64,000 nt of DNA from assembly GCA_963791045.1 (NCBI GenBank), contig CAWBQK010000007.1, positions 160,001-224,000 of the forward strand, written 5' to 3'. Source of the stretch: Candidatus Latescibacterota bacterium (GTDB lineage: Bacteria; Krumholzibacteriota; Krumholzibacteriia; WVZY01). Positions within the stretch are counted from its first letter, which is position 1, and each line of letters begins with the position of its first letter. The translations under genes and the position numbers were made by a program. Positions 1 through 64,000 of the stretch are shown one piece after another. Under the pieces are notes generated by a model. That model did not search any database, was not told where the DNA came from, and saw only the letters and a program-made list of their open reading frames with translations.

Positions 1-597
1 GCTGTAACCGCCTTTGAAGAGCTCTCCAAGGGCGTATTCCAGGGAATCCCTGTGGGTTTGCTCCACGGTCGCCTGGGCTATGCGGAGAAGGACGCGGTCA
101 TGGCCGAATTCAATTCCGGGCGGACGAAAGTTCTTGTGTCGACGACGGTTGTCGAGGTCGGTGTCCATGTACCGCAGGCGACGATAATGGCCATCCACCA
201 TCCCGACCGTTTCGGATTGTCACAGATTCACCAGCTCAGGGGCCGCGTCGGCCGTGGCGGTCACGAGGGATACTGTTTCCTTCTTACCGGAGAGGGGATT
301 TCCCGAACGGCCGGCGAACGGCTTGAAGTGCTGACCCGTGTGTCCGACGGGTTCGAAATCGCCGAAGAAGATCTTCGGATCCGTGGTCCCGGGGAGTTCT
401 TCGGCGTACGGCAGCACGGAGTCCCCGGTCTCAAGATCGCGAACCCCGCCCGCGACGCCGTGCTCGTCGAAACCGCGCAAAATCTCGTAAAAAAAATCCT
501 CCGTGAAGATCCCAGGCTCGAAGGGGCAGAGGCGCGTCCCTGTAGGCGTTATCTCGAAGAACTTGGCGCGGATACGGTGGGCGCCACAATCGGGTAG
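1..597 (+). CDS. recG: ATP-dependent DNA helicase RecG, C-terminal part (5' end outside window)
   Basis: LHGR, STTVVEVGV, RFGLSQIHQLRGRVGRG (motif VI) and DGFEIAEEDLRIRGPGE (TRG motif). The frame is open back to base 1. Confidence 0.95.
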   Translation, partial: AVTAFEELSKGVFQGIPVGLLHGRLGYAEKDAVMAEFNSGRTKVLVSTTVVEVGVHVPQATIMAIHHPDRFGLSQIHQLRGRVGRGGHEGYCFLLTGEGISRTAGERLEVLTRVSDGFEIAEEDLRIRGPGEFFGVRQHGVPGLKIANPARDAVLVETAQNLVKKILREDPRLEGAEARPCRRYLEELGADTVGATIG

Positions 598-612
598 GGG
601 CGGGCGTGGTCT

Positions 613-628
613 TGGCGTAATAGTTGCT
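613..628 (+). promoter_or_regulatory. sigma54 (RpoN) -24/-12 promoter upstream of the Zn-ribbon/RomX-like gene
   Basis: TGGCGTAATAGTTGCT: GG at 614-615 and GC at 626-627 with the required 10-nt spacing; intergenic and sense to the ORF at 756. Confidence 0.7.
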
Positions 629-755
629 TGGGATTACCTTCGATGGGTATAAGGGGCACATCTGTGAAGGGTGCGTTGCGAAATAACGGGCCATCCTTGC
701 ATATTTGTCCATGGAGGCCGGTATAGACCGGAACCGAAGCGGAAGGTAATCGCAA

Positions 756-1244
756 ATGATCATTCAATGTGAGAGCTGCATCTCCAAATATTTTTTGCCC
801 GAATCGAAGATTCCGCCGACGCCGCTCAAGGTGAGCTGTCCAAAATGCCAGGCTGTTTTTCGCCTGGTCCCGCCGGCGGAGAAAGTCTTTGCGAGCAAGC
901 CGGAGACCGTGGTACCGTCCGACGTGATTTCAACCGGACAAGCACCGGAGCCCGCTCAAACGACCGCGAAACCCGCGGGTCGCTCAAAGAGATCGGCGGG
1001 GCAGGGTCCGGACGCAAGGGCGAGACGTCTTGCCCGCGTGCTCGTGTCGGACATCCTGTGTTACAACAAAGAGAAGCGTGACCAGGCGCTCATCGACGAC
1101 GAACTGATGTCGGTTCTCGGTGATGAAATTAAAAAGTCCTGGGAGCTTTATAAGGAAAAGGTGGGGCCGGAGCTCGCCAATTCCACGAACTACTTCAAGG
1201 AAGCCTTGAACGAGATTTTAGCGGATGGGCAGAAAGTTTTCTGA
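756..1244 (+). CDS. MJ0042-type zinc-ribbon protein with a C-terminal RomX-like helical domain
   Basis: N-terminal CESC...CPKC zinc ribbon, Pro/Ala linker, then ARRLARVLVSDILCYN...EIKKSWELYKEKV...TNYFKEALNEIL, resembling myxobacterial RomX as recalled. Confidence 0.75.
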   Translation: MIIQCESCISKYFLPESKIPPTPLKVSCPKCQAVFRLVPPAEKVFASKPETVVPSDVISTGQAPEPAQTTAKPAGRSKRSAGQGPDARARRLARVLVSDILCYNKEKRDQALIDDELMSVLGDEIKKSWELYKEKVGPELANSTNYFKEALNEILADGQKVF

Positions 1245-1251
1245 TCAAGCC

Positions 1252-2145
1252 ATGACTTCGAATCACACGAAGTCTCAAGGTGCTCGTGAGCCGGCGGTTT
1301 TCGTCGTGTCAAACGATGCGGCCTATCTGAAGGCCGTATTGTCTTCAGTGTCGGGAAGTCCCCGACAACTACACCCCATGTTCGAACATAGACCAGATGA
1401 TGTCAGGCGCTGGCCGCGGCGCGACAAGCTCAATGTCGTTTTCGCGATCATCGTCGAGAAAGACGGTTATGCCGTCGACACGCTGATGCTGAGAACGTGC
1501 AAGCTCGATTATCCGCAGGTCAATTTCATAGTCATGCTGGAAGAGTGCGAGCAACGGTGTTACGTCCGATTCCAGTCCCTCGGAGTTCAGAGTATCCTCC
1601 TTGCACCGCACACCGAAGTCAGTCTCAAAAATGAGATTACCACCGCTCTGCCCAACATTCCCCAGTTCAAACGTCACCCGGATCTCCCGTTCCGGGGTAG
1701 CGTTCGTTTCGATTTCCTGGTTCCCAGCGATCTTTCGTATGTGCTGGGAATCAACCACCTCGTGTCGACGCTCCTGAAAGAGTTTTCGTTTCCCGCCGTC
1801 GATTACCGGATAAACATACCGCTGGCGTGCGATGAAGCGATAACCAACGCGATGGTCCATGGAAACAAGTCAGACGCTGAGAAGAAAGTGAGCGTTCAAA
1901 TCTACATCAGCTCGTCGAGGATCAAGCTGCGGATAAAGGATCAGGGCGAGGGTTTTGATGTTGAGCAGGTGGCGAACCCCATTGCGAGCGAGAACCTGAT
2001 GCGTTCATCGGGACGCGGCGTGTATCTGATGAGGAGTATCATGGATACCGTTGAGTACAAAGACGGCGGACGCGTTCTTGAGCTCGAAAAAACAAACACC
2101 AACTCAAACGGAAACGGCGCGATCCGGAACGGCGCCCCGCGTTAG
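1252..2145 (+). CDS. RsbW-type anti-sigma factor/Ser kinase (HATPase) with a degenerate N-terminal receiver-like domain
   Basis: EAITNAMVHGN (N box), DQGEGFD (G1) and GRGVYLM (G2). The N-terminal alpha/beta pattern is REC-like but lacks the canonical acidic and Lys residues. Confidence 0.8.
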   Translation: MTSNHTKSQGAREPAVFVVSNDAAYLKAVLSSVSGSPRQLHPMFEHRPDDVRRWPRRDKLNVVFAIIVEKDGYAVDTLMLRTCKLDYPQVNFIVMLEECEQRCYVRFQSLGVQSILLAPHTEVSLKNEITTALPNIPQFKRHPDLPFRGSVRFDFLVPSDLSYVLGINHLVSTLLKEFSFPAVDYRINIPLACDEAITNAMVHGNKSDAEKKVSVQIYISSSRIKLRIKDQGEGFDVEQVANPIASENLMRSSGRGVYLMRSIMDTVEYKDGGRVLELEKTNTNSNGNGAIRNGAPR

Positions 2146-2156
2146 ACGGCGATCCA

Positions 2157-2597
2157 TCATTCGTCGTGCCACTTCTCCTTGGCGACCCTGCCCAGCATTT
2201 CATCGATTTGATTCCATATGCGCGCATTCTGATCGGGCTCGAACAGGGCCTTCTTGACACGGCCGTACTCGTCTTTCTGGACGTAGCGGATTGATTTGAG
2301 AGTCTCCATCGGTACAAGAATATCTTTGCAGACTTTGACCTCGAGAGGTTTGCCGTCGAGGTTGATGTCGGGATTGTTGTCGGGGTGCATTCCAAGGCCC
2401 CAGCCGTGTGCGATCATGCTGCAGATGAGCGCGCGAAATGTATCCTGGTCCTGAACCGTGTCCAGATCGAGCGTGCCATGAATTTTTTCTGACACTCCGC
2501 CGACCACGGGTATGAGTTTTTTCATAACTTGTGGGCTAATTTCCACATTCAGGAGCCGGGAAAACATCTCCGTAAGCATCTTTTCAATGATCCGCAT
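2157..2597 (-). CDS. hypothetical protein
   Basis: 146-aa ORF with protein-like composition, filling the gap downstream of the MFS gene on the same strand. Confidence 0.65.
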   Translation of the reverse strand: MRIIEKMLTEMFSRLLNVEISPQVMKKLIPVVGGVSEKIHGTLDLDTVQDQDTFRALICSMIAHGWGLGMHPDNNPDINLDGKPLEVKVCKDILVPMETLKSIRYVQKDEYGRVKKALFEPDQNARIWNQIDEMLGRVAKEKWHDE

Positions 2598-2626
2598 GGA
2601 AGTACCACCCATCTTGGGGAACGATG

Positions 2627-3874
2627 TTAAATCTCGAGGTAGTCTTTTCTCTCCAACCACAAACCCACAACTGCAAGAAGCACGCCCAAACACAGGATGA
2701 TGAACGCCTTATCGAGAGCGACGGTTATCAGCGTGGCGAGAAGTGACATTGTGAGGAATGAGGTCTTGGTGACAACCTCGCGGGCGGCGAATACGCGTCC
2801 CCGAAAATCGCCGGGGATGTGGATCTGAAGGAGGGTCTCGGTGACGACGGAAATCGGCGAGACGGCCACGCCAAGGACGAAGGCCCAGACCATCAGGGGA
2901 ATCAAACCACCTGCGAATGACACCGCGACGAGAGCGGCGGCGAGGAGCAGGGTCGAGTGCGCCACCACCCGATTGAATGACAACCGTCCCTGGCACAGGC
3001 TGGCCAGGCCGGCGCCCGCGAGAAGTCCAACGGTACCCGACACGGCAACGAGAGAAAGGTATATCGTCCGGTCTGTGGGCAGTATCTCCTGGATACGCGC
3101 GATGCCGACAACGTAGAGGATCGAAAGGACTCCAAAAAGCGCCGTCTGCGCGGCGAGGCAGTAGGCGATCCGCCGATCTGTTTTTATGAGACCGATACCC
3201 TGGCGAATCGAGCCGAACAGTGAAGATGCCCGGGGGCGCGTTCGCGGTCTTGCGTCGACGGTATCGTTTTCGGCCGGGCGGTTTCGCCGAATGAGACGGG
3301 GGAGAAAGAACAGGGGCAGGAGGAAAATTACCGAGACGAAATAGCTCGTCGCGTCGGTATAAAAACTGAGCTGCCATGACCGGTAGTCGAAAAACCAGCC
3401 GCCGACAAGAAATCCGCCGATCGTGCCGATGATACCGAGCCCCCATAGCACCGCGTTTATCCGGAGAAGTTTCAGCTGCCCGAAATATTCGGGGATGGCG
3501 GCGGACTTGGCGGGCGCGAAGAGCAGATTGGCCATCGAGAGAAAGAATATGGGGATATAGAACGCGTACATGCTGTCCATGAAGTGATAAAGGACGGGAA
3601 TTACAGCCACACACAGACCACGGGCGAAATCCGTAACGACGAGCACCGTCGCCCGGTTGCCGCGATCCACGAGATCGCCAAAGAGGGGCGCAAAGAGAAG
3701 TATCGGGAGATGCCCGAAAAGAATGAATTGAAACAACTCGATGCTCGACCCCGGCGCGACTTTCCCGATCATGCCGACGACGGAGAATTGATGGAGCCGA
3801 TCGCCAAAAATCGATACCACCTGCGCGATTGTGAAGGAGAAAAACGCGAATTTGAGGAAGGACGATTTCGGCAA
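2627..3874 (-). CDS. MFS transporter
   Basis: About 12 hydrophobic segments, motif A GDLVDRGNR, and a C-terminal repeat IPGDFRGRVFA. Confidence 0.9.
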   Translation of the reverse strand: MPKSSFLKFAFFSFTIAQVVSIFGDRLHQFSVVGMIGKVAPGSSIELFQFILFGHLPILLFAPLFGDLVDRGNRATVLVVTDFARGLCVAVIPVLYHFMDSMYAFYIPIFFLSMANLLFAPAKSAAIPEYFGQLKLLRINAVLWGLGIIGTIGGFLVGGWFFDYRSWQLSFYTDATSYFVSVIFLLPLFFLPRLIRRNRPAENDTVDARPRTRPRASSLFGSIRQGIGLIKTDRRIAYCLAAQTALFGVLSILYVVGIARIQEILPTDRTIYLSLVAVSGTVGLLAGAGLASLCQGRLSFNRVVAHSTLLLAAALVAVSFAGGLIPLMVWAFVLGVAVSPISVVTETLLQIHIPGDFRGRVFAAREVVTKTSFLTMSLLATLITVALDKAFIILCLGVLLAVVGLWLERKDYLEI

Positions 3875-3878
3875 GCGT

Positions 3879-5042
3879 CTATGCCTTCTGGATCTGGAGT
3901 ACCGACTCGCGGTCGGGCCGCGACGCCAGCTCTTCGGTCAGGCCGGTGTCGTACACCTGCTCGAGCCGGCGGGCGATACTGGTCCAATGATAGCTTTCGG
4001 CGAATGTTCGGCCGTTTTCGCTGAGCGCCATCCGGAGTTCTTCGTCGTTGATGAGTTCGCTCAGGGCGGCCGCCAATGATTTCGAATCCTTCGGCGGGAC
4101 TGTAAGAGAGTTCCGCCGGTCTTCGAGTATCGTCAGATAGCCGGGAATTGATGTCGCGATGATCGGTGTGCCCGACGCCATAGCCTCGAGAAGAACGATT
4201 CCAAAACTCTCGTGATCCGTTGCCGGCGAACAGAAGACATGCCCGGTTGCGAAATACCTCGGGAGCAGGTCTTTCGGTACCACCCCGGCGAAGTGAAGTT
4301 CGATCCGTTTGGGGAGGCGCGGAAGAAGATGCCGGCGCGGCGTGTTGTCGCCGACGATGATAAGGCGGATTCTGCGCGTGGTTGATTTCGCCACCGATGA
4401 CATCGCGTGGAAAAGATACTTGAGCCCCTTGCGCTGATCGAGGCGCCCGACATAGAGAATGTTGAACGCGTCATCGCAGAACTCGTCGATGGGTTTGCGC
4501 TCAGGTGAAAACCGAGTGCAGTCGACCCCGTTCGGTATGATTGTGAAATCACCGGGGACGTACTTGTTCGCCAGCGCACGTGCGGCGTTCGAGACGGCGA
4601 TACGGGTGTCAATCCTCCGCGCGACTCTCCTGAAGAAATGCCCGAATGCCCAATGCCCAAAGCTGCGATCCGCGGCGGCGTGAAACGTCCCCAGGACGCG
4701 GCAATTCTTCGGAGCCGTAAGGAGTGTGAGCAAGGGAAGCGTCGGCGCCATCGGGCAGTGGGTGTGGATGACATCGGGTTCCAGATCGTTGAAGACCCGT
4801 TTGAGATCCCGGGCGAGGTTGGTGCCCACGGTCATATTCGCCCAGGCTCCGTATATGGGGACGAGAACATTCTTGCCCAGGCGAACAATACCCGGTTCCG
4901 TTTGTCTTGAATTGTCGAAGTTGGAAGTGACGACAGTTACGTCGTGCCCCAAACGTCTCAACTCGAGCGCGCTGTGATGAACGTGCTCGGTGACGCCGCC
5001 GGGGCGCGGGTAGTAAGACTGTGAAACAAGGGCGATTCTCAT
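3879..5042 (-). CDS. GT4 glycosyltransferase, PimA-like
   Basis: PGGVTEHV, YVGRLDQRKG and ESFGIVLLEAMASG (EX7E motif). Confidence 0.88.
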   Translation of the reverse strand: MRIALVSQSYYPRPGGVTEHVHHSALELRRLGHDVTVVTSNFDNSRQTEPGIVRLGKNVLVPIYGAWANMTVGTNLARDLKRVFNDLEPDVIHTHCPMAPTLPLLTLLTAPKNCRVLGTFHAAADRSFGHWAFGHFFRRVARRIDTRIAVSNAARALANKYVPGDFTIIPNGVDCTRFSPERKPIDEFCDDAFNILYVGRLDQRKGLKYLFHAMSSVAKSTTRRIRLIIVGDNTPRRHLLPRLPKRIELHFAGVVPKDLLPRYFATGHVFCSPATDHESFGIVLLEAMASGTPIIATSIPGYLTILEDRRNSLTVPPKDSKSLAAALSELINDEELRMALSENGRTFAESYHWTSIARRLEQVYDTGLTEELASRPDRESVLQIQKA

Positions 5043-5914
5043 AATTGAGGGGTAACGTCCGTTTTAGAGAGTTTCCGAAATATACACCACTGCCCGGGGT
5101 CATCTACAATACATTTTTCCACTCGGCTCATCAATGATTGCGTCATCTCCCGTTCGCCGGCGATATCGGCCGGCGGCGCCATCGGCGGTTCGACAATCAC
5201 ATCGAGGTGGTTGTCCGGGCGCCTGCGGCAGTAGGTCAACGCGACGGGCGTTGACATGACCCTCGACAACCGGGATGGTCCGCGGGGCGCTGTTATCTGT
5301 TTTCCCAGAAATGACACGTTATGTCCACCGGCAAAAAGATCCCCGTCGATATGAAGCGCCAGTGCCTGGTTCGCTTCGAGGGCCCTGTAAAGATCCCGGA
5401 GCGGTTGTTCGAGCCCGAGCATCTTGATGCCGAACCGTTCCTTGAGCGCTTTCACCTGTTCGGACCAGCCCGGACGGAGTTGTTCTCCGGCGATCGTGGT
5501 TATGGGCACGCCGTTCATTGAGAGGAAGAGCCCCCCGAGTTCCCAGTTGCCCGAGTGAAATGTTGCGAGGATGATGCCGCGCCCCCTGGCCAGCACTGCG
5601 TCGATATGCTCCCTGCCGTGCAGACTCATTCTCTCCCGGATGTCCTGCTCCGGCGCCGTCGTCGTCTTGAGAAGTTCGAGCACGTTGAGAGATTGGCTTT
5701 GGAATGATCGCCACGGCGGACGACCCGGGCCGAATTCGACGGCGGGTTTTGTGTTGGCCAGGTAATTTCGCCGTTTTCCGGGTGAGGTCCAGTAGTGGAT
5801 GAAGCCCCCGATTCTCGCCGCCCAACCGAGAAGTGTGTACGGCAGGAACGAGATGCCCCACGTGGCCAGACGGTACGAGAGAGGTCCGCGTTGGTTTCCG
5901 TTCCGGATCGGCAT
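5039..5914 (-). CDS. PatA/LpxL-family lipid acyltransferase
   Basis: RGIILATFHSGNWELGG catalytic motif, VSFLG, and PGQW near the C-terminus. Start placed at the ATG after a GAGAGG SD; overlaps the GT4 start by 4 nt. Confidence 0.85.
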   Translation of the reverse strand: MPIRNGNQRGPLSYRLATWGISFLPYTLLGWAARIGGFIHYWTSPGKRRNYLANTKPAVEFGPGRPPWRSFQSQSLNVLELLKTTTAPEQDIRERMSLHGREHIDAVLARGRGIILATFHSGNWELGGLFLSMNGVPITTIAGEQLRPGWSEQVKALKERFGIKMLGLEQPLRDLYRALEANQALALHIDGDLFAGGHNVSFLGKQITAPRGPSRLSRVMSTPVALTYCRRRPDNHLDVIVEPPMAPPADIAGEREMTQSLMSRVEKCIVDDPGQWCIFRKLSKTDVTPQL

Positions 5915-6122
5915 GCCCCGCCTCTCTGACGATCCCCCCGCTTTTGCGCCGCGATTCAAGGGGGAGATTCGTCGACTCACTTCCATTTCCGGAAATGCAA
6001 GTTCGTGAGCACTTTGCATTCCGCGTTCCCCGCCGGCACACGGGGCCTGCATCAGCAGTATTGTATGCGATTTGACATGAATGAGTTAAGCGGTTTCTGC
6101 CGGCGCTCTCGATTTGAGTGTT

Positions 6123-6137
6123 TGGCACGCTCTTTGC
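6123..6137 (+). promoter_or_regulatory. sigma54 -24/-12 promoter upstream of the MglA-like gene
   Basis: TGGCACG-CTCT-TTGC matches the TGGCACG-N4-TTGC consensus exactly; about 120 nt upstream of the ATG at 6255. Confidence 0.8.
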
Positions 6138-6254
6138 GCCTACCGGCCCTGCGGCAGTGTGCCCCGAGTCAAACGAATATCTAAGGTGCCGTTGATCCCG
6201 CCGTCGGGCGACACGGTTGAGAAGCTAAACCAGCGTGTTTCGAAAGGGTTAGAA

Positions 6255-7694
6255 ATGGTGGTCTTCAACACATCAGGATCGGAAGTCAACACCAAGATCG
6301 TCTACTACGGACCTGCCTTGAGCGGCAAGACGACCAATCTCGAGCACATCTATCGACAGATGCCGTCCGACGTAAAAGGCAAAATGGTGTCCATGAAGAC
6401 GCGGACGGACCGCACGTTGTTTTTTGATTTTCTGCCGCTGCAGCTCGGCGACGTCAATGGCTACCGCACTCGGATTCTTCTCTACACGGTTCCCGGCCAG
6501 GTTTATTACAACGCGACCCGGAAACTGGTTCTCAAGGGCGCGGATGCCGTGGTTTTTGTCGCCGACTCGGACCCGGAAAAACACGAAGAAAACATCGACA
6601 GCCTTCGGAATCTCGAAGAAAACCTCAACGAACTCGGGCTCACGCTCGACACGACGCCGTGGGTAATTCAGTTCAACAAAAGAGATCTGCCCAGTGCGGC
6701 GCCGGTAAGAACACTGGAGAGCGAACTCAATCTTCTCAATGTGCCGAGTTACGAGGCAATCGCCACACAGGGAATCGGCGTCTACGAAACATTCCAGGGG
6801 ATTGCCGGCATGCTTTACAACAAGCTGACGGAGAAGCTCGAACCACGGCGTCCCGAAGACGCCGCACAACCGGCGGCTACGCCGGAGGTACTCGCGGGCC
6901 CACCCAACAACGACAAGTCCATGACGGATGTGATCGATGACGCTCTGCGCGAAGTTGCGACACCCGTTCCTGGAAGTGCGCCTGTGGAAGCCACCGCGGC
7001 GCCCGTTGCAGAAGCATCCGAATCGCCTGCCGGCCAGGTCGATGGCGAAATGATCACCGCCCCGGCTCAAATAGCCGCCGCACCGGCGGGGCAGCCGGCG
7101 CCGATCACACCGGCTCCGGCCCAGGCGGCCGTCACACCGCCGGCGCCGACTTCTCAGTCCGTGCCGACCGATGTGGCTCCGTCAACCGCACCGTCCGCGG
7201 CCCCCGTCGCCAGCGCCCCGGTCACCGAAACCCCGGTGGCGCTCCAGGAAACCGCACGGCCATCGGCCGATACGGAACACATCGAGTGTGAACACGAGGA
7301 TACCGTTATGCCTGCGCCGCCGCGTGTCAGTGCCGATTCGGAGGATGAAACGTTTAAATTTGCTTCGCTGGAGGCCAAGAAAATGGACGAGACAGTCGGT
7401 CCGGTACTTGATCTCGATGAGAAAGACAACGAAGAAAAGGTCGATACAAAGCCGCTGGCGAAGGAAGATGAGTTTATTACGGATCCCTGCCGGTCGGACG
7501 CCGTGAACAATGAGATCGAGAACATCACTGAGATGATTTCGAACACGGAAGATGTCACTCTCGACGAGCAGTCCGCCATGTTGGACGATGAATGCACGAT
7601 AACAGTGCCTGTACTCCTCTCGCGGACGCAGATTCGCAAGACGATTCCGATCAAACTTCGGCTCGAGGTGCAAATCATAGACGACGATCTGTAG
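6255..7694 (+). CDS. mglA: MglA-family small GTPase with a ~280-aa Pro/Ala-rich and acidic C-terminal extension
   Basis: KIVYYGPALSGKTTNL, DRTLFFDFLPL, LYTVPGQVYY, VVFVADS and QFNKRDLP are all MglA-family signatures. Confidence 0.88.
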   Translation: MVVFNTSGSEVNTKIVYYGPALSGKTTNLEHIYRQMPSDVKGKMVSMKTRTDRTLFFDFLPLQLGDVNGYRTRILLYTVPGQVYYNATRKLVLKGADAVVFVADSDPEKHEENIDSLRNLEENLNELGLTLDTTPWVIQFNKRDLPSAAPVRTLESELNLLNVPSYEAIATQGIGVYETFQGIAGMLYNKLTEKLEPRRPEDAAQPAATPEVLAGPPNNDKSMTDVIDDALREVATPVPGSAPVEATAAPVAEASESPAGQVDGEMITAPAQIAAAPAGQPAPITPAPAQAAVTPPAPTSQSVPTDVAPSTAPSAAPVASAPVTETPVALQETARPSADTEHIECEHEDTVMPAPPRVSADSEDETFKFASLEAKKMDETVGPVLDLDEKDNEEKVDTKPLAKEDEFITDPCRSDAVNNEIENITEMISNTEDVTLDEQSAMLDDECTITVPVLLSRTQIRKTIPIKLRLEVQIIDDDL

Positions 7695-7787
7695 CCGCAA
7701 GAGACTCCGTTTACACGGAAAGTCCCCTCTATTTTTCCCTTCCTCTCCGATTGCGAAGAAAAACCGCACTCTTTTGCGTCAAAATGC

Positions 7788-7817
7788 TTGACACGTTTTT
7801 TAATGCTGTAATAGTTT
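7788..7817 (+). promoter_or_regulatory. possible sigma70 promoter for the TPR gene
   Basis: TTGACA at 7788, 18-nt spacer, TAGTTT, in an AT-rich intergenic region. Confidence 0.4.
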
Positions 7818-7854
7818 CGCTCTTGAAGAAGTTATCAACAGGGAAGCTATTCTA

Positions 7855-8979
7855 TTGGAAAATCAAGCGATTTCAAAAAAAGATCTCAAGCAGCTCGGCA
7901 AACTCCGGGGTAGAATCAATTCGAACCCGAACGACCAATTTGCGCTCTACGAGCTGATAGAACTCCTGTGGAAAGTCGGAGAGGTCGAAGAGGCCATCGA
8001 GCGCTGCCGCGCGCTCGTCAAACTTACTGACCTGTCCCCGGTGATCCTCGAGGCCGCAACCCGTTTTCTGTCAGACAATAAGCTCTACAAGGAAGCGGTA
8101 ATCGGATACAGGAAACTCGCGGAACTCCAGCCGGACCGGGCGCTCGCCCACTATTCGCTGGGGCGCATCCTCCAGCGGCTCGGCGCCGTCGAGGAGTCCA
8201 TTAGCGAGCACCGCAAGGCGATTCGCGCGGAACCCGACAACGCCGAATGCCACTACAGTTTTGGCGTTACGCTCGCCCATGTCGACAGGTTCGAAGAGGC
8301 GGAACGGTGTTACAAAAAGGCGATCGCCCTCGACCCAGCCCACGCCAAGGCCTATTCGAATCTTGGTTATATTCTCGATCTCAAGGGTCAGGGCGAAAAC
8401 GCGATACAGCTCTTCCGGAAAGCCGTTCAGTTCAATCCTCAGAGCGCCGAGGCTCATTTCAATCTCGGTGCGTTGTACGGCGAGACGGGGAAGCACGAAC
8501 GGGCGATTTACGAATTCAAAATGGCGATCGAACTCGATCCAAAGAGCCTCGAAGGTCATTTCAATCTCGGACTGGCGCTATTCGAGAGGAACGATATCGA
8601 CGGGGCGATCGAGGAGTTCAAGAAAGTGGTCAAGTTCGATCCGTCGAACAAGGCCGGCTACTTTTATCTCGGGATGGGATTCCACAAAAAGGGTCTCAAC
8701 ATGAAGGCGGTCAAATATTTCCAGAAGGCTCTCCAACTGGATCCGGAAAACCCGTCTACCCTCTACCACATCGGATTGTGCTACAACAGGATGGACCAAC
8801 CGGGGAAAGCGATCCCACCGCTCAAGCGCGTGACCGAGATCAACCCCGAAGACGGCAAGGCATTCTACTATCTAGGCGTCGTTTACGACAAAGCGGGTCA
8901 GGTTGACAAGGCGAAAGAGAACTATCGAGCAGCTGATCTCAAGTTCCAGAAACGCGATCGCCGGCGCCACTTGTCGTAG
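7855..8979 (+). CDS. tetratricopeptide-repeat protein (about 9-10 TPRs)
   Basis: Regular 34-aa repeats (AHYSLG...A...P, AHFNLG...A...P). TTG start. Confidence 0.9.
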   Translation: MENQAISKKDLKQLGKLRGRINSNPNDQFALYELIELLWKVGEVEEAIERCRALVKLTDLSPVILEAATRFLSDNKLYKEAVIGYRKLAELQPDRALAHYSLGRILQRLGAVEESISEHRKAIRAEPDNAECHYSFGVTLAHVDRFEEAERCYKKAIALDPAHAKAYSNLGYILDLKGQGENAIQLFRKAVQFNPQSAEAHFNLGALYGETGKHERAIYEFKMAIELDPKSLEGHFNLGLALFERNDIDGAIEEFKKVVKFDPSNKAGYFYLGMGFHKKGLNMKAVKYFQKALQLDPENPSTLYHIGLCYNRMDQPGKAIPPLKRVTEINPEDGKAFYYLGVVYDKAGQVDKAKENYRAADLKFQKRDRRRHLS

Positions 8980-10549
8980 ACACATCCCGGCCATCGGGCG
9001 TGTAATTCTACTTTTGCTCGCGTCATCGATGGCTCTTTTCTCGGGCGATGCCCTCGCCGACCGTATCGGTCAGGAATTCATTCCACCACAACACTGGGGT
9101 TACAAAGCCATCGATCGCTTCGAGGCGCTCGGGTTTGTTCGTCTCCCATCGGAGGGCGTATTTACCCGCGGCGACTTTATAGGTTTTGTCGAAACGATAG
9201 AGAAAAATGTCGAGGCGGCGGAAGTTGAACTTGCCGGGCGCGACCGTTTCAACCTTGATCGTCTCCGAAGCGAATTCACGGACGACAAACAGCTCGAAGA
9301 CCCCAAGAGTCGTTTTGATCCTCCCGCCCTCTTTTTTCACGAGAAACCTTTGTACTTCGAAGCGGATGCCGATTTGTCGCTCATGCCCATGAAGCCGCGG
9401 TTCGACGATCGCTGGTGGGTTTTTGGCGGCTCCAACCTGAGCGCCAGGCTTCATTTCGGCAAGTGGGTCACCTACGATGTGAACTATCGGCTGCTGTATG
9501 GTCCGGAGCGAGACGACTGGGAGCACAAGAACAAGCCGACACCCCGGACCCGGAGCTGGAATGGGCTGACCGCGCTTTATGAACGCGCAAATCTCGTTTT
9601 CGGGTGGAAGTCGCTGGTGCTCTTCTGGGGGCGCGATTACGCCGATTGGGGGCCGAACGACACGGGAAATCTGCTGGTGTCGAATACCGCCGGCAGTCTC
9701 GATAAAATAGGCGGTAGGGTCGGTTTCAAAAGCGTTCGTTTGAGCTTCCTCCACGGACAGCTCTCGACGATAGACCCGCGGCGGACGTTTTCGGCGCACC
9801 GGCTCGAATTCGATGTCTGGAAGCTCACGGTTGGTTTTGCCGAGACGGCTCTCTATACCGAACGCGGGATTGACCCGGTGTATCTGTTGCCCCTTAGCGC
9901 ATTTTACTCGAACCAGTACAACGAACGCGGAGACGACAATATTTTGTGGTCGGCCGACATACAGTACAGAATGCGCGCGGGAGTGGTTCTGTATGGAGGG
10001 CTGCTGATCGACGATTTCCAGTTCGAACGGGACGGAACGGCACCGGACAAGCTCGGGTTCGATCTCGGCGGGCGCTTCGCACTCGCCGGCCCCGTCCCCG
10101 TGACGATCAACCTTCGCTACCGTTACGTGGATATTTATACTTACACCCACCGGGATTCACTCAAATACCATGTGACCGGCGCCGGCGACCCGCTCGCGGG
10201 CAATCTTCCCCTTGGCGTCATCCAGGGGCCGGATACCGATTTTCTGAAACTCGCGGCGGATTTCTATCCGTGGCCGAGCGTAACGACGACCGGGTATGTG
10301 TCCAATCTCCGTCGCGGCGAGGGCGACGACTGGCGCCCGCACGACCGCACTCTCGACCCGTCACCACCCTTCCCATCGGGTGTCGTCGAACGGACGTTTT
10401 CGTTCGGGTTGGCGGTTGAGTGGGAACTTCGGGGCAATTCCCGGTTGGGGATGGAGATCAACCACTCTTTGATGTGGAACAGTAACCACGAGTCGGGGAA
10501 TGACATCGACAGCACCGGTTTCCGCGCCTACGCCACGTGGGATCTCTGA
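8903..10549 (+). CDS. capsule-assembly Wzi-family outer-membrane barrel protein (start uncertain)
   Basis: Signal-like VILLLLASSMALFSGDALA, HWGYKAIDRF, WGRDYADWGP, SAHRLE, DDNILWSAD and YGGLLIDDF; ends in an aromatic beta-strand. Confidence 0.7.
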   Translation: MTRRKRTIEQLISSSRNAIAGATCRRHIPAIGRVILLLLASSMALFSGDALADRIGQEFIPPQHWGYKAIDRFEALGFVRLPSEGVFTRGDFIGFVETIEKNVEAAEVELAGRDRFNLDRLRSEFTDDKQLEDPKSRFDPPALFFHEKPLYFEADADLSLMPMKPRFDDRWWVFGGSNLSARLHFGKWVTYDVNYRLLYGPERDDWEHKNKPTPRTRSWNGLTALYERANLVFGWKSLVLFWGRDYADWGPNDTGNLLVSNTAGSLDKIGGRVGFKSVRLSFLHGQLSTIDPRRTFSAHRLEFDVWKLTVGFAETALYTERGIDPVYLLPLSAFYSNQYNERGDDNILWSADIQYRMRAGVVLYGGLLIDDFQFERDGTAPDKLGFDLGGRFALAGPVPVTINLRYRYVDIYTYTHRDSLKYHVTGAGDPLAGNLPLGVIQGPDTDFLKLAADFYPWPSVTTTGYVSNLRRGEGDDWRPHDRTLDPSPPFPSGVVERTFSFGLAVEWELRGNSRLGMEINHSLMWNSNHESGNDIDSTGFRAYATWDL

Positions 10550-10560
10550 TCGGGGACAAA

Positions 10561-11400
10561 GTGTTCAAACGGCTTCTTGCAACCATCGAAATTGCACGAC
10601 CCCACAACATGGTTGCCACCGCGGGGTGCGTGTTGTCCGCCTTTTATTTGACGGGTGGAAGTAATACCGAGTTGATACTCGTCTCCGCGATCGTGACTGC
10701 TCTGGTCACCGGTCTTGGCAACCTGGTGAACGACTTCTTCGATGCCGATATCGATGGGATCAACAAACCCCGCCGCCCGATACCCTCGGGCCGGCTGTCC
10801 CGGGCGTATGTGTTCCGGTTGTATGCGGCGGGAACCGCGCTTCTCACCCTCTTTATCGTTTTTTTCCTTCCCGTGCCCGTGATGTCGTTGATGCTGATCT
10901 GGGAAGTCTTGCTGTTTTATTATGCGGCGAGCGCGAAACGTGTTGCGCTTTTGGGCAACCTCATTGTCGCCGGCGTATGCGCCAGCGCCTTCGTGATTGG
11001 AGCGATGGCGACGGGCGCGTACATCGATGTTTTGTTTCCGGCGTGTGTCGCTTTTACTCTCGTTTTAGGCAGGGAACTCGTCAAGGGCGCGGAGGATGTT
11101 GAGGGTGACATGTCCGTTGGGGCGAGAGACACTGGCGATCCGTTTCGGAGGCGCGCGCGTCGCGCTTTGGAGCGCCATGCTCCTGTCGCTGTGCGCGGTC
11201 GTCTTGCCGCTCCCCGGTCTTCTTCGGTGTATGGACGGTTGTACACCGTACTCGCCCTCCTCCTCGTGGTCCCGGGACTTCTCAGCGCTGCTTACCTGGT
11301 TCTGAAGTACCCTGGGAAAGCAATGTTCAACCGGGCGAGCTGGATTCTCAAGTTCGATATGCTCGTTGGGATCGTCGTTTTCGGGCTGGGGCGTGTCTAG
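10561..11400 (+). CDS. UbiA-family prenyltransferase, DGGGP-synthase-like (contains a compensating frameshift pair)
   Basis: RPHN, NDFFDADIDGINKPRRPIPSG and RELVKGAEDVEGD motifs; multiple TM helices. Confidence 0.82.
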   Translation: MFKRLLATIEIARPHNMVATAGCVLSAFYLTGGSNTELILVSAIVTALVTGLGNLVNDFFDADIDGINKPRRPIPSGRLSRAYVFRLYAAGTALLTLFIVFFLPVPVMSLMLIWEVLLFYYAASAKRVALLGNLIVAGVCASAFVIGAMATGAYIDVLFPACVAFTLVLGRELVKGAEDVEGDMSVGARDTGDPFRRRARRALERHAPVAVRGRLAAPRSSSVYGRLYTVLALLLVVPGLLSAAYLVLKYPGKAMFNRASWILKFDMLVGIVVFGLGRV

Positions 11401-11447
11401 CCCCGCACGATGTGCCGCTTTGTGCCGTTGTAACGGACGATCTCCCG

Positions 11448-11476
11448 TTGACCCCTCGAAAAGGTGATGGTACCCT
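11448..11476 (+). promoter_or_regulatory. putative sigma70 promoter of valS
   Basis: TTGACC-17 nt-TACCCT with a TG extended -10. Confidence 0.45.
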
Positions 11477-11564
11477 CTCATGTTTGGGACGAAAAACGCG
11501 GCTGGGAAGGCCGGAAAACTCCCCTCGCAAAGACTTGCCACAACTTAGACCCGGATCGGTGAAC

Positions 11565-14261
11565 ATGGCTCTCGACCGTTTGTTCGATTTCAAAAAAGCT
11601 CAGGCGAAGTGGAACCAGGCCTGGGATGAGTCGGGTGCGTTCACACCCGAGGCGGATCCCGAGCGGGAGTCGTTTGTCATCACGCTGCCGCCGCCGAATG
11701 TGACCGGGATTCTCCATGTTGGCCATGTGCTCGGGGACAGCGTTCAGGATCTGCTCGTTCGCTGGAAACGGATGTGCGGATTCAATGCGTTGTATGTGCC
11801 CGGGACCGATCACGCGGGTATCGCCACCCAGAACGTCGTCGAGAAAGACCTCAGAAAACGAGGGATCGAACGCAAGGATCTGTCGAGGGATGAGTTCCTC
11901 GAACACGCCTGGGAATGGAAAGACAAACATCACAAGCACATTGTCGAACAGATGAAGAACCTCGGGTGCTCGCTCGATTGGTCGCGCGAAGCGTTCACGC
12001 TCGATGAGAAGAGAAGCCGCGCCGTGCGCGACGTTTTTGTCCGTTTGCACGAGAAGGGCCTGATCTACCGAGGCAACTACATCGTCAATTGGTGCCCAAA
12101 GTGTGGGACGGCGATTTCGGACGAAGAGGTCAAGTACCAGGAAAAGAACGCCCAGTTGTATTGGATAAAATATCCGCTCTCCGACGGCGGGGAAGTGGTT
12201 GTCGCGACAACGCGCCCGGAAACGATGCTTGGGGATACGGCGGTGGCGGTCAATCCCGACGACGAAGCCAAAAAAGGGCTCATCGGCAAGAAGGCGATCC
12301 TTCCGATCGTCGGACGCGAGCTGCCGATAATCGCAGATGCCGTTGTCGATCCCGAGTTTGGATCGGGCTTTGTGAAGGTTACGCCCGCGCACGATCCCAA
12401 TGATTTCGAGATGGGACAGCGTCACGACCTGCCGCATATCGTCGTAATCGATCGCGCGGCCAGGATGACCGAAGCGGCGGGGAGCGAATTCGCCGGGCTC
12501 GAACGGCTCGAGTGCCGCAAGAAGCTCCTCGAAATGCTCAGTGCCGGGGGGCAGCTGGACAAGGTCGAACCATACGTGCATTCGGTCGGCGAACACGACC
12601 GCTGCGGCACTGTGATCGAACCGCTTCTCTCGCGCGAGTGGTTTGTCAAGATGGAGCCGCTGGCAAAACCGGCCATCGACGTCGTTGAAAAACGCGAGAT
12701 CGAATTCTACCCGCCGCGGTGGCGGAATGTTTACCTCAGCTGGATGTACAACATCAGGGATTGGTGTATTTCCCGGCAGCTGTGGTGGGGCCATCGAATA
12801 CCGGTCTGGTATTGTCCGAACGGGCACATGACCGTGTCGCGGGAGGATCCGACGCAGTGCGCAACATGCGGTTCAGGCGGGCTCGAACAGGACGAAAATG
12901 TTCTCGACACATGGTTCTCCTCGTGGCTGTGGACGTTTTCGCCGCTCGGATGGCCCGACAAGACAAAGGACCTGGAGGCGTTTCACCCCACCAACGTCCT
13001 CGTTACCGGGTCGGAAATCATTTTCTTCTGGGTGGCGCGGATGATCATGGCCTCGATCGAATTTCTTGGTGAAATCCCGTTCAGCGACGTCTTTCTTACG
13101 GGAATCGTCCGGGACGCCAAGGGCCGCAAGATGAGCAAGTCGCTGGGCAACTCCCCCGATCCGCTCGATATCATCGACCGCTTCGGAACGGACGCGCTCC
13201 GGTTTACGCTGGTGATGCTTTCACCCCCGGGACGCGATGTCTTTTTTGCCGAGGAGAAACTCGAGACCGGCCGCAACTTCTTGAACAAACTCTGGCAGGC
13301 CTCACGTTTGATTCTTGGTGCGTACGAAAAAGAGGGCGTGGACCTGTTCGCCGATGAAGCCGATACCGGGGATCGGTTTTCCGCCGCGTGGGCGGATGTG
13401 TACGCTCGGCGCTTAGGGTTCGAACCCGAGTTTTCGTGGGAGGACCGGTGGATTCTGGGCGCGCTCGACCGTTGTGTCCGCGATGTTGACGAAAAGCTCA
13501 ACGGGTGGCGGCTCAACGAGGCGGCGGCGCGAATATATGATTTCTTCTGGAATGAATTCTGTGATTGGTATCTCGAGCTTGCCAAGATACGATTGTACGG
13601 TGACGGCGATAAGCGAACGGTCCTCTCGGTTTTGCTATACACACTCGGGGAGTCGGTTCGGATGCTGCATCCGTTTGTTCCCTATGTGACCGAGGAACTC
13701 TGGGCGGAACTTCCGATGAGTGATGGACTGGTGATGACGGCGCCGTACCCGGTGCCAAACGACGGGTTGACCGATGACGAGGCGATGACCCGGATGGAGC
13801 TTTTCAAGGGGCTCGTCACGTCCGCGCGAAATATCCGGGCGCAGTTCGGTGTGGCCCCGTCCGCCTCAATCGAGTTGAGGATAAAGACGCCGCGTGACGG
13901 CGCGGAGTCGATTGAGAGTTTTTCGGATGGTTTGAAGCAGCTGGTTCGTGTGGACCAACTGGTTTTCGGGCCCGATTTGAAGAAGGAAAAGGGAAGCGCC
14001 AGTTCGCCGGTCGGCGCCTGCGAGGTAATTATACCCCTCGCCGGTGTGGCGGACATCGAAGGCGAGATCGCCCGCCTGACAAAAGAGAAGAAGAAAATCG
14101 AAGGCGAACTGGGCGGTGTCGCCAAAAAGCTTTCGAACGAAAACTTCCTGGCCAAGGCGCGGGAAGACGTCGTCCAGAAGGCACGTGACAAAAAGGAGAT
14201 TCTCGAAAACGAGCTCTCCAAGATAGATGAGTCCCTGAACATTATTAGCGAGGAACTGTGA
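11565..14261 (+). CDS. valS: valine--tRNA ligase
   Basis: PPPNVTG, HVGH, DWCISRQLWWGH, KMSKS and a C-terminal coiled coil. Confidence 0.97.
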   Translation: MALDRLFDFKKAQAKWNQAWDESGAFTPEADPERESFVITLPPPNVTGILHVGHVLGDSVQDLLVRWKRMCGFNALYVPGTDHAGIATQNVVEKDLRKRGIERKDLSRDEFLEHAWEWKDKHHKHIVEQMKNLGCSLDWSREAFTLDEKRSRAVRDVFVRLHEKGLIYRGNYIVNWCPKCGTAISDEEVKYQEKNAQLYWIKYPLSDGGEVVVATTRPETMLGDTAVAVNPDDEAKKGLIGKKAILPIVGRELPIIADAVVDPEFGSGFVKVTPAHDPNDFEMGQRHDLPHIVVIDRAARMTEAAGSEFAGLERLECRKKLLEMLSAGGQLDKVEPYVHSVGEHDRCGTVIEPLLSREWFVKMEPLAKPAIDVVEKREIEFYPPRWRNVYLSWMYNIRDWCISRQLWWGHRIPVWYCPNGHMTVSREDPTQCATCGSGGLEQDENVLDTWFSSWLWTFSPLGWPDKTKDLEAFHPTNVLVTGSEIIFFWVARMIMASIEFLGEIPFSDVFLTGIVRDAKGRKMSKSLGNSPDPLDIIDRFGTDALRFTLVMLSPPGRDVFFAEEKLETGRNFLNKLWQASRLILGAYEKEGVDLFADEADTGDRFSAAWADVYARRLGFEPEFSWEDRWILGALDRCVRDVDEKLNGWRLNEAAARIYDFFWNEFCDWYLELAKIRLYGDGDKRTVLSVLLYTLGESVRMLHPFVPYVTEELWAELPMSDGLVMTAPYPVPNDGLTDDEAMTRMELFKGLVTSARNIRAQFGVAPSASIELRIKTPRDGAESIESFSDGLKQLVRVDQLVFGPDLKKEKGSASSPVGACEVIIPLAGVADIEGEIARLTKEKKKIEGELGGVAKKLSNENFLAKAREDVVQKARDKKEILENELSKIDESLNIISEEL

Positions 14262-14746
14262 GTCCAGAAGAGAAAGAAACGGGTTTTGCAAATTCGGTCG
14301 GCGAGCTGTTTCGTAACAAGCGCGAGTCGAAGAAGCTCTCTTTGAACGAGGCCCATCAGGATACGCGGATGTCGATCAATGTCCTGAGGGCGATCGAAAA
14401 CGATGACTTCGGATCCTTCGAGAGTGAAATATATCTCAAGGGGTTTATAAAGAACTACGCGAGTTACCTCGAAATCGATCCCGAATTCTCGTTGCAGGTT
14501 CTTGACGGTCAGAGGGGAGACAAGAAGTCCTCCCGCGGAACCACCTGGGACATCGAGGAGACGGTCAAAGAGGAAAAGATCAAGTCGCCGCAGATCATGA
14601 GTCGTTTTGTCGTGCCCGCACTCGTCATAATCATCCTTGTTCTCGCCGTCCTTTTTATGATGGAGCGCCGCAAAGTAAAAGAACTTCAAAGCAATCTCCA
14701 CAGGGTCGGAACTACGATCCACACGATCGAGTCGGGCTCCGCGTAG
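14258..14746 (+). CDS. RodZ-like HTH protein with one TM helix (short form)
   Basis: LRAIENDDF...[16 protein letters not shown] signature followed by a TM helix; GTGA overlap with valS. Confidence 0.75.
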
Positions 14747-14750
14747 TCCC

Positions 14751-16781
14751 ATGGACCGGTTTGTTCTCCAATCCAATTACTCTCCCACCGGCGATCAGCC
14801 GGAGGCCATTCGCAAGCTCGTCGAAGGGGTGCGCGGCGGCGCAACCGAGCAGGTTCTTCTCGGCGTGACGGGTTCGGGCAAGACCTTTACGATGGCCAAC
14901 GCGATTGCCGAGCTCAACATTCCCACGCTGGTGATTTCGCACAACAAGACCCTCGCCGCGCAGCTCTACGGTGAATTCCGCGGCTACTTTCCGGAGAACG
15001 CCGTCGAATATTTTGTCAGCTATTACGATTACTACCAACCGGAAGCGTTCATTCCGAGCACCAATACCTATATCGAAAAAGACGCGTCCATAAATGACGA
15101 CATCGATCGGCTGAGGCTGCGCGCTGCGAGCGCGCTCATGACCCGCAAAGATGTGATCGTTGTGGCGAGTGTGTCGTGTATCTACGGGTTGGGTTCCCCG
15201 GAAGCCTTTCGCCAGATGATGGTCGCGCTCAATGTCGGGGATACGGTCGACCGCGATGAACTTTTGAAACGGCTCATCGAGATACAGTACTCGCGAAATG
15301 ACGTCGCGTTTACCCGAGGGACCTTTCGAGTGCGCGGCGACATGGTCGAAATCCGGCCGGCCTACGAGGAAGAGGCTTTTCGGATTGAACTGTTTGGCGA
15401 CGAAGTCGAGGCCTTGTCGGTGACCGACCCGTTGACGGGAAGAGTCATCAGGACGACCGACTCGATGACGATTTACCCCGCCCGGCATTTTGTAACACCC
15501 GAACCGGTATTAAAGAAAGCGGTAAAGGGCATTCGCACCGAACTGGCAAAGCGTCTCGACGAACTCCGCCCGGCGAACAAACTCGTGGAGGCGCAGCGGC
15601 TCGAGTCGCGAACCCTCTATGATCTCGAAATGATCCAGGAAATGGGGTACTGCACCGGAATCGAGAACTACTCGAGACACCTGTCGGGAAGAAAGCCGGG
15701 GGATCGGCCGCTGACACTGATCGACTATTTTCCGCGTCCTTTCTTGACGATAATAGACGAGTCACACGTCACCATTCCTCAGCTCAACGGTATGTACAAC
15801 GGGGATCGGTCGCGGAAGATGACGCTGGTTGAACACGGCTTTCGACTGCCGTCGGCACTCGACAACCGCCCGCTTCGGTTTGAAGAATTTTCGAAGCTCG
15901 TAGATTCGCGTGTGTTTGTCAGCGCGACGCCAGGCGATTTTGAGCTCTCGACAACGGCGGGCGAAGTGGTCGAACAACTCATTCGCCCGACGGGGCTTGT
16001 CGATCCCGAAATAATCGTTCGTCCGGCGCGCGATCAGGTAGACGATCTTGTTGGTGAAATCAATAAACGGGTCGCCGGCAAACAACGCGTTCTCGTCACG
16101 ACATTGACGAAACGGATGTCCGAGGAACTCACCGATTACCTCGCCTCGCTCGATATCCGTGTTCGCTATCTTCATTCGGACATCGATGCCCTGGCGCGTG
16201 TCGAGATTCTCCGCGATCTGCGTCTCGGCGAGTTTGATGTCCTCGTGGGGATCAACTTGCTGCGTGAGGGGCTCGATCTTCCCGAGGTCTCCCTCGTCGC
16301 CGTCTGCGACGCCGACAAAGAGGGATTCTTGAGAAGCGAGACGAGCCTGATACAGACCTCCGGGCGCGCGGCCCGCCACGTGTCGGGACAGGTCATCTTC
16401 TATGCGGATGACACGACCAAATCGATGCGCCGCGCGATCGATGAAACCAACCGCCGCCGCGAGCTTCAGATGGCTTATAATGAAGAACACGGGATCATAC
16501 CGAAGGGTATCGTCAAGACGCTGGACGAGGTTCGTTTGAGTACGTCGGTTGCGGACGTCAGACGAACAGAAGGCGCCGATATCGTTTTCGACGGGGACCT
16601 GCCCACCGAAGATGTCGCGCGGATGCTCGAGGAAGAAATGATCCGCGAGGCGCGGGCGCTCAATTTTGAGAAAGCGGCCAGTCTGAGAGATCGGCTCGAG
16701 GAAGTGCGAATCCAAATGGCCATGAAGAAACAAGGTTACACGGTCAAACATCCCAGGAAAGGTCGCGGGAAAAAGCGATAG
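14751..16781 (+). CDS. uvrB: excinuclease ABC subunit B
   Basis: [38 protein letters not shown] and a C-terminal UVR domain. Confidence 0.98.
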
Positions 16782-16879
16782 GAGGCGGCCGGCAGCCGAA
16801 GTTCCCTTATTTGGGGGTGGTGACGGCAAATCGGGAAATCCGAAGTGGGACAATCGGGACACTAACGAGAGACCATACG

Positions 16880-17746
16880 ATGATCGATAAAAAAGAAATT
16901 CGCGAGCTGGTGGCGGCGGCGCTCGCCGAAGATGACGCCAACGCCGACGGGACCACCGCATATCTCGAAGTCGCCGACAAACCGTTGGCCGCCAGAATAG
17001 AGGCGCGTGCGGGGGGCGTAATCGCGGGGCTGGAAGTTGCCCGAACGGCATTTGAACTTCTGGATCCGGATGCGGTCTTCACCGCCGAGGTCTCGGACGG
17101 AGATCGCGTCGGCGCCGGCAAGCTCGTTGCGTCGATAAGCGGGCGAGCCGGAGCGATCCTCGGCGCGGAACGGGTGGCGCTCAATTTTCTCCAGCGGCTC
17201 TCGGGTGTCGCCACGTTGACCGCGGCGTACGTCGCTGCCGTTGCACAGACGCGGGCCCGGGTTCTGGACACGCGTAAGACTACTCCGTTGTTGCGTAAGC
17301 TCGAAAAGTACGCGGTTAAAACCGGTGGGGGAGAGAACCATCGATTCAGTCTGAGCGATATGTTGCTTGTGAAAGAAAACCATTTTCGAGCCGTCGGCGG
17401 GGCGAGGAAATTTCTCGAAATCATCGGCGCGACAAAACCTCCGCTCGAAATAGAGGTCGAGGTGGATTCGATCGATTTCCTCATCGAACTTCTCGGCGCG
17501 CCGGTTGACCGAATAATGCTCGACAACTTTACACCTGAGGAGGTCGCACGCGCCGTGTCGATAGTTGCCGGGTTCCGCCAGAAAAACCCGGCGTTCCAAC
17601 CGGCGATAGAAGTGTCGGGTGGAATTACTCTCGAGTCGATCAGGGACTACGCGGTCAAGGGCGTCGATTATATTTCGGTCGGCGCGTTGACGCACTCGGT
17701 GCCGGCGCTCGATTTGAGTCTGGAGGTCGATTGCGATGCCGGCTAA
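16880..17746 (+). CDS. nadC: nicotinate-nucleotide diphosphorylase (quinolinate phosphoribosyltransferase)
   Basis: ERVALNFLQRLSG, DTRKTTP, NHRF, IMLDNF, EVSGG and ISVGALTHS. Confidence 0.95.
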   Translation: MIDKKEIRELVAAALAEDDANADGTTAYLEVADKPLAARIEARAGGVIAGLEVARTAFELLDPDAVFTAEVSDGDRVGAGKLVASISGRAGAILGAERVALNFLQRLSGVATLTAAYVAAVAQTRARVLDTRKTTPLLRKLEKYAVKTGGGENHRFSLSDMLLVKENHFRAVGGARKFLEIIGATKPPLEIEVEVDSIDFLIELLGAPVDRIMLDNFTPEEVARAVSIVAGFRQKNPAFQPAIEVSGGITLESIRDYAVKGVDYISVGALTHSVPALDLSLEVDCDAG

Positions 17747-18536
17747 CGACAGTGTTCTGCCGGGCGATATCAAGGCGTTGTTGTCGACGCGGGCGGTTGG
17801 AAAGCGAATTTATTACATGCCCGAGGTGGACTCGACGAACCGTGCGGCCGTTGAGCTCGCCAATTCGGGAGAGGCCCACGGGTCGATGGTGATTTCTGAT
17901 TTCCAGACCCGGGGGCGCGGCCGTTTTGACAGGTCATGGTTGAGCGATCGCGGCAAAAACTTGATGTTTTCGCTGATTCTACGGCCCGACATGCCGTTTG
18001 CCGCCATGCTCCCGGTGACCCTCGCCTTCGCCGCGTCTATCGGCCAGACTCTCGAAAACCTCCTGGGCACCGAGGTCGGCGTGAAATGGCCAAACGATGT
18101 GGTGGTCGACGGCAGGAAGATCTGCGGGATCCTGTCCGTGGGCACCAGCGAGGGCGACCGGACGCGGTTTATTGTCGTGGGCATGGGAATCAACGTGAAT
18201 GTCGAGCCTCACGAGTTTCCGGAGGAGATTCGGGGTCTCGCATGCTCGTGCGCTTCGGTGGCCGGCCGGCATTTTGACAGAAAGGATGTGCTTGTTCGTG
18301 TCCTTGCGTCGCTCGAAAGCACCTACGACGAATTTGTCCGGGATGGGTTTGAGGCGATGGCGGCGAGATTCAAATCCAAACTGGCGCTCCTCGACAAACC
18401 CGTAGTATATCGCGCACGGGGTGTCGAGTCGCGAGGGACTGTGGTGGATGTTGGTTCGGACGGTGGACTCGTCGTCGAAAAAGACGATGGCGGGCGGGTC
18501 GTTCTCTACGACCAGGATGTGTCACTCGGATCGTAA
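17736..18536 (+). CDS. birA: biotin--[acetyl-CoA-carboxylase] ligase (no HTH)
   Basis: DSTN, QTRGRGR, KWPND, KICGIL and GMGINV. Confidence 0.93.
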   Translation: MPANDSVLPGDIKALLSTRAVGKRIYYMPEVDSTNRAAVELANSGEAHGSMVISDFQTRGRGRFDRSWLSDRGKNLMFSLILRPDMPFAAMLPVTLAFAASIGQTLENLLGTEVGVKWPNDVVVDGRKICGILSVGTSEGDRTRFIVVGMGINVNVEPHEFPEEIRGLACSCASVAGRHFDRKDVLVRVLASLESTYDEFVRDGFEAMAARFKSKLALLDKPVVYRARGVESRGTVVDVGSDGGLVVEKDDGGRVVLYDQDVSLGS

Positions 18537-18551
18537 AAGACGGGAAAACCA

Positions 18552-19313
18552 ATGATTCTTGGAGTCGACGCGGGAAACAGCCGGATAAAGATCGCGGTGA
18601 TCGGTTCGAGGGAGATCCGGAGACTGATCGACGTGCCGACAAAGCAGTTCGTCGAGCGCGAGGAGCGATTTCGCCGTCTATTCGCGGATCTCGCCCCGGA
18701 GATCGGCGAAGTGAGCGGGGCGGCGGTGTCGTCGGTGGTTCCCTCGTTGAACAAACCCCTCAACAAGGCGATTCGCGAGGCGTTGGGTGTGAGCGTGTTG
18801 ACAATTGACGCGGGTTGCCGGTATCCGTTTCGCGTCGCGGTAAAAGACCCGGGGAAGGTTGGCGTGGACAGGCTCTCGGCGGCCGCCGGACTCCACAAGC
18901 GGACGTCGAATGCAGTGATCGTCGATGTCGGATCGGCGATCACGGTCGACCTGATCCGCGAGCGGGTATTCGCGGGTGGGCTCATAATGCCCGGGCCGGC
19001 ACTTGGACTCAGCGCGCTTGGTACTTACGCGCGAAAACTCCCTGAAATCGACTATACATCGATATCAAAGCATTTTCCCGCGACCTTCAATGATACCCAC
19101 CCCTCGATGATCCTCGGAGCGCATATCGGGGCCGTAGGCGCCGTCAGGGAAGCGGTCCGATTTCTCACCCAGAAGACTCGCCGGCGGCCCGCAACGATGG
19201 TGGCCGGTGGCGGTGCGGCGGTGCTGGCCGGACACTGGCCGTCGAGCTGGCGTTATGACCCCGATCTCGTCCTCCGCGGTATCCGCCGGATCTGGGTTCT
19301 CAACCGCGGTTGA
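18552..19313 (+). CDS. coaX: type III pantothenate kinase
   Basis: DAGNSRIK, SSVVP, GVDR, VDVGSAITVD and GGLIMPG. Confidence 0.93.
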   Translation: MILGVDAGNSRIKIAVIGSREIRRLIDVPTKQFVEREERFRRLFADLAPEIGEVSGAAVSSVVPSLNKPLNKAIREALGVSVLTIDAGCRYPFRVAVKDPGKVGVDRLSAAAGLHKRTSNAVIVDVGSAITVDLIRERVFAGGLIMPGPALGLSALGTYARKLPEIDYTSISKHFPATFNDTHPSMILGAHIGAVGAVREAVRFLTQKTRRRPATMVAGGGAAVLAGHWPSSWRYDPDLVLRGIRRIWVLNRG

Positions 19314-19362
19314 GGGAATCCGCCGAAACCTTCCAAGAATTGCAAATAATTACGTTTTTCTC

Positions 19363-19391
19363 TTGAAACGACTATGCGACGGGTGTATATT
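19363..19391 (+). promoter_or_regulatory. sigma70 promoter of groESL
   Basis: TTGAAA-17 nt-TATATT directly upstream of CIRCE. Confidence 0.7.
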
Positions 19392-19400
19392 TATGCCGTC

Positions 19401-19427
19401 TTAGCAGTCACACCTGTAGAGTGCTAA
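19401..19427 (+). promoter_or_regulatory. CIRCE element (HrcA operator)
   Basis: TTAGCAGTC-N9-GAGTGCTAA, one mismatch from TTAGCACTC-N9-GAGTGCTAA, upstream of groES. Confidence 0.92.
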
Positions 19428-19474
19428 TCATCAACAAACAGTTCATACTATGATCTTTGAGAGGAGGTAACTTC

Positions 19475-19759
19475 ATGAAGATCAACCCACTAGCTGATCG
19501 CGTTCTGGTAAAGCCCATGGACGTGACCGAGACCGTAAAGGGTGGAATCATCATTCCCGATACCGCAAAGGAGAAGCCGCAGGAAGGCGAAGTGATCGCG
19601 GTTGGGAAGGGTCGGCTCAACGAAAAAGGTGAGCGGGTCACCCCAGAGGTAAAAAAGGGAGACAAGGTTCTTTTCAGGAAATACTCGGGTACCGAGATCA
19701 ACATCGATGCCGAGAAATATCTGATCCTTCAGGAAAATGAAATTCTCGCGACATTGTAA
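19475..19759 (+). CDS. groES: co-chaperonin GroES
   Basis: [33 protein letters not shown]. Confidence 0.98.
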
Positions 19760-19788
19760 TTTGGATAAAGAAACTATCGGAGGATTGA

Positions 19789-21438
<1,650 letters not shown>

Positions 21439-21470
21439 AATCGTGACCGCCGACAGGCGACCACGCTCTT

Positions 21471-21515
21471 ATCGCGCCGTGTGGGAACAGGTTCCCCGCG
21501 GCGCGATTGCTTTTC
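21471..21515 (+). terminator. putative intrinsic terminator after groEL
   Basis: ATCGCGCCG..GGGAAC / GTTCCC..CGGCGCGAT hairpin followed by TGCTTTT. Confidence 0.6.
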
Positions 21516-21530
21516 GGGTCAAAAAAATGC

Positions 21531-21559
21531 TTGAAATCGTCCGTAACCGCCCCTATTCT
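21531..21559 (+). promoter_or_regulatory. putative sigma70 promoter
   Basis: TTGAAA-17 nt-TATTCT upstream of the lipoprotein gene. Confidence 0.55.
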
Positions 21560-21666
21560 TCATTATGCCCCACCTGAAAGAGACTCTGTATCCGTTACCT
21601 ATCTGAATCACCAAGTCGGGATATTAGGGTTGGCCTTGAGTCCTTCCCCCGGCGATGGAGGTATCC

Positions 21667-23283
21667 TTGAAAACCGCATTCAATTACAGGCACTTTATCG
21701 TCGCTATCGCTGCGGGGCTTCTCGTTCTCACCGGTCTTGTCGCGGGGTGTAGTGACGATGCGGAAGAACTGCCCGGGACGGGTCCGGGAGCTGCGACCAT
21801 CACGGTCGATGACATTATTTTCAATCCGAAATCCCCTGCACCGGGCGATACACTTCAGGCCACCGCCATTGTGAGCGTGGACATGGTTAACCCCGGCGAG
21901 TTTACCACATACAAGTGGACTGCCAATGGTGGGACATTTATCGAAGACAACATGGCGTCGGTGCGGTGGGTCGCGCCGATTAATTCTTCTATTTTTAATA
22001 TTTCGGTCACCGCTTCGATTAGTTCGAGCTCGTCGAATCTCGATGCCAACGTGTTCGTTGGTGAATTGACGGAGTTTATCGACGAGCGGGCGGGGCAACT
22101 TTTCCCGACGCCGGCGGGTGACGCGATGTTTTACCTGAGCGGACCCGCGCTGCCGGACTCCGGAGTGATTGTACGCAAAAAGGACGCTGGTTCCGACGTC
22201 GAGGTTTTCCCTGGGATGAAGGCGGGAACCGATTTCAGTTTTGACCGGAATCTCACCCATGGCGCTCATATGCACCTGACGGCGTTCCCGTGGCGTATCA
22301 CTGTAATGCACGATGAACTCACAACGGGTACACAGACTATTATTGCGATCGATGCACAGACTCTGACAATCCGCCCGTACGAGTACTCGGCGCCGTTCGT
22401 ATCTCCCGACGGCCAGATGATTGCCTACCAGGGCGCTCTGCTCGATCAACTGTTGCCCCCGTCGGCGGGCGGTGTGGATACCTTTACGGTATTCGTTCAC
22501 GATATCGCAAGCGGGGACGCACACCGTGGCACATTCGAGACACGGAGTTTTTACCCGTCGATTTCGAGTGACAACCAACACCTCGTGTTTGTATCGGACA
22601 AGGACGGGGCTCTTCTTTGGGAGCTCTATGCGCTTCCCATAACCGGGACGACGGTCACACCCGACACCATCCCGGGTGCGTTGATCAAGCTCACCGACAC
22701 CGGTGGTTTTCTCGGCGGGGAATCGATTCCGCCATCCCGGGTTCCGATGCAGTGGAATCCCAATTCGGCGTTTCCGTTGATCGCCGTCATAGGCACCGAT
22801 GAGAAAATGCGTATCGCGAATACGGATGGAACGCCGGCGGTCCTGGTAAATGTACCGGGTAAGGTGACCGACATGAAGTGGGCGCCAAACGGTCAGACCA
22901 TCGCGGCGAGCGTTTTTGATTCGGGTATCAGTTCGATCTATCTCGTCTCCGCGAGTGGAGAGCCGACACGGCTCCTCGACGCCCTCGAGGGTGACAAGTT
23001 CAGCGAGATATCGTGGTCGCCCGACGGTAATTTTCTGGTCTACCTGGTCACGCGGAGTTCGAACACGTGGTACGAACTTTTTGACGCGACAGGCGCGACG
23101 GGACAAACGGTTCCCGTGCGGGTGACTCCGGCGATCATTCCCGGTGAAGCGGTTGATTTTGGTCCCCCGCTTCAGTCATTCCGCCCTGTGTGGGAACTCG
23201 GAACCAAAAAGGTGTTTCTGTTCAGGCTGGACGGAACCACGCCGGCCGTTGAGTCGGTTGACCTGTCCGGGGTTGGTCAGTGA
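21667..23283 (+). CDS. lipoprotein with an Ig-like domain and a TolB/PD40-like beta-propeller
   Basis: Lipobox LVAGC; repeats SPDGQMIAY, SSDNQHLVFVS, WAPNGQTIA and WSPDGNFLVY. TTG start after GGAGG. Confidence 0.75.
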   Translation: MKTAFNYRHFIVAIAAGLLVLTGLVAGCSDDAEELPGTGPGAATITVDDIIFNPKSPAPGDTLQATAIVSVDMVNPGEFTTYKWTANGGTFIEDNMASVRWVAPINSSIFNISVTASISSSSSNLDANVFVGELTEFIDERAGQLFPTPAGDAMFYLSGPALPDSGVIVRKKDAGSDVEVFPGMKAGTDFSFDRNLTHGAHMHLTAFPWRITVMHDELTTGTQTIIAIDAQTLTIRPYEYSAPFVSPDGQMIAYQGALLDQLLPPSAGGVDTFTVFVHDIASGDAHRGTFETRSFYPSISSDNQHLVFVSDKDGALLWELYALPITGTTVTPDTIPGALIKLTDTGGFLGGESIPPSRVPMQWNPNSAFPLIAVIGTDEKMRIANTDGTPAVLVNVPGKVTDMKWAPNGQTIAASVFDSGISSIYLVSASGEPTRLLDALEGDKFSEISWSPDGNFLVYLVTRSSNTWYELFDATGATGQTVPVRVTPAIIPGEAVDFGPPLQSFRPVWELGTKKVFLFRLDGTTPAVESVDLSGVGQ

Positions 23284-23293
23284 CGGGTATCCA

Positions 23294-24448
23294 ATGAAAG
23301 CGAACAGACTCCTTTCGCTTCCACCGTATCTCTTCGAGGAACTGGAAAACCATTACCGCGAGGCAGTGGCGCGGGGGCGGGACGTTATCGATCTCAGTAT
23401 CGGTGATCCGGATTTGGCGCCGCCTCAATCCCTGATCACGAATCTGAACCGCGCACTGGAACGGCCGGGTCACCACAGGTATCCCCCTCAGCGCGGTTCC
23501 GTGGCGCTCAAGGAGTCTATCCGGCAGTACCTTGGGCGGCGGTGCGGCGTCCATCCAACGGATGACGAGATACTGATCTTGATCGGTTCCAAGGAAGGGA
23601 TCAGCCATCTTCCGCTCGCCGTTTGCAATCCCGGTGACATTGCCCTCGTTCCGGATCCTGGGTACCCGGTCTACAGCGCCGCGTCGGCATTTGCCGGTTG
23701 CGCGGTGCGAACACTACCGCTCGATATATCGAATGGCTTTCTCCCTGATTTCTCGCGGTTTGACGTTGACGACTCGAAGTCTCCCAGGCTCATATTCCTG
23801 AATTATCCAAATAATCCCACCGGAGCCTCGGCCGGCGAAAATGTATTCAGCGGGGCACTCGAGTTCGGCGCCGCGCACGGCTCCGTTGTGGCAAACGACG
23901 CGGCGTATGCCGATGTCTATTTCGACGAAGATCCTCCGCCGGTTCTTTGCGGACATCCCGGCGCGCTGGATCACCCCATGATTGAATTTTTCTCGTTTTC
24001 CAAGACGTTTTGTATTACCGGCTGGCGGGTTGGATTTGCCGTCGGACGCCGCGACGTAATCGATGCCCTGGCCCATCTCAAGGCGAACATCGACTCGGGC
24101 GTTTTCTCGGCGATTCAGGAAGCCGTCGCGGCGACGCTCAACACCGAGGGCGATGATTACGCGATTCGCATGCGTTCCGAATTCAAGGCCCGTCGCGATG
24201 CCGCCTTGGGCTTTGCCGCCAAGCTCGGCTTTGATTGTCTCGACACCTGTGCTACATTCTACATCTGGGCCAGGATACCCGACCCATTTGATTCAATGGG
24301 TTACGCCCTCCACCTGCTGGAACACGCGAATGTTCTCCTCACACCGGGCAACGGCTTTGGTGATGGGGGGGAAGGGTATTTTCGGATTGCCCTCACACAA
24401 CCGGTGGACAAGATCGAAGAAGCGTTCGAAAGGATCAAAGGATTGTGA
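23294..24448 (+). CDS. class I/II PLP aminotransferase, LL-diaminopimelate aminotransferase-like
   Basis: IGDPD, GSKEG, PDPGYPVY, NYPNNPTG, DAAY and SFSKTFCITGWRVG. Confidence 0.85.
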   Translation: MKANRLLSLPPYLFEELENHYREAVARGRDVIDLSIGDPDLAPPQSLITNLNRALERPGHHRYPPQRGSVALKESIRQYLGRRCGVHPTDDEILILIGSKEGISHLPLAVCNPGDIALVPDPGYPVYSAASAFAGCAVRTLPLDISNGFLPDFSRFDVDDSKSPRLIFLNYPNNPTGASAGENVFSGALEFGAAHGSVVANDAAYADVYFDEDPPPVLCGHPGALDHPMIEFFSFSKTFCITGWRVGFAVGRRDVIDALAHLKANIDSGVFSAIQEAVAATLNTEGDDYAIRMRSEFKARRDAALGFAAKLGFDCLDTCATFYIWARIPDPFDSMGYALHLLEHANVLLTPGNGFGDGGEGYFRIALTQPVDKIEEAFERIKGL

Positions 24449-24536
24449 TCCCTGATCCGGGACGAGGATGAAAAGGGTGGAGGCGGTGGTTTCCGGATTG
24501 GAACCACGGGCCGGGATTTCCCGATAGGAGAATGTT

Positions 24537-24902
24537 GTGAGTGATATGATCAGGCTGAAGGATTTGACCGTTTTTGGCCACTTTGGAGTTTCCCCCGCGG
24601 AACGTGAAGTGGGGCAGAAGATCCAGTTGGACATAGACCTCTTCGCGGATCTCAGCGAGGCGTGTCAGAGCGACTCGCTCAAAGACACCATCAACTACGA
24701 AGCGGTCTACGCGAAGGTGTTCGAGGTTGTTTCGCTAAAGAAACATCGCCTGCTGGAGTCTTTGGGGGAAAACATATGTTATCATCTTCTCAACGGCTTT
24801 CCCGTGTCAAAGGTGTCGATACGTCTTCGTAAGCTCAATTTGCCGTTCCCGAACAGCTTGTCCTACGTCGAAGTTTGTCTCACCAGAGAGGCATCGATCT
24901 GA
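24537..24902 (+). CDS. folB: dihydroneopterin aldolase
   Basis: GHFGV..AEREVGQ, DSLKDTINY and LLES; adjacent to folK. Confidence 0.92.
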   Translation: MSDMIRLKDLTVFGHFGVSPAEREVGQKIQLDIDLFADLSEACQSDSLKDTINYEAVYAKVFEVVSLKKHRLLESLGENICYHLLNGFPVSKVSIRLRKLNLPFPNSLSYVEVCLTREASI

Positions 24903-25420
24903 CAACGCGTCCCGCCTATCTGAGCATCGGCTCGAATCTCGGAAAACGGGAAATAGCGGTTCTCTCCGTTCCGCGGATAATCGAACAGGCCGCTACAGGC
25001 ACAAATGTGCGCCTCAGTTCGCTCTATGAGACCGAGCCCGTCGGTTGCCTGCCCATGGACCGCTTTGTCAACGCCGTCGTGGAATTTGAACCTTTACTTT
25101 ACGGAGAGGATTTGTTAAATCGGTTACAGACAATCGAGAAATCGTTGGGACGGTGCGGAGGGCACAACGAACCTCGGGAACTGGATATAGACATATTGAC
25201 CCTTGGCGGGCAGGTGTTCGAGACCAAAACCCTCACCGTTCCCCACCCGCGGTATCGTGATCGGGGATTTGTTCTCATTCCATTGAAGGAACTGGCCCCC
25301 GGCTTCGTCTGCCCCGCCACCGGACGCCGCATAGATGACCTCGTGGAGGCGCTGCCGTCGAGCGATGGTGTTGTCAGGATCTCGTCGCGGTACACAATTT
25401 CCGATATGGGCGCGAGATGA
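24875..25420 (+). CDS. folK: 2-amino-4-hydroxy-6-hydroxymethyldihydropteridine diphosphokinase (start may be CTG at 24899)
   Basis: YLSIGSNLG, SSLYETEP, PRELDIDIL, LTVPHP and FVLIPL. Confidence 0.92.
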   Translation: MSHQRGIDLTTRPAYLSIGSNLGKREIAVLSVPRIIEQAATGTNVRLSSLYETEPVGCLPMDRFVNAVVEFEPLLYGEDLLNRLQTIEKSLGRCGGHNEPRELDIDILTLGGQVFETKTLTVPHPRYRDRGFVLIPLKELAPGFVCPATGRRIDDLVEALPSSDGVVRISSRYTISDMGAR

Positions 25421-26091
25421 GCTACTCTGATACAAAAACAAATCTCCTTAAAAATAAAATCTCGGTGATTGCCGTCGAGGGGAACATAGGTGTTGGCAAG
25501 ACATCGCTTTCGAGGATGCTCGCCCGCTATCTCGGCGCGCGGCTCGTCGAAGAACGTGTCGAGGACAATCCGTTTCTCGATCGGTTCTATGAAGACATGG
25601 GCTCGTACTGCTTTCAGACCCAGCTGGTCTTTTTGATGAACCGGTACAAACAGCAGATAACGCTCACCCAAAAAGAACTCTTCGACGAATTGACGATCAT
25701 CGATTATCTCTTTGCGCGTGACAAGATTTTCGCGCACGTCAATCTCAGTGATGACGAGCTCGGTTTGTACAACAGGATTGCCAAAGAACTCGAAGCCCAG
25801 GTGATTCGACCGGACCTCGTGATTTATCTCCAGGCGGACGGGAACGTGTTGTTCGAGCGAATTGGAAACAGGGGGCGGCAGCTCGAGAGAAGTATTTCAA
25901 AAGACTATCTGGAGACGCTCAACGATGCTTTCAATCATTTTTTCTTCAATTATTCGGACACACCGCTTCTTGTCGTCAATACGGACTCAATGGACTTCGT
26001 GAACAACGAGAAACACTTTGTGGATCTGGTGAAGCGGATATCGGAACCCGTGCAAGGAACGGAGTTCTACGTTCCGTCGTGGGAGGCATAA
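25417..26091 (+). CDS. deoxynucleoside kinase
   Basis: IAVEGNIGVGKT, NPFLDRFY and PDLVIYLQA; typical folK-dNK-panB context. Confidence 0.9.
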   Translation: MSYSDTKTNLLKNKISVIAVEGNIGVGKTSLSRMLARYLGARLVEERVEDNPFLDRFYEDMGSYCFQTQLVFLMNRYKQQITLTQKELFDELTIIDYLFARDKIFAHVNLSDDELGLYNRIAKELEAQVIRPDLVIYLQADGNVLFERIGNRGRQLERSISKDYLETLNDAFNHFFFNYSDTPLLVVNTDSMDFVNNEKHFVDLVKRISEPVQGTEFYVPSWEA

Positions 26092-26900
26092 TGAGCGGGC
26101 GGCGGAAGATCACAGTAAATACCCTTATGGACATGAAGGACCGGGGCGAGAGAATCGTGATGCTCACGGCGTACGATTATCAGACGGCGCTCATTGAAGA
26201 CGAGGCCGGCGTCGAGATGATACTGGTGGGCGATAGCCTGGGGATGGTCGTGCTGGGGTACGAGAACACACTCCCCGTTACGGTTGACGAGGTGATTCAT
26301 CATGTCAAAGCGGTGAGCCGCGCAAAACCGAAGGCGATGCTTCTCGGTGATATGCCGTTTATGAGTTACCAGGCGGGTGTCGAGGACGCCGTTCGCAACG
26401 CGGGGCGCATGCTCAAAGAGGGCGGAGCCGAGGGTGTGAAGCTCGAGGGAGGCCGGCGGATGGAGGCTGTTATCCGCGCTATTCTCGACGCGGATATCCC
26501 CGTCATGGGACATATCGGGCTGACGCCTCAGTCGCTCCACCGTCTTGGCGGTTACCGGGTACAGGGCAAGAGTCCCGAAGCGGCGGCATTCCTTGTCGAG
26601 GAGGCGAAGTTTCTCGAAGAAGTTGGTTGTTTTAGCATGGTGCTCGAAGGAATACCCTGGGCCCTCGCAAAACAAATTACCGAATCGGTTTCGATCCCGA
26701 CCATCGGAATCGGCGCGGGGGTTCACTGTGACGGACAGGTCCTCGTCGTGAACGATATGCTGGGGATGAAAGAAGATTTTTCTCCGAAGTTTCTCAAACA
26801 ATATGGGGATGTGGGGAAGACGATGGCAAAAGCCTTCGCCGAATATGTGGCCGATGTTAAGGATGGCAAGTTTCCGACGGACGACCACAGCTACTCTTGA
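26091..26900 (+). CDS. panB: 3-methyl-2-oxobutanoate hydroxymethyltransferase
   Basis: MLTAYDY, LVGDSLG, DMPFMSY, GHIGLTPQ and GIGAG. Confidence 0.97.
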   Translation: MSGRRKITVNTLMDMKDRGERIVMLTAYDYQTALIEDEAGVEMILVGDSLGMVVLGYENTLPVTVDEVIHHVKAVSRAKPKAMLLGDMPFMSYQAGVEDAVRNAGRMLKEGGAEGVKLEGGRRMEAVIRAILDADIPVMGHIGLTPQSLHRLGGYRVQGKSPEAAAFLVEEAKFLEEVGCFSMVLEGIPWALAKQITESVSIPTIGIGAGVHCDGQVLVVNDMLGMKEDFSPKFLKQYGDVGKTMAKAFAEYVADVKDGKFPTDDHSYS

Positions 26901-27815
26901 TTGGAATTGGATCCCACCGTGGAGACATTTGAATCGATAAGGAAGCTCCGGGCACACCTTCGAGGGCGTCGCGCCGGCGGCAAGACGGTGAGCTTCGTGC
27001 CGACCATGGGAGCCCTTCACGCTGGGCACGGTTCGTGTGTCGAAGTGGCCCGAACCCGCGGCGATGTGATTGTTGTATCCATTTTTGTCAATCCGACGCA
27101 GTTCGGGCCGGGTGAGGACTTTGGGAAATACCCCCGGCCGCTGGAGAAAGATCTCGAACTGTGCCGTGAGTGGGGCGTTGACGTCGTTTTCGCCCCGTCA
27201 CCCGGTGAGATGTACCCGGTCGAACAGTCGGTTTGGGTCGAGGTCGGAGGGATCACGGATGTGCTGTGCGGAAGGAGCCGCCCCGGGCATTTCAGGGGCG
27301 TGACGACCGTTGTGTTGAAGTTGTTCGATGCGGTACAACCCGACGTGGCCGTGTTTGGGCAGAAGGACGCCCAGCAGTCCGTGGTAATCAATGAGATGGT
27401 CCGTCAACTCAACTACCCTGTAGAGATAGAGCTTTCCCCCACCGTTCGGGAAGAGGACGGTCTGGCGGTAAGCTCGCGAAATCGATACCTCTCGCCCAAA
27501 GAGCGGGGGCGTGCCGCCGGGATCTACAAGGCGCTGACGGAAGCAAAGATAATGATAACGGACGGAGAACGGACGACTGCGGCGGTTGCCGAACGGGCTC
27601 GGGAGGTAATGGGGGGAGTGGGAATTGCCGATATCGAATATGTGGAATTATTGAATGCCCGGGATCTCAAACCGCTGTCGCGGGTGGAGGGGCGGGTGCT
27701 TCTTGCTATCGCGGCGAAAGTGGGAAAGACGCGTCTCATAGACAACATCGTTCTCCATGTGGGTGAGGGCGCCGACGTGAAGGAAGATCGGCTTTTTCGA
27801 GCCGCGTGCGTCTGA
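26901..27815 (+). CDS. panC: pantoate--beta-alanine ligase
   Basis: VPTMGALHAGH, SIFVNPTQF, RPGHFRGV, FGQKD, SSRN and RLIDN. Confidence 0.97.
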   Translation: MELDPTVETFESIRKLRAHLRGRRAGGKTVSFVPTMGALHAGHGSCVEVARTRGDVIVVSIFVNPTQFGPGEDFGKYPRPLEKDLELCREWGVDVVFAPSPGEMYPVEQSVWVEVGGITDVLCGRSRPGHFRGVTTVVLKLFDAVQPDVAVFGQKDAQQSVVINEMVRQLNYPVEIELSPTVREEDGLAVSSRNRYLSPKERGRAAGIYKALTEAKIMITDGERTTAAVAERAREVMGGVGIADIEYVELLNARDLKPLSRVEGRVLLAIAAKVGKTRLIDNIVLHVGEGADVKEDRLFRAACV

Positions 27816-27842
27816 ATTAACAGCAACCGGAGGTTGAGCATC

Positions 27843-28583
27843 ATGGATAGTGCGGCGGTGATTCTTGCCGCGGGCAAGGGGACCAGAATGCCGGCGTCGG
27901 ACCTGCCGAAGGTTATGCACGAGGTTCACGGCAAGCCGATGGTCGTCCGCGTGGCTGAAACCATGGACGATATTTGCGAAGGCCGCATCTACGTCGTTGT
28001 CGGTTACAAATCTGAAAAGATTATCGACGCCATGGGCGGAAGTGGGGTCGAGTTTGTATTCCAGCACGAGCAACTCGGGACCGGCCACGCCGTCCTCCAG
28101 TGCGAAGAAGCCCTGCGCGATTTTGTGGGAACGGTGATCGTGCTAAACGGCGATGTCCCGTGTCTCCGTCCGGAAACGGTCCGAGGATTCGCCGAGTTTC
28201 ACCAGTCCGAGGGCGCCGCCGCGACGGTATTGACCGCCGAGCTCGAGAATCCCACGGGCTACGGGCGTATCGTCAGGGATGATGACGGCTCGCTGCGCGG
28301 GATCGTGGAGGAGAAAGACGCGTCCGATGAGGTCAAACGTGTTCGCGAAATCAATTCGGGCCTCTTCTGTTTTGACAAAGCCCTGTTGTTCGAAGCGCTT
28401 AAAGACACGGGCACGGACAACGCGCAAGGGGAGTACTACCTCACCGACGTGATCTCCTGCCTTCGCGGCCGGGGAGAAAAAGTCCGGGCATACTGCGTCG
28501 AAGATCCGTGGGAAGTGTCCGGGGTCAACACGGAAGAAGAATTGAACGCCGTGCGCAGTTATTTCGAAGGAATGTCGTTGTGA
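27843..28583 (+). CDS. stand-alone GlmU-like nucleotidyltransferase (N-terminal domain only)
   Basis: ILAAGKGTRM..LPKVMH, QLGTGHAV, GDVP, PTGYGRIVR, EINSG and EYYLTD; ends before any hexapeptide domain. Confidence 0.88.
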   Translation: MDSAAVILAAGKGTRMPASDLPKVMHEVHGKPMVVRVAETMDDICEGRIYVVVGYKSEKIIDAMGGSGVEFVFQHEQLGTGHAVLQCEEALRDFVGTVIVLNGDVPCLRPETVRGFAEFHQSEGAAATVLTAELENPTGYGRIVRDDDGSLRGIVEEKDASDEVKRVREINSGLFCFDKALLFEALKDTGTDNAQGEYYLTDVISCLRGRGEKVRAYCVEDPWEVSGVNTEEELNAVRSYFEGMSL

Positions 28584-29059
28584 AACGGATTTATGCGCCG
28601 TGGAGGTCGATCTACTTGCAGAGTCAACACGACGGCGAATGTCTTTTTTGCACTTTTGCAAAAACGGCCGCCGATGACGAAAAGAACCGGATTCTGTTTC
28701 GGGGAGAATACCACTACGTCATCATCAACGCGTATCCGTACTCGAACGGTCACGTGATGGTGGTGTGCAAACGCCATATCGAACACTTCGGTGATCTCGA
28801 TGCGGAGGAGTCGGCCGAGTTAACACGGTTGATTTCCAAATGTGAGGAGGCGCTCCTTGGCGCCTACAACCCCGGCGGGATCAATGTGGGCGCGAATCTG
28901 GGCCGCACGGCCGGCGCTGGGATAGCCGGGCATCTCCACGTCCATCTCGTGCCCCGCTGGCACGGTGATACGAATTTTATGACGGCAATAGGGGAAACGC
29001 GGGTTATCTCCGAAGATCTTCTTGACACGTACACGCGATTGAAGGCCTACTTCGAGTAG
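28580..29059 (+). CDS. HIT-family protein (Ap4A phosphorylase/hydrolase-like)
   Basis: YAPWR, CLFC, NAYPYSNGH, HLHVHLVPRW and GDTNFM. Confidence 0.9.
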   Translation: MKRIYAPWRSIYLQSQHDGECLFCTFAKTAADDEKNRILFRGEYHYVIINAYPYSNGHVMVVCKRHIEHFGDLDAEESAELTRLISKCEEALLGAYNPGGINVGANLGRTAGAGIAGHLHVHLVPRWHGDTNFMTAIGETRVISEDLLDTYTRLKAYFE

Positions 29060-29086
29060 GCCCTTTCGAAGGGAGAAAGACGCGTC

Positions 29087-29566
29087 GTGGCGCCCAGAAA
29101 AAAGAAGAATAAAAAGAAGAGATCCGGCTCTTCCGGAAGCGGACTTCACAAACTCGCCGTTTTGCTGATGAGCGTGGTTCTTGGTGTGTGCGTGGCGTCG
29201 GTCGCGGTGGGTGTAATGAACTGGCACGAGGGGGAGGAAGACGAAGGGATGGATGAGGTCCTTCGGATAGAGATCTTGAACGGGACGGGGGAGAAGGGAC
29301 TCGCGCGCAAAGTTGCCATCGCCCTTATCAAGAAAAAGGTGGACGTGCTCAACGTCGATAACGCGAAGAGCTTCGACTACAAGGAATCCGTAATTATCGC
29401 GCGCTCGGACAATCCGGCCGTGGCCGCCCTGGGGGAGCTGATAGGGTGCCGCCAGGTCGTGGAGCAACTGACGGAAGGCACGATGGTTGACGCCACGTTC
29501 ATCCTCGGTGAGGATTTCAGGAAGCTCGATATAGAGATTGATTTCGAATCTGACTTGTCCGAATAG
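29087..29566 (+). CDS. membrane-anchored LytR C-terminal domain protein
   Basis: Basic N-terminus, TM helix, IEILNGTGEKGLA...NA...ILGEDF. Confidence 0.8.
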   Translation: MAPRKKKNKKKRSGSSGSGLHKLAVLLMSVVLGVCVASVAVGVMNWHEGEEDEGMDEVLRIEILNGTGEKGLARKVAIALIKKKVDVLNVDNAKSFDYKESVIIARSDNPAVAALGELIGCRQVVEQLTEGTMVDATFILGEDFRKLDIEIDFESDLSE

Positions 29567-29597
29567 ACCAACTACCTTATTCTTAGAGGAGAAAGCA

Positions 29598-29870
29598 GTG
29601 GCCCCGAGAAGACGTTCACTCGCCGTTGTCGCCCTGGTCATGTTTCTTGGGATCGTGGTCGGAACCGTCGTAGGCGAGGTAGTCGGGTTGCTTCTTCCGG
29701 AAGGCAAAGTGATTCGCGACGTTTTTGTCAGTGCGACGGATTTTCACGTCGGACCGCTGCATCTGGATCTGGTTGTATTCAGCTTTACGTTTGGGTTCTC
29801 TCTGCGGGTCAATCTGATGAGCGCGGTGGGAATCGCGCTGGTGTCATTGATTCTCCGTTGGTACTGGTAG
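29598..29870 (+). CDS. small membrane protein, DUF4321-like
   Basis: GTVVGEVVG...LDLVVFSFTFGFSLRVNLMSAVG; GAGGAG SD. Confidence 0.7.
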   Translation: MAPRRRSLAVVALVMFLGIVVGTVVGEVVGLLLPEGKVIRDVFVSATDFHVGPLHLDLVVFSFTFGFSLRVNLMSAVGIALVSLILRWYW

Positions 29871-29887
29871 AAAGGAAGTCTGGCTTT

Positions 29888-30103
29888 ATGCACATTTTTG
29901 CGCTGGTCGGCCCGCTGGGCTGGTCCGAACTTCTCATAATCCTGTTTATTATTCTCATCATTTTTGGCCCGAGAAAGCTCCCCGAAGTCGCCGATGCTCT
30001 TGGACGATCGATCCAGAAATTCAAAAAAGCGTCGCGCGAAGTTCAGGATGAGATCCAAATGAACGGGGATGACGACAAGAAAAACACCGGCTCCAAGGAG
30101 TAA
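29888..30103 (+). CDS. tatA: twin-arginine translocase TatA/E subunit
   Basis: LGWSELLIILFIILIIFGPRKLPEVADALGRSIQKFKK. Confidence 0.92.
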   Translation: MHIFALVGPLGWSELLIILFIILIIFGPRKLPEVADALGRSIQKFKKASREVQDEIQMNGDDDKKNTGSKE

Positions 30104-30154
30104 TAACTCCTCGGTTGCCGGTGTTTTTGCGATCGGTGTTTTCTGCGCTCGTTT

Positions 30155-31939
30155 CTAGTAGACCCGCCCCCGATAGTCTTCGATGACGCTTTCCTCTTTG
30201 AGCATCTCGTACCAGTAGGCCGTATAGGTCTGTATCTTCTGAGATTCGATATTGTCCCTCAACTGTCCAGCCCTCGCCTGGAAATCCGCACGGTCGAGTT
30301 CGGACTTTGTTAGGACACGGAGGACGACAAACGATCTCCGGAACTCAACCGGTGGGCACACCTGGCCGGGACCGGTTTTAACGGCTGCGGCGGCTACGGC
30401 GCTGTTGGGGCCGAATCCCTCGAGGTTGTCCGTCGCTTTGAACAATCCCGATTCCTTCGCCGTGAGTTCGTACGTCGCCAGCGCTTCATCGAATGTCCCG
30501 GACTGGGTTTTTCTGTAGAAGGCTCGCGCGTTTCTTAAGGTAGCGTCTTTTCTCGCTTCGAACACCAGGCGGAGCTTGATTGATTCGGTGACATCGGCGA
30601 GCGGGCGCGTGGCTTCAGGGATTCTGTCGACGACGCGAGCGATGTAGACGTTCTTCTCATCGCGGACGAGTTGACTGAGCGATCCCACTTCATTGCCGAA
30701 CGCGAAGATGTTGAGGTTCGGAACGAAACCAAGCGTTCCGATGGGCGCGCCTTCCGTGAAGGGCTCCGGAGTGACGAGCGTATATTCCTTTTCAGTGACG
30801 GCGACGTCGAGACCCACTTCGTCGGCCCGATCGCGGAGCTCATTCGCCGTTGTGTACAGCGAGTCCACCGTCTGCCGACTCAGCGCGGTCTTGATCAGGA
30901 TTTCCTGAGCATTGTACTTGGTCTGACCGTCTTCTTCTTTTTTCTCGATGAGTTTGATTACGTAGAAGCCGTCGCCGCTCGAGAACGGTTCGCTGATCTC
31001 ATCGGTGGCGAGACTGTCAAGGGTTTCGAAGTAGATTTCATCGCGTTGACCGCGGACCAGAAAACCGGTATTACCCTCGACATGAGCCGTCGGAGCCTCC
31101 GAATAGGTGCTGGCCAGCACGCCGAAATCCTCGCCCCCGACGAGCTGCTCCCGGACACGCCCGGCGGCGAACCCTGCGTCGTCGATATCCGACGCGCTTG
31201 GCGTCAGCTCGAAACGAACGACATCGAGCCGCGCCTTCGCGGGGTCGACGAATTCATCCTGGTTCGAGTTGTAATACTCCTCAATTTCCTGATCGGTGGG
31301 TGTGAAATCATCGAGTTCGGTCTCGTCGATCCGGAACTCGACGTACGACATCGTCATCTCGAGCTTTTCCATCTCGTATGCGAGTTCCACCTCATCGTCC
31401 GTAACAAAAACCTCGGCCGCAAGGTAGTTCTGCAGTTTGAGTCTGGGAATCCTCTCGCGGGCGAGCGCTTCGAGGTTCGTCCAGTCGATCTCTGGGTTGT
31501 TAAGGGCCGTCTGGTACGATTGGTCATCGAAGTTGCCCTGATCGTCCAGGAAGTACTGACGGATCTCGGGGGGCGGACTGGATCTCAGATAGCTGACGAT
31601 TTCTTCATTGGTTACCGTGATGCCCAGTTTATCGATTTGCTGGTCGGTGAGGACGGTATAAATCAGGTTGTCCCACGCCTGGGTTGCAATGAACTGTTCC
31701 TGCGAGTACGTGAGTTGTTCATTCGAGGCCGCACGGAACTGGCCGGCCAGCATCTCGTAGAATGATTGGTATTGGGCTCGCGTGATTTGTACACCGTTGA
31801 CCGTTCCCATTATGCCGGGGTCGCTTACCTGGGTGCCGGTTTCGAGGTCGAGCCCCCAAACGGCGAAGATCGTCACAACGAAGGCGACCACGACTATCCA
31901 CAGAACGATTCTAGTGTTCTCACGCAGTTTATGCATCAT
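30155..31939 (-). CDS. PpiD/SurA-family periplasmic chaperone with a parvulin domain
   Basis: MMHKLRE + TM anchor, GTVNGVQIT (SurA_N), GEDFGVLASTYSE (rotamase). Confidence 0.85.
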   Translation of the reverse strand: MMHKLRENTRIVLWIVVVAFVVTIFAVWGLDLETGTQVSDPGIMGTVNGVQITRAQYQSFYEMLAGQFRAASNEQLTYSQEQFIATQAWDNLIYTVLTDQQIDKLGITVTNEEIVSYLRSSPPPEIRQYFLDDQGNFDDQSYQTALNNPEIDWTNLEALARERIPRLKLQNYLAAEVFVTDDEVELAYEMEKLEMTMSYVEFRIDETELDDFTPTDQEIEEYYNSNQDEFVDPAKARLDVVRFELTPSASDIDDAGFAAGRVREQLVGGEDFGVLASTYSEAPTAHVEGNTGFLVRGQRDEIYFETLDSLATDEISEPFSSGDGFYVIKLIEKKEEDGQTKYNAQEILIKTALSRQTVDSLYTTANELRDRADEVGLDVAVTEKEYTLVTPEPFTEGAPIGTLGFVPNLNIFAFGNEVGSLSQLVRDEKNVYIARVVDRIPEATRPLADVTESIKLRLVFEARKDATLRNARAFYRKTQSGTFDEALATYELTAKESGLFKATDNLEGFGPNSAVAAAAVKTGPGQVCPPVEFRRSFVVLRVLTKSELDRADFQARAGQLRDNIESQKIQTYTAYWYEMLKEESVIEDYRGRVY

Positions 31940-32082
31940 ATCGCATCGAACTCCTCTGAATTTGATCAAGAGATATAAAAATTTGGCAGGGGAAAGATTA
32001 ACACATAGGTGGGCCCGGCGCAAGATCAGGTGCGATGAAAGTGTATGTCCGGGCGGAATTTCGGCCGGCCGCGGGGCAGTTG

Positions 32083-32112
32083 TTGACAGTCGTCGAAGCG
32101 GGGTGATACGTT
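32083..32112 (+). promoter_or_regulatory. putative sigma70 promoter of the M23 peptidase-dnaE run
   Basis: TTGACA-18 nt-TACGTT with a TG extended -10. Confidence 0.5.
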
Positions 32113-32135
32113 TGCCCCGTTTTAAGGGGTTAACC

Positions 32136-34163
32136 ATGAAATCACGGCTCAATATTTTGATTCTGGCAGTCGCTGCGGCCGCCGCGGGCATGTTCGGCGT
32201 ATCGGCTGGCGGCGCCATGGGGGGGCAGGATCCGGCCTCACGGATGTGGCCACTCGATGTGAGGATCAACCTGTCATCGAGCTTCGCCGAGTTCAGGTCC
32301 GGACACCTTCATGCCGGCCTGGACATTCGCACGTTCGGGCGCGAGGGGATTCCGTGCAGGGCTGTCGACGACGGGTACGTGTCGAGGCTGCGGGCGTCAC
32401 AGTTCGGGTATGGCAAGGCGGTCTATCTAAAGCTGGCCACCGGCGAAACGGTGGTTTACGCCCACCTGGCGGAGTATACGGCGCGGATAGACAGCGTGGT
32501 ATTTGAGGCACAGCTGAAATCGAACGGCTACCGTGTCGATGTTCATCTGGATCCGGTTGATTTGCCCGTCAAACGCGGTCAGATTATTGGCTACACGGGA
32601 CGCACCGGGTCGACCGCGCCGCATCTTCACTTCGAGGTTCGCAATGTGCGCGAACAACCCATAAACCCGCTCGACGCCGGGTGGGAACTTAAGGACGAGA
32701 TCCCGCCGCTGCTGAGAAGAATAAAATGGTACCCGGTATCGAAGGACTCTCGGGTCAATGGGTGGTGCGCGGCGGATGTAGTCGAGCTTAGTCAGGTCGA
32801 TTCAAAGACCTCCGTAACTGAAGACACGATGAAGGTTGCGGGCCGGGTCGGTCTCGCCGTCGACGTTATCGATCGGCTGACCACGGCTTCCGGCAAACTT
32901 GCCCCTTACCGTGTCGAGTTGAGTATCGACGGGCGGCTGGTCACTTCTTTGGAACTCAAACGGTTTTCGTACGATCACACGCGTGAGGTGGAGCTCGCGT
33001 ACGACATGGGAACGGCCAGAACCCTCGGGCGGCACTACCTCTTTTTGTTCAAGAGAGAGGGAGAGACTCTTTGGAACCGCGAATTCGTCGAGGATGGGAT
33101 CATCGACGCCGATTCGCTCGCCGCGACGGGACGGATACACCACGCGATTGTTCGTGCGTACGACAAGTGGGGCCACGTGTCGACTGCCACACTTCCGTTT
33201 GTGGTGGTTTCTGGAACGGGCGTTGGTGGGGATTCCTCGAATCCAGGAATCAAACAGGTCCGTCACGACGACCCGGGGACGGGAGAGCTGCCCGGCTGTT
33301 ATTTTTTCGGCGCCGTGGCGAGTATCGAACGTCTTTCGGCCGTTGGAGGGGCCGCCGATGGGGCGCCGTCTGGCAAGGTGATCGGCTGGGGAGACATTCC
33401 CGACGCGGGGACGACATTCCGGATCGCGGACCCGGGGTATCCGATCGACATTCATATATTTCCCGTCCGCGCCGGCGAAGCTCTCGTGAGGGATTTTCCC
33501 GAAATCGGCGTCGGCATGTCGACGAAGGGCGGGTCGTTCTACTCGGATACGCACGTTTATCTCGCGCGTTGGGAAGGCGACGTCGGGCGAACATCGTTTC
33601 CCAGAGAAGCGATCTCGCCGTCTTCACGGGCGGTCAGGCTCGGACCCATGTCGCTCGCGCTCAAAGGGTCGGTCGAAGTACGCTTTCCACTCGAGCGTGA
33701 TGTTGCCGACAACGAAGCGGTGTTTCATTTCGACGAACGGAAAAAGCGCTGGTCTTTCCAGTCGTCGTTTGTCCGCGGCGACACGGTCAGCTCGTTCGTC
33801 CGCCAGCCGGGTGTTTACGCTGTGTTCGTGGACTCGGTTGCGCCGGAGATTTCAGCGCCGCGAATTGAATTTCAAAAGAGTTACGATACAGGATATTCGC
33901 TTCCCGCGATTGTTGTGCCCATAGCCGAGGAGGGCAGCGGTCTCGATGTCGAGAAAACAGAAATATACATCGATGCAAACAAACAAATTGCGAGATGGGA
34001 CGGTTTTTTACAAAAGATGTTTATTCTGATTCGAAACCAAAATATAATCGGTAAACGCGATATCTCCGTCATGGCGGTGGATCGGGTAGGAAACGTTTCC
34101 AGAACAAATGCTCGAATTGACATACCGGCGGGTGTGCCGACGCCCGGTGGAAGGACCGAATAG
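32136..34163 (+). CDS. M23-family metallopeptidase, large secreted form
   Basis: Signal peptide, FAEFRSGHLHAGLD, YAHL and PHLHFEVR. Confidence 0.85.
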   Translation: MKSRLNILILAVAAAAAGMFGVSAGGAMGGQDPASRMWPLDVRINLSSSFAEFRSGHLHAGLDIRTFGREGIPCRAVDDGYVSRLRASQFGYGKAVYLKLATGETVVYAHLAEYTARIDSVVFEAQLKSNGYRVDVHLDPVDLPVKRGQIIGYTGRTGSTAPHLHFEVRNVREQPINPLDAGWELKDEIPPLLRRIKWYPVSKDSRVNGWCAADVVELSQVDSKTSVTEDTMKVAGRVGLAVDVIDRLTTASGKLAPYRVELSIDGRLVTSLELKRFSYDHTREVELAYDMGTARTLGRHYLFLFKREGETLWNREFVEDGIIDADSLAATGRIHHAIVRAYDKWGHVSTATLPFVVVSGTGVGGDSSNPGIKQVRHDDPGTGELPGCYFFGAVASIERLSAVGGAADGAPSGKVIGWGDIPDAGTTFRIADPGYPIDIHIFPVRAGEALVRDFPEIGVGMSTKGGSFYSDTHVYLARWEGDVGRTSFPREAISPSSRAVRLGPMSLALKGSVEVRFPLERDVADNEAVFHFDERKKRWSFQSSFVRGDTVSSFVRQPGVYAVFVDSVAPEISAPRIEFQKSYDTGYSLPAIVVPIAEEGSGLDVEKTEIYIDANKQIARWDGFLQKMFILIRNQNIIGKRDISVMAVDRVGNVSRTNARIDIPAGVPTPGGRTE

Positions 34164-34164
34164 A

Positions 34165-37100
34165 ATGCCCCGTGATTTTGTGCACCTCCATGTTCACTCT
34201 GAATACAGTCTCCTCGATGGCGCGATAAGAGTCGATAAGCTTGTCAAGCGAACCAAAGAACTGGGAATGAAATCCGTCGCGCTTACCGACCATGGAAACA
34301 TGTTCGGAGCAGTGCGGTTTTATCGTACGGCGCGGCAGGAGGGAATCAAGCCGATCCTGGGTATGGAAGCTTATGTTACGCGCGGGAGCCGTTCGGACAA
34401 GGCGAAGAAGAAGGGCGAACTCGCTCAGATAAACCACCTGATCCTCCTCGCATACAACAACGCCGGTTACCAGAACCTGATGAAGTTGAGCTCGGTTGGT
34501 TACCTCGAGGGTTTCTATTACAAGCCGCGCATCGATATGGAGATCCTTTCCGAAAATTGCGACGGATTGATCGCAATGAGTTCGTGTCTCCGCGGAGACA
34601 TCCCGCAGACGGTACTCCACGAAGGTGTCGACGCGGCGAAAGCGAAGGCAGAACGCCTCCAGGAACTCTTTGGAAAAAACAATTTCTATCTCGAACTCCA
34701 GGACCATGGGATCGATGATGAAATAAAAGCCAAAGACGGGATCATAAAACTGTCCCGGGACACGGGCATCCCGCTGGTTGCGTCGAACGATGCTCACTAC
34801 CTGCACAAGGATGATGCCGAGGCGCACGAAGTTTTGCTCTGCCTCCAGACGGGGAGTGATTTCGATGATCCGCGGCGGTTTCGTTTCCGTACAAACGAGT
34901 TGTATTTCAAAACACAGGACGAAATGTACGAACTCTTCGGCGAAGTTCCCGAAGCGCTGGAGAACACTCTTGATATCGCCGAGCGATGTAACGTCGAACT
35001 CGATGAGGATACCTTTCACCTGCCGCAGTTTCCGCTCCCCGACGGGGTGGAATCCAATTCGCACTACCTGAGAAAGCTTGCCGACGATGGAGTTCGCGAG
35101 CGTTTCGGCGAGCCGACCGATGAGATCACGGACCGTCTGGACTTCGAACTCTCCGTTATCGACCGCATGGACTACGGTGGTTACTTTCTTATCGTGAGGG
35201 ATATCGTCAACCATGCACGGAGCGAGGGAATCCCCGTGGGGCCGGGAAGGGGAAGCGCGGCGGGAAGCCTGCTTTGTTACGTTCTCGGAATCACCGACGT
35301 TGATCCGCTCGATCAACACCTTCTCTTCGAGAGGATGCTCAACCCGGAACGTGTGAGTATGCCGGACATCGATATCGACTTTTGCTTCGAGCGGCGCGAC
35401 GAGGTTATTCGCTATGTCATCGACCGCTACGGCAAGGACAAGGTTTGTCAGATAATCACCTTCGGCACCATGGCGGCACGCGGGGTTGTGCGCGACGTTG
35501 GGCGTGTGCTGGGGCTGTCCTATTCCGAAGTGGACCGGATCGCAAAACTCATTCCCAGTTTGCCGGGGACGTCTTTGGAAGAAGCGATCTCGTCGATCCC
35601 CGATCTGCAGCGGATGACGGCGGACGATCACCCCTATAAGAAACTCATGAGTCTCTCACTGACCCTCGAAGGGATCACGCGGCACGCGTCAATTCACGCC
35701 GCCGGAATGATTATTACTCCGACCGAGTTAACAAACCACGTCCCACTTTATCGTACGGCCAAAGGCGAAGTGACAAGCCAGTTCGATATGAAGAGCGCGG
35801 AAGCGGTGGGGCTTCTCAAGATCGATGTTTTGGGGTTACGGACACTGACGGTGATCGACAAGGCGATCCGCATGATCGAAAAAAATCACGGGATAAAGAT
35901 CGATCCCGCCCGGATACCGGTCGACGACGTAAAGACTTTTGAACTGCTCAGGGAGGCGGGGACGGTTGGAGTTTTCCAGTTGGAAAGCTCGGGGATGCGC
36001 GAACTTCTCAAGAACCTCCAGCCCGAATTCTTCAGCGATATCGTCGCGGTCAACGCGTTGTACAGACCGGGCCCGCTCGGGAGCGACATGCACACGCTGT
36101 TTGTCGACTGCAAACACGGCCGCAAAAAGGTCAGGTTCGAGCATCCGCTGCTCGAGCCGATACTCAAGGAGACCTACGGCGTTATCCTTTACCAGGAACA
36201 GGTGATGAAGATCGCCAGCACGCTTGCCGGCTTCAGCCTCGGCGAGGCGGATTTTCTCCGCAAGGCCATGGGCAAGAAGGACAAGGCCGCGATGGCGAAG
36301 CAAAAAAAGAAGTTCATGGAGGGGGCAACAAAAGCCGGTATCGCGCAGAAAAAATCTGAGAAGATCTTCGGCCAGGTCGAGAAGTTTGCCAGCTACGGTT
36401 TTAACAAATCGCACAGCGCCGCTTACGCCGTGATTTCCGTCCGTACGGCGTATTTAAAAGCCAATCACCCGCCCGAGTTTATGGCTGCGAACCTGACGAG
36501 CGAAATCGACGACAGTGACCGGATTCTGATTCTTCTCGAAGACTGTAAAGAATTGGGGATCGAATGTATCACCCCCGACATCAATCGCTGCGATGCCGAG
36601 TTCAAAGCCGAAGACGGGACGATTTTCTTCGGATTGGCGGCGGTCAAGAATGTTGGGATGAACGCGATTACTCATATAATCGCGGAACGAGAGGCGAACG
36701 GCCCATTCAAGTCTCTCTTCGACCTCTGCTCGCGGATCAGTTCCAAGATGGTGAACCGCCGGGTTATCGAAAGCCTGATCCAGTCCGGCGCGCTCGATCA
36801 GATTCCGGGGCACCGGGCGCAGAAGTTCCAGAGCCTCAATGGCGTTCTCGAGAAAACTTCAAGGAATTCGCGCGACGCGGAAAGAGGCCAAATCGCTCTG
36901 TTCACCGGTGAACAGGCCCTCGTCGACGACCGTCTCGAAGAATGTGAACCGTGGAGTTCTCCGGAGAAGCTGCGGAGAGAGAAAGAATCTCTCGGTTTCT
37001 TTCTTTCGGGGCACCCGCTCGATAAGTACAAAGGGTGGCTCGACGTTCTCAGCACCGCCACGACATCCAAGCTGAAGGCAAGCTCGAATGGGAAGCACGT

Positions 37101-37605
37101 CGTCATCGGCGGCGTTGTTAGCGGTGTGAAGAATACTTTCGACAAAAAACAACAACCGATGGCGTTCGTTACGCTCGAAGATACTGAAGGCCAGGCCGAG
37201 GCGGTCATGTTTTCGGATATTCTCGAAAAAAACAAGCAACACATATCGCCCGACCGTGTGCTCTTGTTCGAGGGGAAAGTGTCGAACCGGAACGGCGAAG
37301 GCAAAATACTGGTCAACTCGGTCAAGCCTATCGATGACGAGAGTCCGCCGGAACCCAAGGAAGTACACATCACCCTCGACGTCGCTAAAATGAAAGAGCA
37401 AGACGTCGAACGGATGAAAACTCTTTTGTCAAAAAACACCGGTGACGCGCTCTTGTTTTTTCATGTAAAGAACGAAGGCAAGGACGAGTGTATTGTCAGG
37501 TCGAAGTCGCTGAGCGTAAAACTCGATTATGACGGGCTCGCCGAACTCTCCGGATCGGTGGGCGCAAACAACATCGAACTCATCCCGGGTGTGTCCAAAA
37601 AGTGA
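34165..37605 (+). CDS. dnaE: DNA polymerase III alpha subunit
   Basis: HLHVHSEYSLLDG, GPGRGSAAGS, PDIDIDF, GVFQLES, YGFNKSHS and an OB fold. Confidence 0.98.
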   Translation: MPRDFVHLHVHSEYSLLDGAIRVDKLVKRTKELGMKSVALTDHGNMFGAVRFYRTARQEGIKPILGMEAYVTRGSRSDKAKKKGELAQINHLILLAYNNAGYQNLMKLSSVGYLEGFYYKPRIDMEILSENCDGLIAMSSCLRGDIPQTVLHEGVDAAKAKAERLQELFGKNNFYLELQDHGIDDEIKAKDGIIKLSRDTGIPLVASNDAHYLHKDDAEAHEVLLCLQTGSDFDDPRRFRFRTNELYFKTQDEMYELFGEVPEALENTLDIAERCNVELDEDTFHLPQFPLPDGVESNSHYLRKLADDGVRERFGEPTDEITDRLDFELSVIDRMDYGGYFLIVRDIVNHARSEGIPVGPGRGSAAGSLLCYVLGITDVDPLDQHLLFERMLNPERVSMPDIDIDFCFERRDEVIRYVIDRYGKDKVCQIITFGTMAARGVVRDVGRVLGLSYSEVDRIAKLIPSLPGTSLEEAISSIPDLQRMTADDHPYKKLMSLSLTLEGITRHASIHAAGMIITPTELTNHVPLYRTAKGEVTSQFDMKSAEAVGLLKIDVLGLRTLTVIDKAIRMIEKNHGIKIDPARIPVDDVKTFELLREAGTVGVFQLESSGMRELLKNLQPEFFSDIVAVNALYRPGPLGSDMHTLFVDCKHGRKKVRFEHPLLEPILKETYGVILYQEQVMKIASTLAGFSLGEADFLRKAMGKKDKAAMAKQKKKFMEGATKAGIAQKKSEKIFGQVEKFASYGFNKSHSAAYAVISVRTAYLKANHPPEFMAANLTSEIDDSDRILILLEDCKELGIECITPDINRCDAEFKAEDGTIFFGLAAVKNVGMNAITHIIAEREANGPFKSLFDLCSRISSKMVNRRVIESLIQSGALDQIPGHRAQKFQSLNGVLEKTSRNSRDAERGQIALFTGEQALVDDRLEECEPWSSPEKLRREKESLGFFLSGHPLDKYKGWLDVLSTATTSKLKASSNGKHVVIGGVVSGVKNTFDKKQQPMAFVTLEDTEGQAEAVMFSDILEKNKQHISPDRVLLFEGKVSNRNGEGKILVNSVKPIDDESPPEPKEVHITLDVAKMKEQDVERMKTLLSKNTGDALLFFHVKNEGKDECIVRSKSLSVKLDYDGLAELSGSVGANNIELIPGVSKK

Positions 37606-37612
37606 CGAAGTC

Positions 37613-38377
37613 ATGACAAAAAAAACCGCTCTTGTGATTGGTTTCGCGGTGTGGGTCTTGTGTCTTGGAAGTGCGGGACCGGTGGGCGCCCAGCCAAACG
37701 AACCGCTGTACGTCATTGATCATCCGACCGCTGGTCTCCTGCCGCATGGATTCTACGAGGTGAGGGGCAAGATCGGCCCCGAAACCAGTTTCCTGGGCGG
37801 GTTCAGGGTGGGCTTCAAGGATCGGGTTCAGATCGGCGTATCATTCGGCGCCCAGAATGTTCTCGGGTACGGAAACCCGGATTTGAACGACAAGCTCGGG
37901 TTTCAGGCACGATTGAGGGTGATCGAAGAGTCAAACGCTCCGGCACTGGCCGTGGGGTTCGACTCGCAGGGTCAGGGGCGGTATCATGGGGATCTCAAAC
38001 GATATGATCGAAAGTCGCCCGGGCTCTATGTCGTTGTCACTAAAAACTATACATTTGCTCTCGGGCAGTTGACCCCCAACGGGGGTGTGTCATTCACGAC
38101 GGAGAGGGAAGACGACAACGATCCCAACTTATTCTTCGGATTGAACTGGACGATCGCGAACCAGTTCTCGATATTGTTAGATATAGACGCGGCGCTCAAC
38201 GACAACGCCAACGACAGCGATTTCGGTCAGGGTGGAATCTATATAGACGCCGGGATGAGATGGTACTATGGTGAGAACCTGTTGATGACATTGATATTTC
38301 GCGATCTCTCTGGGAATTTTGGAATGAGCAGTGGCGTGGGTCGGGAGTTCGAGATCGCTTTCATCGAAGCATTTTGA
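37613..38377 (+). CDS. YjbH-like outer-membrane beta-barrel protein
   Basis: Signal peptide, PTAGLL, PALAVGFDSQG, alternating beta-strands and a terminal Phe. Confidence 0.55.
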   Translation: MTKKTALVIGFAVWVLCLGSAGPVGAQPNEPLYVIDHPTAGLLPHGFYEVRGKIGPETSFLGGFRVGFKDRVQIGVSFGAQNVLGYGNPDLNDKLGFQARLRVIEESNAPALAVGFDSQGQGRYHGDLKRYDRKSPGLYVVVTKNYTFALGQLTPNGGVSFTTEREDDNDPNLFFGLNWTIANQFSILLDIDAALNDNANDSDFGQGGIYIDAGMRWYYGENLLMTLIFRDLSGNFGMSSGVGREFEIAFIEAF

Positions 38378-38395
38378 TTTGTTGACGAGGAGATT

Positions 38396-39397
38396 GTGAT
38401 GGCGGCGGACGACAACCGGGTGGCGGGAGGCTCGGCAGGCCAGTATCTCGATTTCGAAAAACCGATAGTCGAGCTGGAAGGCAAAATTGCCGAGCTGAAA
38501 CAGCTGGCGTCGGTTCAAAACATCTCCGTTGAAGACGAGGTGAAGAAGCTCTCCGAAAAGGCGGAGAAGCTTCGCAAGGACATCTATTCCAAGCTCGGCC
38601 CCTGGCAGCATGTTCAGCTCGCCCGGCACCCCCTTCGCCCGTATACCACGGACTACATTCGGGAGATGAGCGACGATTTTATCGAGCTCCACGGCGACCG
38701 TTCTTTCGCCGATGATCCGTCGATTATCGGCGGGCTCATGACGCTCGAGGACAAGCGAATCGTTATCATCGGTCACCAGAAGGGCCGCAATACAAAAGAA
38801 AACATCCACAGAAATTTTGGAATGCCCCACCCTGAGGGGTACAGAAAAGCGCTCAGGTTGATGAAGCTCGCGGAGAAGTTCAACCTTCCCGTGGTGACGA
38901 TGATCGATACCCCCGGCGCGTACCCGGGTATAGGAGCGGAAGAACGTGGACAGGCAGAGGCGATAGCCAGGAATCTCCGGGAGATGTCGGGTCTGTCCGT
39001 GCCGATTCTTTCGATTGTTATTGGTGAGGGGGGGAGCGGTGGGGCGCTCGCTCTTGGAGTGGGGGACCGGATACTTATGCTCGAATATTCGATTTATGCG
39101 GTGATTTCTCCGGAGGGGTGCGCCGCGATTCTCTGGAAAGACCAGGCCAAGAACAAGGACGCCGCCGAGGCGTTGAAATTGACCTCAAAAGATCTCTTGT
39201 CGCTCGGGGTAATTGACCGAGTGATCAACGAACCCGACGGGGGAGCGCACAGGGATATGAAGACGATGGCGGCGGAGCTCGGACGGGTGATGTACGAGGA
39301 ACTTGATTATTTGCAGCACTTTGACTCGACGAAACTTATTGAAAAAAGAAGAAAAAAGTATATGAACATGGGCTTCTTTCACGAAAATTCGGCTTGA
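38396..39397 (+). CDS. accA: acetyl-CoA carboxylase carboxyltransferase subunit alpha
   Basis: YLDFEKPI, ELHGDR, PEGYRKA, DTPGAYPG and GEGGSGGAL. Confidence 0.98.
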   Translation: MMAADDNRVAGGSAGQYLDFEKPIVELEGKIAELKQLASVQNISVEDEVKKLSEKAEKLRKDIYSKLGPWQHVQLARHPLRPYTTDYIREMSDDFIELHGDRSFADDPSIIGGLMTLEDKRIVIIGHQKGRNTKENIHRNFGMPHPEGYRKALRLMKLAEKFNLPVVTMIDTPGAYPGIGAEERGQAEAIARNLREMSGLSVPILSIVIGEGGSGGALALGVGDRILMLEYSIYAVISPEGCAAILWKDQAKNKDAAEALKLTSKDLLSLGVIDRVINEPDGGAHRDMKTMAAELGRVMYEELDYLQHFDSTKLIEKRRKKYMNMGFFHENSA

Positions 39398-39503
39398 CAT
39401 GAGGCCCGGAATTGACTTAATATCTTGTTACCAGCCAATAGCTTCTGAGGATTTGATTGCTGATAACTTTCCCCACCACCCCTGTCCCTAGGGAGTCTTA
39501 GGC

Positions 39504-39677
39504 GTGATCAAACCTGAACTGCTCGAAATTCTGGCCTGCCCGAAGTGCAAAGAGAAGGTCGTACTGGATGAGGCCGGGAAGTATCTCAACTGTCATAGTT
39601 GTAAGCTGAAGTATCCGATAAACGAGCAGGACATTCCTATCATGCTCATCGACCGTGCCGAAAAGTTGGAGTTGTAG
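39504..39677 (+). CDS. Trm112/YcaR-family protein (57 aa, not in the ORF track)
   Basis: Manual translation MIKPELLEILACPKCKEKVVLDEAGKYLNCHSCKLKYPINEQDIPIMLIDRAEKLEL; GGGAG SD. Confidence 0.9.
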   Translation: MIKPELLEILACPKCKEKVVLDEAGKYLNCHSCKLKYPINEQDIPIMLIDRAEKLEL

Positions 39678-39737
39678 TATTACCCACGACTGCTAACGAA
39701 CCAACAACCCTGGGACCTTTGGATAACAAGACATCGA

Positions 39738-42700
39738 ATGTTTAAAGCATACGTATATCTAATCGTGACCGTGTTGGGCGTTTTCCAGTTTGGGAACGTC
39801 ACCGCGGGTGTTGAGATCCTGCAGGAAGAGAACGGCAGGATAGTAGTCGACGTTCGTTTCGGCGCGCCTGGCCCCACGGGGGTCCCCGGCTCGTCATCGA
39901 AACTCAACACGCCGGGGCTGCCGCCTTTGGGTTACGAACGTTTCTACGTGGCGATCCCCGCGGGCGGGGTTTTCCGCGTCTCCCGGATTGACGGAGTGGC
40001 GAACGAACGTGTCGGGAATTTACCTCTGCCCGTTGAGAACCACGATAAACGGGGTATTCTGCCCACAATCGAGCCCGGCCCGGGCTATTATCCCGAAAAT
40101 CCAATCGTCGTAACGGGCCCTTTCACCTTTCGCAAGACGAGGGTGATAGCCGTTGATTGTTATGTTTCGCAGGTTGACCGGGCTGCCGGTGTTGAGAGGG
40201 TCTGGCAGGGTTACCGGGTGGAAGTGTCGTATCCGGCGCACCGCTCGTATCTCACGGCGGATCGGGCCGATCCGCTGGTTGCCGGCACCGTCATAAACAA
40301 GTCTTTTTTGCCGGTTCCCGGAACCCCCGCTACTGCGCCGGATGGGCTTGCCTCGGGGGCGAGTCCCGCCGGGAATCCCGACCCGCATTTCTCACTCTCC
40401 CAAAACTGGATGAAGATTCGCGTCGACACCGCGGGCGTGTACGCGCTGGACGCGGTTGATTTTGCCGCGCTGGGCGTGGATCCGTCGTCAATCAATGATC
40501 CCGGGAGCTTCAGGCTCTTCACTCACGGGGGCACAGAGCTCGAACGGCGTGACGCGATGCGCCGCCCGTACCAGGATATGGACGGGACGTGGCGCCCGGG
40601 GAACTGGATGAATGAGTGCGACATTTTTGTCGATTACGGTGGCGATGGGACATTCGATCCGGGTGACAAGGTTATTTTCTATGGTGTGGGCTCCAGGGGG
40701 TGGCGCGATTTCTACGAGCGGGGAGCCCCGAGATACGAGTTCCACGATCATCTCTATACAAAGGGCAATTACTATTACCTGACGTGGGATGATACTCCGG
40801 GTTTCTCCGGGGTGCCGGGACGTATGGCGCTGGTGAACTCCGCTCCCCAGCCGGCCAATCCCGACGTGATCGATTTTGAAGAGCGCTTGTTTTTCGAGAG
40901 AAATCAGGTTGAGGCCTTGTCGTTCGGCGGGGACGGATGGCTCTGGATCGAAGTATCAGAAAAGACGGGGCCTGAGACGATCACGTTCCAACCGTTCGAG
41001 ATTTACAATTTCGTGGACTCGCGCCCACAAACATTCCGGACTCTGGCGCTGGCGCCGTATATCTACGGGGAAAGCAACAGGAATCATCATGCGGTGTACC
41101 GGATGAACGGTGCGCAAATCACCGACAGCGTTTTCGACAATCCAAACAACGCGGGTTACGAGAACGCAATCCCGGTCGAAAAGGCGGGCTCGTTCTTGCT
41201 CCCCGGCACCAATACTTTCCAGCTCAACATACCACGCGATCTCAATCCTTCGGATTTTATGTATTTTGATTTGTACTCGGTCTTCTATTACCGCCAGTTG
41301 ACGACGCGGGGTGGAAGTATTTCTTTTGGCTCACCCGACACAACGGGCTCGGTCAATTTCCGAGCGACCAACTTCTCGCCGGGGAGTCCCATTTATCTCT
41401 TCGATGTATCCGATCAGTTCAAACCACGTTTTCTTTCGAGTTTCGAACGGAGCGATGTTGGCGGCCGCGACCAGATCCGGTTCTCCTCGCAGATAGGTGG
41501 GGGGCGCGAATACTACTGGGCGGGCAACGAGGAAGCGCTTCGCAAGCCCGCTACGATGATCAGGCATTTCCCGAGAGATTTGAGAAACGTGACGTCGTCT
41601 CCGAACATGCTCATCGTCAGCCACCCGGATTTCATGGCGGCGGCGACGCGGTTGAAGCAGCACAGGCAGTCTCACTATCCGTACGGGACGAATCCGGATA
41701 TTGAAATCGTAACAACGGTGGACGTGTTCGATAATTTCTCGGGCGGTATGATTGATCCAATCGCGATCCGGAACTATTGCAAGTTCCTCTACGATAATTA
41801 TGATGATGGGAACGGTAATACTCCGCTCTCGTTCCTGCTTTTGCTCGGCGATGCGAATAATGATTACAAAAACAACATCACGAACCAGGAAAACTTTGTT
41901 ACGACCAATCTGAACCTCGCGCCTGGCAGTCTCGACGCTTACGCGACCGATGACTGGTTTGTCGAAATGGAACAACCCGATTCGACGGGTGCTTCCTATA
42001 TGCAAATAGCCGTCGGGCGCATTCCGGCGGGGTCGTCGCAGGACGCGATGTTCCTCGTTGACAGGATTGTCGACTACCAAACGGCCGCGGAGTTCGGCCC
42101 CTGGCGGAACCGCGCGATCCTCGTGGCCGACGACGAAGTCACTCCGTCGCACCCGCCGCAGCCGATGTTTGTAAGCCAGACCGAAAGCATCGCGCATGGG
42201 TACATGGCGAATTTTCATGAAGCACGCAAGATCTATTTGACCGAGTATCCGTTCGTTGGATCGATCAAGCCGGCGAGCCGTCTCGAATTTCTTAACGAAT
42301 GGAACGACGGTGCGCTGATGATCAACTACATCGGGCACGGCAGCTCGGTGCAGATGGCGGACGAACAGGTGTTTCTTGGGAGCGACGTCGCCAACCTTCG
42401 AAACGGTCTCCGTCTCCCTCTCTTTATGGCGTTCAGTTGTACGATAGGCGATTTCGGGCGCGCACAGACGGTGAGTCTCTCCGAAAAGCTACTCCTGTGG
42501 ACGCAGGGAGGAGCGATCGCGACGATTACCGCTTCTGAGGTGTCACTCATCGATCCCAACGCCTCGCTCAATACGAGGTTTTTCTTGGAAGTGTCTCCCC
42601 GGACACCGGGGCCACCGGAACCGCTTGGTGTCGCGCTTCTGCGGGCCAAGACATCGGCGCTGAGCGTATCGGTGAGCAAACGAATCGTTGAGGAAAACAG

Positions 42701-43790
42701 CCACAAGTACAATTTGCTGGGCGATCCCGCCCTCCAGCTGGTTATGCCGACACGGAGCGTGAAATTCAACGTTAACGATGTAGATACGATGACGACGGGC
42801 AAGCGGCAGGTTGTGAGGGGATGGATTTACCGGGATGGACAAACGGATACGGGCTTCAACGGCAATGTGAATCTCGTTGTTCGTGAGCCCGACGACGGCA
42901 GCGGGTACACGAGTGAAGACGGAGTGACGTTTATACCGTACAGGTACGCGAGGGGGACCGTGTACGAGGGCACCGCGGATGTCCGGCAGGGCGAATTCGA
43001 ATTCAATTTCAAGATTCCGAGGTCCGCCGGTACGGGGCCTGTGGCCTTCGAGCGCGCGTATGTGGATGATGGACAAATGGACGCTATCGCACTGTGTGAT
43101 ACGACCGTCTTTTCCGCCCCATCACCGGGGGACACCACGGTCTTGACCCCGATCGACGGATCGCCCCGTGTGGATTTTGGATTCAAAGGGGGGCAGACGA
43201 TCGTCAAACCGGGGGCAATTCTCCAGGCGCGTGTCAACGACCTCGATGGCGTGAACATACTCAACACGACACCGGAGGGGAAGATCGCGCTCGTATTCGA
43301 CCAAACAAACCTGCCCATCGACGTGACCGATTCGTTCCAGTTCGATCACGGTGGCACCGATACCTCCGGGACCCTCGGCTTCCCTCTGCCCGAACTCAGT
43401 GTCGGAGGGCACCGGGCGATTCTGAAGGTGGCGGATAGCTTCGGACAAGTCACACTCGACACGTTGGAATTCTCGATGACCGATCCCCAGGATTTCGTCG
43501 CGCAGGTCGTCTTGAATTACCCAAACCCATTTACAACAACAACTTATTTCCTTGTGAACCTGACCGACAGGGCGGATATCCAGATTGACTTGTTTACGAT
43601 TTCCGGCAAAAGAATCAGAAGGCTCGAACAGATGGGCGATCCGGGAGAGGTTTGGATCAACTGGGATGGAAAAGACTCTGTTGGCGATAGCATCGCCAAT
43701 GGCACATATTTATATGTAGCACGCGTGAGTTTTGTAGGGCTCGATCGTGCGCCGGTCGTTTTGAGAGGAAAAGTCGCGAAAATTGAATAA
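39738..43790 (+). CDS. porU: type IX secretion sortase PorU-like protein (peptidase C25 with a C-terminal sorting domain)
   Basis: WMKIRVDTAGVY, VFDNFSGG.IDPIAIRNY, LLLLGD, VGRIP, NYIGHG (His), FSC (Cys), LLGDPA and CTD NYPNPF...WDGKD...ANGTYLY. Confidence 0.88.
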   Translation: MFKAYVYLIVTVLGVFQFGNVTAGVEILQEENGRIVVDVRFGAPGPTGVPGSSSKLNTPGLPPLGYERFYVAIPAGGVFRVSRIDGVANERVGNLPLPVENHDKRGILPTIEPGPGYYPENPIVVTGPFTFRKTRVIAVDCYVSQVDRAAGVERVWQGYRVEVSYPAHRSYLTADRADPLVAGTVINKSFLPVPGTPATAPDGLASGASPAGNPDPHFSLSQNWMKIRVDTAGVYALDAVDFAALGVDPSSINDPGSFRLFTHGGTELERRDAMRRPYQDMDGTWRPGNWMNECDIFVDYGGDGTFDPGDKVIFYGVGSRGWRDFYERGAPRYEFHDHLYTKGNYYYLTWDDTPGFSGVPGRMALVNSAPQPANPDVIDFEERLFFERNQVEALSFGGDGWLWIEVSEKTGPETITFQPFEIYNFVDSRPQTFRTLALAPYIYGESNRNHHAVYRMNGAQITDSVFDNPNNAGYENAIPVEKAGSFLLPGTNTFQLNIPRDLNPSDFMYFDLYSVFYYRQLTTRGGSISFGSPDTTGSVNFRATNFSPGSPIYLFDVSDQFKPRFLSSFERSDVGGRDQIRFSSQIGGGREYYWAGNEEALRKPATMIRHFPRDLRNVTSSPNMLIVSHPDFMAAATRLKQHRQSHYPYGTNPDIEIVTTVDVFDNFSGGMIDPIAIRNYCKFLYDNYDDGNGNTPLSFLLLLGDANNDYKNNITNQENFVTTNLNLAPGSLDAYATDDWFVEMEQPDSTGASYMQIAVGRIPAGSSQDAMFLVDRIVDYQTAAEFGPWRNRAILVADDEVTPSHPPQPMFVSQTESIAHGYMANFHEARKIYLTEYPFVGSIKPASRLEFLNEWNDGALMINYIGHGSSVQMADEQVFLGSDVANLRNGLRLPLFMAFSCTIGDFGRAQTVSLSEKLLLWTQGGAIATITASEVSLIDPNASLNTRFFLEVSPRTPGPPEPLGVALLRAKTSALSVSVSKRIVEENSHKYNLLGDPALQLVMPTRSVKFNVNDVDTMTTGKRQVVRGWIYRDGQTDTGFNGNVNLVVREPDDGSGYTSEDGVTFIPYRYARGTVYEGTADVRQGEFEFNFKIPRSAGTGPVAFERAYVDDGQMDAIALCDTTVFSAPSPGDTTVLTPIDGSPRVDFGFKGGQTIVKPGAILQARVNDLDGVNILNTTPEGKIALVFDQTNLPIDVTDSFQFDHGGTDTSGTLGFPLPELSVGGHRAILKVADSFGQVTLDTLEFSMTDPQDFVAQVVLNYPNPFTTTTYFLVNLTDRADIQIDLFTISGKRIRRLEQMGDPGEVWINWDGKDSVGDSIANGTYLYVARVSFVGLDRAPVVLRGKVAKIE

Positions 43791-43815
43791 GAGTATTCGA
43801 GTTACGTTTGGTTGC

Positions 43816-43844
43816 TTGACCCCACCGGTGAAACTTAGTATCAT
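43816..43844 (+). promoter_or_regulatory. putative sigma70 promoter of the porV-like gene
   Basis: TTGACC-17 nt-TATCAT followed by a GGGAGG SD. Confidence 0.6.
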
Positions 43845-43869
43845 TTAATCGAATGGGAGGCTTTAGCTT

Positions 43870-44859
43870 ATGCGTTTCAGGTTAATCGGTGGCATTGCCA
43901 CTATTATTGTGCTTGTTTCATCGGCCACTGTTTTCGCCGTTGGTGAGGCGGGTGTACCGTCGCAGATCATTCCCCCCGGCGCGCGGGCAAACGGTATGGG
44001 CGAGAGCTTCGTCGCTATCGCCGATGATGCAACTGCGGCCTGGTGGAACCCTGGTGGGGTGGCGTTTCTTCGCGGCCGTAATCTTGCGCTCATGCACAGC
44101 CAGCTCGTACCAGATCTGGCCAGTGACGTTTACTATGAGTACCTGGGGTATACCAATGAAATTGAAGGAGTGGGGTCGTTGAGTTTCGGATTGGTCTATT
44201 TGACCTACGGGACCAGTGTCGCCACCAACACCCAGGGCGAAAAAACAGGAGAGTTCAAGAGTTGGGAAGCGTCTGCCGTCGTCACGTTTGCCATCCCCCT
44301 CGGTGAGAACATCGGTGTGGGTCTGTCGGGAAAATTCATTCACGCGGATCTGGCGCCGGCCGACCTGACCCTCGAGAAGCTCGACGGCACCGGGTCGTCT
44401 GTTGCGATTGATGCCGGTATGTTGTGGAAGATTCCGCGCTACAGAATCAATTTTGGGACGTCGCTTACAAATCTTGGTCCGGACATCACGTTTATCGATC
44501 AGGAACAGAGCGACCCTCTGCCCCTGACGCTTCGTGTTGGTGTCGCATGGACGGCGCTTTCGAGCGAGGTAAACAACTTTATCGCTACGGTTGATTTCGA
44601 ACAGAGTCTTGTGTGGCTCATCGACAGCGCCACGCAGACACGCCGGAGTGAGATCTACCATCTAGGTATGGAATATCGCTATATAAACCTGCTCGCCGGA
44701 CGTCTTGGTTATGTCTACGACCAGGATGGTGATTTCAAAGATTTTACTTACGGTCTGGGGTTCATTTATAAGGGCAAGGTTGCACTCGATTACGCCAACG
44801 TACCGCAGGCGACGACGCTCGACCGCGTTCACCGCTGGTCGATTTCTGTGTCGTTCTAA
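43870..44859 (+). CDS. porV: PorV/PorQ-family outer-membrane barrel
   Basis: IPPGARANGMGESFVAIADDATAAWWNPGG, NLGP..., DPLPLTLRVG and a terminal Phe; immediately after porU. Confidence 0.82.
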   Translation: MRFRLIGGIATIIVLVSSATVFAVGEAGVPSQIIPPGARANGMGESFVAIADDATAAWWNPGGVAFLRGRNLALMHSQLVPDLASDVYYEYLGYTNEIEGVGSLSFGLVYLTYGTSVATNTQGEKTGEFKSWEASAVVTFAIPLGENIGVGLSGKFIHADLAPADLTLEKLDGTGSSVAIDAGMLWKIPRYRINFGTSLTNLGPDITFIDQEQSDPLPLTLRVGVAWTALSSEVNNFIATVDFEQSLVWLIDSATQTRRSEIYHLGMEYRYINLLAGRLGYVYDQDGDFKDFTYGLGFIYKGKVALDYANVPQATTLDRVHRWSISVSF

Positions 44860-44941
44860 AACCGCGGAGACTGAGGCGTCTTCCCCTGATAATCTCCATA
44901 GGTCGGTCATCTGACCGCCGTCACACGAAAAGGGTTACCCC

Positions 44942-45883
44942 GTGCGGTTAGGGTTCATCTTTGCATTGGCATTCTTTGTGTTGGCCGGCCCCTGCTCGCT
45001 TGCAGCTGAGCCGTCAAACGTTCCTGGTTCGTCGGGACCGCCGGACGGCGAGCTGAAAGATCTGATCCCGCTATCCATAATGTCATATCAGGGTCCGAGA
45101 GACCCGGAACTCGAGTTACCCACCATCAGAGTTGAAGATGGGGAACGCGGTCTTCGTCTGTATCACCCCGGTGCCGCGGAGCCGAGATTCCTGGACACGG
45201 GAGACCATGAATCCCCGGGTGGCAGAACGTATCTTCCCGTATTGTTTTCGTTGCTCGTGCCTGGAACGGGCGAGATGTACATGGGGTACTGGGTTCGGGG
45301 TGGTGTTCTCCTCGGTCTCGAAATCGCCGCGTGGACGGGATATACGCACTATCACAATCAGGGGCTCGACGGCCGGACCGCGTACGAACAGTTTGCCGAC
45401 GACCACTGGGACTACGACCGGTGGGTGTACGATCATCCGGCGAATGAGAGCGTCAATCCCGACGACCGCACATTTGAAACGCTGGATGAGATTGGCCGGA
45501 CCACCTGGGACGGATGGCCGGGGTATCACACCTGGCATTCCAAAGAGGAAGAAAAGCAGAATTACTACGAAAACATCGGCAAATACGATTGGTTTATTTC
45601 AGGTTGGGAAGACTGGGATTCGGTTGCCAAGCCCAGGGATACCGACCTCAGAACCCAGTACAGGCAGATGCGGATATCGAGCAACGATGATCTCGACACG
45701 GCGAACAAGTTCATATATCTTAGTATCGCCACTCGCGTCGTGTCTCTGGTGCAAACTTACTTCCTGGTCCGGCGGGACATAAATCGTGAGGCGGAATTGA
45801 ACCAGGCAAAAACGTTTTCGATCGACGCTCATGCAACGGGGCTTGCCTCCGGGCGGGTATCGCTGATTTACCGTTTCAAATAA
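44942..45883 (+). CDS. exported hypothetical protein (paralog A, SLLxPGxG motif)
   Basis: Signal peptide, FSLLVPGTGEMYMG and YYENIGKYD. Confidence 0.7.
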   Translation: MRLGFIFALAFFVLAGPCSLAAEPSNVPGSSGPPDGELKDLIPLSIMSYQGPRDPELELPTIRVEDGERGLRLYHPGAAEPRFLDTGDHESPGGRTYLPVLFSLLVPGTGEMYMGYWVRGGVLLGLEIAAWTGYTHYHNQGLDGRTAYEQFADDHWDYDRWVYDHPANESVNPDDRTFETLDEIGRTTWDGWPGYHTWHSKEEEKQNYYENIGKYDWFISGWEDWDSVAKPRDTDLRTQYRQMRISSNDDLDTANKFIYLSIATRVVSLVQTYFLVRRDINREAELNQAKTFSIDAHATGLASGRVSLIYRFK

Positions 45884-45885
45884 CT

Positions 45886-46725
45886 ATGACTAATCGAATT
45901 GTATTACTGATTCTTGTGTTTGTGATTGCGGCGATGCCGCTCTCCCTGCATGCGCAGGATGCGCAAACATCCACGCTTCGAAATTCGCAGCCAACCACCG
46001 ACACCGACTGGCAGAGCGCGACAGGGTTGGCCGGGAATGACAATTTTGGCGGGATGTTCCAAACCGTGCCGACGGACGCACCCATATACGAACAGAAATC
46101 AAAATCAAAGGCTTTCTTTTACTCACTGCTTCTCCCTGGGCTCGGCCATGCTTACGTGGGCGACAAGCAAGGCGCAAAAACGTTTTTTATTATCGAGGCG
46201 GCGATCTGGACGTCTTTCATATTTTTTGAGGTTCAGGGTTATATTCGAGAGGAAAATTATCAGGATTACGCCCAGGTTTTTGCCGGAGTGTCCGGCACCA
46301 ATAAATCCGATGATTATTACAGTCTCATCGGCCAGTACGATTCCTGGGTCGATTACGAGGCGTATCTGAAGAACGAAGGACGGTTCGCGCTATACCCGGA
46401 TGCGGATTCGCAAACTCTCGACGAGTACTTTATTGACAATCGTGTATCGGATTATGAGCCGTGGGTGTGGCGGAGCGTCGATGAACGGCGGACTTTCAGA
46501 GGCAACCGTTCGGACAGTAAGCTTTCGTACCGCCGGGCCCTTTACGCTGTGGCGGTCGCTATGGGGAACCGCGCGGCGGCGGCATTTTTCTCGCTGGGTG
46601 CGACAAACAATGCCAATGAAAAGCTCGATGGGAATTCGATCGGCTACGGGTTGGAGTTTGGAGCGCCGGTGGATCATCCCGGGGATGATTTCGAAACCGG
46701 GGTATCGTTTATCGCGACCTTTTAA
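45886..46725 (+). CDS. exported hypothetical protein (paralog B, SLLxPGxG motif)
   Basis: Signal peptide, YSLLLPGLGHAYVG, YYSLIGQYD and a terminal Phe. Confidence 0.7.
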   Translation: MTNRIVLLILVFVIAAMPLSLHAQDAQTSTLRNSQPTTDTDWQSATGLAGNDNFGGMFQTVPTDAPIYEQKSKSKAFFYSLLLPGLGHAYVGDKQGAKTFFIIEAAIWTSFIFFEVQGYIREENYQDYAQVFAGVSGTNKSDDYYSLIGQYDSWVDYEAYLKNEGRFALYPDADSQTLDEYFIDNRVSDYEPWVWRSVDERRTFRGNRSDSKLSYRRALYAVAVAMGNRAAAAFFSLGATNNANEKLDGNSIGYGLEFGAPVDHPGDDFETGVSFIATF

Positions 46726-46782
46726 TTTCCGTTGACCTTCGGTCTCTCACAAACCAGCCTGCCCACCGACCGAAGAGACTCC

Positions 46783-47709
46783 ATGTATAAGTATATCGTT
46801 ATTGGAATATGGTTCGTGTTGACGCTCTTTCTCCTGGGAAGTTGTGCTTCCCAGGGGGGCGCAGCCAATGCGGCGGACTTACCCGTGGAACGCGAGGTTC
46901 CGGTCAAGGTGTACCACGAAGTTGCCGGGCTGGCGTTGGGTGAACCTCTCGCCGTTACCGTTGATATTGAAGGCAATATGTACATCGGGGACGGGATTCC
47001 GGGCCGGATCGTGTGCTGGCGCGCCGGCGGATCGGGCTCGCTCGAGTTCCAGAAGCCGAATCAGCAACCGGGGTTTTATCCGGCCGACATCGAACTAAGC
47101 GGCTTTTTTATATACGCAATCGATCCCGTCGAGAGAACTCTCCTGCGTTTCGACAACCGCGGCGCGTATCGGGACATCCTTGTCAAATTCGAGGACGTGG
47201 TTAGCGGCCGGAGAATTACACCGGTGGGCCTTGATGTCGACGATTCCGGGCGGATCCTCGTTGCGGATTCGGAGAATCACCAGGTCCTCCTTCTCGACTT
47301 GTATCTGTCCGTAGAGCTCGCATTTGGAAGTTACGGAACCCATCCTGGAAAATTCGACTCGCCGAAGGGTGTGACGTTTGTTGGCAATGGAGACATGCTC
47401 GTGGTGGATACGGGCAACCGGCGAATCCAGATCTTCGACGCCGGCGGAACTTATCTGAAAACAATACCATCGGAGAAATCGAATCCGATGATTAGTCCAA
47501 GGAGGGCGGATATCGACAAAATCGGTAATGTGTATGTTGCGGATCCCGAGGCGGGACGTGTGTTCGTGTTTGACGAGGATGGAGCGCTGATCAGGTCAAT
47601 CGTGCCCGACGGCGTGACCGATTTCAGGCCGACGGACATCGACGTGGATCGTACGGGTCTTATATACGTTACCGATGAGGCGAACAGTTCTCTTTTTGTT
47701 TTCAGGTGA
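46783..47709 (+). CDS. NHL-repeat beta-propeller lipoprotein
   Basis: Lipobox LLGSC; repeats VADSENHQV, VVDTGNRRIQIFD and VYVADPEAGRV. Confidence 0.85.
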   Translation: MYKYIVIGIWFVLTLFLLGSCASQGGAANAADLPVEREVPVKVYHEVAGLALGEPLAVTVDIEGNMYIGDGIPGRIVCWRAGGSGSLEFQKPNQQPGFYPADIELSGFFIYAIDPVERTLLRFDNRGAYRDILVKFEDVVSGRRITPVGLDVDDSGRILVADSENHQVLLLDLYLSVELAFGSYGTHPGKFDSPKGVTFVGNGDMLVVDTGNRRIQIFDAGGTYLKTIPSEKSNPMISPRRADIDKIGNVYVADPEAGRVFVFDEDGALIRSIVPDGVTDFRPTDIDVDRTGLIYVTDEANSSLFVFR

Positions 47710-47721
47710 TGTCGTATTCGT

Positions 47722-50700
47722 GTGTCTCTGTGGAAAATATTCATTACCGCCGCGACTCTGCTGCTCGCCGCCGCGGTCAGCCACGCGCAGGAGGCATCCT
47801 ACGACTGGCAGGCGTGGGGCGCGGTCACGGACACGCTCCGTGCGGTCAAGAGGGGACAGCGCGTTGGGCTGAGTTCCTCGTTTATTAAGACGGGGAGCGA
47901 AAAAGTCGTAGTCAACGACGTCGTTCTCTCCCCGGTTGATTACGAAATCAACTATCAGCGCGGTCTGATCCGTATCGATGCATTGATCGGCGATGACATG
48001 CCGGTCATCGTTTCCTACACGAGGCTTCCTTTTCTTCTCAAGTCGGTGTATTCCCTCCGGCCCATCGAATTTGCCGAAGGAGAGGGCGACCGCGCCGTGG
48101 TTCCGAGACCGGAACCTCCGCCCGACTCCGCTTCCAAATCATATTTCAACCCCACGGGCAATCTCGCGTTCGGCGGCATGAAGTCGATCAGCTTCACGGT
48201 CGGTTCAAACAGGAGCGCGTCGCTTGACCAGGCTCTGAGGGCGACCGTCGAGGGGGATCTCACTTCATCGATAAAGGTCAAGGCGCTCCTTTCCGACGAT
48301 AACCTGCCGATCCAGCCTGAGGGCAACACCCAGGAACTCGAATATCTGGACAAAGTCTATGTCGAGATCACAGGGCCGAAAGCCGGAGCGACGCTCGGTG
48401 ATTTTGCGTTTGCAAACGACTATTCCGATTTCAATTTGTTCCGCCGCGAACTCAAAGGCGCGATGGGCAGCGTCAACCTGACCGACAAGTCGAGGGTCGA
48501 GGTTGCGGGCGGGTCGAGCAAGGGTGTGTTCCGCGCGGTCAAATTCCGTGGAATTAACCAGCTCCAGGGACCGTACGATCTTCTCGCCCAGGGCGGGTTT
48601 TCCAATGACGTGATCATAGCCGGTACCGAAAAGGTGTTTTTTGACGGTGAGCGGCTTCTGCGCGGACAGAACCGGGACTACGTGATCGACTACGATCGCG
48701 GGACGATTACGTTTACGACTCGGCGATCGGTTACGGCGGACACAGAGATAGCCGTCGATTTCGAAGCCACCCAGGAGAAATACGACAGGACGTCGTTGTT
48801 CGCAAATGCGATGACTCGAAATCTTCCCGCGGGATTTCGACTGAGCGCGCTCGCGGCGACCGAAAAAGACGATTCGAACAGACCCAAGTCGATAACGCTC
48901 AGCGATGAAGAGCGGGAGATCATCGCGGAGGCGGGGGACAATCCGACAAAGGCCATCGCGGGCGGAGCGACGTTTGTCGGCGAGGGGAGGGGATTATATC
49001 GTTGTGCCGGCGGATTCGATCCTGGGGACGCCGGAGTATTATGAGTTCAGCGATTCGTTGGGTACGTACAACGTTATCTTTGTCGATGTTGGCTTTCTCC
49101 AGGGCGATTATATCCTCGCGGGTATAACTGTCGCAGGCCGGACGATCTATCGATTTGTCGGGGAAGGCCAGGGGCGGTATATCGTCGGCAAGGCACTTCC
49201 GCTTCCCCAGGCGCACTCGATTTACACGGGCCGTTTGACGAGGGCCGGGGGGCGGTTTCTCGATGTCGATCTCCAGTACAATATCAGCGACTTTGACGCA
49301 AATACGCTCTCGCCCCTCGACGACCGGAACAATGTCGGGGACGCCGGCGAAGCCAGAATTCGGTTGAAAGCAATCCCTCTTCTTGTGGGAACACTCGATC
49401 TCACGGGGACGATGAGCACGATCGAAGACACCTATCGAAGCCTCGAGAAAACCCGACCGACTTACTTCTACCGCGACTGGAACCTGGAAAACGAACTGCT
49501 CGTCGGGAGGGAAGTTCTCCAGGAGGGAACGACGACATTCAAACGGAACGATTCGATCAAGCTCGACTACTCGATGGGCAAGATCCGGCGGGATAACTTC
49601 GATGGCACCAAGCAGGAAGTGCGCGCGTCCGTGGTCGCCGCCGCCGATCGCAAGCTCACCGGTCGCGCGTTTACGACCGACACCGACGGCGATCGCGACA
49701 AGAGAACACGTGAGCACGGAGATGTTGCCGTCTCGTACGGGTTGTGGAAATTTGTTCCCGCCTTCGAATACACAACCGAAGAGTACCTGGTCACGTCAGA
49801 GGTAACGGCGGACAGCGGGATTGCGTTCGATCGCTATGTGGCCCGGGTGGGCAGCCGCAACACCGGGCGGCTTTCATATTCTATATTTGCCGAGCAGAGG
49901 GATACTGAGGAGTTTGCGGATACCGGCCGGGTGTGGGTAGAGACGAGGACCGACCAGGCGATCGGGGGTTCTCTCTCTTCGCGTCGTTACCGGTCGCTCC
50001 AGGGAGAGGTTCGATATACGCACCGGATCCGCGATGACAAGGTGTTCAACTCGAAGAGCACATCGGATCTCGCCCGATTGAACGGGCTCGTCCGGCTCGA
50101 ACCGCTGGGTGTGCGTTCGACTCTCGATTATGAGATCAGCCAGAACCGGCAGCGCGCGCAACAACGGTCAGTAGTATTCGTGGGCGAGGGCCAGGGGGAC
50201 TACAACGAACTCGGCGAGCCGGTTGGAAAGGGCCGCGGCGCGTTCACGATAGTCTATCTGCCGACAACGCTCACCGTGCCGACGAGTACGCTCGACTTTA
50301 CATGGAATCTCACCTGGAAGATGAAGAAGAAAAGCAGGGGCCGCGGACCGTTCTCGTGGATCCTGTCGAATGTATCGCTCAATCAATCTTTCCGGGTGAG
50401 GGAGGAGACCACGGCTCGTGATGCGTACAAGGTGTACCTTCTTTTTCCGTCCGCGCTCCAGCGGGATGAATCGACGCTTGCCGGGATCGTGTCCCTTCGG
50501 CAGGAGTGGTCGCTTCTTGATTCCTACCCGAACTGGTCGCTGTCGGTCAAATACCAGAGGGATGACGAGGAGGAGAACAGATTCAATAACGTTAATGAAG
50601 AGCGGCTTTTCGAGCAGCAGCTTGTGAGGCTGGACCGTTCGCTGACTTCCAGGTTGAGCGCGAACATCGAACTGCGGCGTGAGATTAAACAACGTGGAGG

Positions 50701-51136
50701 CCGGGGGCTAACCGTCGGCGTTGGGAGCACGTTCGACGTGCTCGGGCTTGCCGCCGCGGCGGGGTGGGGGCTTCGGTTTTCGGCGGGGAGCACACTCGAT
50801 GGAGAAATCGAATACCGGCAACAGGAGGACTCGGAGTCCGGCGCGCGCGAGGTTGCGATTACGTTTCGCCCGCGTTTCGTTTGGCGCCTGACCAAGTCGC
50901 TGAACCTGTTTGGGCGCTATGAAGTCACACAGTTTACTTTAAGTGATGAGACAGGGATCAAGCCTTTCTATTTCGCGAATCCGGGCACCACGCACCGTTG
51001 GGCGCTGACGCCGAATTTGCGGTTGTCCAAAGTAATTTCGCTGCTCGGCACCTACCAGGGGCGGAGTGAAGAAACATTTTCAGGATCCAGGATTGTCGAC
51101 CATGAACTCACCGTGGAAACACGCGCATATTTCTAA
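47722..51136 (+). CDS. very large outer-membrane protein with SprA-like motifs (one gene split by a frameshift at ~48990)
   Basis: ORFs 47722-49044 and 48905-51136 join at a G run. Signal peptide, two E-x-V...DY-x-I-x-Y..G motifs, many amphipathic strands and a terminal YF. Confidence 0.7.
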
Positions 51137-52847
51137 GGCGATCTTGTTCGTGATTCTCGCCGTGCTGGCCCTCGGGTGGGGGCTGCTGGAACCGGTGTGG
51201 GCGGACGGAACGAGGGTCGAGATCAACGGCAACCGGGAATTCAGCGACGAGCAGATCCGCGGGTGGTGTAATTCTCGAAGTCCCGAGTCGTGTGTACGCG
51301 AGATTCAAACGGCGTACATTTCGCTTGGGTATATGCGGGTCACTATTGGCGTCGAACGCAGCACGGCGGATTCGACAATCGTACTCAATATCAGCGAGGG
51401 TGAGCCGGCGCGGTACCGGAGTGTATCGGTCGAGGGTGGAGAGGTCGCCCCCGCGGATAAGATAGGCGAGTTGATCGGGGTTCGTGAAGGGGACCGGTAT
51501 CTTCCGGATGAACTTCAACGCGGCGTTAACCGGCTTCTTGAATATTACGACCGGTACGGATATCCGTTTGCCCAGGTGTGGGTCGACAGTCTCGGCCTGG
51601 ACATGGCCGAAAACGTAATCGATCTGAATCTTTTTGTTGTTGAGGGCGGGCGCAAGGATATCGGCCGCGTGAAATTCGAGGGGCTCGAGCATACACGCGA
51701 GGACCTTGCCATAAAACTATCCGGCCTCAAACCCGGCGAGCCGTACAACGGCGAAAAGGTGAGGGAATCGTATCTGAGGCTCACCAGCAGCGGTGTTTTC
51801 AGGTCGGTGTCTTACCCCGAGGTTCGGATGGCGCCCGACGGAAGCGGAGTGGAAACACTTATCAAGGTTATCGAACCGGCGCAGAGCAACAGCTTCTCCG
51901 GTGCGTTGGGATATGCGGATCGCGAAGCCGATAATGAAAAGGTTATAAGTGGCCTTGTGCGTCTCGATCTCGTGAATATAGGCGGAGCGCTCAGGGATCT
52001 CCATATTTTCTGGAAGAATGACGGTCAGGGCAGAAGCGAAACATCGCTGTCATTTCGCGAGAGATTCCTCTTCGGGCATCGTGTGGGCCTGGGTGTGATG
52101 CTCGAACAGATCGGTCTCGATACGTTGTATACCTGGCAATCCGCCGGCCTGGAATCCTCCATCCCCATCGGGCGTTTGTGGGACGGACTTCTTGGGATCG
52201 ACGGCGCTGTGTACGGTGACAGAAATACACTGAGCGAAGGCGACATATCGAGCACTGTGCGTTACCGGCTCGCCGGCGGGATTTCTTTTGTCGAAGGGTA
52301 CGAGGAGAGAGGGACATTTATCGATCTTGGAACTCGTTACACTCTCGGTTACAAAAAGATACAAAAACGCGAAGACGATTCGGACGGAGGGTCCGTGTCG
52401 CAACATGTTTTCGAGGCGCGGATGCGGGGGCTGGTCGATGTTGGCCGAAGCGTCCACGGTTCGATCCAGGTGGTGTACAGAGGGTTGGAGAGTTCCGAGG
52501 AATTCGTGCCGCTTGCCGAGCAGTTCTACGTCGGGGGCGCGTCGACCATCCGCGGCTACAGGGAAAATCAGTTTCACGGAAGACGCGTGGCGTATTTGCG
52601 TTCGGAACTGCGGCTCGGCGGCAGCCGAAGGGAGAACGGATACCTGTTCGTCGACGGTGGTTATATCCTCCAGGAGACGCAAGATTCGGAGGGGATTGTG
52701 TCGCAGCGTGACGAGTATCCGGTGGGCTATGGCTTTGGTCTTAGAACGGCGTCACCCGCCGGAAACGTCGACATCAGTTTTGGCATCGGCGAAAAACTGT
52801 CTCTCAGGCAGACAAAAGTCCACGTGATTCTCAACAGAAACTTCTGA
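51102..52847 (+). CDS. Omp85 (BamA/TamA-family) protein with POTRA domains
   Basis: [10 protein letters not shown], Yxxx[21 protein letters not shown] patterns, [11 protein letters not shown] (VRGY-like) and a terminal Phe. Confidence 0.85.
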
Positions 52848-52971
52848 TCTGGATCCGGCGGTCCGGGTCTCCACGCTACTCTTCGTAACGAAGAATCAGC
52901 AAACGACTGCGTCAAAAACTTGTTTTCGCCGCGACTGTCCAGGTGATAGAATCCACGAAGGAGGAACTATC

Positions 52972-54639
52972 ATGTCAATAGATATTGCTAACAAGGTTGT
53001 TCGCGCCCCGCGGGGCATGTCATTGAGCTGTCGTGGATGGTACCAGGAAGCGGCGCTGAGAATGTTGTGCAACAACCTGGACCCTGAAGTGGCGGAGGAT
53101 CCAAAGAATCTTGTTGTCTACGGGGGACGTGGCAAGGCGGCGCGGAACTGGGAATCGTTTGCGCGAATAGTGGCGAGCCTGAGAGACCTTAAGGACGATG
53201 AAACGTTGCTCGTTCAGTCGGGAAAACCCGTCGCGGTGTTCAAGACCCATCCGGGCGCGCCGCGTGTTCTTATCGCCAATTCACTGCTCGTGCCGAAGTG
53301 GGCGACGTGGGAGCATTTCTGGGAGCTCGAGAGCAAGGATCTCATGATGTACGGGCAGATGACGGCGGGAAGCTGGATGTACATCGGTACGCAGGGGATT
53401 CTCCAGGGTACGTACGAGACGTTCGCCGCGTGCGGCGACAAGCACTTTGGCGGAACGCTCGCGGGAAGGCTCGTTCTGACCGGCGGTCTGGGTGGGATGG
53501 GTGGTGCGCAGCCGTTGTCTATCACGATGTGCGGTGGAGTTTGTCTCGCAGTCGAAGTTAACCCCGAATCAATACGGCGGCGGCTCGAAACGCGCTACCT
53601 CGACGTGATGGTAGAAGATATCGACGAAGCGGTCGAGATGGCGCTGGACGCGAGATCAAAAAAGAAGGCGCTGTCGATCGGACTTCTTGGAAATACCGCG
53701 GAGGTTTTCCCCGAGCTGCTAAAGAGGGGAATCGACATCGACGTCGTGACCGATCAGACATCGGCCCACGATCCTTTGAACGGATATATTCCCGAGGGGT
53801 TGAATCTGCAGGAAGCGGCAACCCTGCGTGAAAAAGACCCAGAAACATATATATCTCGCGCGATGAGTTCCATGGTCAAGCACGTAACGGCGATGGTCGG
53901 TTTCAGCCGGGCGGGATCGATCGTTTTCGACTACGGGAACAACATACGTGGGCAGGCCGACAAGGCCGGCTATGAGGACGCATTCGAATTTCCCGGATTC
54001 GTTCCCGCTTTCATCCGTCCGTTGTTCTGCGAGGGAAGCGGTCCCTTCCGCTGGATCGCGCTCTCGGGCGATCCCAAGGATATCGCGGTTAGTGACGATT
54101 TGATTCTCGAGTTATTCCCGCAGAAAGAAGCGCTCCAGCGGTGGATTCGCATGGCACGGGAGCGCGTGGCTTTCCAGGGGCTGCCGTCGCGGATTTGCTG
54201 GCTCAAGTACGGAGAGCGCGCCGAGTTTGGTTTGGCTCTCAACGACCTGGTCAAGAGAGGGAAGATCAGTGCGCCGATAGTCATCGGACGCGACCATCTC
54301 GATAGCGGGTCGGTGGCCAGCCCTTACCGGGAGACCGAGGCGATGAGGGACGGGAGCGACGCGGTGGCCGATTGGCCGATTTTGAACGCGCTGCTTAACG
54401 CGGTGAACGGTGCCGCGTGGGTTTCGGTTCACCATGGTGGTGGTGTGGGAATCGGTTTGTCGATCCATGCGGGCCTCGCCGTTCTCGCTGATGGAACCTC
54501 CGAAGGAGGGGAGCGGCTCGAGCGCTGCCTGACGGGGGACCCTGGCACGGGGATTGCAAGACATGCCGATGCTGGTTACGACATTGCGATAGACAGCGCA
54601 AAAGAAAACGGTGTCAAAATCCCGTTTCTCGAAAGCTAG
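52972..54639 (+). CDS. hutU: urocanate hydratase
   Basis: [32 protein letters not shown] and HHGGGVG. Confidence 0.98.
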
Positions 54640-54688
54640 TCGCCGATCATTCAAATCGAATTCAGCTTCAAACGCAAGAGGAGCGGTG

Positions 54689-55969
54689 TTGAAACGGGAA
54701 GCCGATCTTATCGTCAAAAATTGTGGCCAGCTGCTTACGCTCGCAAAACCCACGAAGGAACCCCGAAAAGGAAAATCGCTCGCTGATTTAGGCCTTGTCG
54801 AAGGCGGCGTCATCGCGTCGATGAACGGGCGTATTGTCGCGGCCGGTCCGGCCGATGCCGTCATGGCAGAAATACAGCCGGTGGAGGGGTGCGCCGAGGT
54901 GGACTCGGACGGGGCGGTGGTCATGCCGGGATTTGTCGACTGCCACACCCACACGGTTTTCGCCGACTATCGACTCGATGAATACGAGAAACGTGTTCGC
55001 GGTGTACCCTATGCAGAAATAGCAAAGGCAGGGGGAGGAATCGCAAAAAGCGTCTCGGACATCCGTGAAATGGACGAACCGACCCTATTTTCCGTCAGCA
55101 GCGAACGTCTTGCGGGTTGTGTGAGGCATGGGAGCACAACAGTAGAAATAAAAAGCGGTTACGGGCTTGACCTCGACAATGAACTTAAGCAATTGCGGGT
55201 GATAAGGGATCTGTCGGAGATTTCGCCCGCATTGGTCGTCGCGACGTTTCTCGGAGCACACTCGGTACCGCCCGAATACCGCGATAAACGCGGAGAATAC
55301 ATCGATCTGGTGATTGAAGAGATGATTCCGGCGGTCGTGAAAGAGGGGCTCGCTGAATTTATCGATGTGTTTTCAGAGGTTGGGGTCTTCGACATCGAAG
55401 AAGCGGAACGGATTTTGCGGGCGGGTGAGAGTGCGGGTCTCCGGGCGCGGGTTCATGCCGACGAGCTCTACGATACATCCTCGGCGGAAATGGCCGTGCG
55501 CGTTGGTGCCGTGTCGGCGGACCACTTGACAAAGATCAGCCCCAGAGGAATGTCGCTCATGGCCGATTCAGCTGTGATTGGAGTCCTGCTCCCGGGAACT
55601 AGCTTCGGACTGCCGTCGCTTCACTTTGCTCCGGCGCGGGAAATGATCGATCACGGAATGGCCGTTGCGATCGCGTCCGATTTCAACCCGGGGAGTTCGC
55701 CCAGCGAGTCAATGCCGATGATGATATCGATCGCGTGCTCGCATTTGAGACTTAGCGCTGCCGAAGCTATCGCCGCGGCGACATACAATCCGGCGTTCGT
55801 GGTTGGACGGGAGAACGAGGTTGGGAGCCTGGAGCCGGGCAAGCGGACGGATTTTCTGATACTCAACTGCGAAGATTACCGAGAGGTTCCATACCGGTTC
55901 GGCGTAAATCCGGTTAGTCGGATTTTTGTCGAGGGAGCCGAGTGGGACGGAAAGTTTTTACACGACTGA
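54689..55969 (+). CDS. hutI: imidazolonepropionase
   Basis: PGFVDCHTH, EIKSGYGL, TFLGAH, HADEL and SDFNPGS. Confidence 0.95.
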   Translation: MKREADLIVKNCGQLLTLAKPTKEPRKGKSLADLGLVEGGVIASMNGRIVAAGPADAVMAEIQPVEGCAEVDSDGAVVMPGFVDCHTHTVFADYRLDEYEKRVRGVPYAEIAKAGGGIAKSVSDIREMDEPTLFSVSSERLAGCVRHGSTTVEIKSGYGLDLDNELKQLRVIRDLSEISPALVVATFLGAHSVPPEYRDKRGEYIDLVIEEMIPAVVKEGLAEFIDVFSEVGVFDIEEAERILRAGESAGLRARVHADELYDTSSAEMAVRVGAVSADHLTKISPRGMSLMADSAVIGVLLPGTSFGLPSLHFAPAREMIDHGMAVAIASDFNPGSSPSESMPMMISIACSHLRLSAAEAIAAATYNPAFVVGRENEVGSLEPGKRTDFLILNCEDYREVPYRFGVNPVSRIFVEGAEWDGKFLHD

Positions 55970-55989
55970 GAAACTAACAGGAACAGCCC

Positions 55990-57515
55990 TTGGCCAAGCC
56001 AAACAGCATAAGAAAAAAGGCGCTCGACTTTGCTCGAAAGCGCCAGTGGGACAAGGCCCTCGCCGAATTCGATAAACTTGTTGAGATCGAGTCGCACAAT
56101 CCCAACCTGTTCAACGAAATTGGCGACCTCCACATCAAACTCGACAACAAACGCGAGGCGTACAAGAGCTTTCACAGGGCGGTCGACGCTTACACGAAAG
56201 TTGGGCTTCATAACAATGCTGTCGCCGTGTGCAAGAAAATCATCAGGCTCAACCCCGGCGACCATGTTGTTTACGGAAAACTCGCGAGACTCAGACACCA
56301 GCAGGGATTCCACAGGGAAGCGGAAACATACTCGCTCGACTTTTTTGGCAATGCGGCACAAGGGCCGGACGTTGCCTCCGACGACCTGCGCGAGCTGGCC
56401 GTTGATATCGCTCTCGCCGCTGAGAAATCACCCGCCGTTCTGGAAATGGCGGCCGATTATCTCATAAACTGCGATCTTCGGCAGGATGCGGGGAGTGTTC
56501 TCGAAAAGCTATACCACCACCACTCCACCGAAGGCAACTCGTCGGAAGTCGACAAGGTAAAAGCTCGGATGGAGTCCATTGGATTCGTTCCGGCGCCGCC
56601 GCCGGATTCCGGGCAAACCGAAAAGCTCGAAACGATCGAGTCTCACAGAGAGAGTTCGGATGGTTTCCGTGATGACGAATTCGGTTCGTCGAACGATGCG
56701 GCGCTCCCGCCACATATTCGCAGCGATCAGGGAGCGGATGTCGCGAGCGATTTCGGCGTGATCGATATGCCGGGGCCGAGCGACGCCTCCGATACAGAAG
56801 TCCAAATGGAATCGGTGGACGAGCAAGAAGAACCGATACGGCCAATGCGGATGCTCCGTTCGACCCGGACACAACGAGCGATGTTTTTGACGGACCGGCG
56901 TCGCAGCAATCGGATTGTGACAGCGAACCGATCGACGAAGGGGCGGATGTTGTGGATGCCGGCGCGAACGAGCACGTGGATGAAAATGATTCCGCCGCAG
57001 GCCTGGAGGAATATGTTATCCCCGTGACCGGTGCGGATGAAGAGATCGAAGCGACCGATCCGGAAGAGCCCGCCGATCCATTCGCGGAAGATGTTTCGGG
57101 TGACTCCATTCTGGGAGGTCTTGCCAGCGAAGTTACCGCCGATGTGGCGGAAGACGACCATCGAAGCCACTATGATCTTGGAATGGCGTATCTCGAAATG
57201 GCCCTTCTCAACGAGGCGATCCGCGAGTTCCAGTTCGCGGCGAAGTCGGCGCCCTACCAGGTCCGATGTCTCGAGATGATCGGTCAGTGCTTCATCCAGC
57301 AGGATAACCCGCAGCTGGCGATCAAACAGCTTACGCGCGGTCTCGCTCTCGTCGGCGATGACGACAGCGACGCAATGGGTATCAAGTACAATCTCGGCCT
57401 GGCGTACGAAATGATCGGCGATGACGAGAAGGCCCAGTCCTTTTTCGAGGACGTGTATGTTATCGACGTCACATTCAGAGACATCGAGAACAAGGTCAAG
57501 AAATACGCCACGTGA
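55990..57515 (+). CDS. SgmX-like TPR protein (N-terminal TPRs, acidic linker, C-terminal TPRs); frameshift at ~56832
   Basis: N-terminal KRQWDKALAEF...AVAVCKKIIRLNP and C-terminal SHYDLGMAYLEM...FRDI. Adding one base in GAAGAACC gives a continuous acidic linker ETDTANADAPFD. Confidence 0.72.
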
Positions 57516-57543
57516 AGACCCGCTTTTGCCACCCCGGTAATTG

Positions 57544-57573
57544 TTGACTGAAACGACACGGTTCCTCTACCAT
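57544..57573 (+). promoter_or_regulatory. putative sigma70 promoter
   Basis: TTGACT-18 nt-TACCAT upstream of the ECF S-component gene. Confidence 0.45.
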
Positions 57574-57681
57574 TCATCGACTCCGGCGACCTGCTCGACC
57601 CGAGGCGGCTCCTCCATTTACGGCGAACCTGTCGATCCGGACGAAAATGTCGTCGTTTTCACGTTTACAGAATTCCTCCCG

Positions 57682-58230
57682 ATGCATCAAACCCGACGTG
57701 TACTCCTGACCTGTTTGCTCATTGCCGTGGTCGTTACCCTCGGGTATGCGCTTGCCGGAGTGCCCAATATCGAATTGATGACCGTTGCCGTGTTCGTGTC
57801 GGGATTCCTGCTGGGGCCGGGATTGGGTGCGGTGGTCGGTGCGGTTTCGGCGACGATGTTTTCGGTATTCAATCCGCTCGGTGCGGCGCTGCCGCCGCTG
57901 CTGATCGCGCAGGCCCTCTCGCAGGCGCTTGTCGGGGTGGCCGGAGGGTGTGTCGGACCGGTGTTAATCAATTGTGGTAAACGCTGGATATCATTTGCCG
58001 GAGCGGGCATACTTGGACTCCTCCTCACCCTGGTTTATGACATCGCGACCAATGTGGGCGCATTTGTAGTATTTTCCGGGGAGCGGACGCTGGGGAATCT
58101 AGTAAAATTTGTTGGAGCCGGGATCGTATTTATGGTGCTTCACCTTGTGTGGAACACGTTGGTGTTTGCGGTCGTGCTCACACCTGTTTTGATGGTGTTG
58201 GACCGCTACAGACGGGAGATTTCCGGGTGA
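57682..58230 (+). CDS. ECF transporter S-component-like membrane protein (CbrT-like)
   Basis: 182 aa with 5-6 TM helices; AGVPNIELMT and GFLLGPGLGAVVG patterns. Confidence 0.72.
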   Translation: MHQTRRVLLTCLLIAVVVTLGYALAGVPNIELMTVAVFVSGFLLGPGLGAVVGAVSATMFSVFNPLGAALPPLLIAQALSQALVGVAGGCVGPVLINCGKRWISFAGAGILGLLLTLVYDIATNVGAFVVFSGERTLGNLVKFVGAGIVFMVLHLVWNTLVFAVVLTPVLMVLDRYRREISG

Positions 58231-60200
58231 CTCGGATCAAGTCGATGTTTTGGCTGATGGTGATCGTGATGACCGTGCTGTGGACAACGGACGGCGCGGC
58301 TCAAGATGCCGAGGCTGAAGCGGATACAACAAAAGCGGCGCCCACACCCGAGTCCCCCAAGCGACATGTGGTGACCGAGGACGGCAACGTCGCACCCACC
58401 GTGCAGCCGCCGGCGCGCGCTCCGGCGTCGCGGATCGAAGTGCCCCATAGTCCGACGGACACCATCAACGGAGACACATTTCGACGACGCCACGCTTTTT
58501 CCCTCGATCATTTTTTTGAGATGTGGCCCCGGACCGTCATCGGGCGGCAGGGTCCGATCGGCGCGGAGGCCAACTACTCTCGTTATGGGGTAGGGTATGG
58601 CCGGGGTGCATTCTATCTTGGGAGCGTCCCGCTGAACGATCCCCAGGATGACCGCATGCCACTGGGACTTGTGCCGACGACACCGATCGGCGAACTCAGC
58701 GCCAAAGGCCAGTCGAGACTGTTTCTGCCGGCGCGGTCCAACATAGAAGGCGTCTACCAGATTGTCGAGCCTCCCATGCCGACGGACAAGCCGGTCACCT
58801 GGGTCGAGTTGTCGAAGGGTGATCGAAATCTTCGACAGAGACGTTTGAAGTTCTCATCGATTGTCGGCCCCGTGGGAATCGATTTTTATTTTGACGAACT
58901 CTTGAACGACGGCTACGCCTTCGATGGCCGTGAGAAGGTAAACGGATCGGACTACGGAAAGTCGACCACACGGACACAGGGAGGCAACATAAGGGGACGG
59001 ATCCCGGGCGGTGAGGGTTACCTGTTTTCATTCCGGAGGTTCACCCACACTTTCGAGGGGGACCTGATTTCGGCGGACCGCGTCCACCGAAGGGACGGTC
59101 ATTACGCATTGTTGAGAAGTGGTTTTGGCGCGGTGGACTTGTCCGTGTTCGAAAGGAGCCACAAGACTCAAGCCGAAGAGGCGCGTGATCTATCCGGTAA
59201 TATTGCGGCGGTGGATTCGAGCTCGGCCAACCATACCGCCGGCGCATTTTTGTCCTGGCCGTTCTCTCTTGGTGGTGGTAGCGGGGTGACGCTCGGTGCG
59301 GGTTACGAGGACGTTCACTCGAAACAGGAAATCGGCGACGTTACGGCGAGTAACAGACTTCAAAAGGCGCACCTGGGCGTGACGGGAAGCACGAGGGCGC
59401 CGTGGGGATTCGCCCTGAAAGCGAACGCAAATACCACCTATTATGTCGACTCTTTTGCCGGCTGGGGCGCGGACCTGACTTTTGGCCGGTCGTTGGGTTC
59501 GAGCAACCGGTTTATTGTAGAACTCAAGCGCGGTTTCAGGATGCCCAATCTTTCGGAGCTTTACCAACCTCTCCACAGTGTGTTCATGGAGCCGACGATC
59601 AAACTTACAGGCAACCGCTACGTAAAGGACGAACACTCGCTCGAAGCAAGCGCTGCCTGGTACACCCGGTTCGGGATTCTTGAGAACGAAATCCGCGGGA
59701 CCGGGATACGCATGCAGAATCCGATAGTCTTCAACCGCGTCGAAGGGGAAGCCGTTAACTTGCGCAGCGCTCAGAACGGTGTTGTCGAGGATCTTTTCGT
59801 TGTCGAAGAGCGATTGGGAATTCGCGAGTCGGTGTTGACTATGGATGTTGAACTCTCGGGGGGAATCGAGTACTGCCCAAGCGTGCGGGAACGGTACTTC
59901 GCGTCGGTTCCCGGAGTTCGTGCAAGCGCCGTGGCGTCAATCGGACGCGATATTTTCAAGAACACAAGCGGCTTTAGATTGAGCGCGGAATACAAGTACG
60001 GAGGTTCGCGCAAGGCGGGGTCGACCCACGAGCTGCCGTCGTACAACGTTGTCAATGTCAAGCTCGTCTTTCGTCTCATTGATGCTAACATTTATCTTCA
60101 GTGGTTGAATGTATCCGACACCAAGTACGTGACGGTGTGGCCCTTCCTGATGCCGCCGCGGACGTTTGTCTATGGTATAGAGTGGAGCATTTTCGATTAG
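58227..60200 (+). CDS. TonB-dependent-receptor-like/putative porin outer-membrane protein
   Basis: Signal peptide, plug-like region (GSVPLNDP), GFRMPNLSELY, LPSYNVVN and PRTFVYGIEW. Confidence 0.65.
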   Translation: MTRIKSMFWLMVIVMTVLWTTDGAAQDAEAEADTTKAAPTPESPKRHVVTEDGNVAPTVQPPARAPASRIEVPHSPTDTINGDTFRRRHAFSLDHFFEMWPRTVIGRQGPIGAEANYSRYGVGYGRGAFYLGSVPLNDPQDDRMPLGLVPTTPIGELSAKGQSRLFLPARSNIEGVYQIVEPPMPTDKPVTWVELSKGDRNLRQRRLKFSSIVGPVGIDFYFDELLNDGYAFDGREKVNGSDYGKSTTRTQGGNIRGRIPGGEGYLFSFRRFTHTFEGDLISADRVHRRDGHYALLRSGFGAVDLSVFERSHKTQAEEARDLSGNIAAVDSSSANHTAGAFLSWPFSLGGGSGVTLGAGYEDVHSKQEIGDVTASNRLQKAHLGVTGSTRAPWGFALKANANTTYYVDSFAGWGADLTFGRSLGSSNRFIVELKRGFRMPNLSELYQPLHSVFMEPTIKLTGNRYVKDEHSLEASAAWYTRFGILENEIRGTGIRMQNPIVFNRVEGEAVNLRSAQNGVVEDLFVVEERLGIRESVLTMDVELSGGIEYCPSVRERYFASVPGVRASAVASIGRDIFKNTSGFRLSAEYKYGGSRKAGSTHELPSYNVVNVKLVFRLIDANIYLQWLNVSDTKYVTVWPFLMPPRTFVYGIEWSIFD

Positions 60201-60256
60201 CTTGAGTGGGGTGTAACGATCGATGGGTCGTGGCGGTGAGGGGAACGCCGTCCAAA

Positions 60257-60703
60257 ATGGGAGGTGTGGTGGTGAGGAAAGTAATCGGAGCGTTTGTTGT
60301 CTTGTCCGTCGCCGTTGTTCTCAGGGGCGGCGATATTTTTTATGGGCCGGCGTGGAAAGCGTTGTCGGCTTTTGGCGGGTCCACCGCATCATCTGTTTCT
60401 CGTGACGGGGCTCTTGACCGATCACCCTCGAACCCGGACGGCGCTGCCCTCCCGAAGCCCGCTCAGCATCGGCCGCTCACGGGTAAGAAAAACCTGCCCC
60501 CTGATTTCATTGACCATCCGCTTCTGTTCCTCTCAACAGCCCCTGCGGACTCGCTCGTGCTGCTTCCGGGCATTGGTCCGGTACTTGCTGAACGCATCGT
60601 GGGTGTTCGAACCGGTAAAAGGTCATTCACCAGGTGGGATGATCTTTTGGTCGTCAAGGGTATCGGACCCAAGACGCTCGATCGGCTCAAGGGACTTAAG
60701 TAA
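60257..60703 (+). CDS. ComEA-like helix-hairpin-helix protein (start uncertain)
   Basis: TAPADSLVLLPGIGPVLAERIV...DDLLVVKGIGPKTL (two HhH motifs) and an N-terminal hydrophobic anchor. Confidence 0.8.
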   Translation: MGGVVVRKVIGAFVVLSVAVVLRGGDIFYGPAWKALSAFGGSTASSVSRDGALDRSPSNPDGAALPKPAQHRPLTGKKNLPPDFIDHPLLFLSTAPADSLVLLPGIGPVLAERIVGVRTGKRSFTRWDDLLVVKGIGPKTLDRLKGLK

Positions 60704-60957
60704 TCCACCGCCGGTCGAAAACCGTTCAGTCTAGTCGCATTTTGCGGTTTTTCATTTAAATGCAGGTAATACGCGGTCGGGTTATTCCAGCCGTACCAAG
60801 GCGGGTCGCAGACCCGGAGATGCCCGGATTGCCGGTGCGCCTTTGGGGTGCAAGGAGCGATAACTTTCTTATGGACATGCGGTTAGATAGTATCTTCAAG
60901 CCCCGCTCCATGGAGCTTTCTGCGGGGTGTTTCAACGTCGCCCGGGCCGGGGCGCCG

Positions 60958-60972
60958 TGGCATAAGACTTGC
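60958..60972 (+). promoter_or_regulatory. sigma54 -24/-12 promoter upstream of pilB
   Basis: TGGCATA-AGAC-TTGC: GG at 60959-60960 and GC at 60971-60972 with 10-nt spacing; about 90 nt upstream of pilB. Confidence 0.78.
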
Positions 60973-61060
60973 GGAAAAACCGCAGTTCGATGTGCGATTC
61001 GGCAATCAAATAGTCAACTTACAAAATATTCTGATCTGATCGGTTCTGGAGGATCCACCG

Positions 61061-62743
61061 TTGACGGATAGAATCGCTAAAAAACTCCTGGATTCAAGCC
61101 TAATAAGCCAGGAGCAAATGGGTCGCGCGCTCGAGGTCCAGAAGACCGAGGGCGGTTCTCTTGGTTACAATCTCGTCAAGACCGGCGCGATTTCGGAGTT
61201 GGCCTTCGCCGAATTCATGGGGCAGGTGTTCAATGTTCCGGCGATCAACCTCGATGAAGCCGATCCCAGCGGCGACGCGGTCGCGTTGATTCCAACCGAG
61301 GTAGCCACCAAGTTTCAGGTCGTCCCCATCCAACGAGAAGGCAGAATCCTCACCGTTGCGATGGCCAACCCGGACAATATCTTTGCGATCGACGACATCA
61401 AGTTCATTACCGGTCTTGAGGTGCGGCCCGTAGTCGCGACGGAATCCTCGATCAAGAAGGCCATCGATCGCCTGTACGACTCGGCGGACTCGCTGGCCAG
61501 CATTATGAGGGACATGGAGGAGGACTTCGAGATCGTCGATGACATCGACGAGGACATTTCACTCGAAGAAGTCCAGTCCACCGATGCGCCGGTAGTCAAG
61601 CTGGTGAACAGCCTCATCGCCGACGCCGTCGCCAAGCACGCGAGTGATATTCATATTGAACCATACGAAAAACAGGTGCGCGTTCGCTACAGGATCGACG
61701 GAATGCTCCACGAGATGATGTCCCCGCCGTTCAAGATGAAGGGCGCTATCATTTCGAGACTCAAGATTATGGCCGAGCTGGACATCGCCGAGAAACGAGT
61801 TCCGCAGGACGGCCGCATAAAGATTCGGATCGGCAGCAAATCAATCGACCTTCGTGTCAGTTCGCTTCCGACGATTTATGGCGAGAAAGTCGTGATGCGT
61901 ATCCTCGACAAAAGCAATCTCCAGATCGATCTCTCAAAACTGGGTTTCGACGAGAAAGCATTGGCGAGATTTCTCGATGCGATTGAGAGTCCCTATGGAA
62001 TGGTGCTCGTAACGGGACCGACGGGTTCGGGTAAAAGTACAACTCTCTACAGCGCGCTGAATCGAATCAACAAACCTTTCACGAACATCATGACGGCCGA
62101 GGATCCCGTTGAGTACAACATCGACGGCATCAACCAGGTCAACGTAAACGACGACATCGGACTGTCGTTTGCTGCCGCGTTGAGGGCATTCCTCCGCCAG
62201 GATCCCAACATCGTAATGGTAGGTGAGATTCGTGACCTCGAGACGGGATCGATCGCGATCAAGGCGGCTCTGACGGGTCACCTCGTTTTGAGCACGCTTC
62301 ATACGAACGACGCTCCCAGTTCGGTCAACAGAATGATCGACATGGGAATCGAACCGTTCCTTGTGTCGAGTTCGGTAATCATGATCATCGCACAGCGTCT
62401 TGTTCGCAAGCTCTGCGCGAAGTGCAAACAACCGGTCAAGCTCCACGAGGAGACACTCCGGGAGTTGGGAATCGAGGAATCCCCCGAGGAATTGACGTTG
62501 TTCGAAGCGAGGGGTTGCATCGACTGTAACGATACGGGCTACGCGGGCCGGCTCGGACTCTACGAGGTTATGCCGATCTCGGGGACGGTCAAAGAAATGA
62601 TTATCGATCGGAAATCGGTGACTGATTTGAAGACCCAGGCCGTTAAAGAAGGAATGCTTACGCTACGGACTGACGGTCTAGAAAAATTCAAACGTGGAAT
62701 TACATCACTCGAAGAAATTCTCCGAGAAACAACCGAGTTTTAA
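61061..62743 (+). CDS. pilB: type IV-A pilus assembly ATPase PilB
   Basis: DAPVVKLVN, ASDIHIEP, GPTGSGKST, TAEDPVE, LRQDP, tetracysteine motif; TTG start after GGAGG. Confidence 0.95.
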   Translation: MTDRIAKKLLDSSLISQEQMGRALEVQKTEGGSLGYNLVKTGAISELAFAEFMGQVFNVPAINLDEADPSGDAVALIPTEVATKFQVVPIQREGRILTVAMANPDNIFAIDDIKFITGLEVRPVVATESSIKKAIDRLYDSADSLASIMRDMEEDFEIVDDIDEDISLEEVQSTDAPVVKLVNSLIADAVAKHASDIHIEPYEKQVRVRYRIDGMLHEMMSPPFKMKGAIISRLKIMAELDIAEKRVPQDGRIKIRIGSKSIDLRVSSLPTIYGEKVVMRILDKSNLQIDLSKLGFDEKALARFLDAIESPYGMVLVTGPTGSGKSTTLYSALNRINKPFTNIMTAEDPVEYNIDGINQVNVNDDIGLSFAAALRAFLRQDPNIVMVGEIRDLETGSIAIKAALTGHLVLSTLHTNDAPSSVNRMIDMGIEPFLVSSSVIMIIAQRLVRKLCAKCKQPVKLHEETLRELGIEESPEELTLFEARGCIDCNDTGYAGRLGLYEVMPISGTVKEMIIDRKSVTDLKTQAVKEGMLTLRTDGLEKFKRGITSLEEILRETTEF

Positions 62744-62758
62744 GAAGGCGGATGGATC

Positions 62759-63835
62759 ATGATCAACCTGCGGGATCTTTTGCACGAAATGATCGAGAAA
62801 AAGGCGTCTGACCTGCACATCACCGCGGGATTGTCTCCACAGTTGAGAATAGACGGACAAGTGACGCCGACACCGCATGAGAAAATGACGCCCGAAGACA
62901 CATTGCACATCACCTACAGCGTGCTCAACGAAGAACAGCAGAAACGGTTCGAGGCGGAAAAAGAGCTCGACTTCTCGTTTGGCGTCAAGGGACTTAGCCG
63001 GTTTCGCGCAAACGTATTTCTGCAGCGCGGAGTGGTTAGCCTCGCGATCAGGCAGATTCCGTACGAGATTCTGGACATGAGAACGCTGGGATTGCCGCAA
63101 CGTCATCGAGAGACTTGCGGAAAAACAACGGGGCATGATCCTCGTTACCGGGTCCAACAGGATGTGGCAAATCGACAACACTTGCCAGCGTCATTGACAA
63201 GGTGAACAGGGAGAGAACCAGTCACATCATCACGATCGAAGACCCCATCGAATACATCCATCAACACAAGCGGTGCATTGTAAACCAGCGAGAGGTAAAG
63301 GCGGATACGGAGAGTTTTTCCGTTGCCCTCAAACACGTGCTTCGCCAGGACCCCGACGTCATTCTGATCGGCGAGATGCGCGACCTTGAGACGATGGCCG
63401 CCGGACTGACAATCGCGGAGACCGGTCACTTGACCCTGGCGACACTCTCACACGAACTCCACATATGAGTCCATCAACCGTATCGTCGATTCCTTCCCGG
63501 CGTCGCAGCAGGGGCAGGTTCGAGCCCAGCTGGCGTTTGTTCTCGAAGGTGTCGTTACGCAACAGCTCATCCCGCGGGCAAACGGGAAGGGTCGGGTCCT
63601 TGTCTGCGAGGTGATGGTTTGTACGCCGGCCATCCGCGCGACGATCAGGGACGACAAGGTTCACCAGATCTATGGCTTGATGCAGGCCGGACAGAAATTC
63701 GGGATGCAGACGATGAACCAGGGTCTGTTCAACGCAGCAATCAAAGGTGATATCACCACCAACGAAGCTTTGAGAAGAAGTGCGGATCCGGAAGAGCTCG
63801 CCAACATGCTCGGGACAAAAGTGCCGGTTTGCTGA
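62759..63835 (+). CDS. pilT: pilus retraction ATPase PilT (three apparent +1 frameshifts)
   Basis: ASDLHI and RFRANVF. Removing single bases at ~63098, ~63150 and ~63448 restores [29 protein letters not shown] and GMQTM. Confidence 0.9.
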
Positions 63836-63871
63836 TTAGGACCCGCGGTACCGGCTTAAGGGGGATCTACA

Positions 63872-64000
63872 ATGGCCACGACATTCGTATGGAAGGGACG
63901 GAGTCCGACAGGAGAGATCCTTTCCGGTGAATACGTAACCGAGAACAAGCAGGAACTCATTGGGCACCTGCGCAAAAAGAAAGATCATTGTCACTTCTCT
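63872..64000 (+). CDS. pilC: type IV pilus platform protein PilC, N-terminus (runs off the window)
   Basis: MATTFVWKGRSPTGEILSGEY...LRK, in pilB-pilT-pilC order. Confidence 0.7.
   Translation, partial: MATTFVWKGRSPTGEILSGEYVTENKQELIGHLRKKKDHCHFS

Follow-up and report, generated by a model that had tools for sequence, protein, structure and literature searches.

The window analysed here, a stretch of 64,000 nucleotides, carries two groups of genes, among them several whose Myxococcus homologues tell the cell at which end type IV pili get made. The features are collected in Table 1. An earlier note on this DNA had placed RomX-like, MglA-family, SgmX-like and pilB-pilT-pilC genes inside the 64-kb window and had described them as a dispersed system with new domain fusions. 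All four features were found where they had been placed, and the fusions are real, a zinc ribbon being joined to the RomX-like domain (ZnR-RomX) and a tail to the MglA domain. The system is not simply dispersed; the genes lie in two conserved gene neighbourhoods, here called modules A and B. The TPR gene behind the GTPase gene, the pseudo-receiver/RsbW-like gene overlapping the RomX gene and the frameshifts described below had been overlooked.

Table 1. Modules, genes and context features of the window
Feature	Position	Strand	Evidence or remark
Module A	756-8979		ZnR-RomX; pseudo-receiver/RsbW-like kinase; tailed MglA; TPR protein
ZnR-RomX fusion, 162 aa	756..1244	+	Pfam; PDB sequence match; AF2/Foldseek
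Pseudo-receiver + RsbW/SpoIIAB-like ATPase/kinase, 306 aa	1225..2145	+	Pfam; AF2 model
Orphan MglA-family GTPase (aa 1-195) with 285-aa disordered C-terminal tail, 479 aa	6255..7694	+	PDB match
Cytoplasmic TPR protein, 374 aa	7855..8979	+	Multiple TPR families match
T9SS sortase PorU and PorV-family outer-membrane protein	39738..44859	+	Context, outside the polarity system
Module B	55990-64000 and beyond		Half-length SgmX, then pilB-pilT-pilC(-pilS-pilR-pilA)
Mini-SgmX	55990..57515	+	N-terminal TPR block, acidic disordered linker, C-terminal TPR triple
ComEA-like helix-hairpin-helix DNA-binding protein	60206..60703	+	Pfam HHH_3, 46 bits; just before pilB
PilB, type IVa pilus extension ATPase with N-terminal MshEN-type domain	61061..62743	+	TIGR02538; Pfam T2SSE, MshEN
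PilT retraction ATPase	62759..63835	+	Read in four pieces; TIGR01420
pilC start	63872..64000	+	Runs off the window; G079 PilC 89% identity, residues 3-39

The source genome (G000) is 81% complete and stems from an uncultured sediment-type bacterium. The host is non-myxobacterial, the closest loci being those of Candidatus Latescibacterota and Krumholzibacteriia MAGs. The note had also pointed to PorU and PorV genes and from them to the FCB group. Both genes were confirmed at the family level: PorU passes the cut-off of NF033707 (554.3 bits, cut-off 420) and its neighbour that of the PorV family NF033709 (217 bits, cut-off 90); the score against the PorV equivalog NF033710, which is narrower, stays below the cut-off (135.4 bits, cut-off 250). 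The FCB placement stands for Latescibacterota, which NCBI taxonomy lists inside this group, and does not stand for Krumholzibacteriota, which has no placement there.

The first protein of module A is built from an MJ0042/GltJ-type zinc ribbon (residues 1-36), a disordered linker (residues ~43-81) and a RomX-like helical bundle (residues 85-161). In M. xanthus, the RomR/RomX exchange factor binds MglA through its RomX half. The assignment to RomX, proposed in the earlier note, was upheld on two sides. In a PDB sequence search residues 87-156 matched residues 7-76 of RomX (8ZNA) with an E-value of 3.9e-11 and an identity of ~35-40% across 70 residues, and a Foldseek search with the AF2 model returned 8ZNA as the top and sole PDB match at E <= 0.001 (TM 0.75 on the target, rmsd 2.1 Å, 77 columns). 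By sequence as well as by AF2 model the three-helix-bundle fold of 8ZNA is present in ZnR-RomX. As described in a preprint on RomX (10.1101/2024.02.20.581209), mutating R11 and R14 or D19 abolishes the GEF activity, and the R11/R14 mutant loses MglA-GTP binding. These residues align with R91, R94 and D99 of ZnR-RomX and are invariant in 27 of 27 orthologues. The same preprint (10.1101/2024.02.20.581209) reports Leu-75, Arg-76 and Trp-87 for the helix-3 surface that binds the receiver domain of RomR; ZnR-RomX terminates 6 residues past the position matching residue 76 and is therefore without a counterpart of Trp-87. Unlike M. xanthus RomX, which stands alone, the protein of the window and its 27 aligned orthologues carry the zinc ribbon fused N-terminally, here via a roughly 45-residue disordered linker, and ZnR-RomX is shorter C-terminally. 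The gene neighbour also differs, being RomR for M. xanthus RomX and the pseudo-receiver/RsbW-like kinase for ZnR-RomX. Among the best 120 of 1309 entries in a public listing, members of this family are named only 'zinc-ribbon' or 'hypothetical'.

The zinc ribbon itself is recognised by Pfam Zn_ribbon_4 on residues 1-36 (49.6 bits, cut-off 30.3) and is of the MJ0042 type (CxxC...CxxC), like the ZnR domain of GltJ and the zinc finger of ZitP. The matches to GltJ ZnR (7ZOK, E 0.0028 in the PDB sequence search, Foldseek rank 8) and to Caulobacter ZitP (2NB9, E 0.0074, Foldseek rank 2) reflect a weak similarity of a small domain, one that abounds in some lineages, and support no transfer of function. 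For the GltJ ZnR domain, an interaction with MglB and an enhancement of GTP hydrolysis by MglA are described (preprint 10.1101/2024.02.20.581209).

The next gene shares its first 20 nt with the end of the RomX gene. In the AF2 model of its product (pLDDT 75.8) residues 21-150 adopt a CheY-like fold with Z-scores of 10-12 against many receivers, and residues 158-294 resemble SpoIIAB (Z 17.0). Pfam HATPase_c_2 matches residues 167-288 with 77.3 bits (cut-off 27.4); the NCBIfam equivalogs for RsbW and SpoIIAB stay under their cut-offs. As in the anti-sigma factor kinases SpoIIAB and RsbW, to which the C-terminal domain is thereby similar, the ATP-binding N, G1 and G2 boxes are kept: N208, D239, G241, G243 and S262-G265 do not vary among 30 sequences. 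In the same 30 sequences the ends of strands 1 and 3 lack a conserved acidic residue, and Pfam Response_reg finds no match in the protein; we therefore call the N-terminal domain a pseudo-receiver. A receiver fold without conserved phospho-acceptor sets the protein apart from SpoIIAB/RsbW and also from Leptospira LvrC (PDB 9qih), whose two-domain layout of REC and HATPase aligns with a Z-score of 15.4 but an rmsd of 11.8 Å. There is no gene for a STAS partner beside this gene; STAS/RsbW pairs occur elsewhere in the genome.

Residues 3-191 of the GTPase match M. xanthus MglA (PDB 6hjh/6h17/5ymx) with an E-value of 2.5e-67 and 230.8 bits, and the T. thermophilus MglA structure 3t12 with 3.6e-63. 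Group 1 MglA proteins are marked by an intrinsic Arg finger, placed beside the G2 threonine, and by TVPGQ as the G3 motif (PMC4316618). Both the DRT and the TVPGQ motif align and are identical to M. xanthus MglA, and D52, R53, T54 and T78-Q82 are invariant in our alignment of the tailed GTPases (alignment A4). The P-loop reads GPALSGKTT, with an Ala in place of Gly21 of M. xanthus MglA, a difference confined to the window and close relatives. The tail is rich in Pro, Ala and acidic residues and matches no Pfam family. The orthologous ORFs are at least 366 aa long in 53 of 53 measurable cases, and the tails of 170-390 residues are disordered with conserved short motifs (alignment A4).

Three MglA paralogues are present in the genome, of which the tailed GTPase is one. 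The copy closest to M. xanthus MglA (304.8 bits, 197 aa) adjoins a gene for MglB (E 1.7e-21) at C7:63.2-64.2 kb, ~102 kb upstream of the tailed GTPase on the same contig, so that the search for mglB beyond the window that had been suggested was successful. Near the tailed GTPase gene there is no Roadblock gene. The MglA claim made for this gene thus holds for family membership and fails for canonical identity, the gene being an orphan paralogue and the canonical pair lying outside the window; in both its length and its orphan state it departs from the single-domain, ~195 aa, mglB-linked Group 1 form. The orphan GTPases SofG of M. xanthus, which carries terminal extensions, and MglA of Bdellovibrio are likewise not encoded beside mglB. 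Unlike these two and unlike the M. xanthus MglA/MglB pair, the GTPase of the window has a long motif-bearing disordered tail and coexists with a canonical MglA/MglB pair. The adjoining TPR gene, whose product has neither a signal peptide nor a lipobox at its N-terminus, recalls the MglA-Bd2492 interaction described for Bdellovibrio (PMC7519303, PMC7668184). A second pair of tail-bearing GTPase and TPR protein is located on another contig (C11).

At the start of module B the ORFs 55990-57027 and 56952-57515, which differ in frame, represent one gene split by a frameshift in the acidic linker, within 56790-57006 and, judged from composition, at about 56830-56850. In 11 of 11 relatives it is undivided, with one intact ORF of 448-626 aa. 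Both halves have NCBIfam SgmX (NF052243) as their best family, with E-values of 2.7e-11 for model positions 4-113 and 2.7e-16 for 876-1014, which upholds the assignment to SgmX that the earlier note had likewise proposed; among all families matched by each of the 13 alignment members it has the lowest best E-value (1.4e-32). The scores of the two halves (42.5 and 59.1 bits) and of the intact orthologue from the family of G079, a complete genome of the same family as the host (82 bits), are far under the cut-off of 1800 bits, and TPR similarity is prone to repeat-driven matches. For SgmX a layout of N-terminal TPRs, unstructured middle and C-terminal TPRs is described (PMC7519303), the domain binding MglA-GTP being TPR12-14 at the end of the protein (PMC7668184). 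The protein of the window has the same layout of N-terminal TPRs, non-TPR middle and C-terminal TPR triple, colinear with the ends of SgmX, and its acidic linker is not conserved. Unlike M. xanthus SgmX with its 1060 aa, it measures ~450-630 aa, about half the length, and we refer to it as mini-SgmX. Proteins of 934-1001 aa possess the C-terminal domain of mini-SgmX (E 5e-20 to 5e-14) and, in addition, give 178-224 bits against SgmX positions 1-259; they bridge the short and the long forms.

In the window mini-SgmX is separated from pilB by ~3.5 kb. PilB scores 747.4 bits against TIGR02538 (cut-off 675.65). The ComEA-like gene keeps its position in G079, where the orthologue matches TIGR01259 comE with an E-value of 9.8e-9. 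The pilT gene contains three frame changes of 1 base, near 63097-63102, 63151-63155 and 63447-63449; its pieces give 112, 143 and 55 bits against TIGR01420, none passing the cut-off of 319.1. PilT of G079 is intact (357 aa, 487.6 bits against the same cut-off of 319.1) and aligns over its full length to the pilT of the window in frames 2, 3, 1 and 2 with 78-94% identity. If the frameshifts in pilT and in the SgmX-like gene are real, the system would be decaying in the host organism. The gene order in G079 is pilB-pilT-pilC-pilS-like-pilR-like-pilA-ABC ATPase.

Both modules recur in related genomes. Of 58 related loci, 40 have ZnR-RomX upstream of the tailed MglA, at a distance of 2.7-6.1 kb; 17 of the other 18 hold less than 4.1 kb of upstream sequence. 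In 39 of the 58 loci the RomX gene is followed by the pseudo-receiver/RsbW-like gene, and in 41 the TPR gene lies downstream of the tailed GTPase. In one family (f6) ZnR-RomX is present together with MglA of the canonical type only. With regard to module B, 91 genomes have both the SgmX-like gene and a PilB over cut-off. In 81 of them the two share contig and strand, the SgmX-like gene lying upstream of that for PilB at a spacing of 2.8-8.2 kb (median 3.4 kb); in the remaining 10 the two genes are on different contigs. Across the phylum the gene for mini-SgmX thus precedes pilB by 3-8 kb, a linkage of SgmX and pilB that is not known from M. xanthus.

Of 121 sampled genomes of the phylum, 104 have MglA, 100 have the SgmX-like gene and 93 have a PilB over cut-off. 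The SgmX-like gene is present in 100 of the 104 genomes with MglA, and the 17 genomes in which MglA has no match, which belong to 7 genera of 2 families, are all without the SgmX-like gene and a cut-off-passing PilB as well. In relatives the genes thus co-occur strongly with those of type IVa pili, a check proposed in the earlier note; as the genomes are related and not independent, the counts overstate the number of independent events. Chance does not account for this arrangement: the synteny of each module extends across the phylum, and the two modules occur together.

The two modules of the window, both conserved in the phylum, probably belong to a polarity system that is built on a small GTPase and governs the type IVa pili of a Krumholzibacteriota/Latescibacterota bacterium. 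This reading is based on homology, conserved residues, synteny and co-occurrence; from these we infer the binding steps, the polarity and the switching, and these genes may accordingly be imagined to operate as a switch. The steps of the mechanism are modelled on the M. xanthus homologues. Helix 1 of the RomX domain would bind the GTP form of an MglA-type GTPase and promote nucleotide exchange, and the zinc ribbon and/or the pseudo-receiver protein would fill the anchoring and regulating role which RomR has in Myxococcus. By analogy with SgmX, mini-SgmX may bind MglA-GTP, with its C-terminal TPR triple as the contact, and serve PilB-dependent pilus formation; its N-terminal TPR block would then stimulate PilB, leading to pilus extension at one pole. 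The canonical MglB elsewhere on the contig would be the GAP for the canonical MglA. The mechanism would work without a Frz-type chemosensory input, and switching, if there is any, would come from another signal, possibly the RsbW-like kinase.

Other explanations have to be weighed against this. The homologues could be real and the pili could be made for DNA uptake or adhesion, the GTPase module setting the place or time of pilus formation without pole switching or polarised motility. The ComEA-like protein encoded directly before pilB in the window and in G079 suits DNA uptake equally well. Moreover, neither G000 nor the complete genome G079 yielded a CheW domain, and therefore no Frz-like reversal input is seen; nor did a crude screen of the 81% complete G000 reveal a RomR-like protein, none of its 23 receiver-domain matches having a Pro-rich tail. 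The intact PilT of G079 and the canonical MglA/MglB pair are the parts needed for dynamic control and argue in the other direction; as to PilT, competence pili also require retraction, which weakens this argument. We hold the DNA-uptake explanation to be possible, although unlikely. It is quite improbable, in our judgement, that module A is unrelated to pili and regulates another polar or envelope process, its closeness to pilB being a matter of backbone synteny. Such backbone synteny is seen in some families, and the distance between the modules is 55 kb here, 0.15-0.5 Mb in several other genomes and 2.3 Mb in G079. Genes of the envelope lie between and around those of module A (for an MFS transporter, a GT4 glycosyltransferase, a lipid A acyltransferase and a Wzi-like protein), and the tailed GTPase has its own neighbouring TPR protein. 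Furthermore, 11 of the 17 genomes lacking MglA, the SgmX-like gene and PilB retain a RomX-like match, and the domain is therefore not strictly tied to MglA. Against a module A without any relation to pili speak the nearly perfect tracking of MglA-family presence with the SgmX-like gene and PilB described above and the C-terminal TPRs of mini-SgmX, which match that end of SgmX holding the MglA-binding domain.

The doubt may also concern mini-SgmX itself, which could be a generic TPR scaffold with another role in the pilus, for instance as an assembly factor, the match to SgmX being driven by the repeats. This would fit the 42-82 bits obtained and the fact that the TPR families MamA, PrsT and PilW match too. 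SgmX is, however, the best family for the first alignment member as well as for both halves of the window gene, and the matches run colinear to the two ends of the model; its leading position among the families common to all 13 members and the bridging proteins of 934-1001 aa point in the same direction. The TPR protein of module A, for comparison, does not have SgmX among its best 25 families. Inspection by eye gave no signal peptide in mini-SgmX, and its layout is as described for SgmX (PMC7519303). A generic scaffold is therefore very unlikely in our view.

Within the polarity system that we favour, a bolder reading may be put forward, tentatively and with considerable doubt on our side. 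The role of RomR would be built differently: the RomX exchange-factor domain would be anchored by the zinc ribbon of its own protein and controlled by the pseudo-receiver/RsbW-type serine kinase of the overlapping gene, and the disordered motif region resembling that of RomR would have moved onto a duplicated MglA. If this were true, phosphorylation in the style of partner switching would be coupled to a Ras-like polarity GTPase, and the phylum would possess a second, independent architecture of a bacterial GTPase polarity oscillator, acting on type IVa pili via a minimal SgmX and without Frz. The presence of Myxococcus-type pilus-polarity proteins in an unrelated phylum, where they are built differently, suggests a greater age and variability of this polarity switch than had been assumed.

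The earlier note had placed a RomX-like domain in this stretch from sequence similarity, and both sequence and structure bear this out. Residues 87-156 of the protein, termed ZnR-RomX here for its zinc ribbon (ZnR), align without gaps to M. xanthus RomX (8zna) with an E-value of 3.9e-11. In an AF2 model based on 27 orthologues a zinc-ribbon sheet is joined by a disordered stretch (43-81) to a helical bundle (85-161). When this model is compared with the PDB, 8zna ranks first and is the sole match at E <= 0.001 (rmsd 2.1 A over 77 columns, target TM 0.75). Helix 1 of RomX binds MglA-GTP; the R11A/R14A exchange abolishes both this binding and the GEF activity, and D19A abolishes the GEF activity (10.1101/2024.02.20.581209). 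The HMMER alignment pairs these residues with R91, R94 and D99 of ZnR-RomX, which show no variation across the 27 aligned orthologues; the same is true of the four cysteines of the zinc ribbon. Trp-87 of RomX lies at the interface with the receiver domain of RomR (10.1101/2024.02.20.581209). ZnR-RomX continues for only six residues beyond the one that aligns with residue 76 of RomX and thus has no counterpart of Trp-87. Compared with M. xanthus RomX, the protein keeps the residues needed for GEF activity, whereas its RomR-facing end is shortened.

At its N-terminus (aa 1-36) ZnR-RomX carries a zinc ribbon of the MJ0042 type (49.6 bits on Pfam Zn_ribbon_4). In sequence it weakly matches the ZnR structure of GltJ (7zok, E 0.0028) and the zinc finger of Caulobacter ZitP (2nb9, E 0.0074), a polar organiser of pilus biogenesis; 2nb9 is also its second-best structural match. 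RomX-fold matches are described as often co-occurring with receiver and zinc-finger domains (10.1101/2024.02.20.581209). At E <= 1e-5 the ZnR-RomX family comprises 1309 members of 89-284 aa, the best 120 of which are named only "zinc-ribbon domain-containing", "Zn finger-like uncharacterized" or "hypothetical".

The following gene overlaps the stop codon of the ZnR-RomX gene by 20 nt. Its product has a single Pfam match, HATPase_c_2 at aa 167-288, and the ATP-binding boxes of this kinase-like domain are invariant. In the AF2 model (30 sequences, pLDDT 75.8) the C-terminal domain aligns with SpoIIAB (Z 17.0), and residues 21-150 form a (beta-alpha)5 domain for which dozens of receivers are structural matches (Z 10-12), headed by those of CpaE and TadZ, which are atypical. 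This receiver-like domain has no Pfam match at E <= 5 and no conserved acidic phospho-acceptor. Pairs of STAS and RsbW-like genes occur elsewhere in the genome, none of them beside the RomX gene; in the complete genome of the same family (G079) the RomX gene has a weak STAS match (32.5 bits) some 2.3 kb away.

Residues 3-191 of the GTPase match M. xanthus MglA with an E-value of 2.5e-67 and include the arginine finger and the TVPGQ motif, which are hallmarks of Group 1 MglA (PMC4316618). The G domain is followed by a 285-residue tail rich in proline, alanine and acidic residues. All 53 measurable orthologous open reading frames are likewise long (366-765 aa). The tail is mostly unalignable, with short motifs of the S-V-S-E-F-V-D type and E-F-I-x-D-P retained and, at the C-terminus, some 30 residues that are strand-rich as predicted by eye; a Pfam search at E <= 5 gave nothing usable for it. 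The P-loop of the window copy reads GPALSGKTT, with alanine at the position of Gly21 of M. xanthus MglA. We rejected this exchange as the mark of a GTP-locked GTPase, since it is found only in the window, in some close relatives and in a small number of further sequences; glycine prevails among the orthologues, and alanine is not a family trait.

The genome encodes three MglA paralogues, of which the tailed GTPase of the window is one. The second (197 aa) is closest to M. xanthus MglA (304.8 bits) and lies directly 3′ of an MglB gene (E 1.7e-21 to M. xanthus MglB). The third, on contig C11, is tailed, frameshifted and followed by a TPR gene; the set of tailed MglA, small open reading frame and 386-aa TPR protein in this place (locus L018, G000:C11:33000-50000) is a second copy, paralogous to window positions 6255-8979. 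The earlier note had named romR, mglB and mglC as genes to be sought in the rest of the genome. The search yielded mglB beside the second paralogue, and no romR: none of the 23 receiver-domain matches carries a long proline-rich tail, in a crude screen that is blind to a RomR with another linker. A second Roadblock/LC7 gene (63.7 bits) was dismissed as a candidate for MglB or MglC, its best PDB matches being generic Robl_LC7 proteins instead of MglB and no GTPase gene being its neighbour. A CheW domain was found neither in the source genome nor in G079.

Within the window the gene order is recG, ZnR-RomX, pseudo-receiver kinase, then on the other strand MFS, GT4 and lipid A acyltransferase genes, followed by tailed MglA, TPR, Wzi-like, UbiA and ValRS genes, and this order recurs in related loci. 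Using the GTPase as query with one genome per species we obtained 58 loci. ZnR-RomX is located 2.7-6.1 kb upstream of the GTPase gene in 40 of them, in 39 loci accompanied by the kinase gene. In 17 of the remaining 18 loci the sequence on the upstream side is shorter than 4.1 kb; the last (L065) extends for 8 kb there and gives no match. The TPR gene is found downstream of the GTPase gene in 41 of the 58 loci; the window copy encodes 374 aa, and its consideration as a Tgl/PilW-type lipoprotein pilotin was abandoned, as the N-terminus shows neither signal peptide nor lipobox by eye. Two loci of more distant relatives (L042 and L045) carry between the tailed GTPase and TPR genes a stand-alone canonical CheY-like receiver (Response_reg, 73-77 bits) and a 177-aa open reading frame with no assigned function, both absent from the window.

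The SgmX-like gene of the window consists of two overlapping open reading frames in different frames, the acidic linker running on in the other frame, and is to be read as one gene. In all 11 relatives examined it is a single open reading frame of 448-626 aa. SgmX, which the earlier note had proposed, is the top NCBIfam family for both halves, and these map in order onto positions 4-113 and 876-1014 of the 1065-position model, at scores far under the 1800-bit family cut-off. Of all families with a match in each of the 13 alignment members, SgmX reaches the lowest best E-value (1.4e-32). SgmX is described as having N-terminal and C-terminal TPR blocks around an unassigned middle (PMC7519303), and its last three TPRs bind MglA-GTP (PMC7668184). 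The C-terminal domain is shared with 12 longer proteins of 934-1001 aa (E 5e-20 to 5e-14, 34-39% identity), and in all seven of these that were scanned SgmX is the best family (178-224 bits, model start 1-3). The long proteins match both this C-terminal domain and the SgmX model and thereby bridge the short and the long forms. SgmX is not listed among the best 25 families of the other TPR protein of the window.

PilB of the window scores over its cut-off. The window pilT has to be read in frames 2, 3, 1 and 2, and the intact PilT of G079 aligns throughout with 78-94% identity. In G079 the genes follow in the order SgmX-like, membrane protein, 659-aa protein, ComEA-like, PilB, PilT, PilC, histidine kinase, sigma-54 response regulator, PilA and ABC ATPase, the pil gene order of which we take to be that of M. 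xanthus; for PilC and the N-terminal part of PilA the highest scores are those on Myxococcus-named models, under the cut-offs. Between the SgmX-like gene and pilB the window holds two conserved genes, one for an ECF S-component-like membrane protein and one for a 683-aa protein (49% identical in G079) whose start resembles a signal peptide and whose C-terminal end resembles a beta-barrel, and which matches no Pfam (E <= 5) or NCBIfam family. A 103-aa open reading frame has a non-coding look and gave nothing usable in Pfam at E <= 5. Elsewhere in the genome a 407-aa receiver-domain protein adjoins a PilT-like ATPase fragment (53 bits, TIGR01420), a pair which may be another secretion-ATPase module.

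The broken frames could indicate either decaying genes or errors of the assembly. Single-base frame changes number three in pilT and one in the SgmX-like gene, the affected genes are otherwise well conserved and the long housekeeping genes of the window are intact. The second pilT and the third MglA gene are also split, by one such change each, and we therefore regard assembly indels as probably the cause rather than decay. When words of pilT were searched across sequencing runs, no run contained half or more of them (best share 0.19).

Positions of the features (in the window unless a contig or locus is named) and genomes of the phylum matched by the four search queries
Feature	Position	Genomes matched
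ZnR-RomX	756-1244	114/121
Zinc ribbon of ZnR-RomX	756-866
Pseudo-receiver/RsbW-like kinase	1225-2145
Tailed MglA (query: MglA domain)	6255-7694	104/121
P-loop of tailed MglA	6294-6330
TPR protein	7855-8979
Overlapping ORFs 3′ of PorU/PorV	47722-51136
SgmX-like protein (query: C-terminal domain)	55990-57515	100/121
Frame change in SgmX-like gene	56790-57006
ECF S-component-like protein	57541-58230
683-aa protein	58149-60200
103-aa ORF	60760-61071
PilB (over its cut-off)		93/121
pilT	62759-63835
MglB and MglA paralogue 2	C7:63.2-64.2 kb
MglA paralogue 3, frame change	G000:C11:42110-42695
Second tailed MglA/small ORF/TPR set	L018:~6643-9735, minus
Second pilT, frame change	G000:C8:4341-5376
Second Roadblock/LC7 gene	C6:41164-41400 (L001:1447-1818)
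Receiver and PilT-like pair	G000:C18:117672-120028
CheY-like receivers	L042:9185-9586; L045:9249-9617

One sample of 121 genomes of the phylum was searched with four queries. The co-occurrence with type IVa pilus genes in relatives, which the earlier note had made a touchstone of its proposal, is seen clearly: all 17 genomes without an MglA match also lack the SgmX-like gene and a PilB passing the cut-off, containing only lower-scoring PilB/GspE-like ATPases or none. The SgmX-like gene is present in 100 of the 104 MglA-bearing genomes. PilB without an SgmX-like match is confined to two genomes (G031 and G097), both of family f6, where the SgmX-like scores are weakest. It counts against strict coupling that 11 of the 17 genomes lacking MglA retain a weaker RomX-like match, in many cases within a longer open frame. 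The losses are confined to seven genera of two families and thus represent few independent events. In 81 of the 91 genomes with both genes the SgmX-like gene precedes pilB on one contig, in the same orientation, by 2.8-8.2 kb (median 3.4 kb); in the other 10 they are on different contigs. The distance from the RomX-MglA genes to the SgmX-pil genes is 55-80 kb in several families, 0.15-0.5 Mb in others and 2.3 Mb in G079. The two groups are not one cluster, and their co-location in the window is backbone synteny.

The source genome (3.66 Mb, 21 contigs) is about 81% complete with about 6% contamination. The GC content of the window is even (54-58%), and the features of the earlier note sit at its two ends, the window consisting mostly of housekeeping genes (3′ end of recG, valS, uvrB, nadC, groEL, pan and fol genes, dnaE, accA, hutU and others). 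The possibility that the organism is a myxobacterial relative, in which such a gene set is expected, is contradicted by the absence of myxobacteria among the 58 loci, by the NCBI taxonomy and by PorU and a PorV-family protein of the window, both over their NCBIfam cut-offs. Where the organism is named, the loci belong to Candidatus Krumholzibacteriia/-ota or Candidatus Latescibacterota MAGs, with one exception labelled Patescibacteria group; at NCBI, Latescibacterota belong to the FCB group, and Krumholzibacteriota are unplaced within Bacteria. No Pfam family matches either of two overlapping open reading frames (440 and 743 aa) 3′ of PorU/PorV; the first shows a weak SprA/Sov match (34.6 bits), and the two may be one frameshifted T9SS-related outer-membrane gene.

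On balance we favour the reading that these genes encode a Myxococcus-like chain which runs from a GEF over MglA-GTP and SgmX to PilB and whose parts are put together differently; all its interactions we infer. In the literature cited here the MglA-RomR/RomX-SgmX-PilB axis is worked out in Myxococcus only, and Bdellovibrio echoes it in part. By themselves, MglA and MglB are already known as widespread (PMC4316618, PMC3441718), outside the myxobacteria including Fibrobacteres, Gemmatimonadetes and Chlorobi (PMC4316618), and RomR is also known outside the myxobacteria (PMC3441718). Our literature search did not turn up RomX or SgmX counterparts, or such an architecture, in this lineage: no paper in the library searched mentions MglA together with Latescibacteria, and those that mention Krumholzibacteria and pili have neither term in title or abstract. 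The supplementary fold list of the RomX preprint may hold proteins combining a zinc finger with the RomX fold.

Counterparts of RomX and SgmX are thus recognisable in a distant uncultured lineage, across which they are conserved, linked to pilus genes and lost together with them. The version of this lineage has different fusions and apparently neither RomR nor Frz. About 1300 proteins can now be annotated as RomX-domain proteins, the pseudo-receiver kinase is a candidate new regulator, and a naturally "minimal" SgmX marks out which parts of this protein matter.
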